Assembly (NCBI GenBank): GCA_051294905.1 | Contig: CM119371.1 | Span: 7,874,001 to 7,938,000, forward strand | Source: Botryllus schlosseri | Lineage: Eukaryota | Direction: 5' to 3' | DNA: 64,000 nt | Shown: piece by piece, positions 1 through 64,000 of the stretch | How positions within the stretch are numbered: position 1 is the stretch's first letter | Layout of the letters: each line of letters starts with the position of its first letter | Translations under genes and position numbers: made by a program | The notes under the pieces: model-generated | Told to the model about the DNA's origin: nothing | Seen by the model: the letters and a program-made list of their open reading frames with translations, nothing else | Databases searched by the model: none

Positions 1-255
1 GTTATTGTATCTTCTAGAAAGGTTAGTGCGAATAGGCCAAGAATGGTCGGTCGTTGTCAAAGATCAAATATGATCGCAAGGCGATTTGAGTGGCTGCAGG
101 ATACATCGAAATTTGAACCTAAATTTTCTGGCCAAAAGCAGTGGGGAAGTGACAATTGAAATTGGTCGCATTATATTGTGATTAGGAAAATAAATGAGTT
201 GTCGTATTTAGTGACAAAGCTATGCGAATTGGAGCATAATTTTGCGATTCAGAAT
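1..255 (+). pseudogene. Decayed C-terminal (GPY/F) part of a Gypsy-type integrase
   Basis: Frame 1 reads WLQDTSKFEPKFSG (to 132) and YIVIRKINELSYLV (172-213), resembling the K-x-x-P-K-F/W-x-G-P-Y-x-V...Y-x-V motif. It is interrupted by a short insertion and a TGA at 157. Confidence 0.4.
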
Positions 256-929
256 ATTTGAAAGCTCGAGATTTGATCCGTGGGTTATTGGCGCCACTAT
301 GCGGCTGGTCTAAGCCAAGCAAAAATGTACGTAATCAAAATGGCGCAAAATCGCGCTTGTAAAATGGCGCATTTAGTTTTTTAACTACATGCCATGTAAC
401 CATTTGATTTATGTCACTTTTAGCTTTAATATCAAGTTTTGAAAATGAATGAATACCTACTGTAATGTCCGAGTTAGATTGAATCAATGAAATAAAATAG
501 ATTGGTGTACAGCCCGCAGCCTTTTGTGTAGTGCTCGTGGAGAGACCGTTGACGGTGGACCGCGAGCAGGAATTTTTGATGTATGAGGGTCGTAGCTTAT
601 TAATTAGAATATACAGACAGCCGAACATCTAGGAATATACAGTAACTAATTTGCTAGGTAGTAAGCGCGCATCTAATCAGTACTTCCTCAATTTGCGTGC
701 CGCACAGAAGGTCACGAGCCCGAAGATTTAACCTAATCTTTGGGATTTTCGCGTAAATACTGATCAAATACGCCCATCCGAGGCTAGTTATTATTTATTG
801 TGCAGATTAAGAGTTATCAAATTTTCCATTGTCAATCTTAGAAAATGGCGTCGCGAGCTTTGTGTTGAGGCTCTATCTTGTACGCTGACAGTTCACGATT
901 ATTTAATGGCGAGCCGTGTCTGCAAAGAA

Positions 930-2256
930 AGTTGGTGAATTGTTGTTGTGATAAAACAGGAGGGATAAGGTTCAATGAAAACTCGTTACTATACACAAAA
1001 GATAGAAAACAAATCACGCAATAGTTAAAAGCTAGGAATATGCTTCACGCAAGGCCTGGTCATCAGTCAGATATACGGCCTGATCAATAGCAATAACAAT
1101 ATCCATGGGTTAGTATTCAATCCGCAAAATAATTTAGTTTAATAATGAATGAACAGCCACAAAGTAGATTGTAGCATAATAAAACTTCGCTCAAATTGAG
1201 GTACGAATGATTGACAGTGAAATTTGAAGACTTGTATTGCACGACGCGGTGTGTTGACATTGACTTTTTCCGCAAAGAGGGGTAATCTTTTAAAAATCAG
1301 GTATATGAACTATACGATGGTGTTCAGATTGTAATTGCTATAAACCAGATTATAATTACGGCACTCCATGACCATAAATTGAACGGAGGGCTAGGCTCTA
1401 AAGGGCCAGAATCATTTCACGAATTAGTATTGATTATGGATAGTGACTTTGGAAACTTGAACAACTTTTCCTAAAAATTTTTGCGTAATGAATAATTCTT
1501 AGCCGTCAAATATTTCAGATGCGCAATAATTGTAGCAATGAGCATGTCGTCATTGGACATTGCTGCGCCACAGTTCACCAAGGCTCGTCAAAATAAATAG
1601 AATCTTCCTGTTGGTTACTTGGAAAATTAATGACACATGGGCTTATTGCATTTCCACAGGCCTGGTATATATAGGGCTCAGCAACTACAATACATCTCTT
1701 TGTTGGTACAATTGTGGCCATGACAAGTGCTGAGGCCATGGAGCCCTCTGTTCTAGATGAACAGATTTGGACTGGAAAGTGGATTGTTGTTATAAAAAAT
1801 ATAGATAATATTCTCAAATCATGCCAAACATCGCCTGAAGCAGAAGATAGTGATTCCGAAAAGTAGGAAAATGAGGAGAGTAAACAAGGAATTGACGAGG
1901 CAACCTTGAAAAGCTATTTCGAAAGGAATCCTTCGATTTGGGGAGACAATACTGATTCGGAATTAGATCTCACAGACTCGGATGAAAGTTTGAGTATCTC
2001 GTCGGATACTGACTCTGGAAACGATGTTATAGAATCCTATCTTTTCCCACATCATGAATTAAGACCTTATCCAAATTCCGAGTCCGGTGATTTGACAGAC
2101 TCGGATGAGAGTCCGAATACCCTACCCGATACTGACTCTGGAGTCAATAGTAGCGATTCCGATCTACCCTCAGATCATGAACAGTTACGACCTCTTGACG
2201 AAGCAACTCTCAGGCGCCTTGATAGAATATTTTGGCGCCCCTGGAATAACGAGTAG
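930..2256 (+). pseudogene. Heavily decayed integrase-like ORF with acidic C-terminal tail
   Basis: Collinear motif remnants across stops and frameshifts: FNENSLLY, LHARPGH (1046-1063, HH of HHCC), YPW, VDIDFFRK, GPESFH...DSDFG, IWTGKWIVV (GPY-like), then the acidic ORF 1720-2256 with an in-frame TAG at 1864. No CxxC or clear catalytic E was found. Confidence 0.3.
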
Positions 2257-2400
2257 AATTGTAAAGCTATGCGATCAAAATTTACAAATTGATGTGATCA
2301 GCAAAATCTTAAGTGTGATGTGTTATGTTTTCTGTGACTCATGGTGAAACAATTACATATTATGGACGACTGTGTTTTCGTTTGAAAAAAGGAATCCTTG

Positions 2401-2863
2401 TGTAACCATGGAATAAGGACAGGTTATTCAGTAGATTTTAAGATAGAGAACAATTAGGCTGGTAGGTGATACAAAATAAAAGTTTGGTTTAATCAAGGCT
2501 GGTTAACCTTTTCAGTCTGAGGGTCACATTTGATTGACGAAATACTGCGCAGGCTATTACCGCGCGAAGCGCGAAAAAACTTTAGAAGTTCATAGGTCAA
2601 TGATATTGTAACTTGGCCGTGTTGCGGGCTTACCGTATATCGCTGGGCTAAGTTTACGGGAAATAGGCTATTCGGCACATGGACATATAGATAACGAAAG
2701 CTGCGACCAACATGCGTCAATCTTTCCGTGCCTAGGTTTCATGGTCAGCGGTATTACTGTGAACGCAAACGCAAGGTCACACATGTTCAACGGCACTTTG
2801 CCCCGTAATTGCGAGTATGGTTAGGCTCAATCTAAATAAATTGGCTGTTTATCCATGGTCACA
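2401..2863 (+). repeat. Candidate 3' LTR of the decayed element, or a MITE
   Basis: TGT...ACA ends with an imperfect 15-bp inverted repeat (tgtaaccatggaataa / ttatccatggtcaca). AATAAA lies about 25 nt before the end and a purine run (gaaaaaagga) just upstream. No TSD seen. Confidence 0.25.
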
Positions 2864-3389
2864 AAAATTCAGCAGCAATATTAAAAAACAAGGAATCGTG
2901 TGACAAAATGTTGCGTTAAGCTTGTAGAAAATTTTACTTTTGATGAATCTGGAGCAAACTACTTTGCTTTATTGTAATGTGCAAAAATATACCATTATGT
3001 GACTGGCTGACGGATCTGCCAATACGTCGGAATAGATATTTTAGTCATCACATCTCAAGTGTTGCAGCCAAACAAATATAATTTTTGCTTGACCTTGCAA
3101 GTTCACAATCAGTGCAATCCATTCTTGATATTTGAAATTTCGGAAATTACCTCGTGGGCCACGGATTAGCTGGCCCTGAGTTAAGGAAATTAGGAACTGA
3201 TAGGTTGTCAAGTGGCCAGAGATGACACTTTTTCTGGTAAAGGAATAATTAACCCCAAATAGGATTAATAAAGAGTTAGCAAAAGTCAGTGTTTGGAATA
3301 TCATTAACGATATCTTACAATAATCTCGGCTGAAAGAAACATTATTATTTTTTAAGGTGTAAAAATAACACGGTGTCGTAAATTAAATT

Positions 3390-3896
3390 ATGTCTGCATC
3401 AATAACTAAAGAACAATTATGGGAGCTATCTATTGAAAATATCGAACTATGGTATGAGGAACTTCGAGGGGTGAAAAAGACAGAGAGATTACAACGATGG
3501 AATGATTTTTTCGAAGACATTAAGAACAAAACTAGACATCATGCTGAAACCTTCTTCGAAGGAATGACAGTGAGCAATGAAAAGGTCAAAGAATGGCCAT
3601 GGCGAAATGACTATCGTAGAAAACATTTGAAAAATCGAAAGGTAGCAAAAGTAAAACCATACTTGCTAATAAAAACTGCCTCAAACAAACAGAATCGGAG
3701 TGCAGAAATAAGAGAAAGCTCTTCGACATCGTTAAGTAATACTCTTTTGACATCATCTGCAACAAACAATGACGCACCGCCTAATAACAATATCATGTCA
3801 AATGGAACTTATGCATCTTTTGGTAGTATAATGTTTTCGCAACAATCATCTTTTTATCAGTCTCGACCTACAACATCGCATCGCACTAACGAATAA
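3390..3896 (+). CDS. Orphan cargo protein (168 aa), W-rich helical N-terminus and S/T/N-rich tail
   Basis: ATG-initiated intact ORF, co-oriented with the cassette; no recognisable family. Confidence 0.65.
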   Translation: MSASITKEQLWELSIENIELWYEELRGVKKTERLQRWNDFFEDIKNKTRHHAETFFEGMTVSNEKVKEWPWRNDYRRKHLKNRKVAKVKPYLLIKTASNKQNRSAEIRESSSTSLSNTLLTSSATNNDAPPNNNIMSNGTYASFGSIMFSQQSSFYQSRPTTSHRTNE

Positions 3897-4019
3897 TGAA
3901 ATTTGGTAATGATGTGACTATTATCGAGTTAATAGACTGTATATATTATGAATGAATATAAATAAAAAAAAAATTGTATTGTGTTAAGATCATAAATATT
4001 GAAATAATTAAAGAAAGAA

Positions 4020-4880
4020 ATGTGTTACGGGCTATTGTGCAGTCCTAATACGGATCACAGGGTTGTCTACGAGTGGGCAAAGCAGTACGATCTTACGTAT
4101 AGGCAGCAGATGGTAATGGAAACCATAAAAACTGCGCCGGTTCGGGATCGTTTGATGAGCCTTTTGTTCGGAACTTGTGAGCGGGACAATCCAAGGGTAC
4201 AATATTGGCAACAATGTATGTACACCAAGGAGGACTGGACAAAGCTAGGAAAGCCTTTTCACCCGGTTGGGAATAGTGAATGCAAACAATGTTACCTTAT
4301 GAAGCACGTAAGACCGTATTTCAAGAATACCAGGCAGATTTTGGAACTTATGAATTTATGTCACGCCTATTTAATAGAAGCTTGTAGTATGCACAAAGGA
4401 CTAGATCAAAACACCGAAAGAGATAAAGGACATATAGTGCTTTATGTGTTATATCCAGAAGCAATAATAACCGCCATAGCTCTCCTGTTACAACAATATC
4501 GGGGGGCAAAAAACATGCGAACATTTTGTTTTACAAGATGTCGGATGGATGCAGAATATGAGTTCCTATTCGGGGGAAATCTTGAACAATGGAGGTTTAC
4601 ATACGGGTCCACAAACACGTTTGGTTATGTGGGAGGCGTTTTTATTCTACCGATTGACCAACTGTCGGAATCATCTTTTGAAAACTCGTTAAAACAAGAG
4701 GGAGACAAACAAATAGCCAAAAATACCAATTCGGAAACTACATCGGCGTTTAATATTGAGCCTTCGACCAGTAGAGAAAGTAGGCTTCCGAACGGACTAG
4801 GGGCTCCGACCCGAATGGTAGCTTTACGGAGACCCAGTTTAGACGGAACCCGTGCTGTTTCTGGTGTTAATATGGGCTGA
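4020..4880 (+). CDS. Orphan cargo protein (286 aa), family A, Cys/His-containing
   Basis: Long intact ORF; shares NPRxxYWxQ and ERD...(Y/F)PE..I.A(I/L)A with the ORF at 8245. Confidence 0.75.
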   Translation: MCYGLLCSPNTDHRVVYEWAKQYDLTYRQQMVMETIKTAPVRDRLMSLLFGTCERDNPRVQYWQQCMYTKEDWTKLGKPFHPVGNSECKQCYLMKHVRPYFKNTRQILELMNLCHAYLIEACSMHKGLDQNTERDKGHIVLYVLYPEAIITAIALLLQQYRGAKNMRTFCFTRCRMDAEYEFLFGGNLEQWRFTYGSTNTFGYVGGVFILPIDQLSESSFENSLKQEGDKQIAKNTNSETTSAFNIEPSTSRESRLPNGLGAPTRMVALRRPSLDGTRAVSGVNMG

Positions 4881-6109
4881 CTCTAAAATGAGCTACTAAT
4901 AAATTGATCTAGAACTGTTTTCAGAAATACGATACATACGTAATATGGAATTATGGGATAGGTTGATCGGACTTTTAGGGATAGCCTTTAAGACAAGCCG
5001 CAATAACTAAATTATTAGTAATGACTGGTAATGGTTTAGGACAAATTTAATTCGGCACCATTACCTAATGTCAAACTAAACGGAGGAAAAAGTATAGAAG
5101 CCGGTTATAGTGAAACTTGAGATTAGCAAAAGTGGAAACTATATACCTGTATTTTGCGATATATATATACTCAGTTATTAATACAGTTTCCCTTTTTATT
5201 AAAAGATTCCGATACATTGATCAATCGCTGGGATTGTTCCCACTATCAACTCCCCTAGAATGACATCCCGGGGACTAAGAAACTTGAATAATTGAATGCG
5301 AGATCGACCTATATTTGTTGCAAAAATTTTTTAAATTCGAGAAGAACTTGTTATTGAAAATTTTAAAGAATTGTACGGTGTTTGTTTCCTATAATATTGA
5401 ATGTTATGTACGTTTTTTCGGCTGCAATTTTTGTGTTGAGCTTTAGTCTGTAATGGCCCCAGACCACCTATCCTATCACAAATCATCTCATGTTCATACT
5501 TAAATGATGTGCTAATCGAATTAATACTTTATAAATGCTGACGTGAGTTTAATTTTTTCCGTTTCACCAACAATTGTCGCTCTGCCAAGATCTCTTTGTA
5601 TGAGCCTCACACCAATTTGCTGCTATTTGATTTATTGTTGTTATTACAATATTTTTCTGATTATGTAAATTCTTTATTGCACTGTACATAACATGCGTAA
5701 TAATTGACTTAACCTCTAGTCTTTTATCCAATACTTGATTATGTAATAGTTTTGTAAAATAACATTGTGCAAATTACTCACATTCCTGTCTCATGGCACC
5801 CTTCTTCTGATGGCCTCTGAGATGTAGTTGTGTAATACTTGTTATGAACAACTCTGTATAACTGACCCTAGAATTGAGTTTTTTTTCATCCAGAGATACT
5901 CATGTCTAAATATATTTCATGGAAGGGAAGGCAGGAATGATGAGTAATATTACCTTTTAATAATGTTTCAATTGATATGTTGTATAACTTTCCCCACTAA
6001 AAAAATATTTAAAATAAATAAAATGTCGGAATATGTCTATAAACCATAAAAATTGACTAAATAAAATCTTAATAAGAAAAAAAATTACAAAATACTTAAA
6101 ATCCCTTGT

Positions 6110-6123
6110 GGGGGGGGGAGAGG
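6110..6123 (+). promoter_or_regulatory. Candidate polypurine tract (plus-strand primer)
   Basis: GGGGGGGGGAGAGG in an otherwise very AT-rich spacer, followed by the inverted repeat CCCAATA-AG-TATTGGG (6131-6146). Confidence 0.4.
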
Positions 6124-6239
6124 TTTATTGCCCAATAAGTATTGGGTGATTAATGGATTGACAAATGTCTTAACGAGTATGGAGTATACCTTATAAGTTA
6201 TGAATGAAAAGTAAAAGTATTACATGAATCTCGAAAAAA

Positions 6240-6863
6240 TTGTCATATCCTGAAAATGGTAAATTGTTAAAATGTCGATGCAGGAATGAAAAGAAAATGT
6301 TAGATTTTGATTATATTGAAGGGTACAATCCATTGAATTGGTGTCTTTTGTACGATGTATATGATGAGTTGGATCTATTGAATCTGAAAGAATACGACAG
6401 CAATTATGAGAGATACCAGTTAAAAGAAAGAGTATGGGAATTGCTTACGGACCGAGTTGATTGGGTTAAACAAACAGACAATGGCCTAGTAGAGGCAGCC
6501 CTAGATGAGGAAATAACCTCAGAAATTTTTGATACGTTCAATCATGTGGTAGAAGAGATATTGGAAATAAGAGCGAAGGAATACATCTCTTTGGGAAGAA
6601 GAGTCATGTTGTATGAATTGATCAGAGGACTTGTGATGAAACTTACAAATACTAATATAACAAAGGATGTGTACCAGGAGAGAGACTATTGTAAAGATCC
6701 GCCACATATGGAACAATGGAATTGTCAGAATAATTTGGGAATAAAAGGCTATTCAAGTTCAATACATCGGCGAACAAAAAGGATAAGGTGTATCGAAATA
6801 CATCCTTACCCCTACGAAGGGGAAAGTGTGAACATTGACTCTATAATACCAGAACAATCATGA
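6240..6863 (+). CDS. Orphan cargo protein (about 190-210 aa), acidic helical
   Basis: Open frame. First in-frame ATG is at 6297; an ATG at 6224 would be in frame if the A6 run lost one base. Confidence 0.7.
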   Translation: MSYPENGKLLKCRCRNEKKMLDFDYIEGYNPLNWCLLYDVYDELDLLNLKEYDSNYERYQLKERVWELLTDRVDWVKQTDNGLVEAALDEEITSEIFDTFNHVVEEILEIRAKEYISLGRRVMLYELIRGLVMKLTNTNITKDVYQERDYCKDPPHMEQWNCQNNLGIKGYSSSIHRRTKRIRCIEIHPYPYEGESVNIDSIIPEQS

Positions 6864-6950
6864 GTAATGATAACGAATGTAAATAAGATTTTGACTTACA
6901 AAAGACACTTTTTCCGAAGGTATAAAGTAACAAAGTGTGTTATCTAATTC

Positions 6951-8000
6951 ATGAGTAAAATGAAACGAGTGGAACTACTAGTATTATGGCTGGGCATGTG
7001 TTATGCTATTTATCCGGAAATAATAGAACAAAAGAAGTGTACCACCTATGAAAGACGAACAATATTATACCCGGAATGCATGCAAGGAAGTAATTTGGTA
7101 CTTTGGTGTGACCATTCGAGTTATACAAGAATTCCGGATCCTGATAAGATATACCTGGCAAAATCTTGTCGGAATACCGTAAAGATATTCATCAACGACA
7201 GCTGCCTACGGGAAATAACCAAAGAACAATTGGAAAAATATAAAGACTTAGAGGTGTTGCATTGTGGTTGGAATAAAATCCAAACAATACCAGGAGGTGT
7301 CTTCTGCAAAAATGAAAAGCTTAGGGAGATAAACTTGAAACGAAACTACATCACAAGAATACAAAATGAAAGCTTTTCAGGCCTACACCGACTGGAAGAA
7401 CTGTACATGAGTAGCAATTTGTTGGAAGAGATTGAAGGATCAACATTTGCAAGTCTGAGAAACTTACGAAGGTTATATTTGGATAACAATTTAATAAAGA
7501 GACTAAAGAACGGAACATTCATTCACTTGCATCGTTTAAGAATACTGGATTTATCAAGAAACGCAATAAACGTTATAGAAGAAGGGGCGTTCAAAGGACT
7601 GAGGAAACTGGAAACTTTACATTTGGATGAAAATAGACTGGTTGAATTTGATATGACAATACTTGAATCTTTATGTAATTTAGAGAGATTAACGTTGTAC
7701 TATAATAACTTGCAATATTTTTCTCTGTCCTCCAACATATCGTTCAAATATCTACATACTATTGATCTTAGTTATAATCATGTTCAATTTCTTAGTGATC
7801 TTATATTGAGAAAATTACCAGATTTGGAGGTTTTGAAATTAAATGGAAATAATAATGAAACGTCTACCAAAAGACCCTATGTCCGTAAACAATCAAGATT
7901 ATATTATGATGAAATGAAAAGTCTCTCTAATCATGTGACTATACATTCAAAATGGATATTTGCCATTATTGTTGGGTTAACCACTATGGAACTAATGTAA
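6951..8000 (+). CDS. Secreted or GPI-anchored leucine-rich-repeat protein (Toll/VLR-ectodomain-like)
   Basis: Signal peptide (MKRVELLVLWLGMCYA), Cys-containing LRRNT, nine 24-aa LxxLxLxxNxI repeats, no LRRCT or TIR, hydrophobic C-terminal tail (WIFAIIVGLTTMELM). Intronless. Confidence 0.9.
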   Translation: MSKMKRVELLVLWLGMCYAIYPEIIEQKKCTTYERRTILYPECMQGSNLVLWCDHSSYTRIPDPDKIYLAKSCRNTVKIFINDSCLREITKEQLEKYKDLEVLHCGWNKIQTIPGGVFCKNEKLREINLKRNYITRIQNESFSGLHRLEELYMSSNLLEEIEGSTFASLRNLRRLYLDNNLIKRLKNGTFIHLHRLRILDLSRNAINVIEEGAFKGLRKLETLHLDENRLVEFDMTILESLCNLERLTLYYNNLQYFSLSSNISFKYLHTIDLSYNHVQFLSDLILRKLPDLEVLKLNGNNNETSTKRPYVRKQSRLYYDEMKSLSNHVTIHSKWIFAIIVGLTTMELM

Positions 8001-8244
8001 AATTTTTATGATAAATTAAAATTCAGTGAGGAATTTTAATATGGAACTATGTAAATGGCCTTATATATTTTGTATAAAGGAATTACTAAAAAGTATCAAA
8101 ATGTGTTTGGGATTGCGTTGCGATGATCCGGAAATACAACATTCGACATGGATACCCAAAAAAGAAACACTAATAGATAAATGATTAAAGTCGCTGAAGT
8201 TTCTGTTGACAACATATACATTAACGGACCACTTATGCGATATA

Positions 8245-8607
8245 ATGTACGACGAATTAAATCCTCGCCTATTATATTGGAAACAAAAGTATGGTTTTAC
8301 TACGTGTAACAATCATTGGCCTGGGAAACATCTGGTTGAAGATGAGTGGGAAGAAACTTATACAGGAAGCATTTATCCTGAAAAACCTATACAAATGGCT
8401 TTTGCAGAAATCTGCATAAATTGGGTAACAATTTTGAAAAGAGTAAATCCTGAAATGAGGGAATTTCTAAAAAAAGGGGATTCTGAAAGAGATCTCATAA
8501 TGTGGATAATCTTTCCGGAAGTTCAGATTTACGCGTTGGCAAGGACGCAGGAAATATCATTAAAGGAAGCTGATTGCCGATTTATGACTTTGAAAGTGCC
8601 TGCATGA
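8245..8607 (+). CDS. Orphan cargo protein (120 aa), family A paralog
   Basis: First ATG at 8245 (ORF track starts at 8206). Motifs NPRLLYWKQ and ERDLIMWIIFPE are collinear with ORF 4020. Confidence 0.7.
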   Translation: MYDELNPRLLYWKQKYGFTTCNNHWPGKHLVEDEWEETYTGSIYPEKPIQMAFAEICINWVTILKRVNPEMREFLKKGDSERDLIMWIIFPEVQIYALARTQEISLKEADCRFMTLKVPA

Positions 8608-8676
8608 AACTTACCCTTCCAATGTTTATGTATGCAGAAACTACTTTTGAAAAAGACAATTAAGTTTTAAATAAAG

Positions 8677-9624
8677 ATGAAGATTAAAGAACCCAGAAAA
8701 AGAAGAAATTTGTTCAATCTTGCTCGATGTGGTATAATATCAAGTGACCGAAAATGTATAAAGTTTCTGCGATCACGGCAACTCCTTGTTCGAAAGGCAA
8801 CATGTTTTAAATGTGGACAACAAATGATTGAAGAAAAATGCAAAAGAACTATGGATGGATATAGATGGAGGTGTCCGATTTCAAAGTGTCGGACTACCAC
8901 GTCCATAAGGAAAAGATCGCTATTTGAAGGAAGCAAAATAAGACTCACTAAACTTGTAATGATGATTTATCTTTGGACCATTGATGTATCTCAACGACAA
9001 ATAGCTTTTGAAGCACACGTCAGCAAGAGAACAATGGTGAATTGGACCAAGAAACTTCGTAAGATATGCTCTGGTGAGATGGAAAGAAGAGGTACCATAA
9101 TAGGGGGAATATCACAAGGTAAATCACATGTAATTCAAATTGATGAAACGTTTGTGGCCAAAAGAAAATTTAATCGTGGAAGGATAATACGTCAACGCTG
9201 GGTTTTGGCTGGAATAGATATGGAAACGCGAGAAATGTTTGCAGAATTGGTACCTGAAGAAGGGCGAAAAACCTCGGTATTATCAGAAATAATTAGGAGA
9301 CACGTTAAAGAGGGATCTACTATATGGACTGATTCATTTGCCAGTTACCGCAAGTTGGAAAGTCTGGGGATGAATTATAAACATTCAATAGTTAATCATG
9401 ATCGCGAATTTGTTACTTCAGAAGGTATAAATACACAATTAATCGAGGTGTCTTGGAATTTTTTCAAAGCTGCTATTAGAAGACTGAATGGGGTATCAAG
9501 ACCACTGATTCCCCATTACTTACAGGAGTGGCTTTGGAAAAGAAGAGTGGCTTTGGAAGAAAGATTTCAGCGATTTCTGGAGATAATTGTCCTTGATCCC
9601 AATTTCCGGAGGTTGGAACATTAA
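8677..9624 (+). CDS. Merlin/ISXO2 (IS1595-like) DDE transposase, intact
   Basis: N-terminal CFKC...YRWRC...C zinc motif, SIR.GS.FE, catalytic QIDET, WTDS..SY..L, H..VNH, NTQ.IE.SW and HYLQEWLW. All match the Merlin pattern. Confidence 0.92.
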   Translation: MKIKEPRKRRNLFNLARCGIISSDRKCIKFLRSRQLLVRKATCFKCGQQMIEEKCKRTMDGYRWRCPISKCRTTTSIRKRSLFEGSKIRLTKLVMMIYLWTIDVSQRQIAFEAHVSKRTMVNWTKKLRKICSGEMERRGTIIGGISQGKSHVIQIDETFVAKRKFNRGRIIRQRWVLAGIDMETREMFAELVPEEGRKTSVLSEIIRRHVKEGSTIWTDSFASYRKLESLGMNYKHSIVNHDREFVTSEGINTQLIEVSWNFFKAAIRRLNGVSRPLIPHYLQEWLWKRRVALEERFQRFLEIIVLDPNFRRLEH

Positions 9625-9667
9625 AAACAACATTTGTCCTTATGAGTAATATCATCTGATATGAGTA

Positions 9668-10093
9668 ATGGGCTATACAAGGTTGTTGGTATGTGCAAAT
9701 AGTTTTGTTTATGTTAAGTTTAGACCGTGTCCATACCATACGATACCTGACAGCAGAGTTGCTTGGCTAAGGATGGTGATTGTACATGAACGAATAGAAG
9801 AAAAAATAGAAAACTTTCCAACTCTGACAGCCAATGACATGGAATACGTATTGAAGGATTTTCTTGTCTGGTTATACCGGGACCATGAGGTGGCGGAACA
9901 ATTGAAATGCGCTAAAAGAGTACTGGAGCAAATTGTGGAAGAAAACTTTGGAGAAAGCCCTGCATACTATTTGTATGTATTTCTACGATATGTGTTGGCC
10001 ATAGCTAATGTTGATGAACATTGGAACATTACTAGCAGAACTATTGCCGGTTTTTCACGGGCAATGTATACTATGGATAAACGACTGAATTAG
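9668..10093 (+). CDS. Orphan cargo protein (up to 141 aa)
   Basis: ATG-initiated intact ORF starting 43 nt after the transposase stop; predicted helical. Confidence 0.65.
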   Translation: MGYTRLLVCANSFVYVKFRPCPYHTIPDSRVAWLRMVIVHERIEEKIENFPTLTANDMEYVLKDFLVWLYRDHEVAEQLKCAKRVLEQIVEENFGESPAYYLYVFLRYVLAIANVDEHWNITSRTIAGFSRAMYTMDKRLN

Positions 10094-10154
10094 TAATGTT
10101 TTCTTTTCTTTTTATGTGTATCAAGTATTGTTGGATAATATTAATCTACACCGA

Positions 10155-10610
10155 ATGGCAAAACATAGATTACATTTTGAACGGCGAAAGATCGATCAAG
10201 AAATTCAAACAAACCCTGTAATTTTGAAAGCAGGGCCATTGGACGAGTTAGACATCTATGTTTGGCAAGCACTTTTGCGTGGACCCTCAAAAACACCATA
10301 TGAAAAAGGGACATTTCTCCTTAGAATTGAATTTCCAACGGAATATCCATTCAAGCCTCCAAAGATCAAATTTGAAACCAGAATTTTCCATCCGAATATA
10401 AGCCGTAAGGGTACCATATGTATTGACATTCTTGCAAATGAATGGTCACCTGCTTTAACGTTAGGAAAAGTATTGGTCTCGATTTCGTCATTATTGGCTT
10501 CTCCAAACCCAGAAGATCCAATGGATGTTGAAAGCGCCAGACTGTATCGGGATGACTATGATAGTTATCAGAAGACGGCACGAAAATGGACTGATATGTA
10601 CGCTAAGTAA
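10155..10610 (+). CDS. Ubiquitin-conjugating enzyme E2, Ubc4/UBE2D-like, intronless
   Basis: GP...TPYEKGTF...FP.EYPFKPPKIKF.TRIFHPNI...GTICIDIL..EWSPAL; catalytic Cys at 10419 and HPN motif intact; ATG at 10155. Confidence 0.95.
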   Translation: MAKHRLHFERRKIDQEIQTNPVILKAGPLDELDIYVWQALLRGPSKTPYEKGTFLLRIEFPTEYPFKPPKIKFETRIFHPNISRKGTICIDILANEWSPALTLGKVLVSISSLLASPNPEDPMDVESARLYRDDYDSYQKTARKWTDMYAK

Positions 10611-10748
10611 ATTGTCATGTATCCAGTATGCTTATCACAATTAATGAATATTCTAGAAGTGTTGTTATACTTATATGGGTGTCGAAAATGTTATTAAGGG
10701 AAATTTCCGGTCCAATAATCAATATAAAATTCTCTATGTTAAGAAAAT

Positions 10749-11207
10749 ATGGGGGATAAAATTGCTAGAGTAAAGCATGAACTTGACGTTTTCTTTGATT
10801 CCTTTGAAAAGAAATATGAACACAAAGACTTTGGCAAGTGGGCTGCAACAACCCGGGATGAACTGGAGACATTTATGACACCTTACTTGAGGATTTGCAA
10901 CCTGAGAGTATCCGATAAACTGTTTGATGCGCTATACAAAAAGCATTTAGCCATCTCCCGCATGATATTGTTTGAAAATTATGAACATGCTAAGTTTTGT
11001 TGGTTTGTCTTCTGTGTTGGATTACATCCTGCATCGGATGTCATACCTGAAGGCTGGGTGTTGGAAAGAATGCCTTGTTCTGACAGAACTGGATTTTGTA
11101 TTTATACCACGGATAAACTCTTTAATGATACTTTTCCCTCTGATGTGAGAGCTGCTATACTTATACATAAAATGAAATATAATGGCTGTGATAATTATGA
11201 ACAATGA
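10749..11207 (+). CDS. Orphan cargo protein (152 aa), family B
   Basis: Shares NYE.AK..WF.....HP....I...WV.E with ORF 11371. Confidence 0.75.
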   Translation: MGDKIARVKHELDVFFDSFEKKYEHKDFGKWAATTRDELETFMTPYLRICNLRVSDKLFDALYKKHLAISRMILFENYEHAKFCWFVFCVGLHPASDVIPEGWVLERMPCSDRTGFCIYTTDKLFNDTFPSDVRAAILIHKMKYNGCDNYEQ

Positions 11208-11370
11208 ATTCATGGATTGTATATTTCATTTTTTGCTAACTTAAATGTCTATTAATCATGTATGACGTGTATGCCAATTTAATTGAGTTTTACATTGAAT
11301 TATCTCGTTTCCGTCTGCATGACCAAATGGACCCTTACCTGGATGATTAATTTCTTTCAGAAAATTGAGT

Positions 11371-11820
11371 ATGAGTAACGTGGTGATAAATGATAATGGT
11401 GATGTTGATGTCACCAGAATAGTTGGATCTAATGTGGCGGAACAAGATTTGATCTTTTATTTTTGGTTATTCAAAGAACGATATGAAGCGAGAATACTTC
11501 CCTCTCATAGATGGTATGAGTGGTCAAAGACTCCACCCAAATATATTAAACTTGGATTGAAATGTTTTTGCAAACGAGTTAACGAAACCCTTTCCGATGA
11601 AAAGCCCTTTGTTATTGACTACCCAGGAATATTAGAAAACCACAAAATGATAAAAGACATGGCCTCTGGAAATTATGAAAGGGCTAAACTTTTGTGGTTC
11701 AACTATATGGCTCGAATGCATCCTATGGAAAATTTGATTACGGATGAATGGGTGAAGGAACAAGCCGAATCTACGGAACCCTTTTACCCTGAGGATACTG
11801 TAAATGTCCTACTTCTATGA
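11371..11820 (+). CDS. Orphan cargo protein (149 aa), family B paralog
   Basis: ATG at 11371, preceded by the acceptor-like tttctttcag; collinear with ORF 10749. Confidence 0.75.
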   Translation: MSNVVINDNGDVDVTRIVGSNVAEQDLIFYFWLFKERYEARILPSHRWYEWSKTPPKYIKLGLKCFCKRVNETLSDEKPFVIDYPGILENHKMIKDMASGNYERAKLLWFNYMARMHPMENLITDEWVKEQAESTEPFYPEDTVNVLLL

Positions 11821-11907
11821 GAATTATTAAGCCCATGAATGCTATTGTTTTCATGTACTTCTACTGTATGTATATAAGGCGTTATAGACTGCTACGCCCT
11901 ATATTTT

Positions 11908-12220
11908 AAGCAGGACCCTAGGGACTTAAAAATCCCTAGTTTTCAGGGAAACAAAATCCAGAATTTTACGGTGCGAACCCTTATTATAGGCTAAAAGAAA
12001 ACAAAAATCACGACTCCGTCACGTTCACGGTAATACGCAATGTCTCGAGTGACTTGGCTGCACACTATTTTAACGCTTGAACAAATTAAGTGACCGCTTG
12101 TTCTTGTGTGTATATAATGTGCTGTATATGGCTGCACTATAAGCCAGACCCTAGAGACCATCATCACCCTCTAGTTTAACCAAAACAAAATCCTAGATGC
12201 TTTAGGTGCGAATGGTTATT
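11908..12220 (+). ncRNA. Tandem pair of structured RNA motifs with compensatory base changes
   Basis: Copies at 11908-11985 and 12141-12220. Hairpin ctaggga/tccctag vs ctagag/ctctag; second stem aggg/ccct vs taacca/tggtta; invariant linkers aaacaaaat and ggtgcgaa. Confidence 0.5.
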
Positions 12221-12999
12221 GAGAAAAATAATGAAAAACAATATAAAACTTAATAAAATCTTGAACAACTATACCCATTAAGATTACGAAATAACAAACA
12301 CTAAAACATGTTTGAACAATCTACAATGCCTGTATTAAGTGGCATCTCAGTTAAGGGTAGTATCATGCGGTCCGATTAAGAGGATTATAGTGATTTTGAT
12401 TGCACTGAAGACATGACGTCCTTAATGTTGATATGTTACTTTGAAATGTTATGATCACAATAATATTGATGATTATGATGCTGAATGGAGTTACAAAGTA
12501 TTTGAAATGTAGTTGATATTTACGGCAGGACAGGCCGTCGCATGAATTATATGCGTAAACAAACCTTGGAGTATTGAAAATGTTTATTAATCATGTATGA
12601 TGATGTATAGGTTAAACCATGCCTTGTGTTATAATTGATGAATGATGTGTATGCCAATTTAACCAAGTTTTGCATAGAGTTACCTCATTTCCGTCTACGT
12701 GATTAATGATTGGAGTATTTGGTTGTATTAAGGTTTTAGATTACTTGTAAAAGGTTAGATTAGAGCTTTGGACCTAATGGTCATTGGCTGTTTGGAAACA
12801 AGACAATATTACAACTACGGAATACTTCAATCAACATTTACGACTTTGAAAAATCTCAAATCAACATCTACAGATCTACGAACGTCGTCAGTACTACACA
12901 AGAGAGCAAATAGTGTCAACTTTGTCCTACGAAGTATCCCGAACAAGTGTGGACTACTCGCATAACAATCGTTGTGGAGCTGCACTATAAAAACAAAAT

Positions 13000-13017
13000 T
13001 GGTGGCCAGTACGGGGA
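13000..13017 (+). promoter_or_regulatory. Primer-binding site complementary to the tRNA-Ile(AAU) 3' end
   Basis: TGGTGGCCAGTACGGGGA is the reverse complement of UCCCCGUACUGGCCACCA, the conserved metazoan tRNA-Ile(AAU) 3' end as recalled. A U5-like ...ACA ends at 12995, 4 nt upstream. Confidence 0.85.
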
Positions 13018-13048
13018 ATACTTCCGGTGCTCAGACATTGACCAATCG

Positions 13049-13318
13049 ATGCTTTCTAAGACGACTATCGTAAAACTTGTACTTGTCGTATCCTTGCTTT
13101 CATCATCCGTATCTCTCCTGATCATATTGTCAGCAATTTATCTGCACGTATCGCCTGGAGCGCTTTCTAATCTGTTGAACATAGTTTTGGGATCTAATAG
13201 CAGCGAATCTACTGCTTACGTTCAACCCACGAATACGCCGCAGGGATCTACAGTATATTTTAACTTGTCTTCACCTGATCTACTACCTTCGGTCAACAGT
13301 ACTTTCTCCGGTCGATAG
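13049..13318 (+). CDS. Small single-pass (type II-like) membrane glycoprotein, 89 aa
   Basis: ATG 32 nt after the PBS; hydrophobic IVKLVLVVSLLSSSVSLLIILSAIYL followed by three N-glycosylation sequons (NSS, NLS, NST). Confidence 0.65.
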   Translation: MLSKTTIVKLVLVVSLLSSSVSLLIILSAIYLHVSPGALSNLLNIVLGSNSSESTAYVQPTNTPQGSTVYFNLSSPDLLPSVNSTFSGR

Positions 13319-13324
13319 AAAGGA

Positions 13325-14376
13325 ATGCGAAGGATGTTGAAAGCATTTAAAAGGAAAAAGCCGTCAGAAGTGACGGATGAACTCAAGCAAGGTATTACTT
13401 TGCTTAAAGCAACACAAAAACGTCATGAAGATGTACGAAGACAAGAAAGACAACTTGCTAAGGATGTGGCCGAACAAACGGAATTACTAAAAGAGGTGAA
13501 AACAGCTCTGCCGGAAACTATGAAAGGTTTAGAGAAGGCAAAGAAAGAGGTTCGAAAAGCTCAAGCGGACCTCAAAGCTGTTTGTGATGCCACAACAAAA
13601 GTTAGCGGGAAGGTCTCCACCGACGTGCTGAATGACATTCTTACGTCAGAATTTGAGCTTGGAAAGTCGCATGCACAGGCTACGCGACATAGCATCCAAT
13701 CTCCCGTTTTGACAGTATCTCCAACTACACCAGAATATGATCCTCCGGCTTACGTTCCTCTCGATGAACAGCTGTCTGGTGATTTAAAACAAGGACCAAC
13801 GATGACGGTTCGCAAGGGTCTGGATTGTCACACTGTAACGGCAGTCTATCCTAAACTACCACGTTCTGACTCGACCACGTTTTCAGATTCCGGCAGGGGA
13901 ACTACACCATGCTTCCACGTGGGAAGTGGGGCACGCGCCAAACAGAATAAGCAAAAACCCGTAGAAATACCAAGCTTAATTGAACGTGGGGGGAGCGAGC
14001 TCCCCGTGGCATCAAAACCAAAGAAGAATCCCTTAGATAAGTATATGGGGTATCGAGGATGGCAGGAACGGCGCAACGAAGAGAAGGGTTCTCGAAGACG
14101 AGCGGGAAGTGCGGATGGCGCCTCCCAAAGGGTGACCTTTCATACTCCAGGCCAGGAACACTCGGATGCTGAAGATTCTGAAATCGACTTCCAGGCCAGA
14201 CTGAAACAGATTTCCAAAGGTATACAAGATAACATCAGGTCCCTACAGGGCAATGCATATTCTCGGAACGCCGCGGAAGAATCTCTTGAGGAGGAACTTT
14301 CCGACAACTCTAACTCTCCGGATATACCTCGCGCTACCTCCACTCCAAAAGAGTATGGGGGGAGGGTTAGGCGGCG

Positions 14377-14407
<31 letters not shown>

Positions 14408-14497
14408 CGACAACCGCAACCGCACCAATATCCTGGTGTTTCGGCCCCAGTGCTCAACGTGTCTACTAAAATGCAATCAGAAAAAGAAATGCTCTAG
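13325..14497 (+). CDS. gag: Gag N-terminal protein (matrix-like coiled coil, late domains, polyQ)
   Basis: Basic N-terminus, heptad coiled coil, PPAY (13742-13753), YPKL (13847-13858), Q10 (14378-14407). Ends in a TAG in frame with the next ORF. Confidence 0.7.
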
Positions 14498-14500
14498 CTT

Positions 14501-16213
14501 ATGATGGACCCTGGAGACATGCCACTGCTAAAATGGATGGAAAATTCAATGCGACGAATACGCCATGGTACTGGAAATACGGATGTGGATGTTATTTTGG
14601 CTAATGCGCTGCAGAAGAAATTGAGGGCTGCTGGCCGACACAAGCAGGCTACCCAACTGGGAAATTTTTTTAATACCAATTCGGGGGAAGCAGAGTGGGA
14701 ATCGGTTATGCGATCTCTTTCATTATCTAATCCCCAGGGTTTAGTAAATGATGAAAAGATCATTGGGGATTTCCGCAGAAATTATCGGTGGGAGGATGAG
14801 CCCCTACCTCTGCTTAATAGCGCTTTGAAGCAACTGGAAATAGACATGGATAGTTTTATTGAAGATAATCCGGATGGATTGCGTCTTTTCCGAAATCTAA
14901 GACAACGACTTCCCGAAGCGCTCAGATTGATGTTACGAGGCTGGGAGGAAGAGAAAAGATGGCGGGATGTTGCGGAGGAACTACAACTTGTTTGGAACTC
15001 CGAGTTTCTGGACGAACAAGAGACGCGCCCCAGGTATCAGGAAAAAAAGGAAGTACGTGATACAAAACCGTCCTTGCCGCCGGTACACATTTATAATGTT
15101 CAACCTGCAGGGCAAATAATGCAGAGTTATCCCACCTATGGTAACGATGACAGTCAGCTCAATACTCCTCCTCCACCCGGTGAAACCCCACCGCCGGTGG
15201 TACAATCACCTTCGCCCCTGCAACCACTGAATAACTTTGGGGGGGCAACACCTCCTGGATCACCTAGGGGGATCTCACCACGTCAGCTTACCAATGCAGG
15301 CCAGGAACCGATACCACGTCGGAATCCTCAACGTGCAGCGCGCGACAATCGTTTCCCTACCCGCATCATGAATGGTAATGGATTTGGTAGGCGAGGACGA
15401 GGCTCGAGGGCCAGGCCCGTACAACAACAGAATGGGCGCACTGCATCATCGAGACCTAACGGACAGACAACGAGAATAACAAGGTCTTCACGTGCTAATC
15501 CAGGACCGGGAATCTCGAACCGAAGTCCACGAATGGCGAATACACAAGACTCCGGGATGGGTGCAGACAGCTCACAGATTACGCCTTCCAGCAGCCAGGA
15601 AGCCCGCAACATTGCGGATAGTCAAGGTGAGCGATACAATTTTCTTGGAAATCCGAATATTTTTGCCCCTCTAGGCTTGTATCTAAATCCCACCCAGGGA
15701 CAATCCCTGTCCGTCTGTTACTACTGTAAGGCACCGGGACATCAATCCCGAAATTGCGTGGCTAAATTCATACTGTGGCTAAACGATAAGGTTCTTGCCA
15801 GAGATGAGGAATTAGGATGGATAATTCGTGGGCGAGCACGACCTGTACCCCCTCATGTTAAAGAGTCTGCTGAACGAAACTGGAAACCGTTTCTGGAAAG
15901 AAATAACATACTTACAATTGAGGGTCTTGATCGATATCTTGCTGCTCAAGGTTCACCATCATTTACACAAAGAACCGCTCTGTGCGAAGCCTATTATGAT
16001 ATCAGGCCAAAAAATCGTGATAGAACCCACTGGCATGATAGGGATCAATGGGGTCCTCATGGACCACCTACACGTCCATCTGGGGGAAATACCCACGTGG
16101 CCTGGGCGAAACCTCAATATCATGAGCGCCCGCGTCGATATGATGCTTCATATTGGACGGACGAGGAGCTAAATCAAGGTGTACGACTTTCAAAAAACGC
16201 CATGGGGTGCTGA
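14501..16213 (+). CDS. gag: Gag capsid/nucleocapsid protein with CCHC zinc knuckle
   Basis: Helical capsid-like N-terminal ~200 aa, Pro/Arg-rich linker, CYYCKAPGHQSRNC (CX2CX4HX4C); overlaps pol in the -1 frame. Confidence 0.88.
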   Translation: MMDPGDMPLLKWMENSMRRIRHGTGNTDVDVILANALQKKLRAAGRHKQATQLGNFFNTNSGEAEWESVMRSLSLSNPQGLVNDEKIIGDFRRNYRWEDEPLPLLNSALKQLEIDMDSFIEDNPDGLRLFRNLRQRLPEALRLMLRGWEEEKRWRDVAEELQLVWNSEFLDEQETRPRYQEKKEVRDTKPSLPPVHIYNVQPAGQIMQSYPTYGNDDSQLNTPPPPGETPPPVVQSPSPLQPLNNFGGATPPGSPRGISPRQLTNAGQEPIPRRNPQRAARDNRFPTRIMNGNGFGRRGRGSRARPVQQQNGRTASSRPNGQTTRITRSSRANPGPGISNRSPRMANTQDSGMGADSSQITPSSSQEARNIADSQGERYNFLGNPNIFAPLGLYLNPTQGQSLSVCYYCKAPGHQSRNCVAKFILWLNDKVLARDEELGWIIRGRARPVPPHVKESAERNWKPFLERNNILTIEGLDRYLAAQGSPSFTQRTALCEAYYDIRPKNRDRTHWHDRDQWGPHGPPTRPSGGNTHVAWAKPQYHERPRRYDASYWTDEELNQGVRLSKNAMGC

Positions 16214-19200
16214 TTGATCCGGTGAATCAGCTCCCAGATAAATTGATATTTCAACACATAAAAACTGTACATAACTCTTCTTTACCATTGTTTACATTTC
16301 TCGATATGCCGGATGACCCCCTACAGCCCGATTTTACGGAATTGTTTGGCAGCCAACTGTTGTATTTGGTTGATACAGCAACTGGTACGAAATTCCTAGC
16401 TGACACGGGGAGCATCCCCAATTTAATAATGAAAAAGGTCGTTATAACTAAATACCCACAAAGCTGGGAAGAACGTCAACCAATAGACATGGAATTGACT
16501 GGAATAGGTGGCTCTTCCCAAGTGGATTCCTTTGTAGTGATTGATTTTGATGGACTGTCCGTTCCATTTGTGACCGGATCAGGAGTCCCACTTAATATCA
16601 TAGGGCTGAAATGGATTGAGGAAATTCAACAATTACCAAGCATAACTACGGAATTTAAAACCCCGTCTAACGCAAATGATGAGTTGTCTTTAGCGTCACT
16701 ACTTGAAGAGAATCATTGTGATCAAGGTAACGGAACCAAAGTTGGAAGCAGTATTAGCTACCCTGTAACCAACGATGGGTTGATGGATGCTGCAAACCAA
16801 TTTAGCGTGGAGCGGAAAATGGCCGCTGGCGCGAGTACCGAGATGGAAGTAACCACTGGTGCGATCGACGAGTTGAAAATAGCAACTAATGTCATACCTA
16901 ACCCATGGGAAACTGGTGGTGTTGAGACAGGAATGCCTCTCTACACCATTAATAAAAACGTCGAGCGTGGAATCCCCGCTGGCGTAAAAATGGAACTGCA
17001 CGAGAAAACTGATCCTGAAAACTTTCGTGGATGCACTTGTCCGAATGGCCTTGAGGATTCGGCCCATAGTTGCATGACGACAGTCACAGTAATAAGTACT
17101 TTCCCAAACGGTTCAAATGAAGCAGCAATTGCCGGTCAACCGGATACACGTCCGGACATGTCCGACAAGGAGTCTGGGGATTTTAGGATGCACGTCTCCC
17201 CAGAAAAAGGGTCCCCGGCGGAAAAGGAGTCCGTCGGCGTGGCGATAGGTGCGGGCACGCGCCTAGATCAGAGGCCTACATCGAAGGACCTCGCCCTCTC
17301 TCCACCAACACCCACAACTCGGTCATCACGAATCTCAAATCAACCTAGGGCTGGGCCAATTACTACGTATGCTTTACAGAAGGACACTCACCCACGCGTC
17401 AAGACGGAGCTAGAAAATCTCTGCGCACAATCAGTAGCGCTGGCCAAACTCCCATACAAACCTCCTGATCTAACTACTCCAGAAAATACCATCATCTCTG
17501 ATGATGTCTGGAAAGCAATTTACGAACCGTTCGCGTCCGAACTCGAGGACCTGCGAGGCCATCTTGGCGGCCCGCAAACCATGAAATACAAATGTGACAT
17601 AGAACTTAAAGATCCCTCGACGAAACCATTTGTGTCTGGGCCTTATAATCTGAAGGGGGAGGGCCAGGCAAAGGCATTGAAAGAAGCGGTAGATAACTTT
17701 CTGGACTTAGGCGTCATTGAACGAGGTTTTGCTGAATGGAAGTTGGCTATCTTTGTGGTCCCTCAGAAAATGAATGAAAGACAAAAACAAGAGGACGGAT
17801 GGAAGCAAGCCTGGAGAGTAGTACAGAATCTCCAACCCCTTAATGCGGCCATAAAATCAATAGAAGTACCTCCACCTCTTGTACCAGATGTAAAGCAGCT
17901 CGCCCAAGGCAGGGAAGTGCTTTCTCTCCTTGATTTGAAGAAGGCCTATTTCCACATGGATGTAACGGAAAGATCTAAACAATATGTGGGTATAGCCATC
18001 AAAGGGATGCATGTAAGATGGCGTAAAATGCCGATGGGGCTTAAAACTGCGGTGGCTCTTTGGAGCGCGAATATGCAGGAATGCGTGGTGAAACCAATTA
18101 CGGAAAATTATCGTAAATACATGAAGCAAAATGGTCGGTCGGATGAGGAGAATGCGACGCCTATGGAGGCCTACATAGACGATATTTTCCTTAGCACAAA
18201 AACGGTAGAAGATCATCTAATACTACTACGCATGGTATTTGAACAGCTCGCCAAGATGAAACTGACTGTCAGCATCAATAAGTGTTTCATTGGAAAGCGA
18301 AGGGTGAACCTTTTGGGGGCAACTTTGACGGGGAAAGAAATTGAGGTTCAGCCTGAAAGAATAAGGGCTTTACGCGAACTCTCACCACCCCACAATGTAT
18401 ACGAGTTAAGGGGGTGGATTGGCGCACTTCGCTATATCTCGGAGCATATACCTGAGTTAAGTTTGAAGCTGGCCAAATTCGATGCGCTAACAGGCAAGGT
18501 CCCTGCGACACAAGGACGAGTGACTCCTGTGCTATGGACCAATGAATTACTGCAGGACTTCAAAACGGCACAAGCAGCCCTTGATGACGCTAAGGTCTTG
18601 TACCACGTAGATCCAAATCTTCCTATTTTTGTGGAAACAGACGCTTCAGATATTGGGTTTGGATCAATCATTTTTCAGACAGAAAAGGGGTGTAAGCCAC
18701 CTTTCGAAGAGGTTTACCCAATTGCTTACTACAGTCAAAAGTGGGCGACTCCAACGGCAAAAGCTTATGATCCCTGTACAAAGGAATTGAAAGCCTTAAA
18801 GGATTCGGTGGAAAAATGGCAATCAATGTTGAGAGCCTTACCCTTTACAATAATCACTGATAACACTGGGGTATTTGGGCTCCTCAAAAGAATGACGGAT
18901 AAAGCAAAAAATCCAAGCCCAAAACCCCTGATTCAGAGGTGGCTCAATCATCTCGCAGGATTCCAAATAAAAGAGGTAATTCATTTAAGCACGATGCAAG
19001 TATTTACGTCAGATGGATTGTCTCGATCTTATTGGATGGAAATGGCTGCGGGAGAGGATGATCCACATGTTTGGGCAACAATTCCTAAGAAAAAGAGTAG
19101 TTCGTACCTACAGAAAAGACCCCGACCGGAAAAAATACAGCAGATGCTGATGTATCATTGCCGCCATGAGCTTTGTGACAACTCGGTGGACGGGTTCCAT

Positions 19201-19626
19201 CCCTGGGATGATATTTGTGGCGTCCTCCAGAAGAAAACTGGGGACCAAATGGAAATGGATGAAATACGAAGCGTCATGCAAAGGTGCGACAGAGCAATAA
19301 CCTCGGAATATGGTCTGGCGGCCGCCCATGGGCATACAAAAGGGACGCCCCCTCCGTACTGTAAATATGGAGGTAACGAGGTATTGTACCACATGACGAC
19401 CGAAAACAATGCAAGACGGATAATGTCCGCGGGCATTGAACGGATGAACAGGAGATTCATTCATTTGAGCAAAACTCTAACGAAAAAAAGCAAAAGACGT
19501 AATGTAGTAATTTGCATGAAAACAGCAGATCTAAGGAATGAGGGACTCGTACTGCTGCAATCAGACGTACAAGAAGTGGTGTTGTGCGAAGGCCCTATAC
19601 CACCCACAGTCATACAAAAGATGTAA
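16153..19626 (+). CDS. pol: Pol polyprotein: aspartic protease - long spacer - RT - RNase H - Tpt1/KptA; no integrase
   Basis: FLADTGS (D at 16402), LDLKKAYF, MPMGLKTA, YIDD (18172-18183), VETDASD...KELKA...TDN...SDGLSR, then a Tpt1-like domain up to the stop codon. Confidence 0.95.
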   Translation: MDGRGAKSRCTTFKKRHGVLIDPVNQLPDKLIFQHIKTVHNSSLPLFTFLDMPDDPLQPDFTELFGSQLLYLVDTATGTKFLADTGSIPNLIMKKVVITKYPQSWEERQPIDMELTGIGGSSQVDSFVVIDFDGLSVPFVTGSGVPLNIIGLKWIEEIQQLPSITTEFKTPSNANDELSLASLLEENHCDQGNGTKVGSSISYPVTNDGLMDAANQFSVERKMAAGASTEMEVTTGAIDELKIATNVIPNPWETGGVETGMPLYTINKNVERGIPAGVKMELHEKTDPENFRGCTCPNGLEDSAHSCMTTVTVISTFPNGSNEAAIAGQPDTRPDMSDKESGDFRMHVSPEKGSPAEKESVGVAIGAGTRLDQRPTSKDLALSPPTPTTRSSRISNQPRAGPITTYALQKDTHPRVKTELENLCAQSVALAKLPYKPPDLTTPENTIISDDVWKAIYEPFASELEDLRGHLGGPQTMKYKCDIELKDPSTKPFVSGPYNLKGEGQAKALKEAVDNFLDLGVIERGFAEWKLAIFVVPQKMNERQKQEDGWKQAWRVVQNLQPLNAAIKSIEVPPPLVPDVKQLAQGREVLSLLDLKKAYFHMDVTERSKQYVGIAIKGMHVRWRKMPMGLKTAVALWSANMQECVVKPITENYRKYMKQNGRSDEENATPMEAYIDDIFLSTKTVEDHLILLRMVFEQLAKMKLTVSINKCFIGKRRVNLLGATLTGKEIEVQPERIRALRELSPPHNVYELRGWIGALRYISEHIPELSLKLAKFDALTGKVPATQGRVTPVLWTNELLQDFKTAQAALDDAKVLYHVDPNLPIFVETDASDIGFGSIIFQTEKGCKPPFEEVYPIAYYSQKWATPTAKAYDPCTKELKALKDSVEKWQSMLRALPFTIITDNTGVFGLLKRMTDKAKNPSPKPLIQRWLNHLAGFQIKEVIHLSTMQVFTSDGLSRSYWMEMAAGEDDPHVWATIPKKKSSSYLQKRPRPEKIQQMLMYHCRHELCDNSVDGFHPWDDICGVLQKKTGDQMEMDEIRSVMQRCDRAITSEYGLAAAHGHTKGTPPPYCKYGGNEVLYHMTTENNARRIMSAGIERMNRRFIHLSKTLTKKSKRRNVVICMKTADLRNEGLVLLQSDVQEVVLCEGPIPPTVIQKM
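16192..16235 (+). promoter_or_regulatory. -1 programmed ribosomal frameshift signal (gag-pol)
   Basis: A AAA AAC at 16192-16198 in the gag frame, 5-nt spacer, then hairpin GGGG(U)GCUGAUU-loop-AAUCAGCUCCC (16204-16235). A -1 shift enters the pol frame. Confidence 0.85.
19120..19623 (+). other. RNA 2'-phosphotransferase (Tpt1/KptA) domain at the Pol C-terminus
   Basis: MLMYHCRH (cf. LSYxLRH), DGFHPWDDI (cf. DGWVxxDEL), DRAI (cf. KxRF), AAHGHT (cf. RAxQGHS), LYHMT (cf. LYHGT), GIERMNRRFIHLS (cf. GLxxMxRxxVHLS), VVLCEGPIPP (cf. VxLxxxVPP). Confidence 0.85.
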
Positions 19627-19726
19627 AGCTGTTTTTGGCAGAGTGTAAATATGTGATATAATAGGGGTGAACGGCCGAAACTCTTATAATGGGTGTAAAC
19701 GGGAAAAACTGAAACCTCGTAACTAG

Positions 19727-19751
19727 AAAAAATGCTGAGTCAGCATTTTTT
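19727..19751. repeat. 25-bp palindrome with a central AP-1-like TGAGTCA
   Basis: AAAAAATGCTGA-G-TCAGCATTTTTT, flanked by direct ACCTCGT repeats (19714-19720 and 19752-19758). Confidence 0.8.
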
Positions 19752-22700
19752 ACCTCGTGTGGAAAAACGAGAGAATAAGAAGAAAGAAAGGTTTAAGTGA
19801 TGTAAGAAGTCAATTGAATTTAATGATCATGGGGAATCATGATGAATAACGTCAAGTAGACACACGAGTAAAGCGGGCATATACTGCACTAGTTCCCAAG
19901 TTGTTTGTAATATTACTCCTGTGATATTTGTGACATTGAAAATGAAGCTGCTGGAGATCATGAACTAGTGATTACAGTGGATCACAGATCTGAGATAGCT
20001 GAAACTGTGAGAACTGTAGGCCTATTTCGGAGTAATATCGGGGACAGTATATTCAACTTCTATATTGAGGCGTTTGCCTCGTATGATCTCTCGGCAATTC
20101 AAGATAAAGGAGTAATATGACTAATCTTGACAGACGATGAAAGTAAGTAATTATTACCACAAATAAATTGGTAGGCTACTAGACTAGGATTACACTCTTA
20201 ACGCATATTGGAAGAGTTGTTTCGGGGTTCCGAACGACACTGATGCCAAATATGACCTTGGTTTTTTCGAATTGTCTCTGGTTTTGGTGATATCCCATGG
20301 GGTTATTTTGACCAAAGTCACATTTTCACTGTATGGTCCAGATAAAAAAACGGCTAAGACATTAAATCTACTTGTTATACTAAACACTGTATTAAATCAA
20401 AATGCAGTAAAATAATTATATTTGGGGTAATTGGATTTATCATAATTGGAGTTTTTTATTGAATATTTCTTGAGAGACCACGTCATATTTAGAGTGGTGC
20501 CCCTTTAATTTCAACCTTGCAATCAATTTCTTACAACCACGTTGCTATTTTTGCGCTGAAGAGATATTTCCATGGCTAAGCCAAATCGTGACTCTTCTAT
20601 ACCTGTGCAGAGAAAGCTGTTTGCAAAGTCAACACATCTACCCTCCCGAACTTAGCGTCGACGAGCATCAAAAGGAAATAAGTCAGAGTGGAAATAGAGG
20701 GTGCCAGATGAAGAGATGCTGCAAGATAGAATGAGAAGAACTTTTAAATCAGGCCGCGACAGTATGTCGTAAATGGAAATATCAGCAAGAATACTGATGG
20801 AGAATGAAGATATACCCAGTTTTGACCCATGCTCCCTTGGTAGGTACAGCCTAACGCAGTGGTTTCAAACACAACATTGCCATTATCGAGTCAACCTGCG
20901 ACTTTGCAACAAACCCACAAAGAGTTCGTTTTTCAGAATGCTATGATAGTACAAAACAAACTACATATATATATTGCTGAAATAATTTACGATAGCTGTG
21001 ACATATCCTCGAGAACAAGCCCGACTTGTGCTTAAATTGAGACTACTGATAGTACTGAAGGCTCCTGCAGATTAACTTAATTAATTAGCTATGATGTAAA
21101 TCTGTCACAATGTTCAGATTTTGGAAGAAGTGAAAATATGTTGCCTGAATCAAGCCTGTTTGGATGTTGACTTGACCTCGAAGATTTTGGAAATAACTTG
21201 GAGCTCTGCACTCAGTCTCCTGCAACCGCAAGAAATTCCGATAGAAATTCAAAAAGTTATGGGTAAGTAAGAGACTTTCGCAAATTTAGTTAGTTGGCGG
21301 TCAATATCTGTCGAGTAGTTCTAGTCGCGGATTGGGAAAAATGATTAGTTCAAATTTTAGTCGCGGGTTTCGGGAAGTGAGTAATTCTTGTTCCAGCTTC
21401 GCAGTTGTGTAGGTGCCCAATAACTGAAAAACACATGTCATCGCGAGGGTGGGTTGAAATGGAATAGCCTACCTGAGTGATTCCACAGATCTAGTTAGTT
21501 TAGGGGCGGGGCAATTATTGTTCTCTGCAGGCCACTTCAGTAATAGAAAGTAAGTTGGCGTGCCGAGCCGAGCCAACATGTTCAGCTATATTCTCCAGTG
21601 TATTGATTTTATTTTAATGGAAAGCAGTGAATTACAATTTTAATAAATACGTCTCCGTGGATGTGTTGATATTAGATATAGCCTAATGAGAAAAGTACGG
21701 TTAATTAACGAAATGAAGATTTATATTTATTTTCCCTCCTAATTCAAGATAATGTTGAACATGATACATTTTGAATTCTCTGTAATCCAGGTTTTTATAT
21801 CAATACATTAAACGGTAGGCTATATCCTAACAGTTGCGACTTGATGAAATTGACATATATATATCGGTTTCGGTCGACATGTGGCGGTACTTTTGGTGAA
21901 GGTTTCCTCGCCGTTAAGCTTTTTTGCAGCACACTTCGCACAGTCAATTGTTAGCCGAAACGTCATTGTCAACGTCTTGGTGTGTCCTGACGCGCTAACA
22001 GCCGACGCCGAAATGCTGATCTCTATAAATGAGCTGTTTTTGCGGGTAGAGTGGTACCCATATTATTATCAAAACATCTAGTCACTATATATCGCGCGAA
22101 GAAAATTTGAATGAAGTTTCATAAATTATAGGATTTATGTCCATTTACGAAGTATTTTTTGGTGCTTCGAGGTCGGCCCTCTCCATTTGAGGGGTCTGGG
22201 ATGCGGCAGTTGCAGCCCTCCGTTTAGTGCTCCATACCTTCTTTGCATTTCAGCTTTCGACATTCTTTGGCCATTCACCCTTTATGTATGATGAGGTCTC
22301 AGTCAAAACGCGCACTGATAATGGCAACAAAGAAGGTTTGAACCCAACCATATGGAGGGAGTAACTTATTGTGACTAATTGTTACAACTTTGCTACATTG
22401 ACTTGATTTTAAATCTGGATTACGCATACAAGCTTGGGAGGGACGTAGGCTATGTAATCGCGATATATTATTGAGCAGGTTTCAAAGTAAATCAATTTCC
22501 GTTCCAGCTCAATTTATCCAGCTTATGGTTTTATTCCACGCAGCAATATTCAAAAGTAGGTTTTATGTCTTTAATTCCAAAAAATAGCCACGCGTGCTTC
22601 TCAAAATAGCGGGGCTCACTTTGCCCATGACTGAGTTCGATGTATTATAGTTCGTTAGATGCGGATTTATAAAGGTCATAACTTGGTAGGATATTATAGA

Positions 22701-23836
22701 AATAGGGTATTTCAAGTTGCCGATTTTAAAAACTGTCTGGTTCCTAAGGCAATGTTAAAATTTGCATATTTTTGCCACGCCCATATTTGCAGTTCACACT
22801 ACACAGACAGTAACTGCATTCATTTAATTTTTGTAACTGCATTTATTTAATTTTTAAAAGGTTTTTTTTTCTCGAGTGTTTCACTTGAGCTGATCTCTCA
22901 CTTCTCATTCAGGTAATCAGAAATTGGACTGGGTGGTCGGCATCCCCACCATTTTCAATGAACGCTTCGACAGCTTCCTGATTGTGGATAAGGTGAGTTG
23001 CTGATAATGGCCAAAACTGGTTTGCTCAATAATACTACAAGACAATACTACAATACTGATAATAATACTCAATTCAGATTCAAGTGCTCGAATCATTATG
23101 CCCAGCCCTACAAACAATGTGAGTTTAGTGTGCGCCATTGCCTCGCGGGAAAACCAGTCAAAAACCACTGATATTGTTAGTTGTGATTTAGTTCGTAAGC
23201 TCCTAATTTTAAAAGGTTGCTAGTACTAGTTCTAGTATCGAATTTTAAAAAGTTCTAGGTATAGTTGTAAGTTATAGTTATATTTGTGGATTTTGATAAT
23301 TGAGTAATTTTAGTTACAATTCTAGTTTTGAATTTTATATTGTGATTGATTAGTCCTAGTTTTAGTTTTACTTGCGGATTTGAAAAAGTGAGTAGTTCTG
23401 TTTTCGGAATTCCCAGAAAAGACACAAACAACCTTTGGCCGGGTCACAATCACCAAAGTTGAACTCCGTCACCAAAATACAAGTTTTCAAATCCTGGATT
23501 CACCGCCCATCCGTGCATTAATCCATCCATTTATTAATAATTGGATAATCGTAGGTCGTAGCATCAAATAGTATAGTGGTGCAGAGGTAAAGGAATGGAA
23601 GACTGTGCAATGTGCATGTGTGCATACTTGATATTGTCAAGTAAAAAGTAGATTTTGTACATACCGAGACAATTCATAGACAAGGTCAATGTAATGAGGT
23701 GCTAATAGATTTTGTCATCTTAACTGGCTGTGATTGATACAACTTTAAACCACCTTGGAAACTATTCATCTGTATTCTATCAACCTGTGTGCCTTGAATA
23801 GTGCATGGATGGTAATGACATTTATATTCATTATAG

Positions 23837-24089
23837 GATCCGAAGAATGTCTACCCGACGATGAAGTTCCATACTCTTCAGAAAAAGTGGACAATCCATT
23901 TCGTTGGGGAATCTGTCGATGGAATAATTTTCTCACTCAAAACTCGATGGAGTTTCCATCATACATTGGCGACATATTGCGTTTTTAACATCAAGTTTGC
24001 GCCAGCGTCAGCGGGTTCATTGAACTTTTCGCAGATTTTCTTGCAAACATTCCAGATGTCAAATACAGCTAAATACATCGAACCACAGG
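23837..24089 (+). CDS. Orphan exon with CUB-like signature (paralog or upstream gene)
   Basis: AG/GT-bounded, open 84-codon frame containing GIIFS...YCVFNIKF...IFLQTFQM; not linked confidently to other exons. Confidence 0.35.
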
Positions 24090-24899
24090 GTATGTGTACA
24101 TTAGTAGAGGTGAAAGGTCAATTTGAAGCATTATTAGGACATGGGTAGGAACATGGATGTCAACAGGTCTTCATGGATGTCGACAAGTTATCATGGGCCT
24201 TTTCCATGTCAACATGACTCAGGTGGGACCAGGTCTAGACTATGGGTACACCCATGATTATTTTTACAGTGTAATGTTTATTTTTATACACCATATCCTG
24301 CAGTTTGCATCAAATATGTGTCCGAGATATCCTTGGATGATTGCATCCTTTAATCAAAAATGGGTGAAAGCATCGACCCGGATCGATACCATTCCTTTTT
24401 TTTCTTAATAAGTCAACTGAGCCCGTTGCGATATAACTAATTATATGATAAAGGTGTGGCTTTCTACATGGTATGGAAAAGTAATGTGGCTAAATTCGTG
24501 AAAATTTGCATATTTTAGGTATATGTCGGATCGCAAAAACTTGATGGGATGGAAGAAAACCAGCCGCATTTTCGGAATCAGCATGCCAAAATTAACATTA
24601 ATCAAGTGCAAAATCAAAGTCCACAAATTTTTCGTTCATAATTGTTGCCCAGTGTAATCTGTCGACCTCTACTGGTAGGTAGTCAGTGTTGATGAGTAGA
24701 GGCATAAAGATTGCCAAAAAATTGTCAAATACAGTAGAAGTAGGCTATAACGCAATTACTGTGACATGTCGAGACTACTTGAAGTGAAAGCCAGTATGAT
24801 TACCTGTTTAGTATTTCTAACTGAATGTTATAGCCCACACGCATCATATCCCCCATAGCTTGTATTCATTTTAATGATCAACTAACTTGGCATATAAAA

Positions 24900-25900
24900 T
24901 GTCGATAGAAATACGCTGGTACATAATCTAAAATGAAGGAGAACACAGTTATACCACGTTAAGCAAATAACAGCTTGAACACCCGCTTACGGCACGATCG
25001 TTATCCGAAATAATGGCTTGATGGATTGGTAATTTCTCGTCTAATTGCGTGATTCGATTAAAAGACCATATTCCCATCTGTTTATCATGTTCCACCATTG
25101 CGTCCGGTGTATAGCATTGCACATTGTGTATCTTGTTGGGATGGATATGGAAAAATCACTGATATATTTATAAGAATCGGTAACTGGCCTTCTGAGTGAC
25201 TTCACACTATGTCGATTCGGCGATGACTTAATAATGCAGTCGGCTCTCAATCTGATATGCTTCTCCTCACAATCTGGTAACGGTGTAGTCCTCTGACAAG
25301 TAAGCCACATAAATCCCAAATCCGAAAAAGGCAGAGGAAGAGCGCAGACAGAATTTAGGCTCTAGGACATGGATATTCACATTTATCAAGGCTTTGCTGC
25401 TTTGTGTAGCCTACAGCAAACATATTTTTTCATCCGAGCGTGTACAAAACTTTTCGAATGAACTGTATAATGATTTGACGCTCTGAGGCTGCAGTAATTC
25501 GTTTCATACTGTGGTGAACTTGATGCACTTTCGGTATGTCGTGAAAATCGCTACTTCTACTTGTAATTAAGTAGAAATTACCGACGTTACTTCCACTAAT
25601 ACTTGAATACCAAATGCCGACTAATTTAACAGATCTCTTAAAATCCTATTTGCAAACAATTGGTTTCGATTGAGGGTCGCCTATGCCCTAATCGATTTTG
25701 TCACGACCATGTGTTTCGCTATTCTGAATTTGCTATCGCTCAGTACAAACATCAAATTTTACGATCCGTCGTTATCGCTTTATCGTTATACGAGTGGAAA
25801 TCAGCGTGGATGATGGCTTTGAAAAGGCTTCCTTGGAGAATATTCGGAGGTAAAGTATATTACGGTATAGAATTGTAGATTGTAGGTACAGTCGTATAGT
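24900..25900 (+). repeat. Dispersed repeat; a second copy (56850-57354 plus 63009-63520) is split by a hAT insertion
   Basis: Collinear similarity, e.g. aaaatgaa.gagaacac...ataccacgttaa and gctctgaggctgcagtaa; the copy here is the empty site. Confidence 0.8.
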
Positions 25901-27143
25901 TGATTTCGAATGAATAGTACTTGAATGAAGATGATGAAAATGTCCTGTTCACGTTTATCTTCGGTGTTAACCTTGCCAATTTATAGATTCGCGCTCGCGA
26001 GACCACGATATAAGCAGGATAGCCATAACCGGGAACCGTCCATATTTGTAAGATACGTCCTTATTTTAAAAGGCAATCTTCAGGGTTGTAATCAAGACAC
26101 AAAGTCACGAGTCACTGTTCAATCCGACTATTATAGTTTCGACCTAGTCAGAGTTGAAAGAGTCGAGTCCAAGTATTAACTGTCTAGTCTCGAGCTCAAG
26201 CCATATTCAAATTACTTATCACAACTATTCTTGGGAGAAATCTAATATCTCGCATTCACAATATACTAATTTCCCTTATTGTTTTTTCAAATAGATAAAA
26301 TACAATTTCTGGCTTCATTTAGGAAGTACCTGTCTCCCGTACAGGTGGACGCTATACCAATAAATGTGTGCTTACTATTCTCGGAATTAATACGAAATGC
26401 CTTTCTTGGCCATCCTAATAAATAACCGATATATAGCATACAGTATTTAGTGTATTTCCAATGTTAAGACCACCCGATATGTTAATTTACCAGCAGCAAC
26501 ACAAAACCCACCACATATTCAGTGAAACGCCCATCACAGAGGTGAAATTTAGGTATGCAGAGATGGAACCGGATAGGTTCGGGACCGTACCCGAAGGTTG
26601 TAATTGCAACATGATTTCAGCCAAGAAAATAAAGAAATATGATCGTCATATATCAGTCGACTGGTCATGCGATGCAAGACCGAAATATTCTCTAAAAGTC
26701 TAGACTGGAACCGCAAACTAGACTCGACTTCGACCACCACCTAATCGTCTTTATTACAGCCCTAAATATGGAGGGAAAAGGGTCAACAACCAGCGATATA
26801 ACTTGATGAAAGTATAAACAACATTGCGTCGTCGCAGTTGAACAGTGCACTATGAGCAAGAGTATGCGAACCCGTGACAGATGGCTCAGAGTTCTCAGGC
26901 TGTACGCCTCTCTGGAATTGTCATTTCACAATAGTGGAATTATCGCATCTTCAAATCATTGTAAGAAAATATGAGACACCAAGTATATGACTTGAACTCA
27001 AGTCAAAGAATGTCATGACTTCGTCAAGCGCATGACTTGAGTAAAGCCGAGTACACGAAAAAACACGACCCGGGTTATTTATCTAAGACTAGTAATTACC
27101 GCCAATCTTCATTTCCTCATGTATCGTGCTTCGTATTCCTACC

Positions 27144-27189
27144 ATGTGTTCTGTTATTTACTCGTCTTTCTTTGTTTACCTGCACTCTG
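27144..27189 (+). CDS. Host CUB-like membrane protein, exon 1 (start of signal peptide)
   Basis: accATG, MCSVIYSSFFVYLHS, donor g|gttagt in phase 1; completes a signal peptide with exon 2. Confidence 0.5.
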
Positions 27190-28120
27190 GTTAGTGCTGG
27201 AATAGTAGTCGCCTGTGTAGATTGATTTTGCTGTAAAGATTAAATACATTGGTTTCATACTGGAAACTCGTCGCGTATGTTAACCGTTTTAAAAGGACCT
27301 AGATTGTAACAGATACAAACACCGATTTATCAAATTACGCATAACCGCATATATGCTGGGCTGTCGTTAATTTTTGACTCATGTCGATGGAAACTCTGCT
27401 TATATGTCATCTTTGATACTGTGAAAAATTTAGTGAAATAGCATAATTCCCCTGCAATCTTAACATTGTTGACCTAAATTCTTAAAATCTCAGCTTCGTA
27501 TGACTTGTTGCAACGCTGTTGCAGTATACATTAGTATAGTGACACTTTATGGGGATTGGTGGTGGTAGTAGACAGTGAATGGAACATCAAGCCTCAATGA
27601 ACCCTGTATCCTAAAACGATTGTCTCAAGGTTGAAGTATCATGTTGCTTTGATTGTGAAGAAAATTTATTAGAGATGATCATGTGCCAATATTCCCACGC
27701 AAAGGTTACAGTTACAGAGTTACGGTGACTGGGGTAACCGAATATAATGTTTGGGCGCATATGATTGTGTACTGTGCAGGAATTTCCATATGCAAAAAGG
27801 TCGTATTCTAGTAATATTCCCAATTGACCGTATGTATAGTATAGGCCTACTTGTATTTACGAGTGAAAAATATTGTTCCCTTGCATGAAAGGATGAAAAA
27901 CTTCTAGGGCGTACTATTCGCTATGATCTTCGGGACACTTATACTCGTAGGGTTTTTGTCTGACGCATCTCAGACTTTATTTGTATTCGGAATGGTTCAA
28001 ATATAAATCAGTCTGCATCATGATATAAACTCTCGATTACCGGTCGGCTGGTGCGTGCATAAATACACTACTACGCTTGCAATGATCGCGACGTCAGCAA
28101 TTTGTCCGTTGCTTCAACAG

Positions 28121-28327
28121 GCGTATTCCTGATCACATTTGGTAAATGTGAAGTCCAGACAGTCATCGGCTCCAGTGGTACATTGCACATCGACAAACAT
28201 GCCCCAGACGATGAAGATCCCGCTTGGGAATTTCCAAGTGACACATGCAAACAAGCCATACTTTTAAGGTTCGAGTCTATGGACCTTGTTAATCAAGATT
28301 GGTGTGTGGGAGAATTCGATATTCATG
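28121..28327 (+). CDS. Host CUB-like membrane protein, exon 2 (first half of CUB)
   Basis: cag| to |gtgagt, phase 1-1; CEVQTVIGSSGTL...AILLRFESMDL...WC. Confidence 0.75.
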
Positions 28328-30090
28328 GTGAGTATTTAATTTCGTATTTTATTCGCCTTTCTATCACACGGCTATCAATGTCGTTTACGAGTATGTCGGA
28401 GGCTGGCTAATTGTAGGACAATATATAGCAATTACATTGTCATGAAAAGAAAAATTTATGATCACTATTACAGTTACTATTCGTATTTTCGGCCAATTAA
28501 CTTTTTTCAAATTTACACGACTTGTAAGCAATTTGGTCAATAACGAGATACTTGCACGTTTTCCGAGTACTCAAATATTTTTGTCTACTTGTACTGTCTA
28601 CTCAACCGGTTATGTTTTCAGACTACTTACACGTCTAATTGATACTTTTTGAACTTTTTATTTTGTAAAGTAGAATAAAGTAAAATAGTTTCAGTTTTGC
28701 ATCACTATTATGCGTGAAATCGTCACGAGAACAGGGCGAAAACGTCACTGCATCACGTTCATTTAGTATAATTTTAGAGATATCACCTATTTGTGGTGTC
28801 ATTTGCCATTTTCAGTTTGTCATGAAGATTAACAGAGTAATATCGATAGTGGCCACCTTCGATCAAATCATTTTAAATTTTGAGACTATTAGAGCACTTT
28901 CCCAATCTTCTTTTCCGACTTCTATTTAAAGTATTTTAGACGTGTGTTTGGAAATGGTACGTCTACTTGTAATTGAATAAAAATATACGCCGTTACTTCT
29001 GGTGTAGCAATGCTGACTACTTGGACCACCTCTTCTTGTGCATTATTCATGATTACTACTACTGCTTCACCAGTTACATTGCTACCTGATAGAGGTAGGG
29101 GAGATGTGGTACCGATGGATCACTGGGACCGAAAATACTTGAAAAATTATCCATGATAATTCCATGATTACACTCCGTGAATTTGTCTACAATTACATGC
29201 CTACAGAATCTTTCCACACATGCCAAAAAATTCGACCTGCGTTAGTAATGGGTTCTGTGACGAATGATTTACGTTTTAGGGGGTGTAAATAAAATTTGGA
29301 TCGACATTTGCATTTTTCCATATCACCTTTCAGACTAACAATCCCGCCGTAATTTTTGATGTGAAGTATAGGGCTTGTATCAGGGTATTTAATGGCACAT
29401 ATTTTTCTGAATCAATACCATCCTCGAGTGGACTATTTTCAAGTCAATTACTAATTTATGGGGTGGGGGACCAATGATACCATAGCCAAATCAAGCAAAA
29501 TAGATGGACCAACTAATCACTTAACAACAGAAACTCGCCTACATATATATAGGCTGTAAATCATAGTTACCTGTGGTGTTTTATCGCGATTACGAGGTAT
29601 TTGAAAGTCAAAATGTCGATTTGCGGGTAATATGTATGTGGCATTAATTTTGAAAGTTTACGCGTAAATCAAAGCATGATTTTATGCCAACATTTGAGTT
29701 TATATAACCTATTTTATTCTTGAAGGTCGCGACGAAACATTCTTCATTGGCTTGCTGTAGCTTAGCTTATAGTACACAGCAAAACAAGTTAACAAATTTC
29801 AGTTTTTTAGCGCATATCTCATAGGTCCCATGGTCGTGTGCTATTGGACCCACCGGGTGGGGTCCGATGACACGTTCGAGCAACAAATTTTAAACGCTTA
29901 TAAATATTTTTTGAAAAGGAGGATATTCATGTTAATGTCCGCGACAGTTAGAGCTTGTATCGAAGTGTTGAGACAGCAAAAGATTTGCTATTCTCGGCTG
30001 AAGATTTGGCGGCCAGAGCTCATTTTGCAATTTTTGATCCATCGGTACCACATCTCCCCTATGCTTTCAATCTAGATTAGTGGCTCTTAA

Positions 30091-31863
30091 CAGGGCTGTG
30101 GAGTCGGAGTCGGAGTTGGTGGAGTCGGAGTCGTGAAAACCACAGTAGCTGGAGTCGGAGTCGGAGTCGTGGGGAAAATACTGACTGGAGTCGGAGTCGG
30201 AGTTTGTGAGAATGACCCTGACTTAGACTCCGACTCCGACTCCAACTTGTCTATCATGAAAACATTTGATTTCAAAGAATTTTCAATAGAATTTTTATGT
30301 ACCACCAATCACTAATATTAATAACCATACAGTTCAGGTCCGGCCAGCCCGGGACACGCAGGCCAAATTTGGCACACGAGAAGGTTAGGTGGGGCCTGCG
30401 AGGTAATTCCCGAAATTATTTATGAAATCAGGTACAATTGCAAAGCCAACCCAAATTTGATTAGCATAACCGCGAAATTTGATGATGACTAAAAAAACAG
30501 TTCTGACGAATTGACGTATCCAGGGGCCAGCCACATTTATCCCAGATCTTCGTATATGACCATGAAGTAGAATATTTCATAGCAGATTTATTTGACTTGA
30601 AATTTTACTCGGTACTTCGCATCATTCATTGTCACTAGATTTCTTGCATTCAGTATTTGACCCCCCTTCTGAAAATTATAAATACATATTATTAACAGAA
30701 TTGAGTCTAACTATATTCGCAATTAGGAGATAACGTGTCGTCCAACATGCGGCTTTGCTTGTGCACTCACAGCGAGATCGTCGGCAAAACATTTGCACAA
30801 AATGATAGAGGCATGTTCATTGTTCACTGATACCACTGATACCGTCGATTTTGCTATGTCTAAACGTCGAATAATCCTGTCCTTGCCAAATGAGCCCAGT
30901 GGTATACAGATGCTACCGCCAATGTATGTTAGCAACATATTTATTGATATAATTCAGTCATTATCGTGCAAAAAAATTTCGCGTATCGCGCGACCAGGGC
31001 CTGATTGCGCATTGCACAGTTGCATGACATATTGTTATCAATTTTAGAGCGTATTAATATAAATCTTGTTTGCAATGTTACCCAATTCGATTTGCTACTA
31101 TCGGACGACTAAAAAAAAGTTTTCAACATTCCATTTTCCCGCGCAATGGTTCGTAAATCTCATGTGTCCCTTTGGCCGAAAAAGTTGCCCACCCCTGATA
31201 TAGATAAAATTAGACATTACTTGCAAATTACAACTCAGTTGCACAGGGGAAGAAAATAGCAATATGCGTTTTCGCGATGAAGTCAAAATTGATGCAATTT
31301 TTGGAATTATGCCATGATACTGTGGCAGAGCAAATGCATCGGCTGGTTTTGTAAAATTGTAAAAATGATGTAAATATGACCAAACGATGCTTCCCACATT
31401 ACAAAATTAAAAATATTTGTAGTGTAGCTTAGCTGTTTGGGTCGAACAAATTAGTAAGTTCAATCTCTTTATTAGTTGCTGACTCATACACAAAAGCTAC
31501 ACTTGGACCTTTTGGCTACATTTTTATTATACAGGATTGGATATCTGCCATATTTGAATGATTCATACATTTCAGGATATTAGAGAGTCCATGTTATAAA
31601 AACTTGAAAAAGGAAGGATATTTAGCAAATCTTTCTCTCATGTTAATTGCATAGTGGATAAATCGAGCTGTGCCACAATGAAACAATTTAGCATGCCACC
31701 GTTAATCATATGTTTACATATGTTTATTGGTTGTATGATAGTCATTCAAACGACAATGTGGCATATAATTTTTGAAATAAATTAGTAATAATGCTGGAGT
31801 CGGAGTCGGGAGTCGGAGTCGGAGCCGGAGCTGGTGGTAAAATTTACCGACTCCACAGCCCTG
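30091..31863. mobile_element. Non-autonomous hAT element with (GGAGTC)n subterminal arrays
   Basis: TIR cagggctgtggagtcgg / ccgactccacagccctg; perfect 8-bp TSD gctcttaa. Confidence 0.9.
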
Positions 31864-33428
31864 GCTCTTAACCTTGTCTCCAGCGCCCCCCACCGGGTGA
31901 TTTGGATTTTGAAGCGGGCGGAAACGCTCAGGGAGCGACATAGGAGGCGCTGGGCTCAGGAGGGCGGTGTGTGTGTGGGGGGAGGGGGCTGAATAAAAAT
32001 GGCCTCGCAGTAGATGGTGTACTAAGGACGTATGATTATGTAGTTGTTGTAGTAGAATAATATTTCTATACATCCCTGAGTTCTCATTGCAAACTAATAT
32101 TCGACAAAATCAGTCAGATCACAACTTTTCTCGTTGCGCTCAACGCGAAATATCCACAAACCATGTTTCCATGAATGCATGGGTTTATTTTATTTCATGC
32201 AAAATGAATTCTACATACTTTTACAATGTCAATGCCCCGTTATAACACTCCCGTCGCGCTAACTACGCCAAGTCGTTTCGACACCTTCCTATCGTTTCAT
32301 TGTATCGCAGTTTTGTGTTGTTTTGAAATGCTGAAAATATTGATGAACTGATACTTGTACTGATAGCTCGGGTTATCTTTCACAAAATGTTTTGAACTGG
32401 GCATTTTATCCTACAGCATACTGCGTTTCGAAATCGAAAAGGCAATGTAGGCTACTGTACGACTTTTGATAGTGATGCTATTTTTACATTAAAGATGTTT
32501 TGAAGCTTATTGGTCAAAATATATAACTAAATATACTTGTATTTGAAAGCTAAAAAATTAAATCGTCAGACTATTTCTACATCCTATCATGAAGGATGAT
32601 ATTGCTAAGTTTTGTTACTCCCATTCATGTCAAAGTTAAGAGCTTGGTGCAGGACTAAATTTAACGTGAGAAAATCACTACCACATTCTCAGTTGATTTA
32701 GTAGTCACACGAACCAATAAAAAAAAACAATACAAATAGCTTCCCCGTATTGCCAATCGATGAGGAGACTCCGGGATGTGTATATCGATGTCGAACCAAA
32801 TGTAATGAGCCCGTAGGCCTTTCCCAAGGGTTGTTATAACAACCTGCATTTGATCCCGAAAACAGCACATACAATTATACCGGTAATTAGGCGATTGGTC
32901 TAATGGTGGAGTCTCAACCCGAAAGCGGACTTTCGACCTCTTCACCATTGCTTTTTACCACAGTCCTGGAAATAGGGGGCGCCAGACTCAGGCAATTTTT
33001 CAGAGGGGCGCTTGAGAAAAAAGGGTTAAGAACCACTGATTTGGATAGTTTCATTATCGTATGGAACGCAGTTGACATCATTCGAATGATCGTATCATGT
33101 CTGATCCGTATAAACGCAACCTATTTTTACTGCAATAGAGTCGGTCATGCAGAACACGAAAAATAGCAAGGTAATGGAAATTACATGTAGACTTAGAAGT
33201 ATTAAGTATCATGTAATAACAGTTATCATCACCGCCAACTCTGTTGAATATTCACTTCAAGTTAAAGTATAAGTTTACTCTGGTATTAACCGTTCATTTA
33301 TCAGCCTGGTGGTGATGATACCTACAGATGAGACTCAATCTCCAAGTTCAATCGTCATAATTACATATTCGAATTGACTCCTGCCCTTAGTATATAACTG
33401 ACTCTAATTTCTCATTTGAATTCGCAAG

Positions 33429-33647
33429 AATTGAGGTTTTGCAACGTGGGGATAAACGACTGCGTATGGATTAAGCCAAAGGATCACGCATGCGTGCACA
33501 ATGCTACAGAAACATGCAGTAAGATATGGAGCATTGAAACTAATGAAACCACGCAAGTTACTTTTCGAAGAAACGACCAGTTCCAGCGAAAGCATTTTGC
33601 AACAGTACATTATGCAGTACTGAATTGCACTCTAGCGCGAACGCACA
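33429..33647 (+). CDS. Host CUB-like membrane protein, exon 3 (second half of CUB)
   Basis: ag| to |gtaagt, phase 1-1; LRFC...QVTFRRND...F..VHYAVLNC. Confidence 0.7.
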
Positions 33648-36179
33648 GTAAGTCACGGGTTACTTCTACAAGTTGGTGATAATATTGTTCGTATATGTTA
33701 AATATTGTGGAATTATAATGCAATTCGGGCAACAGTTATTGATTCAAATGATACATGAGCTCTATACGCAATGTGCTGCCCATAACAGTAGAGAAGAAAT
33801 AGTGTTTGAGAATGTAGGCAAAACGTGGTGGGCACAAATTTTGTCTATATTATCGGGTAAATTCCTAATAAGTAGGGCGATTTTTTTAACATATCTAAAT
33901 CTGTCAAAAAATTTTCAAAATTGAAGCGTTAGGTCAAAATTTGTCAAAATTGTTCATACAGTCAAAAAATTTCGTTTGTATCGTAGATTTTGCACTGTCG
34001 GTGAACTTACAATTTGATATTTTACAGCTTGTAGCCTACTTTATAGGCCTACCGTTGTAAACGGCTAATTGTCTGGTCATTGTGCATGAATCATAAACGG
34101 TCAAATAAAACAAATAGGTAGACATTGTATTATCGTCAACGTACCGCAATATCCTAACTGAAGAAAGACTTCTTGGGCATTGCATCATTCTTATATTGAG
34201 AAGCGCACGATGAAAAATCGTGATATACTGCTGCTGTTGAACGTCCTTAGCAAGTTTCATGTACTTTCTACCCAAGAATGTAGGAAAGTATCTCTCGTAC
34301 TACGAGTCTTTTTTAATTACTTCCACCATAATACGTATTGCAATCACTGGAATTCTTCATGGGGCTAGATTTCGTTAAAATATCGTGTTTTTTCATGTAA
34401 AAAGTTGTTTCTATGCCAAAAACGTTTTTTCAGGCCAAACTACTTCGTTAGGACAGCCAGTTCCAACCAGAAATGTAGAAAAGTGGTAGAATTTTAACAT
34501 TATGTGGGAAAACACCTAGTTTGCATACGTTAGGTCTAAATTTGGTCACAATTCAGTTTGTTTAGGTCACAAAAAGTCACAATTTTCCTTTTTTAGGTAA
34601 AAATAAACCGCCCTACTAATACGACGCCCGTTTCATCACCAATTATCGAATGAATGACGAATGTTACCAGCACACATCGTTCTGCAAAAACGATCGGCTA
34701 TATTGGTGCTACGTATTTACAATTCCTCATCCAGTCGATAGTGGATTCTAGCATGTGTGACATGTGCGCTCAGCTATAGCTCAACGCCAAACATAAATAT
34801 TGAATAAATGATGCCTGCTGGCTGGAATGATATTATAACGCAGGTCAAAGTCATTATCACGGAATTTATAGGCAAACCCAAGCTGTTGTGCGGTGTCAAC
34901 GCTGTAGAAGGCAATGGCACTATTTGATCAGGTACTTACATACAGCCGTCAGACTTCTATTTCACTCCAACCGCAAAACAATTTCGTGTACATGGAAAAA
35001 TACTTTGTTATACACCATATTTCTAATAAAAGTTGAGATATTTTAGGCAACACTTTTTTAACGTATAAGATAACAAATGTCGAACATGTTCGTAAGCCAC
35101 ATTATAACAACCCGACGGCAGTGCTCAGTTTTCACTCAAGTCCAGTGCTTCCGAACCTATATGTCAGTTCGCTACCCACTTTAAATGCAAGTTTCATTGT
35201 GCGATCCAACATGAGATATGACCGAACGAATGAGAACGTAACTACCTATAGATGAAGTTGTGTGAGTAACGAGTTAAACTAGACGCCCACCAGTAGCTGT
35301 CGCGGCAATTCGAGAACATGACTAAATCAGGCTACCACGACACGCAAGAGACGGACACGGTCACGTAACATATCATCACAAACAATAAAGCGCGTATTCA
35401 TGCAGTAATTTGTCTATAATTCGAACACAAAGGGGTTCCGGGTATAGCTTACTTCACATCAATTTTTCGCTGAATATAATTAGGCTGGATGCATTTGCCA
35501 TCAACGTTTACAAAGCCTCTGGTGCTGTGGTTCCCCACCTGGGAGGAGCTTGGGGGTAGTTAAAGCATCCTAACAGGGGAACAAGGTCGCATGAGGGAAA
35601 TAAGAAAGTGGCAATTTTTAATAACGGCAATTTGCCATAGAAGAGCGTCATATAGGCAGGGTAGCCCGCGAGGACCAGATAAGTAACCCGCGAGCCTATT
35701 CTAAAAATAGATCGAATAGCAGCACTTACCAGTGAGCTTTTATTTAGCTAGTTGGATTTAGCTATTCTTCATTTAATCATACTAACATGTAACTTACAAA
35801 TGACAAAACATAATAAACACTAAAAATGATATCCCTAATTACAATTAGTAATATTAATATACCAACATGTAATCCAATCAAAAGACTGATGATACAGAAC
35901 GCTGCCTATACAGGCGACATAGCGGAATGCCATACACGGTCTTCTCGAAGTGGCGGGGGGGTCTTTATGGTGGTTCTACGTCCAGGACAATGCCAAAGGA
36001 GTAAACAATATTACTATTCGGTAGCAGATAGCCCAGGCGCACTAGTAGATTTTCAATGTATGTATGCCCATTACGTATTGTATCTTTTGACACAGCTTGA
36101 TTCTCTTAATTTCTAGGCAGTTTAGTACCATGTTTCTAACTTTAGGTAATCGTTGCTGCTGTCCGGTATAACGAAATCT

Positions 36180-36530
36180 ATTGAGGCTGTATGCTGAACA
36201 TTTAGATATTAAAATCGTAACACTGCAAAGTTACCTCCAGCTCATAACCCTCCAGGCTGCATCAATTTTTTTTTTTTGTTGACACTTATAGTGGTGTATG
36301 TGCAGCAGTTATGAAGGTTGGAAGCATGTTTGGTTCAAGTTATCGTTGTGAATCAGCCATTTCTGACATGCCCTTCTTCATAAACAAAGACAGAACACGC
36401 CTCACTGATGCACATCTCGTAGAATCACTCACAGTTGCAGTGCCAAGTTACATATCACAGCACAGCATACTAGTTGATAGCACGCAATGCCAGGCTTTCC
36501 ACGGAATGACGAAGAAACAGATAACACAAT
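36180..36530 (+). pseudogene. hAT (Buster/Charlie-type) transposase C-terminal remnant
   Basis: SMFGSSYRCESAISDM...RTRLTDAHL...LTVA...LVDSTQCQAFH matches the hATC dimerisation region. Confidence 0.8.
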
Positions 36531-36858
36531 GTCCAGTCCCAAATGCGACATGATTTATTTAAAAATTTGAGTTGACTGTTGTTGCATAATTTATACAAGC
36601 ATAGTGCGAATTAATTCATGGTTTTTCGAAAATGTATGTGGCTAGCACGTTGAATTACGAAGTTTTGATTTTACAAGAATGTCTTAGAAGTCGTCGCGCA
36701 ATGTGATTCCTGCCCACTGTTATGAATATCAAAGTGGAAATTCAGTCTGGTACAGGTAAACTGCGGGAGTTAATGGTGGCCTGCCATTTCAATCAGTACC
36801 CAAGAAGTAGCTCTGAGGTGCAAAAAGGTTGATAACCCCTGTAGTATACTATCTAAAT

Positions 36859-38012
36859 CAGGGGTGGGCAAACTTTTCAGCTCGCGGGCCGCATTCAACA
36901 TTTGAATCCATTTGCGGGCCGCACTTTATAAAATAGGGATTATAAACCAAAACGCAATATTGTTATTTGATTATATAGCGAGGACATGGGTAATAATATA
37001 TATGCTTATTTAATACAAACCAAACGTTGCTTTGATGATATCGTACACGCATCAGAAACGGTGGCAAGATTTCATAGGCTGGTCGACCTCAATAACCAAT
37101 TTTTCAAAACTATATAGAGATGAAAGTCGGTTGTCCCGATTCTTAGAAAAGAATTGAAATTGAAATCTATGAGCAGCGATCTGCTCATATCTTTACTAAT
37201 TCCACTTTTGGTTCAGTTCCAAGACACACAATATTGACAGCATCCTATCCATGTTAGCCACACGCTCATACTATGTGCAGATAAAATATAAATACCCTAA
37301 TTCTACTCATACAGAGAACGAATCTACCACAGACACGCGCGAATCGATGTTTTTTTAAGCACATCACTGAAATAATTAAAACGGGAGTTACCAATCTGAA
37401 ATCACACTCGCGATCTGAATTATGTCAATCTCGTTTAGGATTTCTGTGATGTTTAGCAGTTGAAACCTTTCAAACTGCGAGGGCCTGAGATCGGGCTGTC
37501 ACGGCCGAAATTAAAAATAAAAAAATATTATAGGAAGTATCCACCCGATAACAGTGGTTTTCAAACCTTTTAAGACCAGTCCACTTATGACGATGAAAGA
37601 TTCCCCCTCCCCTCCCTTTTCATCATATAACAATACGTATATTCAGGATGCTAGCAAACCTAACGGACATTTTAATGGAATCGCAGATTGCGGCTATGGA
37701 CGAGAGATTTTGAAACGTGAAATTGAGACTAAATACAGAGCAGAAAAGAATGAGATGAAAATCGCGCGAAGCGCGAAAATATTTTCAGTTGACTTCAGCT
37801 TCACGCCCCCAAGTGGGGGGGAGTTTGAGAACCACTGCCTTAGAATTATCATCGTGAAATATATTAAGAAAAAGTTTAATGAAGTCGCTGCATTCGATTT
37901 TTAGTACACAATTTATCAATATTTTTATTAAGTTTCTTTAGACTCTCGCGGGCCGCACAGAACGGTGATGCGGGCCGCATGCGGCCCGTGGGCCGTAGTT
38001 TGCCCACCCCTG
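36859..38012. mobile_element. hAT-type MITE
   Basis: TIR caggggtgggcaaact / agtttgcccacccctg; perfect TSD atctaaat. Confidence 0.9.
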
Positions 38013-39441
38013 ATCTAAATGCTAGATTGTGTTTGATCCCGCACCATGCCTCGATCAGAAGATGTATCTGAATTAGGACTAGCTGGTGAATGCGTGTAGG
38101 TAGCTGTTCGTTGATGCTTTTATGTTTTGTCTAGCATCTGCGCAGAGTGTTTAGTTAGAAGGACAAAAAGGTATGGAGAAATAGGATATTTGTTTCTAAG
38201 GCAGTGTTCCATGGAGGACTAGGAGTTCCGTAAGCCAGACTCAGGGCTTCCGTTGCGATCAGGACAAACACGCAAGTCATACATATGGCCTGTAATTAGG
38301 GTTGTATTTAAAACAAAAGTCAACCTAAAACAGACATGTTTAAAACAATGCCCTTGTTTAAAAGATGTTTTATCAATTTTTTTTATCAAGACATGACGTC
38401 ACGAATATTCAATCGTGACATCATGGTGAAGTTACATTCACAATTGAAGATGTAGGGTAGATATCGCTCCTTTGACTAAATATCCACGTACTATAGCTGT
38501 TGAACCGACTATTTTGAGGATTTCAAGTTCCAACCATCCAATATCATATACGTCTGCCATATCATGGGGTAATTGTTCGTAGGCTCATACAACACGTGTT
38601 TTGGAAAGTATTTATACAACTATGGCATAATTTTTCGCCTAAAACACAGAAGGCCCTATGTTTAAAACACTGTTCAGAACATGTTTTAAACAAAGTGTTT
38701 TGAACAACCATTTCTTTTGAATGTAATCCTTTTCATGACGACACGTCTTGACCATCATTGATTGCAGGCCATGAGTCCCTATCAGCATAGGCGCCGAGTT
38801 ACGGGGTGCCGGGTTGGCACCGCCACCCCATCATATAATTATGGGGTGGCGGCCACCCCACACACAATGCTTACGTCCGCCGTCTGTGCTGTCAATTAGC
38901 GAGTATGTGATTATCGCGTGAATGCCAACTATTTACTATTAACCGATACGCGCGAATAATTGAATACGCAGCTTAAACTAGTGCTTAAAATGCCCCAATA
39001 AATTGTAATCCGTGATTAGTAATCATACAATCGAAGCTACCTCGTTTACGACGCCGATTTCGACACGCTTGCTCTGAGAAATACCAGCTCTCTCTACTGG
39101 GCCAGCGGATTCACGTTCTACTTCTCTCAATTAAATTGTCTCTGCGCGCATATTCGTGTACAAAAAACTTCTTGACTTAGTTTCGTGATAGTCTTTCTAA
39201 TTGGACCGCGAAATAGGAAAGTGTGTTAGTGTATGCCTGCGAATTGAAAGTCATTCCTGCGCAAAGTGCGCATACATTCAATTGTAAACAATTGTTGCGA
39301 TGTCTGACTCGGAACCCCATTGTGATATACGCAAGTTGAGGAATTACTGATTAGATACACGATTTCTCGTTTGCTATCATCTCTAGGCTACTAATTCATG
39401 TCTGCTTTATACACTCGTATTCCCTCGAAGACACTTATCAG

Positions 39442-39886
39442 TAGGGCAAGTTTGTGCAACTTTTGCAACTTTTTCTTACAGCTTCCGGCAGCTTCCTAAA
39501 TATTCGTAAGATATGTAGAATGCTGTTTCAAGCTGTTCGAAGGAATCTTGTCGTGCAACTTTTTGCAACTTTTGTTTATTTTTTTCATCCAACTTTTTGC
39601 AACATTTTGCAACTTTCTCGATTTTCCATGAAAGTATTTTCGATTATGGTGAAATACACGGCCAAATTGGACTGAAACATCGTAAATCAGCACCGAGGTA
39701 AAGCTTTTACGGGTATTTCGGAAGCTGAGCCGGAAAATTGAATTTTTTTTTTAGTCAATCTGGGAAGTTGATCTTTTTTTATTTTTAGTCAATCGAGCAA
39801 AATGTGGTCAAAATGCAACTTATACAACTTTTTTCAAAAATAAATGCAACTTTCCACGGATTTAACTGCAACAAAAACTTGCCCTA
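39442..39886. mobile_element. hAT-type MITE with TGCAAC repeats
   Basis: TIR tagggcaagttt / aaacttgcccta; TSD cttatcag/cttatcaa (7 of 8). Confidence 0.75.
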
Positions 39887-42117
39887 CTTATCAATGTTTG
39901 ATTTGTTATTCTAACTGCGCATTGTGCAGTGCACGGCGTTGAATTATGCTGTCAAATATTGATGCAACAAGAGATCCTCGGTGGCGGAAATTCTGAATTT
40001 ATTGGATTAGTTTGAGCGGGAACCTTCTATGTTCCAACCAACTTCGCTGGACGGACTTTATCGGACGCAACCATGTCGCGGATCGAGTTTCAAACCATCG
40101 GGATTTGCATTTCTATTGATAAGGTTGCGGCATGCGCCCATATTGCTCTTGCTGCAATAACACCTGACTATTTAAAATCGCACCATTTCACAATCAAATT
40201 CGACTGGCTGATCGGGACTTACGTATGCCGTAGGCCCCTGGCTAATATTAACCAGTGCGTTGTCGGTATTAAAACCTTAGGTGCGTAGCCAGTGAGTTTC
40301 TCATTTAAAACTAGAAATTCAGTCATTTTGAAATGCCAATTCACTAATTCGTATTATCGACGCTGCGTACTGCAAATTAGCGAGATTCATTTGTATGCGA
40401 AATGGGTCATCGATATCTCATGTGCACTATCGGCGGAGGTTTGATTTAGCGCGTCCACTTGCAGGCCTACTACCGTCCGCAGAAACACTTTCGCCAAACA
40501 GTAACAATCTCTGAGTGTAATATTGTTTGTGTTTATGTATCTTTTTGATTAAAACTTATGCCCGCGTCTGAACAAATTGTACTCGTTGCCATTGCCAAAT
40601 CTGGGTATTTAGGTATGACTATAGCGCACCCTGTAATTGTAATTATTACAGGTTTGGGGCATGTCTGCATTTTCGTTATCAGCGCAACTTTGCCGGCCGA
40701 TTGTACATGTACTGGTACAGTCCGATAAAATTGATCACTACTATGTATTTTGCACAGTAAACTGATGCTGATTTCAGCAAACCAACGATCCTTATTACAT
40801 ATACAAATTGGACCTCATCGTTAAAGACGTAGATTTCATCGCGCGCTCTGAGAAACACCATCTCCTCTCGCAATTTGACGACCAAATATCCGTTCACCTT
40901 CTACAAATTAAAGTGCATTACAGTATTTGCACCGATGAGGGCCGCAAGCCGCGTATTAGTGAACCATTTTGTGATAAATATTCTCGGAGCGCAATTGAAC
41001 AGTGTGTATGTGTGTGCCTGCTAGTTGGAATTTATTCCAGTGCCCATAATATTAATCCAATTATGCTTTGCGAACGTAAATCGGGAAATGCAGCAATGCA
41101 GTCAAAATCGATGTTGTAATCAGCAACCAATTGTCGCGATGTGAGCTACTCAATACTAAGTAAAAACCCATTGCGTAGGCGGTAAGGGATAATTACTGAT
41201 TGGCTGCGCGCGTTTGTAATCATCATTCTTGCCTGTCTTTCGCGCCATGTTACTGCTCAGTCCAGCGACGAATGCCGAGCTTGCGGCAATCAATGACCTA
41301 ATTTCGCAATCATCTCAGCGGGAGATCGCGTCGCGTTACATTGTGCGATGCAATATGCGTGCACAGACGAATCTCGTTAATTTGCCCTCGTAACACGACT
41401 TGTTGAATTGCAATTGAACATTAGCGTCAGAATGGTCATTTCAAAAGGACGGGGTTTTGCGTTTTAAAAGGAGGGGGTTTCGACACCCCCTGACTACTCG
41501 CCTGCCGCCACCCCATGCAAAAATAAAAGTCGGCACCTATGCCTATCAGTATACTAATTAGTCGGAATGTGACTCTCTTGTGGCGCATGCAGGGGCGCTT
41601 TGGACTCGATATCGAAATCCCACCCACGTGAAATGCCGATTTTATATCCAATATATAAAAGCTCCTTTTTAACTTGGCAATTGGTATAACGTTGCTGCGT
41701 TTTGACACTTTCCAAGGTGAAGCTTCGCATTTCTGAACTGGTATATGAAAGAGAGCAGCAAAAGTCACACTGATTTGCAAATGTTTCGTTTTGTGTGAAA
41801 ATATATTTTAGTAGTTTTACTCATTCAACACTCTGTTTGTCAGTGATTCCCAACCGCGGTTCCAAGTTAGCCTTCCTGCGGCTCTGATTGGCCTATGAAT
41901 ATGCCACAAAATATAATAGACAGTTGTTGTTTCGTTCTATTAATAAATAATTTCTAGTCGATTTCTGTATATGAATGCTCAATAGGGGACAAGGACGCTT
42001 CTGCAAACGCGGACTTGCAGGCTTGCGTCCAACACATGGATGAATACCCGTCACGTCAGACTATTATATATAGCTTGAGTTCTGCTGGTCATAGACCTCA
42101 GTAGATATTCTCTATAC

Positions 42118-43291
42118 CAGAGGTCTCAAACACGCGGCCCGCCAGAGCATTTTGTGCGGCCCACGACGACATTTTAGATTTTTAATAATTTGACAATATA
42201 TAAGTGTCACATATATCTTTTCAGGTTATAAAGTGAAAATTCCCTCTTAAATTGCTCCGAAAGCCTGAAACTATTCATCAAACTTCACTATCAAATCGAT
42301 TGCAAACGCTACCATGCAGTGGAAAATTCACCATTTCGCCACATTTCCACATCATGATGACAAAACCTGACCCTTACACGATTCGTGACTGATATTTGTG
42401 AGTTGGACTTGGACGCGTTTTTTCTTAGAATTACTCAGACCCGTTCTAACTCGATGGCAAAATGAAAATGACTCGAGTGGACTTAGAGTGACTCGGAATA
42501 CCATGAATTTGTTAGAACCATGAACGCAACAAACTAAACTCATATCAGGGGAATAGTAATAGATCAGAAAGTCACACTAACTATGCCAGTAGTTACGACA
42601 ACAATTGGCAATATATGTTAGTTACATCTTTGGTGGCTAAACCATGTTATTAAGGCGACTTAAGGTACCGAGTACCGTAGTGGTACGCTCCAACGATGTA
42701 ACAACAATGGGCCGTTCGGCGTTCCGACATTTCAATCACATTCATTAATATATTTATATTAAATTTATATTTTTTTCTGATCCTATTTGAAGATATTTGG
42801 CCATGAGAATAATAGCCTACTTATCAGAAGCCTCCCCGAATCGTAGATTGGAATTACAATGCTCAACCTAAAAATGTTTTCATATCAGATCAGTCTCTAT
42901 CCTAATCAATCTGTTAAATTCAAAATATTCATAGTAGCTGCAAAATTATAACCCGATAGCTTTTATGACGGCATCATACATTTGTCCGCCCGTATGGTGT
43001 ATATATCTTATAAATAATATATATCAAGTACAACAACAATTCTATTCAAATAGGTATAAATGCGATGATTTTTTTCGTGCTAGGTCTAAATTGATACAAG
43101 AGTAAATCACATTTTGACGATGTGTGTTTACTGTCAGTCTGCTGGATCGGCTCACTTTCAATAAGACAATTCACTCCCGCCAAATAAGGCCTACTTGGGA
43201 AGACATAGAATACCCCTATGAATGCTGTGGCCCGCGGCGTCGTCAAAACTGGAAAACTGGCCCGCGAGCACATTTGAGTTTGAGACCTCTG
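42118..43291. mobile_element. hAT-type MITE
   Basis: TIR cagaggtctcaaac / gtttgagacctctg; perfect TSD ctctatac. Confidence 0.9.
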
Positions 43292-44299
43292 CTCTATACA
43301 GAGTAAAGTTCGACACAATTTTACTGACATAGTCGAGTCGAGTATAAGTCCCAATATTACCAATATTACTCAGCGTATAATCCCCCTCAAACTTATACAT
43401 AGAGCTCAGGAATGTATGAAGAGCTACCGCATAATGACGTATATGGTATGCTGCAGTAAAATATGAATTTTCAGTTTATTTCAATGTCTATCCCTCGCCA
43501 ATCTGCGTTCACCGATGCTTAAATGACCGATATACAATATAGAGAAGTCTATGTACATATGTAAGGTCATGTCATATGCCACGTAGAATATGTATTTTGA
43601 ATCCAAGAAGCAAGGATTGAAATTGAAGTGGCTTAGGACGCCAAAGACACATTTTATGGCGTTCCACTCTTAAGAGGGCCTTTTTATGACGGCCAAAAAT
43701 TAATCAATTGAGTTATTCTCTTGTCGAACACCTGCGATCCGAAGAGAAAGATTGTTTGTCTCTTTAAGAAGTCTCAAGTTTGAATGACTTGGTTTTTGAT
43801 TTAATTTATTGTCAGGCACGTTTGAACCAAGCCAAAGACGAGAAATATAAGGGATTATACTCAAAATCGACAAAATATTATATGCTATGTGCTACCATTG
43901 TACATGATTGTTTTTGACAACATATTAAACTAACGTTTTTTCGCGCTCTGCGCGATTTGCTTCCATGTCGTATTTATTGGAGTCTGGATTGATATGCCTT
44001 CAACCAATGCGTTGTGATTGCAAACAATCTCGTTGCTTTTTTAATATTTTTTTGATTTCTGATTTCGCACTCGAATCAAAATGACCGTCACGGGTATCTG
44101 GCTCGCCAATTGCTGTGAGCACGGGAATGTGAATTACCGCACTTACGGCGGCAAAAACAATTTTCATGAGAAGATAATAACGTCTTTGGTATATTTGGCT
44201 CTTTGAATAGAAGTCTGCAACATGCAGAAACTCTGCGCGTCCTACCTCCGCGACTCTCTGGAGGGTCGCGACTCGTCGGTCAGGAAGCACTTCTCTAGT

Positions 44300-44987
44300 T
44301 ATCATTGGGAACAAATCACTACCATTTTACACGTACGCAGATATACACGGACGAGTCTAAATCTTTAGTTGGAGGGGGAGCGGCTTTTTGCATCCCTTCA
44401 CTTGACGTCTTTGTTGCCAAAGCTTCTTCAGTCGAGCATTCTGTCTTCTCGGTTGAATTGATAGCGATCGACCTAGCGCTGAGTTGGATTACCGGAAATC
44501 GGAACTGATCAACCGAATATCTGATCATGTCAGATTGTTCGAGTGCCCTGACTGGCATTCGCAACTTCAACATGTACCCGCGCCATAAGCCGGTCGATGA
44601 AATATTATTATCCGTGTCTCAATGGAGTGAATTCAGCGTCAACGTGTGATTCCTTTGGATACCAGGCCATGTGGGCATTCACGGCAGTTAAAAAGCTGAC
44701 AAACTGGCGTAGAATGTCTCCACCACCCCGACAAGCTCCGAAGATATGCCGACGCTCTCTGAACAAGAAGGTCGGGACTCGGGACAACATACGTCGCTAC
44801 TGCATGCAATTGTGGGACCAAGAATACTTGATATCCGAAAACGGTCTTCGCTACGAGTCCTTCAACAGTTCTGTTCTTGGCCCTTCCCTGGATATGGCAA
44901 TCGACTTTGTGATAGTGTTATCTTTCGGTTGCAATCAGATCATTGCCGATTAAATGGCCATTTGTTTAAACTTGGAATGGTATGGAG
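44300..44987 (+). pseudogene. RNase H-bearing LINE 3' fragment, left part
   Basis: YTDESK...GAAF...SVFSVELIAI..AL, WIPGHVGI.G..ADKLA, FRLQSDHCRLNGHLFKLG, with stops and frameshifts. Confidence 0.8.
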
Positions 44988-47900
44988 CAGTGCTTTTCAA
45001 CCTTTTTGAGCTTCATTCGCACTTTTTTTGGAAAATAAATTTCATTCGCACAAACTAACCGAATATTGTTATACAAAAGAAGATGAAAATACAACATTTA
45101 ATTGCTCAGATGTGCAACAAATTGGCTGGCTACTATGTAACTTAAGCAATCAAGTGTCTCATCAAAAAGGCAACAATTTTCGCTCGTTTTGATTTCAACT
45201 ATTTCACTAAAATCCTTCTACTAGTGCTTGGATGGCCAGGTCTTAAAACAGGGGTCACCAACACGCGACCCGCGAGGTCATATTTTGCAACCCGCGATCT
45301 GATTTCAAATTTCGGAAGAACGCCCAGTACTGAAATTCATTTCATTCGAAAAATATTGTTGCCGTTGTTCATAATAAGCTATTCTGTACCTAACACCACT
45401 ATTCCTCACCAGCTGATACCTCGGCGATGATATTTTAACATTCCATCGAGGAAGAATTAGCTGATATGAATTGGCAATGGGCATGGGCATATTGCCTTGA
45501 CCAGGGGTGGGCAATTATTTTCCTTCGCGGGCCAAATGGAAAGTAGAAAATACGTTGGCGGGCCGAGTGAAAAAATTTAGCTATATTCTCCATCATATTT
45601 TAATTTTATTTCTCAATTACATTGTTAGTAAATGCTGCTCAGTGAATGTGTTGATATTAGGTAATGAGAAATTGATGACGGTTAAATAAAAGAATATCTA
45701 TTTGCCCCTATGATTGGAAACAATGTTAATCATGATACATTTTTATCTCTCTTTAAACCCCTATCCACGTTCTTCTATTACGACTCTAAAACAGTGGTTC
45801 TCAAGCTTTTTCGGCACCCCTTCTTTTATGATAGTGAAAAAATTTCGCGCCCCCTTATCATAATATTACAAAATATTAAAAAATGTAACCAGAATGATAG
45901 CAATCCCAACGGATGGTTTGATGACATAAGAGGTTCTGGCTCTTGATGAGAGAATTCAGAAATACCACAGTCGAAGAATACACAGTGAAAAAACGATATG
46001 CGATGGTAAATCGCGCGTGGCGCAAAAAAAAATTCATTGAACTTCGGCTTTGCGCCACCCTTCTGATGCTTTAACGCCCCGCAGTTCAAGAACCACTGCA
46101 CTGAAATGTATATGCAATAGTACAAAGCTTGTGTTCGTGGTCGCTGCCTTCCGAGCAGTGTGCAGATTTAATAGCTTTTATGGTGAGCGTGGCTTGTAGT
46201 TTTTTTGAACTTCGCCCTCTCTTGATTGAGTGTTTCGTGTTTTGTCATAAAGCCGACTTTACTTAATATCCTTAATCTCGGCAACATGCTCGGCAAAACC
46301 TAAAAGGACGGGTTTACCCCTGACTCCAATATACAAATATTTACTACTATAGTTTAAACCTAAACCTTCTTTGAATTTCAGTTTTCGGATTTCTTTTTAT
46401 ATCATGCCCGTATCATGCCTTTATCGGTGATAGATATGATGAGTCGTATAGTAATCGCGAGCACTGATTGACTTGTTTCACGAATTAGGGATTTCGAAAC
46501 GTATCACGTAACAATTTGAAACACATGCCGTATAATGCGCAATGTGACATTGTCACAGTGACAATAAGCAACGAAGAGGGTTTGAACTAAACTACATGGA
46601 AAGAGTGTGATTTCTTGTTACTTCAATTACTACTCCTACTTTGCCACATTCCCCCTATTTTGAATCTGGACTACGCATGCGAGGTAAGTATAGGCAATGT
46701 AATCGTGGCATATTAATGAACAGGCTTCAAAATAAACGAATTTCCTGTTCATTGGGCACAGCCTATGGTTTAAGTCATTAATAAAGCGAGGTTTTTGTTT
46801 TGAATTCGAAGCAACCTTTCGCGGGCCGCACAGAATGGCTTCGCGGGCCGCATTTGGCCCGCGGGCCGCACTTTGCCCAGGTCTGGCCTTGACGCACAAT
46901 GGCGGTGACACTGCCAATACCGAAACAATTAGAAAAGGACTTAGGGCCTCGCCATAAGAGCAAGTTTCACGTGAAGATAGCTAGCTGTCTAGCTAACATA
47001 GGGTTGCCATACGTCCGGAATTTCCCGGACATGTCCGGAATTTCACTGAAAAATCTGCGTCCGGGAGGAATTTCTGAAATATGCCTAAATGTCCGGAATT
47101 TTGAAGGCTGGAAGCAGGCTCAAAAAAGTTTTTCGTAAATCAACGTAAGCAATATTATTTTCAAGCAGATTTATGCTATTCAAAATTGTTTTTCGCGCCG
47201 CGCGCGAGTTAATGCAACGTATAGTGATATTAGTTTGGGCACCAGGCCCCACCCACGCCAAAAATGCAATCAAAATACTATAAATAACCATCATTTACTG
47301 AAATAAGTCTGTAATCGCAATTATAAGCTAACGGTATATTCCTAGAGTGGGTTAAGGCCGATTGGATGCTTCAATCACAGACAGTGGTTCCAAATCTTGG
47401 GGTCGTCCGCCTTTATCTGGGGATCGTGATCATGTTGGACGTAATCTAGCTTCCTAGGTCGTGAGTAAGTGTGGTAAAGCTGAATTTTTTAGTAATCAGC
47501 TTATCAAGTTTTGAGCTTTGCCACGGAACATTTTAAAGTGGAAAATGAGGTCGCAACCATAAAAGGTTGGAAATCACCGGATGTGCAAAATGCTGGTGCA
47601 TTTTATAGTAGCCTAATATATCGAAGAATCAATATTATTGACAGAATCCATACATAAAATTTAACAGACAAATGCATATAGTAAGTGCCCAACAAGTTAC
47701 ATCGACTACCCTATGGTGGGCCCAAGATCAGTGCTTTTTTTGGGCGGAAGGGGGGAGAAAAAATGTTGTTTCGGACCTGATTAAAACACATTAACAGATA
47801 GCCCACCGACCTAACTCTATAGCAGGACTGTCAAACACAATCCTGACAGGCCAGACACGGCCCGCCAGATGATTTCATCCGGCCCGTGGAGGAATCTCTT

Positions 47901-49846
47901 GCAAACCCTAGCAAGTAGCAATCACCAGAGCTCACATTACAGATGGCCCAATTCATGACCTATGTTCCACTTCATACCTGTATAATGTATTCAGTCGATG
48001 GGCAATGCTTTGCTAGTGTGACGTCATATTGATGGTCAACGAGTTACAGCTCATTTTAAAATCCGCTAGTGGGCGCTAAAGAGTGTCCGGAATTTGCTTC
48101 ACAAAAATATGGTAACCCTAACTAACACCAATATCGATTCTTTTGTCATTGAAAAATGTGGTCTGGTATCGTGCGCAGATCATATTTCAAAATCGAATGA
48201 AAGTGATGATAATGATATTTTGTTGCTTTTGTATTAGTTATGAGAAAATATTTTTCTTTCATGGTAACTATGCCAATCGCCCATGTCAGAAAGCACGCCG
48301 CTGTACTGACGCGGTGTTAAACTGCGTGGCCTATTTTAATCTCGATATTGAATTCATATGACCCGCGGCCTCTACAAAATTTGAAAGTGGCCCGCGAGCC
48401 GTTTTGAGTTGGTGACCTCTATCTCTAAGTCTTTTCTGTACGCCTATGCAACATACAGCGCATTTTCACGAGTTAAAAATGCTTGCTGGAAGAAATCGAT
48501 TTTGAAAGCTGACAAAATGTCTAGGAGGATCCAGTATGTAGAAAGAGTGAAAAACCCACCTGTTTGTGTTGAGGCTTTCGCCTTATGTCTTGGAAAATGA
48601 AATCAAAACGATCAAGGATTGTAAGGACATTAGACTCGCTACCTTCGGATACGTGTTTTTCTCTTCAGCTCAATCTAACTAGTGAATTCATTACAGTTTA
48701 ATAACGTTAAAGCAGACTTTTAGACTAACACCAAAATCTCAGTTTTTCTGGCATCCCGCGACCCGAGCCTCTCCCATGAAAAGGAATTCATTTTTAATAT
48801 TAGGGTAGTATGCAATGATTTTATGGACATGCATGACATACAGAACGGGCACACCACAATTCTATTCAACATGGCTCTACAAAATATGTCTGACATGCTC
48901 GAATTCAAATTAGGGTGAATTAAATTCCTCTGCATGTCGCAGTTTTGGCACCGCAATTTATCAGCCGTTTGTTGGCCAAAACGTTCCGTCTTCATGTGAC
49001 CGGCCGCAGAACGGGTTGGCCTCGAAATGAATGCGTATCATAGATCTGAACTCGCTCGTTGTACATCCCTAGTCCTTACAGTAGCTCATCCAAACGATCT
49101 TCGACCATATGTTCCGGAAGAACCAGTCGGACAAATCTTATCATGAATTCTCATGATAAAGCCATATTTTCTGTGTGTCTCGCTTATTCGCTCCAGTACG
49201 CAACACCGCGACCTTAGATCTGTACAAACTATCGCAGGATTTTTGAAATAAAGTCAACAAATATTACATGCATATCAACAGATTGTTCTGGCACCGTGTC
49301 GACCCAAAATTATAGCCTTTGCGGTCTATATACTTTAATAACCCTTGGAAGGGTTACGTTACAGTAACTTAAAAACTGGAGTCTGTGATGATGGTATTTA
49401 CAACTGTCCTCGTACCTCGCACCAATCGAACAGGTATTACGGAAGTATGATGATTGTTTAGCGAACGTAAACAGAAGGTCAATTTGGCGTCATTTTTTCA
49501 GTCTGTCGCAGGCTCAGACGGCCTATATACTGTATGTCTGCCACTACACCAGCTTCCAATCCAGGCTTTTGGTTAAACAAGTTTTTACAATTGCGACGCA
49601 ACTACAAAAGTTACACTGCCCTTGAATTTCCCATTAGGTTTATTGGAATTATTCAAGGTCAGAAAAATTAACAATTATTATTCCCGATTTTCATTCGCAC
49701 TCATCCGGGATTTTCATTCGTACCACCTTCGTCATTCGCACTCATAAGGGATTTTCATTTGCACCGTTCGCACCATGTTCGTCATTCGCACTGCAATTTT
49801 CTTTATTCGCACAAGTGCGAACCGTCACACAGGTTGAAAAGCACTG
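44988..49846. mobile_element. hAT element containing nested MITEs, inserted in the LINE
   Basis: TIR cagtgcttttcaacct / aggttgaaaagcactg; TSD gtatggag / gtatagag after removing the 49851-50846 insert; ttcattcgcac subterminal repeats. Confidence 0.7.
46999..48120. mobile_element. 1.1-kb non-autonomous hAT-like element; 5'-truncated second copy at 55722-56821
   Basis: TIR tagggttgcc / ggtaacccta, tccggaa repeats; collinear high similarity between the two copies. Confidence 0.8.
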
Positions 49847-49850
49847 GTAT

Positions 49851-50846
49851 TAGAGATGGCGAGAACCTCTGAAAGGTTCAGGTTCGTGTGAACGCGAACC
49901 TTTGTGAAAGGTTCTGTGTGAACGCGAACGTGAACCTCATGACGTCACGTGACGTCAGATGGCTAATTCTAACCCTACATTTCAGTGAAGTGATAGTCTA
50001 TATCAATGTACAATTGTGCACGATACCTGCCGACGTCCCGAGTCACATAATGCCACAATGCTGAAGTACATAAATTGACGTTTTAAATTTCACCAAATGT
50101 ATCAACCGGGGCAATCAAAGGATATAATAATCCAATTAAATCAATATGTTACGCCGCTTTGCCAACAATTTCGACGAGGACTAGCAAGGGAATAAAAGCT
50201 TACGCCTTTACGGTCAAGGCGTATTGGGCGTCGAGTATAGCTACGTTGATATTGAGCAGAGTGTCGAACGGATTTCTATACTTGCTACCAATATTACCCC
50301 AATAACAAGTTATACAGCAGTAGCCAACACCCCAATCGCACTGAGGTATTGGTTTTTATGATACAATAAACATATGAAGTCAAGATTGACCCCGTAAGCC
50401 TGTTAGATTATTTACATCAGACAACGATATCAATTTCATTGATTGGTTGAATAAGCATAATTCGCTGACTACATCTAGTGTGTTTCTCTATTGATGTTGT
50501 GTGATTGTGGGTCAAGCTCACAGCAGAGAGTCACTAAATATTCACATACGGGAAGCTGGAAATTTCGAGCAAACGTTTGTAGCAAAGCACGTAAAGTTTT
50601 TGAGACTGTCACGGTGCATGCTTGTTTAGTGTTTATTATGTACGCTGCCAGCGCCATGCATGGAGTGGCCCGCAGTTGAAATGCAATGAATTGTAACCAA
50701 ACATGTTATAATCGCGTGGAAAATTGTAATATATGGAAGGTTCACAGTGCAGAACCTACCGAGGTTCGTATGTGAACGTGAACGTCTAAATTTATGAGGT
50801 TCACACACAGAACGCGAACGTGAACCTCACGTTCACACCATCCCTA
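49851..50846. mobile_element. hAT-type MITE with GTGAAC/GTTCAC repeats
   Basis: TIR tagagatgg / ccatcccta; perfect TSD actggtat. Confidence 0.85.
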
Positions 50847-50854
50847 ACTGGTAT

Positions 50855-51300
50855 AGAGACTCTCCTGCGTGTTGTTATTGGCGCTACCCCGAAACTGTGG
50901 ATCATCTTTTAATAAATTGCCCAAAATTTTCCTTTTGTTGCACTTTTCTGATTGATAAATGTGTTCAGTTAAAAGGAGATTTCTGTATAAATGATATGCT
51001 CTCTTGTTCTCGTATAATCCTGCGTGTCATTGAATTTGTGTTATCGTGTAACCACAATTTATTGCTGTATAGTCTATAATGTAATTCTGTTTTTCTATTC
51101 TGTTATGCTCGTACGTGGATCATCAATTCATGTTATTTTGCAACCACCATATGTGTCCCCGGATTTGTTTCTACTCCATTTTACATTTGTTCGTTATTTC
51201 GTGTTACCATTTTATGTGCTATATGTTCAATGTCCGTGGTGCGAAAGGCCGTTAGGCGATAAGCGCCAAATATTTCGTTAAATAAACGACAACAACAACT
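50855..51300 (+). pseudogene. LINE 3' fragment, right part (Cys/His knuckle, 3' UTR, tail)
   Basis: ETVDHLLINCPKF continues the LINE frame; ends in aataaa plus a (CAA)n tail. Confidence 0.7.
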
Positions 51301-51676
51301 ACGACTATCATTGACACTAAATTTCATGAAGGAAAAAAACCTACCATCAGTTCAGAGTATATGGAAAATACATCTTGCTCTTTCAAACGTAGACTCCTCT
51401 GAATAACTGCCAGAAGTATCCTAGTGCTCAATCAAATCGACTTTTCCTAACTACTAGAGTACTCCTAAGACCTCTCATCTTCTACCTCTACTTGAATTAG
51501 AGTATGTAAAGTCAGCTGCTGCTTCTACTCGTAACTGAATATAAATTTATGTCGTTAGTTCTGTATTTATAGTAGCAACGGTTACTATACTCTGATCGCC
51601 TATGAATTAAAGCCATTAATATGTATGTGGCAATCTCTGATTATCATTACGTTACACAAATATTACATCCATGTAG

Positions 51677-51866
51677 CCACGGAATCGATTATCACTACCG
51701 CAAACCTGAAAACGACGTTTTCTCCAACCAACTCGAGTTCCGTTTACACCACGGAAACAAGCGAAGCAATTGTTTCAACCGATGATACACACAGTAACTC
51801 TGCTGTTGTGGTTTTGGCATGCACCGCAGGACTTTTAGGGGTGGCACTCGTCATCATTGGAAGCAG
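51677..51866 (+). CDS. Host CUB-like membrane protein, exon 4 (S/T stalk and TM helix)
   Basis: tag| to |gtgagt, phase 1-2; T/S-rich stalk then AVVVLACTAGLLGVALVIIG. Confidence 0.8.
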
Positions 51867-52504
51867 GTGAGTCAATTCCAATACTCTCGATTTGAAGGCA
51901 CCAGACATGCAGTCCCAAAGATAATTTGGTGGGCCTTATCAAAGCGTATTAATCCTGGCGGCGACAAGTAATCTCGTCAGGCTGTTCAAATTTCATGTTA
52001 CATCAAAGGTACGTTATAAAATCATGTCTCAATATGAAATTACGGGTTCATATTACCTGTGATACAGTTTTACTGAGTAATATTTCATTTGAACAGTTGC
52101 GGCCCGTCTCATAGAGAAATTGGCGCAACCTGTAATTCTCTGCCATAATGAAATTTGGACTGCAATGTATTATTCAAGGAAGCAGAGCAATGGAAGTAGT
52201 GAAATGCCGTATACTTTGTGTTTCTTCGTTTCTAGATGTCTAGCCGTGACATACATTTTCCTCGATGAGTAGAACTCAAAACTAGCATTACTCAGCTGTT
52301 CCTCCAACGTTTAACAAATTGTGTATTGCGAAATAATAATTTATCGCTCTTCGTTCGGCTATTACAACTGGTACGATGAGACAGTACCACAAAAACCCGT
52401 AAAGAACCTATATACCATTAGAATTCTTCCATTATATCCTCAAACTGTGCATTGTGCAATCAACAATAGCCTACTGAACGCTTTCATGTATTTATTATTC
52501 TCAG

Positions 52505-52655
52505 ATACATTATCCTACTTGAGCGAAACAACTCGTCAAGTCAGAAGAAGTTATCAGAGTCGCCGGATAAGCAACAAGAGCCAAGATACGTGGAATGTAC
52601 GCCAAACCTGGATAAAGTTGATGTAACCAACGAACTCTATGAAACTTCTAATTAG
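52505..52655 (+). CDS. Host CUB-like membrane protein, exon 5 (cytoplasmic tail)
   Basis: Phase-compatible acceptor; tail contains EPRYVEC and NELYETS. The five exons sum to 813 nt (270 aa plus stop) with no internal stop. Confidence 0.75.
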
Positions 52656-53064
52656 TCGTCAAAGCGACTTTGAACTCCCGCTATGCACTGTAAATATATG
52701 GATGAAGCATTAGTGTATATACCGGATTGTCACCATATTGTAGGCCTGTTGTTGTTGTTGCTAGTATGATATTGTCGCTAATCAGTCACGTGAATCGGCT
52801 GATTGCCTGATTGAATGCCCTCGCGCAACGTGTTTATTTCTTGTTCTTTTACGAGCTGATTTACACGGTTTACTTTTGCGAGTCCAGACCGCCGATATGT
52901 AGATGATACTGTTGTCATATTTAGAAATGAGTTGAAATGTGATCAATTCATCATTCGCATAAATTCGCTTCGCCCACTCTGCGGTTCACACTTGAAAAAC
53001 AACGAAATAACTCATTGTCATTTTTGAACGTTTTAGCCGAATAGCATAATACCAATAAATTCGA

Positions 53065-53330
53065 AAATCCATCTTCAAGAAACCGACATTCAAATGCCAA
53101 TACCTTCATAAGAATTCATTTAGACGGTAGCAAATCAACCTCATGGGCACCATCTTGCATAGAGCGTTGATGATATGTTCGGGTAACAAACTGAACTTAA
53201 AAGTTGACAATATCCACAAAATCTCACTTCATAACGGTTTCCCTGAACACGCCATCAACCGCGGCATAGAGGAAAGTAACGCAATTTAACGCAAAAAAGT
53301 CAACAGAGCCTACCGAACTAACAACCAAAG
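53065..53330 (+). pseudogene. Penelope-like element RT C-terminal fragment
   Basis: KKPTF...YLH.NSF...INL..TILHRALMICS...NGFPEHAI. Confidence 0.7.
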
Positions 53331-53340
53331 ACGTGGGCAT

Positions 53341-53947
53341 TAGGGTTGTTAAAAAAAACTTTTTTTTCAAAATCTCACTCGCCTACTGACTAAATCGTCA
53401 GGTTGTCCAAGAAAACGATGCACACCAAATTTGACTCAATTCCAACCAGTCAAGGCCGTGCAATCTTGAATTGAAATTTTTAATTTATTAAAAAAAATTA
53501 AAAAAAAAAAATTCTCAAATTTTTCTGTCAACCCCTTGAAATTGTTGAGCTGTCTTCAAAGACGATGCAAAACAAATTTGAGTCAATTCCGACTAGTAGA
53601 AGCGGAACTATTTGAGTTTTTCGTTGATAATCCCCGGATCAAGGATAATCCGACAATTATCAACGAAAATCGCGAATAACTCCGCTTCTACAAGTCGGAA
53701 TTGACTCAAATTTGTTTTGCATCGTCTTTAAAGACAGCTCAACAATTTCATGGGGCTGACAGAAAAATTTGAGAATTTTTTATTTTTTATTTTTTTTAAT
53801 AAATTAAAATTTTCAATTCAAGATTGCACGGCCTTGACTGGTTGGAATTGAGTCAAATTTGGTGTGCATCGTTTTCTTGGACAACCTGACGATTTAGTCA
53901 CTAGGCGAGTGAGATTTGGAAAAAAAAGTTTTTTTTGAACAACCCTA
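53341..53947. mobile_element. Foldback (almost fully palindromic) hAT-type MITE, 607 bp
   Basis: Arms of about 290 bp are near-perfect reverse complements; TSD gtgggcat/gtgtgcat (7 of 8). Confidence 0.9.
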
Positions 53948-56900
53948 GTGTGCATCCATCTAGCTTGGATTGGCCCTATTTCCACCTGCTTTGAAAATCA
54001 ATCGGTCGGTAATCGGCATTGTTCTTAACAATCGCAGCGACGCAGCACAATGACCATAACAATGGCCCTGGCGTGGTTGTGATTGTTCAGAACAATGCCG
54101 ATTTTCAGACTTTGAGGTGTATTTCAAGGGTGTTTCATTGCCCTGATTAGATTTTATTGTATATTTTCGGAATAAGTGCGATAGTAGCTTTCAAATTAGA
54201 TCAACTTTATTGAATTTAAGCACGCGGGTCGTCAGCTGTGGGATTAGCAATTATGTTGCGTTCAGACTGTTGAGCAGTAATTTCCTATGGGCAAGCAAGC
54301 GTGGCGACGGGTGTTGCGTATTTATCCGGAGGTTAGTTATCTGTTATCTATAGTCCGACGGGAAAGGCTAAAATATGCTTAAATGAAAGGAATACCAAAT
54401 AAACGCCGTACAAACCGCCTGGACCGTGCTCTATGAGTACACAGAAAATGATTCAGAGGAACACTGCATATTTACAGCATCCGAAATTAGAATTTGTTTT
54501 GAAACATATTAGCATAAATTGGTAACACTGGTTAACAAAACGAAATTTCTTTTTTAGGCAAAGCATCTGAAAGCCGTTTCTGGGGTTTCAAGGTTGCTGA
54601 TTTTCGTTTTGTCTGATTGGCTCTTTGTCAGAAGATATTTATACCCCTAATAAAGCCCAAAATTAATCTATTTACCCTTAAATATATCATTTGGCAACAA
54701 GTAAATCGTAGTTTTTTTCTAATTTTATACTGCGCATAAACAGCTAATTGACTATGAAGAACCCCCATGTCATTCTCGGTCATTCTATCAATATTAACAT
54801 GACGTGATGCGAAATATTTGTTTGTCAAAAAAGCAGTTTGACAAGCCTAAAAATTGTACTTTTGCACAACGAAAATACATATTCCCTTGTATCAATTGGT
54901 CATTCTATCAAGAGGATTATAAACTATGAAATTTGTCTTTGAAAGGCTTAACTACAATACTCATATGCGTCTCATTTTTCTGACTGGTAAAAGGATTATT
55001 TTCAGCTGAGTTAAATAAGTGGGTATACCTATTAACCCTATCAAACGAGAAGCTTAAATCTGGTATCTGGCATATTCGAATACCGATGAAAGATTCCAAT
55101 TTCACATTAGGAAGGAGTTCACTGCATGTAATTTCTTCTAAGATGTAGTAAATAAAACTTTTTAGATGATCACAAAGCACCTAACTACAAACAGTTGGTC
55201 CGAAAATTCGTATCTGCATATCGAAAACTTGAGCACAAACATGAGCTTAAAAGTTCACTTCCTGTCCAGTCATCTTGATATATTTACTAATCATCTTGTT
55301 GATCAGCAACGAGAGTGGTTCTACCAAGACATCAGAACAACAAAAGAAAGATATCAGGGGAGATGAGATGAACAATTGAACATATTATGCCAGACCATTG
55401 CCGGAACCTTTCGAGAAACTGCACTGAATAGCTTATACTGCAGTGGTGTTTAACATACGGCCCGCGGGCCATATCCGGCCCGCCAGACGATGTCATCGGG
55501 CCCGCGAAGCAATTCTGAGAAGATTGAAAACTCCGTGTATTATCCAGCACATTTTCCCACAAATATAGAGATATTATTGTAAGAAATAGTTTCCGCAAGG
55601 TAACAAATATCAAGATCATAGTCCGTATTATAATTTTCCGACAGCGGCGCAATGCTTTCACTGTATTCACCATCAAGAACAAGTTGATGACACTGACATC
55701 CAATTCCCAAAACGCAACTCAGGACATGTCCGGAATTTCACTGAAAAATCTGCGTCCGGGAGGAATTTCTAAAATATGCCTAAATATTCGGAATTCTGAA
55801 GGCTTGAAGCACGCTCAAAAGTTTTTCGTAAATCAACATAAGCAATAATATTTTCAAGCGGATTTATGGTTTTCAAAATTGTTCTTCGCGCCGCGCGCGA
55901 GGTAATGCAACGTTTAATGATATTGGTATGGGCATCAGACACGACCCTTACCAAAAATGCAACCAAAATAAATATAAATAACCATCATTTACTGAAATAA
56001 GTCGGATTGTAATCGCAATTATAAGCTAACGGTATATTTCTAGAGTTGTTTAAGGCCGATTGGATGCTTCAATCACAGACAGTGCTTCCAAATCTTGGGG
56101 TCGTTCGCCTTTATCTGGGGATCGCGATGATGTTGGATGTAATCAGCTTCCTAGGACCCGAGTAAGTTTGGACAAGCTGTTTTTTTTTAGTATCAGCTTA
56201 TGAGGTTTTGAGCTTTGCCACGGTACATTTTCAAGTGGGAAATGAGGTCGCGACCATAAAAGGTTGGAAATCACCGGATGTGCAACCTGCTCGTGCATTA
56301 TATAGTAGCCTAATATATGGAAGAATCAATATTATTGACAGAGTTCATACATAAAATTTAACAGCCAAATGCATATAGTAAGTGCCCAACAAGTTACATC
56401 GACTACCCTATGATGGACCCAAGATCAGTGCGTTTTCGGGCGGAATGGGGGGAGGGGGTAGAAAAAATGTTGTTTCGGGCCTGATTAAAACACATAAACA
56501 GATAGCCGCACCGACCTCACAAGCAGGGCTGGCAAACACGATTCTGACAGGCGAGACACGGCCCGCCAGATGATTTCATCCGGCCCGTGGAGGAATCTAT
56601 TGCAGACCCTAGTAAGTAGCAATCACCGGAGCTTACTTTACGTAGGGCCCAATTCATGACCTATGTTCCACTCCATTCCTGTATAGTGTATGCAGTCGAT
56701 GGGCAATGATTTGCTAGTGTGACGTCATATTGACGGTCAATGTGTTACACCTCATTTTAAAATTCGCTGGTGGGCGCTAAAGAGTGTCCGGAATTTGTTT
56801 CACAAAAATACGGTAACCCTATGCTAGAATAGTAGCTAAAATACACTTGATCATGATCTAAAATGAAAGAGAACACGATAATACCACGTTAAACAAATAA

Positions 56901-58429
56901 CAGCTGGAACACCTGCTTATGGCAAGGTTGCTATCTGGAATAATGGCAAACTTGATTGTTTATTTCTCGTTCAATTGTGTGATTCGATTTAGAGACCGCA
57001 TTTCCAACTATTCATTATCACCCACTGCGTCCCAGTATCGCATTGTACATTGTGTATCTTGAGGGGATGGATATAATAAAACCACTCATTAAGTGATTAG
57101 AATCGGTCTGTGGCGTACTTAGTATGACTTTAGGCTATGTGGATTCGGCGATTACATAATATTGCGCTCGGTTCTCATCAAGATATGCTGCCCCTCCCAA
57201 TCTGACAACTATGTACACTGTACAGTAGAGTCTTCTGACAAGTAATCCGCATGATGCTCAAATCAGAAAAAAGGCAGAGGAAGAGTGCATACACAATTGA
57301 GGTTCATGGACAAGGATATTCACCTTTACGTAGGCTTTGCTGCATTGTGTAGAGCAGTGGTCGGGAACCTTTTTCGACCGAAGAGCCATATTTACCCAAT
57401 ATTTCCAATTGTAACTTCCAAAGAGCCATACATGTCAATAAAATTTTCCGTCACAATTGAAAATTCGTGACGTATACGGGTTTAAACCGGAAGTTCGTGA
57501 CCTTGCTTCTGATTGGTCAGAATTTTGTTTTTGTTGGTTACGACTGACAGCGTCGTCGTCAAGGGTATGCTGGCTGCGCTAGTCCAAAGGGAATGTAAAC
57601 AAAAACATTGAAACAGTATTTTGTAACCGTTTCAAAGCTCCAGGCCCTATGAGAATGAGTCTGTTTGGTTATAGTCTAAGATATCACATTCTATCGGTTG
57701 CAGTAACATCATCCCAGCAGGAGCAATACCATACTTTTCAGGAATTTCCATAGTCCTTTTTAATCCTAAATGTAATATTTATCGTGAATAGGGATATTAT
57801 CGTAAATAGGGATATTATTGGTAACAGACTTATAGTTCGTTGTTATCCACTATGGTGCATTGTGCGGTGTTTTGATGTGCAGCTACACATAAAAGAAATC
57901 CTGATCGATCTTTCCACCATTTTCCAAGTGATGAAAAGCTTAAAAATGTGGATAAACAGAATCAGCAGGAAAGATTGGTCGCCCAGTACTGGCTCCCGAG
58001 TGTGCTCTTATCACTTCAGAACAGAAGAATACAACCGTTATAGAGTGTCAGATGTGTCAGTTGGGTTCCTGAAAAGAAGGTTCAGAATTGATGCCGTGCC
58101 AAGCTGCAATCTTCGAGGCGAGAAAGAGGATACGTGGAATAACAAACGTAGAACATGTACAGCTCAGCGTGCCAACGACATAACTGTCGATGCAGATCAA
58201 AATTGTTATATTTGAAGAGCTTCTCGGAGGTACAGAACTTCAATATACAATTAAATAGTATATTCATATTGAAATGAACACAAATATTTTCGGCTGACAC
58301 TCGTCAGGGGTAATCGTCAGCAACTAGTAGAGAATTGGAAAGAACATTGTATATCAACAATCGTATCACAAAATATGACGTCACCAGCATGAAATGTCGA
58401 ATGAGAGAGCGTTCCATGTACTATTTTTA

Positions 58430-59230
58430 GGTGGTACACGAACTCCTTTTGTTGACAGAGTTTTGGTTGGTGTATTTTGATAAAAGTTGATTCCAAGGCA
58501 CACAAATGGAATTGTGAACGGCCTCGCCCTACGATTCAAAATCGGTCGTCTCGATAATTATTCGCACAAATCGGATTATCCAACAGATGTTTGCCGATGG
58601 CAGAATTAATGGCCTTTGATCGATCAGCATCAATCTTAATTGGATGAGTTAAGGGTGAGCTTTTCATTGAGCGTGACGCACGTGTTCTGATAAATCTGGG
58701 GACCTGTTGGTTTATGCGGTCCTGCAGACGTCTTGACGTTCTTCCCACGTAGCCGCAATCACAGTGGCACCTATATTCGTACACTACATTACTTTGTTGA
58801 AGTGCAGGAAGCACGTCTTTGCGTATTGAAGGGAGCAGTTGTGTTGTTGTAAAAATCACATTGGTTTTGACTGTGTCGTAACACTTACTGACAGCAGAAA
58901 TCAATTGTTTTTCAAAGCGGGTGGAAATGGGGCCAATCCAAGGTAGATGGATATAAACATCTTTTATTGTTCGTGCGGTGGGCTCTGTTCGTTTTTCTGC
59001 GTTGAATTGCGTTAATTTCCTCTCCATGCCGTGGCTGATGACGTGTTCAGGGTAACCTGAACCTGACCTTATCGACAGAAGATTCCCTTTCAAACGAATC
59101 TTTGTTTATCCATGTTATTTCGCCATTCCCGGAAAAGACTGCGCCATTGAAATGATATCAGTATCGCTCACGCGTACGAGACCATACTAGAAGAAAAATC
59201 TTATTCGTGAGGCGCACGTCATTGCAAATT
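58430..59230 (-). pseudogene. Penelope-like element 3' fragment with GIY-YIG endonuclease
   Basis: GYPEHVI...LPWIG...KDVLP...SNVVYEYRCHCDCGYVGRTSRRL...SAIGKHL...LESTFI...P.LCQQKE. Confidence 0.85.
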
Positions 59231-59872
59231 ATCATTTCTTCACGGAGCGTAATATTTACCATTATGGGCCGCACCTGTAACTCGGTTTCAGACTTCAGCG
59301 ATAATACTAATTGCCCTTGGCAATGTTCCCTCTATTTTTTTACGAGTAAGCGCGCTTGCGCGGTCCCTTGGAGAACGTTGCGCAACGAATAAAATAAAGT
59401 CATCACTTCGGAATTTTTGTGCGCATCTTAGATTTTCTGTGGGCATCTTCGATTTTCTGTAAGCAGAGACTGCTTACAACCCTGGATGATAGTATGCTTC
59501 TTTATAACATCATAGTGCTTCGATTTGGAAATGATTGAGACACTGCAGTTTTTCTTTTGTGTTGTCGTTATTATACCGTAGGCCTATAGGCTACTTCGGA
59601 GTTTGTTGTTACCATTGTTACAGTGCAAACTTCATGATGTGTAATTTTATTGTTCCGTACTTTATTTTTTGAATATGTTTGAATCCCTTCAGTGTGCCAA
59701 TGACTGTTGATAAGAAGCACCCAAAATATATTATACAAATTCCTGCAATGGATGTTTTTTATAAATATTATATTGCAGTAACATGAGGCAGAATCAAATT
59801 CAAATTAATATTAGCCCCGCGGACATTCACACGTTGCACTACTAATGGCCCCTACTAATGGTCCATCTCAAT

Positions 59873-61187
59873 CAGGAGCGGGCAACATACGGCCCGCGGG
59901 CCGGATCCGGCCCGCGAAGGGATTTTGTCCGGCCCACGGACAGGTTTCCGTCCTACATGATAGTGTGGCCCGCGACCCCAGTCTTCCAAAATTCCCCACT
60001 ACTTGCTTACATACGTCAAATTTTATAGACTGTATTAAATTATACACATGAATGCGCACTGCGCAGCGAGCGAGGGTGGAGCATACGCGTAAGTTGGTCG
60101 AAGCTATAAGACTTGTTGCATTATCGGCATTTACGATGTACTCAACCCTAATGTCATTTGTGGTAATCATGGTGCTTGTCGACTACAATGGTCATTTACA
60201 CCAGGCCGATATTTCTTATTTTGATTCTGTAACCGTCGACTTGTAGCACGGTACACTTCTAGGCTTCTGTAACACACCGCTTATGCCAGGGGTCGTCAAC
60301 TGAAAACGGATCGGGGGCCACTTTCTAATTTCGTAGAGACCGCGGGCCGCATGAATTCAATATCGAGATAAAATAGGCGACATAGTTGAACAACTACGCT
60401 ATCTCGTTATCTACTAAACCCTGTTGAATTGATATTTTGGTAGATATGGGGTACCGGGCTTATCGAACGCCTTGAAATCTTAATTGGGAATTGCACCGTG
60501 TGTTGTTGTTGTTGTATGAGTTTTATATTGGTGCTCGACTTCTATTGGTCATTTGCACCAGATCAATGCTGAGAGTATCATATATCGACCATTAGTAGGG
60601 CATACTCTATTAGAGTGCCCATAGTAAGAGGATTAACCAGTAATATTTCCAAGCGGAAAGAGACGATGCCTCTAATTTGGTCCCGAAGATACTGTCGATG
60701 GCCTTTATACTTGATGCAGTAAATGACGCAATGCTCAACTGTTTCAGGCACGCCACAGCTTTCTCTCTGCCCAGTGTCGTGAATTTATATTTTCGTAATC
60801 AGTGCAGAATCAGCTTTCGATTGATACCCATTTTACCATATTTAATGCTCGGCAAGCCGGTCAAAAATGGCCGTCAAACTGCCTGTAGCCAAATGGAAAT
60901 TGTGACGTGATGCAATTCCACTGAGGCGTGAGATTTGCCTGTGTCGACACCATATAGGACACTATGTGTGTTGATTGATCAGAGAGAAGCAGACATGGTG
61001 GCGCCATTACTGGCGAGAAATGGCTTTGAAGTTACATTGCTGTCGTTAAAATACATTCATTAAATACGATTTATTCCTTGTATATGTGGATAAATGGGCG
61101 AATAATGTATCGATTCAGCAATCCGGTCCGCCAAGTTCCTAATTTTCCTATATTCGGCCCGCCGACTGGAGAAGTTGCCCGCCCCTG
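59873..61187. mobile_element. hAT-type MITE nested in the THAP element
   Basis: TIR caggagcgggcaac / gttgcccgcccctg; TSD atctcaat/atctaaat (7 of 8). Confidence 0.75.
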
Positions 61188-64000
61188 ATCTAAATTGATG
61201 GTGACTTTGCAAACAGCGTCTTTTCAAGATGCTTTGATCTTTGCATTAATCTGAAAGTCTTCTTTGCATTAATCTGAAAGTCTTCTATCTTCAGCGAGAT
61301 AACATGATTGGATTGGACTTTCAACTCTTCTTTTCCAATTACAGCCAGGTCTTCAGAAAAGAATGACAACGCTCCTGCTATAGGGTGACTACCTCAGAAT
61401 CCATGAATTGCGAATAGCTTCCAATATTACTGCAATCGAAAGAATATTATATCTTAGGTAATATCACGACGAATAACCTAACAAATTCATCCTGACAATG
61501 CCTGGAACCTTCTCACGGTTCTACAATACTCTTCTTTTTGCTGACAATTACCCCTGAAGAGTGTCTGACTAAAGATTCGGGCATATTTCATGAATATATC
61601 ATTCAATAGTGAATTGAACTTTTGTACCTCCAAGAGCTACATAGTGGATAACAACAAATTATAAGTTTCTTACCAATAATAGACCTTTTTCTATTTCTGA
61701 TAAAGAGAACTTTTAGAATTAAAAATGATTATGGAAATTCCTGAAAAGTATGGTATTTCTCCTGCTGGGATGATGTTACTGCAACCGATAGAATGTGATA
61801 TCTTAGGTTATAACCAAACAGACTCATCCTGATAGGGCCTGGAACTTTGAAACGGTTGCAAAATACTGTTTCAATGTTTTTGTTTACATTCCCTTTGGAC
61901 TAGCGCAGCCAGCATACCGTTGACGACGACGCTGTCAGTCGTAACCAAGAACAACAACATTCTGACCAATCAGAAGCTAGGTAGCGTACTTCCGGTTTCA
62001 GCCCGTATTGGTAGCACTAATATATAGGATTCGTAGTGTGTGCCGTATTTTCTGTCCACATGCGTAGGTGGTGCCAAACATGGTCACTACAGCAGTACAT
62101 ACCCACGACAGGGTGCTGTGCTACGTCAGTGACGTGGGCTTATGGGGGGCAAGTGAGGCCGTGCTTCACATGTCGTCACGTATAAGCATGGGAAAAGTAT
62201 GAAACCTTTTATTATGATTATTGGTATTTTTATCGATTTTTATGAATGATCAGATTTGGAACATTTCAATTCCCAAAATCACGGAATTTGCACATATTGT
62301 TCGAAAATAAAGCGCAAAATGAGAGTTAAGGCAGAGATGTGGCACAGAGGGGGCTAGCCTCACCTGTGATAGCGCAACTCATCGTAAATACCTTGGAATC
62401 TATCATCACTGATATTATTCAAATGAAATTGTCGCGCTGATTCCGCAAATCTAAATATTGATCGACTTCTAAAGTATTCGGCGTAGCATAACGCTACACA
62501 CCTACATTTCACGTCTGTTATAGAAAGCTACTTACGTCACCAATGCTACGGCGTTGTTTTTTAATTTGAAATTGTAATTGGTAATGTCACTTCCGAGGAA
62601 GTTCGTTTATCGTCGTAGATCAGGAAGACAATGTGCATTTGAAAACTGCATTTCAAGGTATATCAGTCAAGATATCGTGCAATCCAAGATTTCGAGGCGC
62701 GCGATGGCGGGTAGATCGAATTCGTCGGACGTGTTAGTCAACGGCGCGACAGCAACTTAAATTTGAGGATTTTGAAAAGGGGGATACGAACCCCTAACCC
62801 TGGTTACCCCACTGTCTTGGCCTCTAAAAGACATGTCTATACTTCCACGATAATATTATAATCGGGCAGTCATGAAAATTTACCAACAAGTTGCTTCAAT
62901 ATTGATAAATTAAGTATAAAATTGAAAATTTGTCAAAGAGCCATATCTTACACCCAAAAGAGCCATATATGGCTCGAGAGCCATAGGTTCCCGACCACTG
63001 GTGTAGAGCAAACATATTATTCGGGCTGATGCACAAAAGTTCTCCAACGAACTGTGTAATATTTTGATGCTCTGAGGCTGCAGTAATGCGTTTTATACTA
63101 TCGTGAACTTGAAGCAGTTTTGACAGACATTGAAAATCTCTACTTCTACTTGTAATTGAGAATAAATCACCGGCGTCGGCTCTACTCCTACTTAAGTACC
63201 AAATATTGAGTTCTTTTAACAGTTCTCTTAACAGCTTATTTGCGAACCGTTGGTTTCCGTTTAGAGTCGCACACACCTTAATCGATTTCGTCAGGATCAT
63301 AGGTTACGCTATTCTGTATTGGTTAGCGCTCTGTACAAACATCAGATTTTATGATCACACTATCCGTTGTTATCGCTTTATCCTTATACGAGTGAAAATC
63401 TGCGAGGATGATGGCATTGAAAAGGATTCGTTATAGCATATATGGAGGTAAAGTCTATCACGGTATGAACTGTAGATTGTTGTTAGAGCCTTACTTAATT
63501 TCGAATCAATATTACTTGAATATAGATCAGTGGTTCTCAACCTTTTTCGGTGGCAGGGCCAAATTTAGAATTTCAGAGTACGGTGGGGGCCGCACGAATA
63601 CCAGGGCGATGAAAGGAACCTAAAATAGTCAACAAAATATGAAAATTAGCATTGTTCCGATCATTCGCTTGACGCCATTGGCCGTTGTGTTGCCGCGCTC
63701 CCGTTGTTCAGAACAATCAACTCTTGCTGGCTATTTCGGAGTAGTTTTATTGCCCTGGCGAGATTTCAATTCGTATTTTTGGAATCAGTGCGACACCTCC
63801 TTTCGATATACACTGTCATATCAAATTATTCGGACGCTTGGGTCGTTAGCTATAGGACTACCAATTATGCTGTTTTTTTGTCTGCTAAGCAGTACGCATC
63901 TCGGCGTATTCAATCGTGAGTCACTTGTTGCACATCTAACCGTAAATTAGTTATCAATACCCAGGGCCGTAACAGCACTATTGCCAGCCCCCCCTAAAAA

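Follow-up and report, generated by a model that had tools for sequence, protein, structure and literature searches.

The 64-kb window considered here, the whole stretch of DNA analysed (N content 0), raises the question of whether a retrovirus-like gag-pol region and ten cargo genes on the same strand make up one replicating element, and how an element whose Pol carries no integrase is organised. The locus represents a retrovirus-like element of a little-known type, in a nearly intact copy. Positions 3390–19626 are packed with 14 plus-strand ORFs of 120–1157 codons each, and the remaining 44 kb contain only four ORFs of at least 120 aa. The 14 are not chance frames, since an open frame of 150 codons has a probability of about 1e-5 at 35% GC. 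The left boundary lies at about 3161; the flank aligns locally with 30393–30899 on the minus strand, scoring 246 versus 51 ± 6 for shuffles, and its homology to this dispersed repeat ends at 3160. None of the candidate units in the window is flanked by an LTR, a TIR or a target duplication. All of the features listed in the preliminary description, from the cargo ORFs and control region through the PBS, membrane ORF, gag and frameshift to PR-RT-RH-Tpt1, are present (Table 1), and GC content follows a gradient from 0.44–0.49 in gag-pol to 0.34–0.43 in the accessory ORFs and 0.35 in the control region.

Table 1. Features of the locus, in positions of the 64-kb window
Feature	Position	Strand	Remarks
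Left flank, dispersed host repeat copy	2643..3160	.	End is left boundary of ORF-dense block
Cargo ORF1, 168 aa	3390..3896	+	No known domain
Cargo ORF2, 286 aa	4020..4880	+	Distant paralogue of ORF5
ORF-free AT-rich stretch within cargo block, 1.36 kb	4881..6239	.	GC 0.32
Cargo ORF3	6240..6863	+	No known domain; first ATG slightly downstream of listed start
Cargo ORF4, LRR ectodomain protein, secreted or membrane	6951..8000	+	Pfam LRR_8 2e-42
Cargo ORF5, short ORF2 paralogue	8206..8607	+	Weak PWP3A-B_C match, 1.6e-3
Cargo ORF6, IS1595/ISXO2-type DDE transposase	8677..9624	+	Pfam DDE_Tnp_IS1595 1.6e-17
Cargo ORF7, 141 aa	9668..10093	+	No known domain
Cargo ORF8, UBE2D-like ubiquitin-conjugating enzyme	10116..10610	+	ATG at 10155; Pfam UQ_con 4e-47
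Cargo ORF9, 152 aa, paralogue of ORF10	10749..11207	+	blastp 2.7e-7 to ORF10
Repeat copy 1, 80-nt repeat, cargo intergenic spacer	11243..11322	+	Shared with region upstream of gag
Cargo ORF10, 151 aa	11365..11820	+
Non-coding control-like region, ~1.2 kb	11821..12999	+	GC 0.35
Primer-binding site (PBS)	13000..13017	+	18/18 complementary to tRNA-Ile(AAT)-CCA 3' end
Small ORF between PBS and gag	13049..13318	+	One hydrophobic membrane-spanning-like stretch
gag	13325..16213	+	Single in-frame stop; Pfam zf-CCHC
gag/pol overlap, -1 frame	16153..16236	+	A-AAA-AAC-type slippery heptamer, then 12-bp hairpin
pol, PR-RT-RH-Tpt1	16153..19626	+	Uninterrupted
Pol protease	~16333-16692	+	DTG motif
Pol RT	17803-18327	+	Pfam RVT_1; YIDD
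Pol RNase H	18535-18963	+	Pfam RT_RNaseH_2
Pol Tpt1/KptA-like domain	19135-19593	+	Pfam PTS_2-RNA, 38 bits vs cut-off 26
Conserved 3' non-coding tail	19627..19879	+	~88% identical in L090, then similarity lost abruptly

The part from about 12.9 to 19.88 kb is a young, almost intact member of a distinct Ty3/Gypsy-related, tRNA-primed clade. Its core layout runs from a tRNA-Ile PBS and small membrane ORF through gag, a -1 frameshift, PR-RT-RH and a Tpt1/KptA-like domain to a hairpin and purine-rich tail, and its earlier description as Gypsy-related and virus-like is supported. The PBS pairs without mismatch with the final 18 nt of tRNA-Ile(AAT)+CCA, the tRNA sequence being that printed in PMC13439101. 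TGG-initial PBS-like motifs are found at the equivalent position upstream of gag in four relatives, and in relatives the PBS lies 30–145 nt from the start of the unit. The N-terminal part of gag has PPxY and YPxL motifs; the C-terminal part, which contains the CCHC knuckle, shows homology to gag in six relatives, and the two-ORF gag layout recurs in relative L004. pol lies in the -1 frame relative to gag with an overlap of 61 nt, and the fold z-score of the frameshift region is only -1.1 (whole 102 nt).

No remnant of an integrase was found anywhere in the 64 kb, and 57 integrase-bearing Gypsy polyproteins match Pol in RT-RH only. As originally proposed, Pol finishes not with an integrase but with the Tpt1-like domain, which resembles an RNA 2'-phosphotransferase, followed by its own stop codon. 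Solved Tpt1 structures match this domain at 4e-6, 9/9 Pols of the family keep the residues H-x-R-H, R and G-H unchanged, and dN/dS is 0.15 against L090, an 85%-identical copy elsewhere. By sequence, the domain is genuine and conserved, and it appears to be under purifying selection. An RNA that would account for the need for it was looked for among known ribozymes and other Rfam families, and none was found.

Identity is 37–47% inside the gag-pol clade versus about 25% to ordinary Gypsy, with bit scores of 431–711 inside versus at most 116 outside; phmmer against the full library gives 564–784 inside versus at most 233 outside. In neighbour-joining trees the clade is monophyletic in 50/50 bootstraps against 53 outgroups; trees of this kind were among the checks proposed beforehand, and by RT distance the clade lies nearer to Gypsy than to the one caulimovirid recovered. 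On these comparisons the clade is evidently real and sharply separate. All nine relatives with a full-length Pol, from several assemblies, share the Pol layout with a Tpt1-like domain and without integrase. Copies with LTRs and an integrase, which the preliminary description had named as the finding that would overturn it, were not seen among these nine Pols and the eight relative loci with genomic context; the relatives share the integrase-less architecture and have neither an rve domain nor an LTR pair.

Members of the clade are genomic units with defined ends, often head to tail and without LTRs. Their order is gag-pol-env-small ORFs-control, the control region abuts the PBS of the next unit, and head-to-tail units are 99–100% identical. 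Between pol and the control region most members have several small ORFs of low GC, together with an envelope-like fusion glycoprotein. The env-like gene of one relative matches Alpha_E1_glycop at 5e-19, and that of L008, read on the natural L008 sequence, has a class-I-like layout. One relative comes from the ascidian Styela clava, the Pol of one relative has an added AP-endonuclease domain (Exo_endo_phos, 1.9e-18), and L004 is flanked by long inverted repeats.

The right end of the element had been placed at 19759 and is here corrected to 19879. The tail contains two hairpins at 19727–19775 (fold z-scores -2.8 and -2.1) and a purine-rich tract at 19760–19791, and stops sharply at ...GCGGGCA. 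L090 remains aligned up to 19879, so that the 10-bp "flanking repeat" reported earlier is internal, lying inside conserved element sequence; past the matching base, L090 continues into sequence absent from the whole window. Position 19879 is a defined 3' terminus common to an independent copy.

The ten upstream cargo ORFs are all ATG-startable and on the plus strand. ORF1 has no homologue among 5.8 billion proteins. ORF2 gives a sub-threshold PWP3A-B_C match (Pfam 9e-5, 22.9 bits versus a cut-off of 27), and its AlphaFold single-sequence model, at pLDDT 35, is too poor for use. ORF4 has a signal-like N-terminus and a hydrophobic C-terminal stretch, as read from the sequence, and its best solved relatives are the ectodomains of LGR4, IGFALS and TLR3. 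ORF8 carries the HPN...C active-site motif, with UBE2D2/D3 as best solved matches (8e-50). The terms "budding" (PPxY/YPxL), "immune decoy" (LRR ectodomain) and "ubiquitin module" (E2) used previously are plausible labels taken from motifs and domains rather than findings. The ORF6 transposase has a Cys-rich N-terminal stretch and shares the conserved DDE residues D156, D219 and E257 with a canonical IS1595 protein; with a dN/dS of 0.12, it is evidently under purifying selection. Its one close relative, 73% identical, adjoins a BIR gene on a 1.8-kb contig that is a compact same-strand array with no retroelement sequence. ORF6 has no TIRs. The role of integration module once assigned to it finds no support and is conjecture, since neither TIRs nor a target duplication occur at any candidate boundary.

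The control-like region between cargo and gag-pol contains two diverged units, each with a TGTATATAA box, and an AATAAA at 12252. A second copy of the cargo-spacer repeat lies at 12578–12702, 300–420 nt upstream of the PBS; the two copies match at 79% over 73 nt (E 2.5e-13) and at 90% over 31 nt.

The ten cargo genes are likely, though not proven, to be part of the gag-pol element. The best explanation of the whole, to which we give a probability of about 0.5, is a member of the integrase-less clade with its own cargo and control segment, seen across a unit junction. The 14 ORFs form one contiguous series on a single strand, and elsewhere the window is poor in ORFs; the same GC gradient is seen in relatives whose accessory ORFs certainly belong to the unit, and accessory ORFs are habitual in the family. 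One copy of the 73-nt repeat lies in a cargo spacer and the other upstream of the PBS, the control region runs directly up to the PBS just as it does where L001 units join, and the only close relative of the transposase is also in a compact same-strand array, with a virus-typical BIR neighbour. The ten-gene block and 1.2-kb control region would then be the element's own accessory and control segment, so that the locus would amount to about one unit length spanning a unit junction. In place of env, this segment may carry genes captured from the cell or from mobile elements, namely those for the LRR protein, the E2 and the DDE transposase, along with the paralogous unknowns, and the replicating genome would have the order PBS-gag-pol-tail-cargo-control, like the relatives, and not cargo-first. 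Replication would begin from the tRNA primer, DNA copies would be joined to one another and to the chromosome by some non-integrase route, and the Tpt1-like domain might act on a 2'-phosphate or 5'-phosphate end of a replication intermediate.

A further and somewhat less probable reading is that two neighbours have been taken for one: a member of the Tpt1 clade made up of gag-pol alone, which would begin at some point within 11.8–12.97 kb and end at 19879, and, unrelated to it, a compact array of intronless genes 8.7 kb long. The array would then be a cluster of host genes or a second island of mobile or viral origin, and coincidence or an insertion preference would account for its lying next to gag-pol in this orientation. 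No homologue of any of the ten cargo genes occurs in the eight relative loci with context; where relatives have accessory genes, these lie downstream of pol, and none has genes upstream of the PBS. In L003, the closest full-length relative, and in L090 nothing coding comes after pol, and there too a purine tract comes directly after it. The precise shared 3' end suits a short gag-pol unit, and the end of L090 at 19879 fits a true terminus after the tail better than a unit running on into cargo. The transposase relative's contig, with its lack of retroelement sequence, is as two neighbours would have it. The presence of several AATAAA and TATAAA motifs in the spacers of the cargo block points to separate transcription units, each perhaps with its own promoter and poly(A) signal, and positions 3161 and 19879 are not connected by any repeat, TSD or empty site. 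However, this reading gives no reason why ten undamaged ORFs should lie on the same strand as an undamaged gag-pol, with nothing decayed in between, where the window has hardly any other ORFs. Termini proper to the cargo block are absent, its composition matches the accessory-region pattern of the family, and the 73-nt repeat ties it to the region upstream of the PBS, although both repeat copies would fall outside the gag-pol unit if its 5' end lies 30–145 nt before the PBS.

The literal cargo-first unit of the preliminary description, a single 16.6-kb linear element inserted by the IS1595-type transposase in place of an integrase, is unproven and, in our judgement, improbable. Positions ~3161 and 19879 do enclose exactly this content, the transposase keeps its DDE residues under apparent purifying selection, and Pol is without integrase. 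However, an IS1595/Merlin enzyme is expected to need TIRs and to leave a target-site duplication, neither of which is found at the 3161/19879 ends, and the 10-bp repeat at the proposed right end is internal. A distance of 9.8 kb between 5' end and PBS would be unparalleled in the relatives, and other clade members have neither an integrase nor any transposase; the clade therefore needs no transposase. Truncation of an ordinary Gypsy/Metaviridae provirus, with loss of the integrase and 3' LTR, would account for the Gypsy-like RT-RH, PBS, CCHC gag and PR, but is very improbable, being contradicted by nine full-length relatives with the same architecture (extra Pol domain and stop codon, no rve), by a tail and terminus conserved in an independent copy and by eight relative loci with no LTR.

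Planarian Burro and plant Ogre are retroelements with additional variable ORFs beyond gag-pol. To our knowledge, no giant cargo-carrying retroelement has this gene set or a Tpt1 domain. Bdelloid Terminons and LTR elements with extra ORFs are further giant cargo-carrying retroelements (PMC5408684). The likeness of all these lies in the variable extra ORFs; they differ in being Penelope-like or integrase-bearing LTR groups. Kuafuorterviruses/Troyka, an animal lineage of reverse transcribers recognised only lately and reported to have sporadic Exo_endo_phos domains, possess LTRs, integrase and an [IVL]ADD RT motif (PMC11673190), whereas the element here lacks LTRs and integrase and has YIDD. DIRS/Ngaro/PAT elements share a Gypsy-related RT-RH without DDE integrase, and the inverted repeats of L004 recall them; the present element differs in its protease and tRNA PBS, no tyrosine recombinase was detected, and neither inverted nor split direct repeats occur in the window.

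Caulimoviridae and their endogenous copies are also without integrase, tRNA-primed and free of LTRs in the DNA form, with tandem or rearranged genomic copies and a control region that immediately precedes the PBS. In contrast, the clade has animal hosts, a retrovirus-like gag, env-like genes and no movement protein, and its units have defined ends, unlike those that a circle opened at random would give; its RT distance is 2.41 to the one caulimovirid recovered versus 1.73 to Gypsy. The nearest outgroups are integrase-bearing Gypsy elements. With Ty3/Gypsy (Metaviridae), especially errantivirus-like elements with an envelope, the clade shares a Gypsy-type PR-RT-RNase H (RVT_1, RT_RNaseH_2, RT_RNaseH), a CCHC gag, a -1 gag/pol frameshift, a tRNA PBS and, in relatives, env-like fusion glycoproteins, whilst differing in its lack of integrase and LTRs, its C-terminal Tpt1/KptA-like domain, its head-to-tail units and a sequence identity of only about 25%.

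The Pol encoded in the window belongs to a group of retrovirus-like elements which lack both integrase and LTRs. Its relatives, the Pols P0001–P0009, all come from ENA assemblies and show 37–47% identity, and the next-best proteins after this clade, in a full-library search as well, are integrase-bearing Gypsy polyproteins at ~25% identity. The clade was monophyletic in all 50 of 50 NJ bootstraps. One of its fragments carries a Styela clava protein annotation, and thus ascidians are among the hosts. IMG/VR contained no clade members, the JGI metagenomes yielded just ordinary Gypsy sequences (22–27% identity), and the window proteins were not found in a collection of 15 billion proteins. Pfam gave no rve match in the window Pol, the domain is absent from every clade member, and a tblastn search of the 64 kb with 57 integrase-bearing Gypsy polyproteins matched nothing except RT–RH. 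That the element is simply a truncated Gypsy is rejected, since integrase and LTRs are missing and a Tpt1-like domain is kept throughout the clade, which is therefore a coherent group.

Genomic context was compared at eight relative loci. These have a common order, comprising a PBS-like motif, gag, pol, a third gene, several small ORFs and a non-coding region, and no LTR pair is present at any of them. The PBS is of the TGGTGCCCCGAGTGA type, with a PBS-like TGG motif lying ~100 nt 5′ of gag. In most loci the third gene encodes CUB domains and, after them, a conserved part of ~500 aa. In the natural sequence from locus L008 this part includes a basic cleavage motif and a hydrophobic stretch as well as heptad-like repeats, with a membrane anchor at the C-terminus; the third-gene profile had no match among solved structures. 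At locus L002 the gene next to pol encodes an alphavirus-E1-like (class II fusion) protein (5e-19), and the clade has thus undergone an exchange of envelope types. The closest of the longer relative contigs, L122, is 5′-truncated within gag.

Two of the loci, L001 and L002, are head-to-tail arrays whose units are 99–100% identical. According to a comparison of L009 with L001, a unit starts ~27 nt before the PBS and has its end after the non-coding region, with a 10-nt motif occurring once or twice at array junctions. At L009 (~12640–12670) the unit 3′ end runs on into a 9-bp palindrome of the terminal motif, which may be due to chance or be the trace of a hairpin end. In L004, gag–pol–env lies between inverted repeats of at least 1.4 kb and 99% identity (5993–7391 and 21338–22736), the left arm stopping ~35 nt short of the PBS and that on the right extending past the stretch covered. 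Possible readings are a terminal structure like that of DIRS, a rearranged locus and a host repeat.

In the window, which is free of N, the plus strand carries fourteen ORFs of 120–1157 codons between 3390 and 19626, against four ORFs of at least 120 aa in the remaining 44 kb. Just upstream, ORF 1906–2256 (plus strand) encodes an Asp/Ser-rich peptide with no Pfam match, and within it 1966–2181 comprises two 93-nt units, 72% identical and 123 nt apart. Pfam identifies three of the ten cargo ORFs which precede the PBS. The other cargo ORFs have no Pfam match, apart from a weak sub-threshold PWP3A-B_C match common to ORF2 and ORF5; ORF9 and ORF10 are paralogues, and ORF1 had no homologues in the protein search. 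The LRR protein resembles the ectodomains of LGR4, IGFALS and TLR3, and the immune-decoy label of the preliminary description is thus one possible reading among others. Single-sequence AlphaFold models reached a pLDDT of 43 for the conserved gag segment and 35 for ORF2. The core, from the PBS through gag and pol to the tail, has the capacity for tRNA-Ile priming, late-domain-like motifs in gag, a programmed −1 shift signal, an intact PR–RT–RH and a defined 3′ terminus.

Features of the plus-strand coding block in the window
Feature	Position or length	Strand	Description
LRR ectodomain protein	6951–8000	+	Pfam LRR_8, 2e-42
IS1595/ISXO2-type DDE transposase (ORF6)	8677–9624	+	Pfam, 1.6e-17
Ubiquitin-conjugating enzyme, UBE2D-like	10116–10610	+	Pfam, 4e-47
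ORF-free region 3′ of ORF10	1.18 kb		Pair of diverged units, a TGTATATAA box in each; one AATAAA
PBS, TGGTGGCCAGTACGGGGA	13000–13017	+	18/18 against tRNA-Ile(AAT)-CCA
Small ORF	13049–13318	+	One hydrophobic stretch
gag	13325–16213	+	Split by a single in-frame stop; PPxY, YPxL, CCHC knuckle
gag/pol overlap	61 nt		−1 frame; A-AAA-AAC-type heptamer, then hairpin
pol			Uninterrupted; DTG protease, RT (YIDD), RNase H, C-terminal PTS_2-RNA (Tpt1/KptA)

The PBS matches, as a perfect reverse complement, the final 18 nt of tRNA-Ile(AAT) with its CCA, the tRNA sequence being used as printed in PMC13439101. This confirms the tRNA-Ile site which had been proposed upstream of gag. No tRNA genes were found as local comparators in the window or in 30 loci.

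The left flank (2643–3160) is a copy of a dispersed repeat, the other copy of which lies at 30393–30899, and since the homology ends at 3160 the start first placed at 3157 is accurate to a few bases. The same does not hold for the right end, which had been put at 19759. L090, a 788-bp contig from a different assembly and 85% identical to the window, aligns from within pol as far as 19879, over a stretch that takes in the stop codon, a purine-rich tract and two hairpins, and similarity is then lost abruptly. The conserved 3′ end is therefore the ...GCGGGCA at 19879, and the second copy of the supposed 10-bp flanking repeat TTACCTCGTG (3149–3158 and 19750–19759) falls inside the element and is no target duplication. 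Neither LTRs nor TIRs, short terminal repeats or target duplications were found for 3161–19879, for the cargo alone or for gag–pol alone. An 8-mer common to 12980 and 19884 was rejected as a terminal repeat, being at chance level. An empty-site comparison was attempted through the paralogous repeat at 30.4 kb, the continuation of which occurs nowhere else.

Several other repeats occur in the window. Direct repeats of ~1.1 kb (47027–48108 and 55722–56809), 88–94% identical, lie 8.7 kb apart, the sequence between them being almost free of ORFs, and resemble the two LTRs of an older LTR element now decayed. Inverted repeats of 318 nt (57474–57791 and 61691–62008; 92%) surround 3.9 kb with two short ORFs, and 57474–62008 may be a long-TIR DNA transposon. 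At 53351–53936 lies an almost perfect palindrome (289 nt, 94%, 8-nt spacer), and segments at 25109–25868, 57035–57352 and 63030–63466, the first 78–85% identical to the other two, belong to one dispersed repeat family.

The C-terminus of Pol is occupied by a Tpt1-like domain, detected as PTS_2-RNA with 38 bits against a Pfam cut-off of 26 and matched by solved Tpt1 proteins (E 3.8e-6). The domain is present in every clade member; an H-x-R-H motif is invariant in 9/9, as are other columns of Arg, Gly and His, and the dN/dS of the domain, 0.15, indicates purifying selection. The catalytic tetrad of Tpt1/KptA is Arg-His-Arg-Arg. In a weak pairwise alignment, an R-H pair aligns with Tpt1 and is clade-invariant, as is another Arg, and the window domain has an Arg before its HLS motif. 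Tpt1/KptA enzymes are known to act on a 2′-phosphate or 5′-phosphate end. A route may be envisaged in which DNA copies are joined to each other and to chromosomes with no use of integrase, the Tpt1-like domain acting on a 2′-phosphate or 5′-phosphate end of an RNA or DNA intermediate. One relative has apparently recruited an AP endonuclease, as at L002 (721–6727 of that locus) Pol bears an additional Exo_endo_phos domain (1.9e-18) after the Tpt1-like domain. A ribozyme-cut, ligated circular RNA requiring 2′-phosphate removal was also considered and rejected, no known ribozyme having been found; neither the window nor any of six relative loci matched an Rfam family, not even at E ≤1 for the control region and tail.

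A different solution to the missing integrase had been put forward in the preliminary description, namely that the ORF6 transposase serves as the integration module. ORF6 is a clear member of its family (DDE_Tnp_IS1595, 64 bits against a cut-off of 27), in which the D, D and E columns are invariant. The termini lend the proposal no support, as neither TIRs nor an 8–9-bp target duplication were found around the transposase gene or around the whole block. A scan of IMG/VR for IS1595 returned generic homologues alone, at ~25% identity.

Whether the cargo and gag–pol form one unit is finely balanced, the probability of linkage being judged a little over one half. The two are contiguous on one strand of an otherwise ORF-poor window, and frames are intact on both sides, suggesting one young insertion. 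Variable accessory ORFs are usual in the clade; in all relatives, however, these lie 3′ of pol, no relative locus contains a homologue of the cargo, and the relatives' third gene is missing from the window. The control region directly adjoins the PBS, much as at array junctions, and the ORF9–ORF10 spacer shares a repeat of 73 nt (79%, E 2.5e-13), together with one of 31 nt beside it, with the region 300–420 nt upstream of the PBS. Against this, intergenic motifs in the cargo suggest separate transcription units, nothing ties the outer boundaries together, and the continuation of L090 beyond the common terminus at 19879 matches nothing in the window. Base composition follows the gradient seen in units of certain membership (GC 0.44–0.49 in gag–pol, 0.34–0.43 in accessory genes and 0.35 in the control region). 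It was rejected as an argument against linkage because the relatives show an equal drop from gag–pol to accessory genes; CpG and GpC ratios are weakly informative. Finally, the only close relative of the transposase (73% aa identity, dN/dS 0.12) is found on contig L005, in another compact same-strand array, where it adjoins a BIR (IAP) gene (1199–1789, 1.5e-14). It therefore resembles shuffling cargo, not a conserved host locus. Should the two parts be linked, a replicating order of PBS–gag–pol–tail–cargo–control is more likely than one with the cargo first.

Taken at its fullest, the reading is of a family-level lineage of envelope-capable, virus-like reverse-transcribing elements of tunicates and other marine animals, tRNA-primed, devoid of integrase and LTRs, dependent on a fused NAD-dependent 2′-phosphotransferase and propagated as head-to-tail DNA units, in which the window copy has swapped its env module for captured genes amounting to more than 8 kb, among them an E2, an LRR ectodomain and a DDE transposase. 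This is tentative, with a probability of about 0.3. If true, such an exchange would place the element among those with the largest cargo loads known in Gypsy-related elements. To our knowledge, the recognised Gypsy-like, Bel/Pao, Copia and retroviral lineages all insert by means of a DDE integrase. The exceptions known rely on a tyrosine recombinase or, in the case of plants, involve no integration at all. Here an animal clade retains gag, protease, RT, RNase H and a perfect tRNA primer site, has lost its LTRs and carries an RNA-repair-type enzyme instead of an integrase. The clade thus points to an undescribed route for completing the retroelement cycle and to a possible new biological context for Tpt1-type enzymes. 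Its variable accessory regions may be a route for shuffling cellular genes, and LTR-based finders will miss or mis-annotate such copies. No report of an RT–Tpt1 fusion was found in the literature collection searched, to which this absence is limited, nor did that collection hold anything relevant on Tpt1/KptA with retroelements or on integrase-less Gypsy elements.

Among known systems, Ty3/Gypsy (Metaviridae) has the type of RT and RNase H which is also present here. The element has RVT_1, RT_RNaseH_2 and RT_RNaseH domains and a tRNA PBS upstream of gag, and its nearest matches outside the clade are all Gypsy polyproteins; it differs in a Pol without rve, in the lack of LTRs and target-site duplication in the window and in the lack of LTRs in the relatives. 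With Caulimoviridae, the genome of which is an episomal DNA circle of a kind that an assembly does not display, it shares tRNA priming and the absence of integrase and LTRs, whereas its RT lies at a distance of 2.41 from the caulimovirid sequence and 1.73 from Gypsy, a weak test with a single caulimovirid reference. The sharp terminus shared at 19879 also argues against random linearisation of a circle. DIRS and Ngaro elements differ, as no recombinase domain was detected in any ORF scanned in the window or relatives, and the window has neither inverted terminal nor split direct repeats; among the relatives, L004 has inverted ones. Non-LTR retrotransposons differ in that the window Pol has no endonuclease by Pfam, the Exo_endo_phos domain of one relative notwithstanding, and the window 3′ end has no A-tail or simple repeat. 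Lastly, Kuafuorterviruses possess LTRs, an integrase and an [IVL]ADD RT motif (PMC11673190), and the element, which lacks the first two and has YIDD, is therefore not one of them.

What the first reader, a model, noticed from the sequence alone, without database searches (positions are those of the whole stretch)
6110..13017. Permuted layout: cargo lies upstream of the PBS, implying a ~6.9-kb gene-filled LTR, an integrated circle, or a tandem
Seen: the PBS at 13000 with a U5-like ACA end at 12995 defines the right edge of a 5' LTR, yet element-like genes continue about 10 kb to the left and no second LTR copy is visible. The only strong G-rich PPT upstream is at 6110-6123. Known: LTRs lie between PPT and PBS; one-LTR circles and caulimovirid genomes integrate as permuted copies. 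Inference: either (a) 6124-12995 is a giant LTR holding eight genes, (b) a circular genome was opened between pol and the cargo, or (c) two elements share one LTR.
Basis: partly seen in the sequence, partly recalled or inferred. Interest (0 to 1): 0.72.

Follow-up and report, generated by a model that had tools for sequence, protein, structure and literature searches.

The report
Permuted integrase-less retroelement with transposase
This retrovirus-like element in a sea-squirt-type genome has no integrase and no paired terminal repeats; its odd gene order is best explained by a circular reverse-transcribed genome cut open at a fixed site by its own DNA transposase, and it carries a copy of the host's spliced-leader RNA just before the primer site.

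Summary
The layout is real. There is a perfect tRNA-Ile primer site at 13000, a G-rich tract at 6110, eight ORFs between them, more cargo to the left, and no second LTR in the window. The interval does not behave like a duplicated LTR: contig depth there is about half that of gag-pol in 3 of 3 DNA runs. Pol (PR-RT-RH-Tpt1) lacks integrase, as do its relatives. The cargo holds a Merlin/IS1595 transposase with its DDE residues, and the element appears to stop just after pol at a Merlin-like end (about 19,754). Best reading (0.6): option (b), amended. A circular reverse-transcribed genome is opened at a fixed inverted-repeat junction by the transposase. No circle, left end or genomic transcript was seen. 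The scan has already noted this family on other DNA of this genome (unchecked notes); my literature searches did not find it. Not seen in the notes I retrieved: a complete spliced-leader RNA-like unit (exon, GT donor, Sm motif) at 12,708-12,771, placed like the splice donor in the CaMV leader.

The parts
1675..2256 (+). Broken acidic ORF (in-frame stop at 1864-1866, internal 123-nt duplication); possible further cargo
   Evidence: Frames; repeat; no Pfam hit and no PHROG hit for 1867-2253. Membership in the element not shown.
2481..3300 (.). High-copy host repeat (MITE-like) inserted among the cargo; edges approximate
   Evidence: Depth 13-40 times that of cargo in bins 2335-3668 for X1 and X5, 7-20 times for X9; matches at 30483-30772
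3390..3896 (+). Cargo ORF, 168 aa, unknown
   Evidence: no Pfam hit above cut-off
4020..4880 (+). Cargo ORF, 286 aa, unknown; weak PWP3A-B_C hit below cut-off
   Evidence: no homolog found
6110..6123 (+). G-rich purine tract, candidate plus-strand primer (PPT)
   Evidence: function not tested
6297..6863 (+). Cargo ORF, 188 aa, unknown
6951..8000 (+). Intronless leucine-rich-repeat protein, 349 aa, hydrophobic ends
   Evidence: LRR_8 E 2e-42
8245..8607 (+). Cargo ORF, 120 aa; weak PWP3A-B_C hit below cut-off
   Evidence: pairwise likeness to ORF 4020 not significant
8677..9624 (+). Merlin/IS1595-type DDE transposase, 315 aa, open frame, D156/D219/E257 present
   Evidence: PF12762 E 1.6e-17; 73% identical full-length relative P0170; linked to ORF 8245 in contigs of X5 and X9 (records 14 and 20)
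9668..10093 (+). Cargo ORF, 141 aa, unknown
10155..10610 (+). Intronless E2 ubiquitin-conjugating enzyme (UBE2D-like)
   Evidence: UQ_con E 3e-47; PDB hits to UBE2D2/D3
10749..11207 (+). Cargo ORF, 152 aa, paralog of the next ORF
   Evidence: 26% identity over 121 aa, E 9e-9
11371..11820 (+). Cargo ORF, 149 aa; acceptor-like TTTCAG 10 nt before its ATG
11859..12341 (+). Two diverged promoter-like units of about 240 nt (TATA-like at 11871 and 12111); AATAAA at 12252
   Evidence: alignment; motifs; start and poly(A) sites not mapped
12708..12771 (+). Spliced-leader RNA-like unit: exon 12708-12732, GT donor 12733-12734, Sm-type motif AGCTTTGG 12764-12771
   Evidence: Exon identical to the 'Chordata 1' SL of PMC3795323 Table 1; one copy in the window, 0 of 100 shuffles; Ciona Sm motif per PMC7986045; 5057 RNA reads begin at 12708 and leave near 12738-12742
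13000..13017 (+). Primer-binding site, tRNA-Ile(AAT)
13049..13318 (+). Hydrophobic 89-aa ORF in the gag frame
13325..14497 (+). 390-aa ORF in the gag frame, separated from the CCHC ORF by one in-frame stop
   Evidence: L001 reads through the matching place in one frame
14501..16213 (+). Gag-like ORF with CCHC knuckle; A-AAA-AAC -1 slippery site at 16192-16198
   Evidence: zf-CCHC; homologous to L001, L002; slippery-site motif class recalled
16144..19626 (+). Pol: protease (DTG), RT (YIDD), RNase H, Tpt1/KptA-like tail; no integrase
19657..19754 (+). Candidate right terminal inverted repeat: 28-nt repeat x1.9 (19657-19710), palindrome 19727-19751, ending in CC
   Evidence: depth about doubles at 19745 in X5 and X9 but not X1, and loose ends at 19687 in X5; no partner in the window
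19755..19762 (.). Candidate 8-bp target duplication (right copy only)
   Evidence: Position inferred from the Merlin rule (PMC8101967); left copy not in the window

Best explanation
The window holds the right part of one large, integrase-less reverse-transcribing element stored as a permuted single copy. Its replicative form is a circle: promoter/R/leader - PBS - gag - pol(Tpt1) - TIR/TIR junction - further genes - cargo - PPT - cargo. RT primes on tRNA-Ile at 13000 and on the G tract at 6110 and makes circular DNA, as in caulimovirids, so PPT-to-PBS is a single-copy U3-R-U5 equivalent that is free to fill with genes. The Merlin-type transposase cuts the circle at the abutted inverted repeats after pol and inserts it, which puts cargo upstream of the PBS in every copy. 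The SL-like donor in the leader would let cargo mRNAs carry the host's spliced leader. SHOWN: layout, PBS, no integrase, transposase, SL unit, interval not duplicated. PARTLY SHOWN: right end. INFERRED: PPT use, circle, transposase-driven insertion, role of the SL unit. Whether the RNA template comes from an excised circle or from an end-to-end transcript with a template jump is open.
For: No integrase. Pfam finds none; 18 of 18 Ty3-like relatives with Pfam integrase domains match only PR/RT/RH in the 64 kb; 0 of 88 short frames in the gaps between ORFs and right of pol, up to 31 kb, reach a Pfam cut-off. The loss is family-wide and old: P0001-P0004, P0022, P0029, P0093 and L002 carry a Tpt1-like domain after RH, P0043 a dUTPase, and none an integrase. 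These 8 rows form one side of a branch with SH-aLRT 99 against 24 other RTs (quick tree). The RT machinery is kept: perfect PBS, CCHC, frameshift site. The best solved-structure match is CaMV RT 8r0s, E 2e-35, ahead of Ty3 at 5e-29. The order TATA, AATAAA, splice donor, PBS over about 860 nt matches the CaMV leader elements described in PMC5902531. The interval is not over-represented in 3 of 3 DNA runs. The transposase is linked to its neighbour in X5 and X9 contigs. The right end has subterminal repeats, a terminal CC, a depth rise at 19745 in 2 of 3 runs, then single-contig, indel-rich flank from 20017 in X5 and X9. As leads only, earlier notes report 18-60 kb TIR-bounded copies with 8-bp duplications in this genome.
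Against: No circle junction was seen: none of the 15 of 68 joints shown links the pol end to cargo. The left TIR and left duplication are not in the window. X1 shows no depth rise at 19745, and the tool warns that depth is no copy number. No listed piece spans the element. One RNA run (about 6 in 100 read) gave depth mostly under 2.5 per mate over the element outside the SL, with no joints and no start cluster. The PPT is motif-only, is not followed directly by TG, and two more purine tracts lie in gag-pol. A lone linear copy cannot yield a terminally redundant RNA without excision or a jump, and I found no report of Merlin circles. The transposase sits mid-cargo here, whereas earlier notes place it beside env at an end. 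Only 1 of 10 cargo ATGs has a clear TTTCAG acceptor close by. 300-nt windows of the leader do not fold unusually (z -1.0 to -1.8; 9 of 80 windows reach -2).
Confidence: 0.6

Rival explanations
1. A Merlin cut-and-paste DNA transposon has captured a gag-pol cassette with its leader and PBS as passenger cargo. The whole unit moves as DNA, and RT does not copy it.
For: Merlin-type end and transposase. Gag-pol depth is about twice cargo depth, so the cassette occurs with other neighbours. No circle or long RNA seen.
Against: Integrase-less Pol is kept at 35-48% identity across distant relatives. A perfect PBS, a frameshift site and a strong G tract would decay if unused, and an integrase-less cassette has no other route into the genome.
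Confidence: 0.17
2. A caulimovirid-like circular genome was integrated once at a random break by host repair; the transposase is incidental cargo.
For: Single permuted copy; no integrase; CaMV-like RT and leader order. Repair-driven integration is the known route for caulimovirids (PMC10377300).
Against: The break falls in the non-coding gap 128 nt after the pol stop, at a repeat-bearing CC end with raised depth. L002 also ends 77 nt after pol, though that may be just a contig end. Earlier notes report fixed ends (unchecked).
Confidence: 0.1
3. 6124-12995 is a true giant LTR, present twice in full elements and as solo copies.
For: It is bounded by the G tract and the PBS. LTRs up to 6.5 kb exist in Ogre (PMC6431247). 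In X1 depth is 1.69 times that left of the tract, and several joints or loose ends in X5 and X9 fall at 6058-6091. LTR-bearing endogenous pararetroviruses are reported in grasses (10.1101/2025.06.08.658526, abstract).
Against: Depth is 0.41-0.54 of gag-pol. There is no copy after pol and no integrase to use TG..CA ends. The CA is 4 nt off the PBS and is absent in L002.
Confidence: 0.06
4. Two elements in tandem share one LTR, the left one continuing beyond the window.
For: The left end is outside the window.
Against: The right element has no 3' LTR, PPT or cargo after pol, and no gag, pol or PBS lies left of the tract in the window.
Confidence: 0.04

Closest known systems
Caulimoviridae (CaMV) and endogenous caulimovirids (PMC10377300 and PMC5902531 passages; PMC11363490 listing only)
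   Same: PR-RT-RH without integrase; no paired LTRs; internal tRNA PBS at the end of a long leader holding a poly(A) signal and a splice donor; best PDB match is CaMV RT
   Different: Animal host; tRNA-Ile primer, not Met; no movement protein found; Tpt1 tail on Pol; own transposase and a TIR-like end; host-derived cargo; circle not demonstrated
Ty3/gypsy (Metaviridae), including giant Burro and Ogre (PMC6431247 passages) and errantiviruses (PMC13524379 passages)
   Same: Gag with CCHC, -1 frameshift, PR-RT-RH order, PBS, G-rich tract; giant cargo-rich members exist
   Different: No integrase, no second LTR, and cargo upstream of the PBS
Merlin / IS1595 DNA transposons (PMC8101967 passages)
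   Same: DDE_Tnp_IS1595 transposase with DDE; candidate end reading GG on the opposite strand; internal tandem repeats
   Different: Carries gag-pol, PBS and 10 or more other ORFs; only one end visible here
Teratorn (piggyBac plus alloherpesvirus; PMC10175614 and PMC6431247 passages)
   Same: Virus-like genome given a cut-and-paste transposase and TIRs; an excision-to-circle cycle is proposed there too
   Different: DNA-polymerase herpesvirus rather than a reverse-transcribing element; different transposase superfamily
DIRS retrotransposons (mechanism recalled; PMC3266345 seen as listing only)
   Same: RT element that integrates a circular cDNA with an enzyme other than integrase
   Different: Tyrosine recombinase, no protease and no tRNA PBS (recalled); none of these traits fits here
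Ascidian SL RNA genes (PMC3795323 Table 1; PMC7986045 passages)
   Same: Exact 25-nt chordate SL exon, GT donor, AGCTTTGG Sm motif
   Different: Single copy embedded in a retroelement leader 292 nt before the PBS; the donor-to-Sm distance (29 nt) is slightly beyond the 2-25 nt pattern used for Ciona

Membership tests
Ty3/gypsy LTR retrotransposon (Metaviridae) | Gag plus PR-RT-RH in that order | tested here: met
Ty3/gypsy LTR retrotransposon (Metaviridae) | Integrase after RNase H | tested here: not met
Ty3/gypsy LTR retrotransposon (Metaviridae) | Two direct LTRs flanking gag-pol | tested here: not met
   No copy after pol; depth not doubled; other copies not readable
Ty3/gypsy LTR retrotransposon (Metaviridae) | tRNA primer-binding site upstream of gag | tested here: met
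   18 of 18 to tRNA-Ile(AAT)
Ty3/gypsy LTR retrotransposon (Metaviridae) | PPT used for plus-strand priming | tested here: inconclusive
   Motif only
Caulimoviridae | No integrase, no LTRs | tested here: met
   definition in PMC10377300
Caulimoviridae | RT in the caulimovirid clade | tested here: inconclusive
   CaMV RT is the top PDB hit, but no labelled caulimovirid was in the tree
Caulimoviridae | Met-tRNA primer | tested here: not met
   PBS is tRNA-Ile; Met-tRNA per PMC5902531
Caulimoviridae | Movement protein, plant host | tested here: not met
   No such Pfam hit in 15 ORFs; chordate SL in host mRNAs
Caulimoviridae | Circular dsDNA episome and terminally redundant RNA | tested here: inconclusive
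   No junction among the 15 of 68 joints shown; RNA depth too low
Merlin / IS1595 transposon | DDE_Tnp_IS1595 domain with DDE triad | tested here: met
   fold model too poor to add (pLDDT 35)
Merlin / IS1595 transposon | TIRs of 24-462 bp starting GG at both ends | tested here: inconclusive
   One candidate end at 19754; partner not in the window
Merlin / IS1595 transposon | 8-9-bp target-site duplication | not testable with these tools
   Left end outside the window and no genome held
DIRS retrotransposon | Tyrosine recombinase | tested here: not met
   No such Pfam hit in 15 ORFs or 88 short frames
SL RNA gene | SL exon, GT donor, Sm site | tested here: met
   chance of the Sm 8-mer within 45 nt is about 5e-4
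SL RNA gene | Transcribed as a short capped RNA that donates its exon | not tested
   Reads at the exon are host trans-spliced mRNAs and cannot be assigned to this locus

The most novel reading that the evidence does not exclude
An animal 'pararetrovirus' lineage: a tRNA-primed, reverse-transcribing, probably enveloped virus of tens of kilobases. Its genome is a circle; it replaced integrase and LTR ends with a Merlin transposase and TIRs, fills its single U3-equivalent with host-modulating genes (LRR, E2), and carries its own spliced-leader RNA module, so that its polycistronic cargo is matured into mRNAs that look like the host's own.
Probability: 0.35. Interest if true: 0.92.

Novelty: categorically new. 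Interest (0 to 1): 0.76.

Why it matters
Every classified Ortervirales family either integrates with its own integrase and LTRs or, like caulimovirids, has no integration step (PMC10377300). An element that primes on tRNA but enters the genome through a cut-and-paste transposase would be a further life cycle. It would also be a living model for how integrase loss and circular genomes arose. The layout gives direct tests: a TIR-TIR junction by PCR, and gaps at the PBS and PPT. The embedded spliced-leader module suggests a way for a virus-like element to express many genes by borrowing host trans-splicing.

Tried and rejected
Whole-genome dot-plot: impossible, no genome held. Searches for full relatives with flanks found nothing in viral contigs or prokaryote genomes. 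Metagenomes gave 6 loci, of which 2 are short family contigs (L001, L002). No RNA holder was listed on record; no conclusion on expression drawn. A tRNA look-up in viral contigs gave one match (L007) that is not a tRNA gene by ARAGORN. No tRNA or Rfam hit in the window. Exact inverted 11-mers between 1-6300 and 19600-24000: 18 hits, none with a flanking duplication. Cargo families: 0 of 11 PHROG hits, atlas blank or below 0.9, no short homologs of ORF 4020. The idea that ORFs 4020 and 8245 are paralogs linking both sides of the tract was dropped (E 0.014). AlphaFold models of the transposase and Gag were too poor to search (pLDDT 35 and 45). Leader folding: the whole 909 nt gave z -3.4 on 20 shuffles but had no length-matched control, and 300-nt windows were ordinary, so it is not used as support. 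My first reading, that the element ran on past 21 kb, was dropped: X5 and X9 show one contig with many indels from 20017, as for host flank. The X9 joint 12259 to 6063 is between A-rich look-alike motifs and is not taken as a circle. The careful tree did not finish; the quick tree is cited. Sequence look-ups of earlier findings returned nothing.


Full report
OBSERVATION. The 18-mer at 13000-13017 is the exact complement of the 3' end of the human tRNA-Ile(AAT) template printed in PMC13439101 (one passage seen). It differs by one base from the Ile PBS in PMC1084362 (table passage). The purine tract 6110-6123 is the only plus-strand run of 12+ purines with 8+ G upstream of the PBS, out of 7 such runs in the window, and it holds the longest G run of the 64 kb. 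Eight ATG ORFs of 100+ aa lie between tract and PBS, two more lie further left, all on the + strand. Self-BLAST gave 5 hits with the query in 1-21,500, the longest 105 nt, so there is no second LTR. Two corrections: AATAAA is at 12252, and the ACA sits 4 nt from the PBS, with no counterpart before the PBS-like motif of relative L002 (that motif was not matched to a tRNA).

WHAT THE GENES ARE. Pol (16144-19626) is protease, RT, RNase H, then a Tpt1/KptA-like domain (PF01885, E 2e-9), then stop. There is no integrase. Eighteen of 18 Ty3-like relatives with Pfam integrase domains match only PR/RT/RH in the window, and none of 88 short frames in the gaps and up to 31 kb reaches a Pfam cut-off (the 89th frame listed was scanned). 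This is a family trait. Four close relatives among 21 hits and further members among the best 150 profile hits were examined. Of the family proteins scanned, P0001-P0004, P0022, P0029, P0093 and L002 have Tpt1 after RNase H, and P0043 has a dUTPase. P0023 aligns to the end of the window's Pol without a Pfam call, and P0026 and P0138 stop soon after RNase H. None has an integrase. Eight family rows form one side of a branch (SH-aLRT 99) against 24 other RTs in a quick tree (the careful search did not finish, and no labelled references were included). The best solved-structure match is CaMV RT (E 2e-35), then Ty3 (5e-29) and foamy virus (2e-20); this is similarity, not phylogeny. Gag has a CCHC knuckle and ends over an A-AAA-AAC site in the -1 relation to pol (motif class recalled). 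The gag frame is interrupted by stops at 13316 and 14495; L001 reads through the place matching the second. The cargo includes an LRR protein, a UBE2D-like E2, a paralog pair and, at 8677-9624, a Merlin/IS1595 transposase with D156, D219 and E257 and a 73% identical relative.

TESTING (a), (b) AND (c). No genome is held, so I laid three DNA contig sets and one RNA run on 1001-21000 at 85% likeness. A true LTR should be at least twice as deep as internal sequence. Mean depth over 6337-12339 is 0.54, 0.41 and 0.50 of gag-pol, and 1.69, 1.06 and 0.94 of the cargo left of the tract (X1, X5, X9). The tool warns that summed contig depth is no copy number, and X5 and X9 share flank alleles, so they may not be fully independent; still, the direction is against (a) in 3 of 3 runs. 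None of the joints shown (15 of 68, plus 12 of 14 rows with inserted letters) links the pol end to an LTR or to cargo. With most rows hidden, this is weak evidence either way. Joints at 12048-12546 show that other copies share the last roughly 450 nt before the PBS but differ upstream, so the cargo side is variable. Contigs in X5 and X9 join ORF 8245 to the transposase, so the transposase is not private to this copy.

THE RIGHT END. After the pol stop come a 28-nt repeat x1.9 (19657-19710), a palindrome (19727-19751) and CC at 19753-19754. Depth at 19745 is 11,480 in X5 and 106 in X9, against 4,575-7,050 and 39-48 at the four listed positions in 19332-19506. In X1 it is 1,600 against 927-1,939, so no rise. 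Three X5 contigs have loose ends before 19687. From 20017 on, X5 and X9 show mostly one contig (about 2,200 and 30) with many indels, as expected for host flank. This fits a TIR of about 68 bp present at both ends of family members. Merlin TIRs are 24-462 bp, start with GG and make 8-9-bp duplications (PMC8101967 passages). The partner end is not in the window. Earlier scan notes, which are unchecked leads, describe 18-60 kb integrase-less gag-pol-env elements with Merlin ends in this genome. One describes a 13-kb transposase-fusogen unit 5.5 kb before this window. If that unit is this element's left end, the total would be about 38 kb, the size those notes give; I could not check it. These notes changed my reading from a random opening to a fixed one.

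THE SPLICED-LEADER UNIT. In the RNA run, 6071 of 6087 laid reads fit only partly. 5057 have a loose end before 12708 that I recognise from recall as a template-switch oligo, and the large groups leave near 12738-12742. Positions 12708-12732 are identical to the 'Chordata 1' spliced leader in PMC3795323 Table 1 (passages), occur once in the window, and occur in 0 of 100 shuffles. So these reads are host trans-spliced mRNAs, not proof of element expression, and the host is tunicate-like. The exon is followed by GT and, 29 nt further, by AGCTTTGG, the Ciona Sm-binding motif (PMC7986045 passages; chance about 5e-4). An exon alone could come from copying a trans-spliced RNA, as earlier notes report for LINEs and SINEs in this genome. 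Donor plus Sm motif point instead to capture of an SL RNA gene. The order TATA (12111), AATAAA (12252), donor (12733), PBS (13000) parallels the poly(A) signal, splice donor and Met-tRNA site in the 600-nt CaMV leader (PMC5902531 passages). A start at the SL itself is the alternative; no AATAAA follows it before the PBS. The 73 nt upstream of the unit are repeated at 79% before ORF 11371. Against a tidy splicing model, only 1 of 10 cargo ATGs has a clear TTTCAG nearby, and no RNA joint was listed.

MECHANISM. Shown: tRNA-Ile PBS, integrase-less Pol family, transposase, single-copy gene-filled interval, SL unit. Partly shown: a transposon-type right end. Inferred: RT makes a circle, with minus strand from the PBS and plus strand from the G tract; the transposase opens it at abutted TIRs after pol; every integrated copy is therefore permuted in the same way. 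The weak link is how a linear copy gives a complete template: either excision to a circle, as proposed but not shown for Teratorn (PMC10175614 passages), or an end-to-end RNA with a template jump. Confidence 0.6. Rivals: passenger cassette in a DNA transposon 0.17; random integration of a circle 0.10; true giant LTR 0.06; tandem 0.04.

KNOWN OR NOT. It works like a caulimovirid in its priming layout and like Teratorn in its integration. It fails membership of Metaviridae (no integrase, no LTR pair), Caulimoviridae (Ile primer, no movement protein, animal host) and DIRS (no recombinase), and it is inconclusive for Merlin. Seven searches of the held library for this combination listed no paper describing it; I saw titles and abstract starts for the top 20 or fewer of each. 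Passages of PMC13524379 had no mention of transposase or phosphotransferase, and passages of PMC6431247 had no mention of Merlin. The grass LTR-pararetrovirus preprint was seen as abstract and outline only, and PMC10377300 as passages. No supplements were read. Subscription journals and Repbase were not searchable, so an entry there cannot be excluded. The family itself was found before by this scan on other DNA of the same genome. What this window adds is the PBS-PPT geometry, the depth test against a duplicated LTR, and the SL RNA-like module, which none of the notes I retrieved mentions for this family.

VERDICT. Observation confirmed; interpretation partly supported (b, amended). Interest 0.76. 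Rated categorically new on the strength of RT plus transposase with no integrase or LTR pair, with the caution that the circle and the left end remain unseen.

Noticed in passing
window 11243-11361 vs 12578-12740: The stretch upstream of the SL unit is duplicated before ORF 11371. The duplicate's SL-equivalent is degenerate and ends in an acceptor-like TTTCAG instead of a donor.
   Followed up: partly
window 12131-12142 and 12979-12990: An identical 12-mer lies at the putative start site and directly before the PBS; it may be chance.
   Followed up: no
window 12708: The DNA has a G in front of the 24-nt leader, where RNA reads also begin. If that G is cap-derived, this copy passed through reverse transcription; a chance of about 1 in 5 is not excluded.
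   Followed up: no
window 6058-6091 and 12252-12262: An 11-mer containing AATAAA occurs at both places; an X9 contig joins 12259 to 6063, and other joints or loose ends cluster just upstream of the G tract.
   Followed up: partly
P0022, P0043: Family members swap the Pol tail: P0022 adds an Exo_endo_phos domain after Tpt1, and P0043 has a dUTPase after RNase H.
   Followed up: no
window 8803-8887: The transposase has two Cys pairs in its N-terminal part, though Pfam gave no Zn_Tnp_IS1595 hit; PMC8101967 says described Merlins lack that domain.
   Followed up: no
window 16900-17300: The variable Pol spacer between protease and RT has very high local depth at 16995-17012 in all three DNA runs, suggesting a short repeated motif.
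   Followed up: no
window 29096-30061: A small element with perfect 27-nt inverted ends, 912 nt apart.
   Followed up: no
window 47027-48108 vs 55722-56809; 57474-62008; 53351-53936: Host repeats: a duplicated block of about 1.1 kb at 90%, a 318-nt inverted pair, and a 289-nt hairpin.
   Followed up: no
L002 301-317: A relative has a different PBS-like motif starting TGGTGG, so the family may use more than one primer tRNA; not matched to a tRNA.
   Followed up: partly

Follow-up and report, generated by a model that had tools for sequence, protein, structure and literature searches.

The window analysed here is a stretch of 64,000 nucleotides of Botryllus schlosseri DNA (GenBank assembly GCA_051294905.1, contig CM119371.1, positions 7,874,001 to 7,938,000 of the forward strand), and all coordinates are positions within it. 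It contains a retrovirus-like element with an uninterrupted polymerase (Pol) that lacks an integrase and ends in a domain related to the NAD+-dependent RNA 2'-phosphotransferases (Tpt1/KptA). The features of the element are as follows.

13000-19880, plus strand: minimum extent of the element copy, from the primer-binding-site-like sequence to the 3' end of homology; the true 5' end is not defined.
13000-13017, plus strand: putative tRNA primer-binding site, starting with TGG.
13325-16213, plus strand: gag region, reading as two same-frame ORFs separated by one in-frame stop (1 stop, 0 frameshifts), with a CCHC zinc knuckle in the C-terminal part.
16153-16213, plus strand: gag/pol overlap, with pol in the -1 frame and an A_AAA_AAC-type slippery heptamer in the gag frame.
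16153-19626, plus strand: pol ORF of 1157 codons (0 stops, 0 frameshifts), in the order protease, reverse transcriptase (RT), RNase H, Tpt1, without integrase.
16330-16632, plus strand: retropepsin-like protease region (D84-T85-G86 motif).
17803-18327, plus strand: RT (RVT_1, residues 551-725; Y674-I-D676-D677, the YIDD motif).
18535-19026, plus strand: connection and RNase H (residues 795-958).
19114-19623, plus strand: Tpt1/KptA domain (residues 988-1157; Pfam core 19135-19593), with tetrad codons at 19162-19167, 19291-19293 and 19450-19452 and the HxT motif at 19390-19398.
19627-19880, plus strand: 3' untranslated region with a putative polypurine tract (about 19769-19791).

The 3' boundary was set by comparison with L013, the locus of a relative, which is 85% identical in nucleotides over 19141-19879 and then continues into unrelated sequence; the purine tract is conserved in L013. 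The 5' side was set by the primer-binding-site-like 18-mer. GC content rises from 35% to 45-50% at about 13000 and falls again after 20000. Searches around the window copy for LTRs, terminal inverted repeats and short terminal repeats found none. A co-oriented array of ORFs upstream of the element (3390-13318) shows no similarity to any ORF in the relatives' loci.

The gag C-terminal part carries a zf-CCHC match (E 2.9e-4) and matches gag of 7 relatives' loci. Given that another relative's locus, L004, has the same layout of two same-frame gag ORFs split by one stop, the in-frame stop may be programmed rather than a sign of decay. In three relatives a U_UUA_AAC heptamer lies in the same position as the slippery heptamer of the window copy, whereas a downstream hairpin of -18 kcal/mol is not significant on its own (z -1.46). 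In Pol, G86 of the protease motif is invariant and D84 and T85 are nearly invariant in the family alignment, and one relative's protein (P0003) has a weak RVP hit. The RT was identified by RVT_1 (E 1.4e-17), with Y674, D676 and D677 invariant, and the RNase H by RT_RNaseH_2 (residues 795-900, E 2.2e-19) and RT_RNaseH (E 1.6e-16), with D830 invariant and E878, D903 and D954 nearly invariant. The RNase H ends in SDGLSR at residues 953-958 and is followed by about 170 aa.

The original prediction, made from the sequence alone, was that Pol ends in a Tpt1/KptA domain where integrase should be, with its catalytic tetrad and NAD+-binding motif retained, and this observation is confirmed. In the whole Pol, Pfam places PTS_2-RNA (PF01885) at residues 995-1147, covering profile positions 6-177 of 177; the isolated piece scores E 3.7e-11 and 43.8 bits (profile positions 5-177) against a gathering cut-off of 26. 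A single-sequence search of PDB returned Tpt1 as the top ten hits, and NCBIfam and PHROGs returned only RNA 2'-phosphotransferase models, although the score lies far below the NCBIfam equivalog cut-offs (50 bits against 231). A profile built from the family gave 13 hits in PDB, all of them Tpt1 (E 4.5e-18), and 8 of 8 family domains hit PF01885. The fold is known only from prediction: an AlphaFold2 model (pLDDT 87.2) shows the winged-helix RNA lobe and the ADP-ribosyltransferase-type NAD+ lobe of these enzymes, and its top 22 Foldseek hits in PDB are all Tpt1, with TM 0.73-0.81 to ligand-bound forms.

The residues named in the original prediction are exactly placed, with R1004 at 19162, H1005 at 19165, R1047 at 19291, R1100 at 19450 and the Y-H-x-T motif at 19387-19398, in which H1080 and T1082 form the HxT motif that binds the NAD+ ribose. 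We considered an alternative reading in which the third tetrad arginine is the one just before the GHS motif and has been replaced by Ala. This was rejected because the tetrad of the Clostridium thermocellum enzyme is defined as R18, H19, R68 and R121, with K66 two residues before R68 (PMC6333775; see also PMC12678800), and the profile alignments show that the invariant R1047 is the R68 equivalent. The tetrad is kept in 9/9 (R1004), 9/9 (H1005), 9/9 (R1047) and 8/9 (R1100) of the aligned sequences, H1080 and T1082 are each kept in 9/9, and the same residues occur in a further relative, L009. By contrast, the highly conserved Lys two residues before the third tetrad Arg (Cth K66, Tko K63) is present in 0 of 9 members, where the column holds C, S or E and never K or R, and is G in L009. 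The domain has also gained a family-specific His/Cys set in the RNA lobe (H1002, C1008, H1016, C1021/1022) that may bind zinc.

The fusion is not unique to this copy. Every relative whose Pol C-terminus is available (10 besides the window, from 6 independent public datasets) carries the domain, so the two conditions set beforehand as refuting the prediction, a fusion confined to one decayed copy and an unconserved tetrad, clearly do not hold. An artefact, whether a chance similarity, an assembly chimera or the pol frame running into a host TRPT1 exon, is refuted by the uninterrupted ORF, the independent occurrences, the profile and fold matches, and the fact that the domain matches archaeal and bacterial enzymes far better than mouse or human TRPT1 (E 1e-18 against 1.9e-5 and 2.8e-3); nothing was found in favour of it. 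Within the Tpt1 domain pN is 0.25-0.33 against pS of 0.73-0.86; only pN and pS are given, because saturation of synonymous sites prevented a proper estimate of dN/dS.

The first homologue search, restricted to the Tpt1 region, found nothing, the domain alignment was too variable for scanning loci, and a scan of IMG/VR found no relative. Long proteins (1500-4400 aa) that ranked high in a search of representative sequences resembled close relatives, but they are gene models that string together several ordinary Ty3/gypsy copies, integrase included. Short Tpt1-only proteins (P0229, P0231 and P0233) looked like possible stand-alone or domesticated genes, but they are fragments of decayed Pol copies that begin in the RNase H end.

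No integrase domain was found in this Pol, in the rest of the element, or in any of the relatives' Pols or neighbouring ORFs. In one lineage (L003) a complete AP-endonuclease domain follows Tpt1 (E 1.9e-18). This differs from APE-type non-LTR retrotransposons, in which the AP-endonuclease is N-terminal to a LINE-type RT and there is no protease; in L003 it is C-terminal to a Ty3/caulimovirus-type RT-RNase H-Tpt1, and the window Pol has no endonuclease. A well-sampled subfamily has no LTRs, and the solitary copy in locus L011 has only a 25-nt terminal direct repeat; copies of relatives also occur in tandem, inverted or rearranged arrays, which are not seen in the window. In L011, L002 and L012 a TGG-initiated 18-mer sits 22 nt after the terminal repeat, and it is also kept in the diverged L006, so that it is conserved in two diverged subfamilies. 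The putative primer-binding site of the window matches it at 14 of 18 positions, and purine tracts lie near the 3' ends, but no cognate tRNA was identified and no host tRNA gene was at hand to confirm the site. Self-cleaving ribozymes or tRNA-like signals might have explained a need for 2'-phosphate removal, but an Rfam search of the window and 7 loci gave no match, and no tRNA genes or tRNA-like processing signals were found. We found no RNA ligase, 2H, macro or Nudix partner in the window or the relatives and no kinase or cyclic phosphodiesterase in the element or its relatives, and the relatives' accessory ORFs held no RNA-repair partner domains.

The analysis itself establishes that the last 170 residues of Pol are a complete Tpt1/KptA domain, two-lobed in the predicted structure, with its phosphate-binding Arg-His-Arg-Arg tetrad and NAD+-binding motif. 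It also establishes that this domain is a fixed part of Pol under purifying selection in a small family of elements with gag (CCHC), protease, RT and RNase H but no integrase, and that Pol sits in the -1 frame behind a slippery heptamer. Catalysis, packaging and the substrate are inferred. We are highly confident that this is an active Tpt1-type enzyme built into Pol, although this is inferred from sequence and predicted structure alone. The interpretation in the original prediction is partly supported: the identity of the domain, its retained residues, its position at the C-terminal place that integrase holds in related Pols, and its probable delivery into particles are supported, whereas the functional proposals, that it heals RNA or primer-tRNA lesions or caps cDNA ends, are not supported by any data here and remain inference.

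Because Pol lies in the -1 frame behind the slippery heptamer, Tpt1 is probably made as Gag-Pol and enclosed in the particle with RT, the template RNA and the primer tRNA. We suspect that there it uses NAD+ to attack a phosphate monoester on the element's own replication intermediates. In this scenario, the most likely target would be a terminal phosphate, either the 5'-phosphates that RNase H leaves on both cDNA strands when it removes the tRNA and polypurine primers, or a 5'-phosphate RNA end. The end would be given an ADP-ribose cap or dephosphorylated, and this would control what happens to a linear cDNA that has no integrase, through protection from exonucleases and sensors and control of when host ligation can circularise or insert it. 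The best-matching solved relative, the KptA of Thermococcus kodakarensis (TkoKptA), transfers 5'-phosphate from DNA to NAD+ using the same tetrad, and its K63A change, at the position of the Lys missing here, stops the reaction at the ADP-ribosylated intermediate (PMC12678800). The AP-endonuclease in one lineage likewise indicates that the C-terminal end of Pol in this family holds DNA-end enzymes. This mechanism is nevertheless tentative and rests on no substrate evidence of any kind. The tetrad is used identically for 2'-phosphate and 5'-phosphate substrates (PMC12678800), so its conservation does not discriminate between them, and the missing Lys is dispensable in the Runella, yeast, human and mouse enzymes, so its loss may mean little. 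Blocking 5'-phosphates would also block the ligation that an integrase-less cDNA presumably needs, so that a removal step by host hydrolases has to be assumed, and the argument from position in Pol is weak, because dUTPase, Nudix and other accessory domains also sit in Pols of related elements.

Classical Tpt1 chemistry, the first of the functions originally proposed, is possible but in our view less likely. The domain would remove internal (or 3'-terminal) 2'-phosphates, left by host RNA cleavage and yeast-type religation, from the packaged template RNA or primer tRNA, where they would stall RT or block priming. This is the defining activity of the family and the whole tetrad and HxT motif are intact (PMC6333775), Tpt1 domains embedded in RNA-virus polyproteins have been read as RNA-repair modules (PMC9503650), some Tpt1 enzymes also remove terminal 2' or 3' phosphates (PMC6573784), and the element may be tRNA-primed. 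However, the absence of RNA-repair partners, ribozymes and tRNA-like signals from the sequences examined does not point to an RNA-repair pathway, and the primer-binding-site-like sequence would pair with an intact CCA end rather than a cleaved tRNA. Internal 2'-phosphates are expected to be rare in animal cells, where the main tRNA ligase pathway (RtcB) is not known to leave them, and the host's own TRPT1 would be redundant unless the reaction must happen inside the capsid.

It is unlikely that the domain acts instead on host molecules, ADP-ribosylating or dephosphorylating host RNAs or DNA ends, or consuming NAD+ or NAD+-derived signals, to blunt an antiviral response. NAD+/ADP-ribose enzymes are common weapons in virus-host conflicts (PMC9503650), and the Tpt1 domain evolves faster than RT and RNase H (25-35% against 40-55% identity, and 55% against 84-87% in the closest informative pair), as conflict proteins often do. 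Yet the domain is covalently part of Gag-Pol and would be present at low copy and confined to the particle, its catalytic and substrate-phosphate residues are those of nucleic-acid Tpt1 enzymes, and we identified no known animal defence that Tpt1 would reverse. A non-catalytic role, as a nucleic-acid-binding or NAD+-sensing module or a structural C-terminal domain filling the architectural place of integrase in particle assembly, is very unlikely. The N-lobe is a winged-helix RNA-binding fold (PMC6333775) with the added His/Cys set, and integrase has structural roles in retroviral particles, but invariance of exactly the tetrad and HxT motif in sequences only 25-35% identical overall is what catalysis predicts and not what binding alone predicts.

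A more far-reaching possibility, unlikely on present evidence although not excluded, is that the family is a new lineage of animal reverse-transcribing elements, partly enveloped, that has dispensed with integrase and LTRs altogether. Tpt1 chemistry (ADP-ribose capping, 5'-dephosphorylation, or ADP-ribose-mediated joining of nucleic-acid ends) would then decide whether the cDNA persists as an episome or enters the genome through host repair, and the family would be an animal counterpart of plant pararetroviruses with a new enzymatic solution at the DNA-end step.

Pols of reverse-transcribing elements are built from a short list of domains (protease, RT, RNase H, integrase or another endonuclease or recombinase, and sometimes dUTPase), and an NAD+-dependent nucleic-acid phosphotransferase/ADP-ribosyltransferase is not on that list. 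Here such a domain appears as a conserved, selected part of Pol in a family that has lost integrase and, where the ends can be seen, LTRs. This gives a natural system bearing on what Tpt1-family enzymes do in organisms that do not need them for tRNA splicing and on how integrase-less retroelements handle their cDNA ends, and it widens the known diversity of retrovirus-like elements in marine animals.

Stand-alone Tpt1/KptA/TRPT1 enzymes, for example those of T. kodakarensis (9LD4/9LD6), Pyrococcus horikoshii (8TFI) and C. thermocellum (6E3A), share the predicted two-lobe fold, the tetrad, the GH[ST] motif, the HxT motif and full-length coverage of the Pfam model. The domain described here differs in being fused to the C-terminus of an RT/RNase H, in being only 17-22% identical to the solved enzymes, and in the missing Lys and the extra His/Cys set. 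Tpt1 folds are also carried by other eukaryotic viruses, in RNA-virus polyproteins (Botrylloides leachii nidovirus, Melipona quadrifasciata virus 1a), in some cases embedded in a replicase, and as stand-alone genes of giant viruses and a sawfly baculovirus (PMC9503650). None of these is a reverse-transcribing element, none of the matches in the viral structure library is fused to an RT, and no paper describing an RT-Tpt1 fusion was found in the literature we could search.

With Ty3/gypsy-type LTR retrotransposons (Metaviridae) the element shares gag with a CCHC knuckle, an inferred -1 frameshift, the protease-RT-RNase H order and the RT_RNaseH_2 connection domain. Outside the family these are the nearest proteins in the large database searched (21-29% identity), and the family profile hits Ty3 RT at E 1e-37, but no member has an integrase and LTRs were not found, the ends in the well-sampled subfamily being a 25-nt direct repeat only. 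With Caulimoviridae (plant pararetroviruses) it shares a protease-RT-RNase H Pol without integrase and a CCHC capsid protein, and integrated copies of the relatives occur as tandem and rearranged arrays. The best solved-structure match for the RT-RNase H part is 8R0S, 'Enzymatic polyprotein' (E 3.4e-44), which we take from its name to be a caulimovirus Pol. Here, however, the host is an animal, there is no movement protein, some relatives carry class II fusion-type envelope genes and CUB-domain ORFs, a badnavirus Pol is a much weaker hit in the large database than Ty3/gypsy Pols, and no episomal form has been shown, the data being assembled contigs only. Finally, the capture of a small nucleic-acid or nucleotide-metabolism enzyme into Pol has parallels in the accessory domains of other retroelements (dUTPase, Nudix, AP-endonuclease), and several of the Ty3/gypsy-type hits carry PF00692 (dUTPase), PF00293 (Nudix) or PF03372. 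Those Pols keep their integrase, whereas in this family the accessory domain is present and the integrase is absent throughout.

A compact retrovirus-like element lies on the + strand between about 13000 and 19880, and its GC content (45-50%) stands out from that of its surroundings (33-40%). The element has the following organization.

13000-13017 (+), an 18-mer that begins with TGG and resembles, at 14 of 18 positions, the putative tRNA primer-binding site of relatives
13325-16213 (+), a gag region that reads as two ORFs in the same frame separated by a single stop, the second of which carries a CCHC zinc knuckle
16153-19626 (+), an uninterrupted pol ORF of 1157 codons
Pol residues 84-86, a retropepsin motif (D84-T-G)
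Pol residues 551-725, the reverse transcriptase (RVT_1, with YIDD)
Pol residues 795-958, the Ty3-type connection and RNase H, ending in SDGLSR
Pol residues 995-1147, a domain that Pfam calls PTS_2-RNA
19156-19218 (Pol residues 1002-1022), a family-specific His/Cys set within the Tpt1 RNA lobe
about 19880, the 3' end of the element, 253 nt after the pol stop and downstream of a conserved polypurine tract

The pol ORF overlaps gag by 70 nt in the -1 frame, and the overlap holds an A_AAA_AAC-type slippery heptamer in the gag frame. No integrase was found in Pol, and there is no further long ORF downstream. The 3' end was placed by comparison with L013, a 788-bp contig from another dataset that is 85% identical in DNA and 90% identical in protein. 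Searches for LTRs, inverted repeats and short terminal repeats around this copy returned none, and its 5' end is therefore undefined. Pol contains no breaks, whereas the gag region has one in-frame stop and no frameshift. Given that the related locus L004 has the same layout, the stop may be a programmed feature. Among other relatives, the pol of L009 (a marine contig) is split by one frameshift, the protease region of the related locus L001 lies in a different frame from RT, and the second pol copy in the related locus L003 is cut short by an inserted DNA transposon.

Directly upstream of the retroelement (3390-13318, +) is a roughly 10-kb array of co-oriented, intronless ORFs. The array includes an LRR membrane protein (6951-8000), an IS1595/ISXO2-like transposase (8677-9624), an E2 ubiquitin-conjugating enzyme (10116-10610), two weak PWP3A-B_C-like paralogues (4020-4880 and 8206-8607), paralogous small ORFs (10749-11207 and 11365-11820) and repeated intergenic modules with TATA-like boxes (11250-11322 and 12630-12702; about 11868-11990 and 12108-12225). 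This is unusual for an animal genome whose remaining 44 kb has no long ORFs, and the array could be a large-DNA-virus-like insert or the cargo of a larger mobile element. None of its ORFs matches the relatives' loci. Elsewhere in the window, direct repeats of about 1.1 kb (47027-48108 and 55722-56809) are 88-94% identical and 8.7 kb apart, and look like the LTR pair of an old, decayed LTR retrotransposon with no long ORF between them. A near-perfect palindrome at 53351-53936 has two 289-nt arms that are 94% complementary and separated by 8 nt. Inverted repeats of 318 nt (92%) at 57474-62008 enclose a THAP-like ORF (57784-58215, +) and a Penelope-type GIY-YIG-like ORF (58536-59093, -), which are probably transposon remnants. 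These remnants are the basis in the sequence for judging the host to be an animal.

The original prediction that Pol ends in a Tpt1/KptA domain holds. The isolated C-terminal piece scores 43.8 bits (E 3.7e-11) on PF01885 against a cut-off of 26 and covers the whole model. Its top ten hits in PDB are RNA 2'-phosphotransferases, and in NCBIfam and PHROGs it hits only models of this kind. A profile of eight family domains hits 13 solved structures, all of them Tpt1/KptA/TRPT1, with a best E of 4.5e-18. An AlphaFold2 model built on the family alignment has a mean pLDDT of 87.2, and the first 22 Foldseek matches of this predicted structure in PDB are all Tpt1. The TM-scores are 0.73-0.81 to ligand-bound forms and lower to open apo forms, as expected for a two-lobe enzyme. 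We exclude the possibility that the match is an artefact.

The catalytic tetrad is defined in the literature as R18, H19, R68 and R121 in the Clostridium thermocellum enzyme and as R17, H18, R65 and R118 in the Thermococcus enzyme, together with an HxT motif for NAD+. In the window these residues are R1004, H1005, R1047 and R1100, and H1080/T1082, at the codons where the original prediction had placed them. We initially suspected that the third arginine had been lost, but this reading was ruled out by the published assignments.

The fusion is a trait of a family rather than of this copy alone. A search of 5.8 billion proteins found nine relatives at 37-46% identity over RT-RNase H-Tpt1, and the next-best hits are ordinary Ty3/gypsy Pols with integrase at 21-29%. 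A metagenome scan added two marine contigs (L008 and L009), and a profile search added L013. Several relatives come from marine metagenomes. Every member whose Pol C-terminus is available has the domain, namely the window, the related Pol proteins P0001-P0008, L009 and L013, the relatives coming from six public datasets (ERZ781364, ERZ22157276, ERZ25067590, ERZ21736675, ERZ650156 and OFEW01). L008, from a seventh dataset (OUOG01), ends at its contig edge before that point. Within what public assemblies contain, the family is rare, as a library of 1.84 billion cluster representatives gives three full-length representatives and about twenty fragments. Within one assembly, however, one subfamily is multicopy, with 215 members at 90% identity or more on many large contigs.

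In the nine aligned sequences, R1004, H1005 and R1047 are each conserved in 9/9, R1100 in 8/9, G1060-H1061 in 9/9, and H1080 and T1082 in 9/9 each. The domain as a whole evolves faster than RT and RNase H (25-35% against 40-55% identity). In the two pairs close enough to compare, non-synonymous differences in Tpt1 (pN 0.25-0.33) are far below synonymous ones (pS 0.73-0.86), although the latter are saturated.

The domain departs from canonical Tpt1 in two respects. First, the conserved lysine two residues before the third arginine (K66 in the Clostridium thermocellum enzyme and K63 in the Thermococcus enzyme) is never present, and is replaced by C, S or E, or by G in L009. In the Thermococcus enzyme, K63A halts the reaction at the ADP-ribosylated nucleic-acid intermediate, whereas the equivalent change is tolerated in the Runella, yeast, human and mouse enzymes. 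Second, the RNA lobe has a set of residues that could bind a metal, H1002 (9/9), C1008 (9/9), H1016 (8/9) and C1021/1022 (8/9). This set is absent from the solved Tpt1 sequences aligned here and, judged from sequence alone, may be a zinc site.

Among solved structures, the RT-RNase H part of the family is nearest to 8R0S, 'Enzymatic polyprotein' (E 3.4e-44), which we take from its name to be a caulimovirus Pol, followed by Ty3 (1e-37), foamy viruses and gammaretroviruses. The family therefore sits in the Ty3/gypsy-Caulimoviridae neighbourhood. No integrase or recognisable recombinase was found in any relative. In one lineage (L003, 721-6727), Pol continues after Tpt1 into a complete AP-endonuclease domain (Exo_endo_phos, E 1.9e-18) and is followed by an 895-aa ORF with an alphavirus-E1-type (class II fusion) domain (E 5e-19), making it an envelope-bearing, endonuclease-bearing cousin of the window element. 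Five other relatives (L002, L005, L006, L007 and L011) have a CUB-domain ORF, one or two large ORFs and several small ORFs after pol. In L011 the CUB domain is fused to the large downstream ORF (1333 aa), which suggests a CUB-bearing surface glycoprotein, while the other accessory ORFs have no recognisable domains. The window copy, L001 and L009 appear to be gag-pol only.

The ends can be read in the multicopy subfamily (loci L011, L002 and L012), which has no LTRs. A solitary 13.8-kb copy (L011 7563-21387) is bounded by a 25-nt direct repeat and nothing more, and tandem arrays share one copy of this repeat at each junction. The flanks differ between insertions, so the repeat belongs to the element. 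A TGG-initiated 18-mer follows 22 nt after the repeat, and is conserved in a subfamily whose Pol is only about 70% identical. Arrays also contain inverted segments. In L012, the 3' half of one unit is inverted, with one breakpoint at the unit junction. The element in L004 is flanked by inverted repeats of at least 1.4 kb at 99% identity (5993-7391 and 21338-22736), for which we have no explanation, and which may be longer because the right arm runs to the end of the sequence examined. The integrated form thus looks like a copy of a terminally redundant RNA (R ... R) and not like a provirus with LTRs, and arrays of this kind recall endogenous pararetroviruses.

The analysis establishes that the domain has everything known to be needed for Tpt1 chemistry, that it has been kept under selection as part of Pol, and that Pol is in the -1 frame behind a slippery site in the window and in three relatives. 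What we infer beyond this is catalysis itself, and that the domain is made as Gag-Pol and enclosed with RT, template and primer, so that its substrate is most likely one of the element's own replication intermediates. The interpretation offered with the original prediction is only partly supported, and its functional ideas remain inference.

[quoted passage not shown] We tentatively favour the second. The element and its relatives carry no recognisable partner for an RNA-repair pathway and no ribozyme, the putative primer site pairs with an intact CCA end, and internal 2'-phosphates should be scarce in animal cells. In addition, the domain sits where DNA-end enzymes sit (integrase in relatives outside the family, and an AP-endonuclease right after it in L003), and the universally missing lysine is the residue whose loss traps the capped intermediate in the closest solved homologue. 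RNase H removal of the tRNA and polypurine primers leaves 5'-phosphates on both cDNA strands, and these would be the obvious candidate substrates. Classical 2'-phosphate removal seems to us the less likely of the two but remains fully possible, because conservation of the tetrad does not discriminate between them. A host-directed role is unlikely, and a non-catalytic role more unlikely still.

Tpt1 domains are known as cellular enzymes and in some phages, giant viruses and a sawfly baculovirus, and a few are embedded in RNA-virus polyproteins. We found no report of one in a reverse transcriptase-bearing element in the literature that could be searched, and none in the viral structure library. 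By its domain, the finding belongs to the Tpt1/KptA family, as each defining feature that could be examined in sequence and predicted structure is present except the ancillary lysine. By its element, it is not a regular Ty3/gypsy member, because integrase and LTRs were looked for and not found, and it is not a caulimovirid either. We consider it a retrovirus-like element that differs from those already known in its new Pol domain and in its integrase-less, LTR-less organization.
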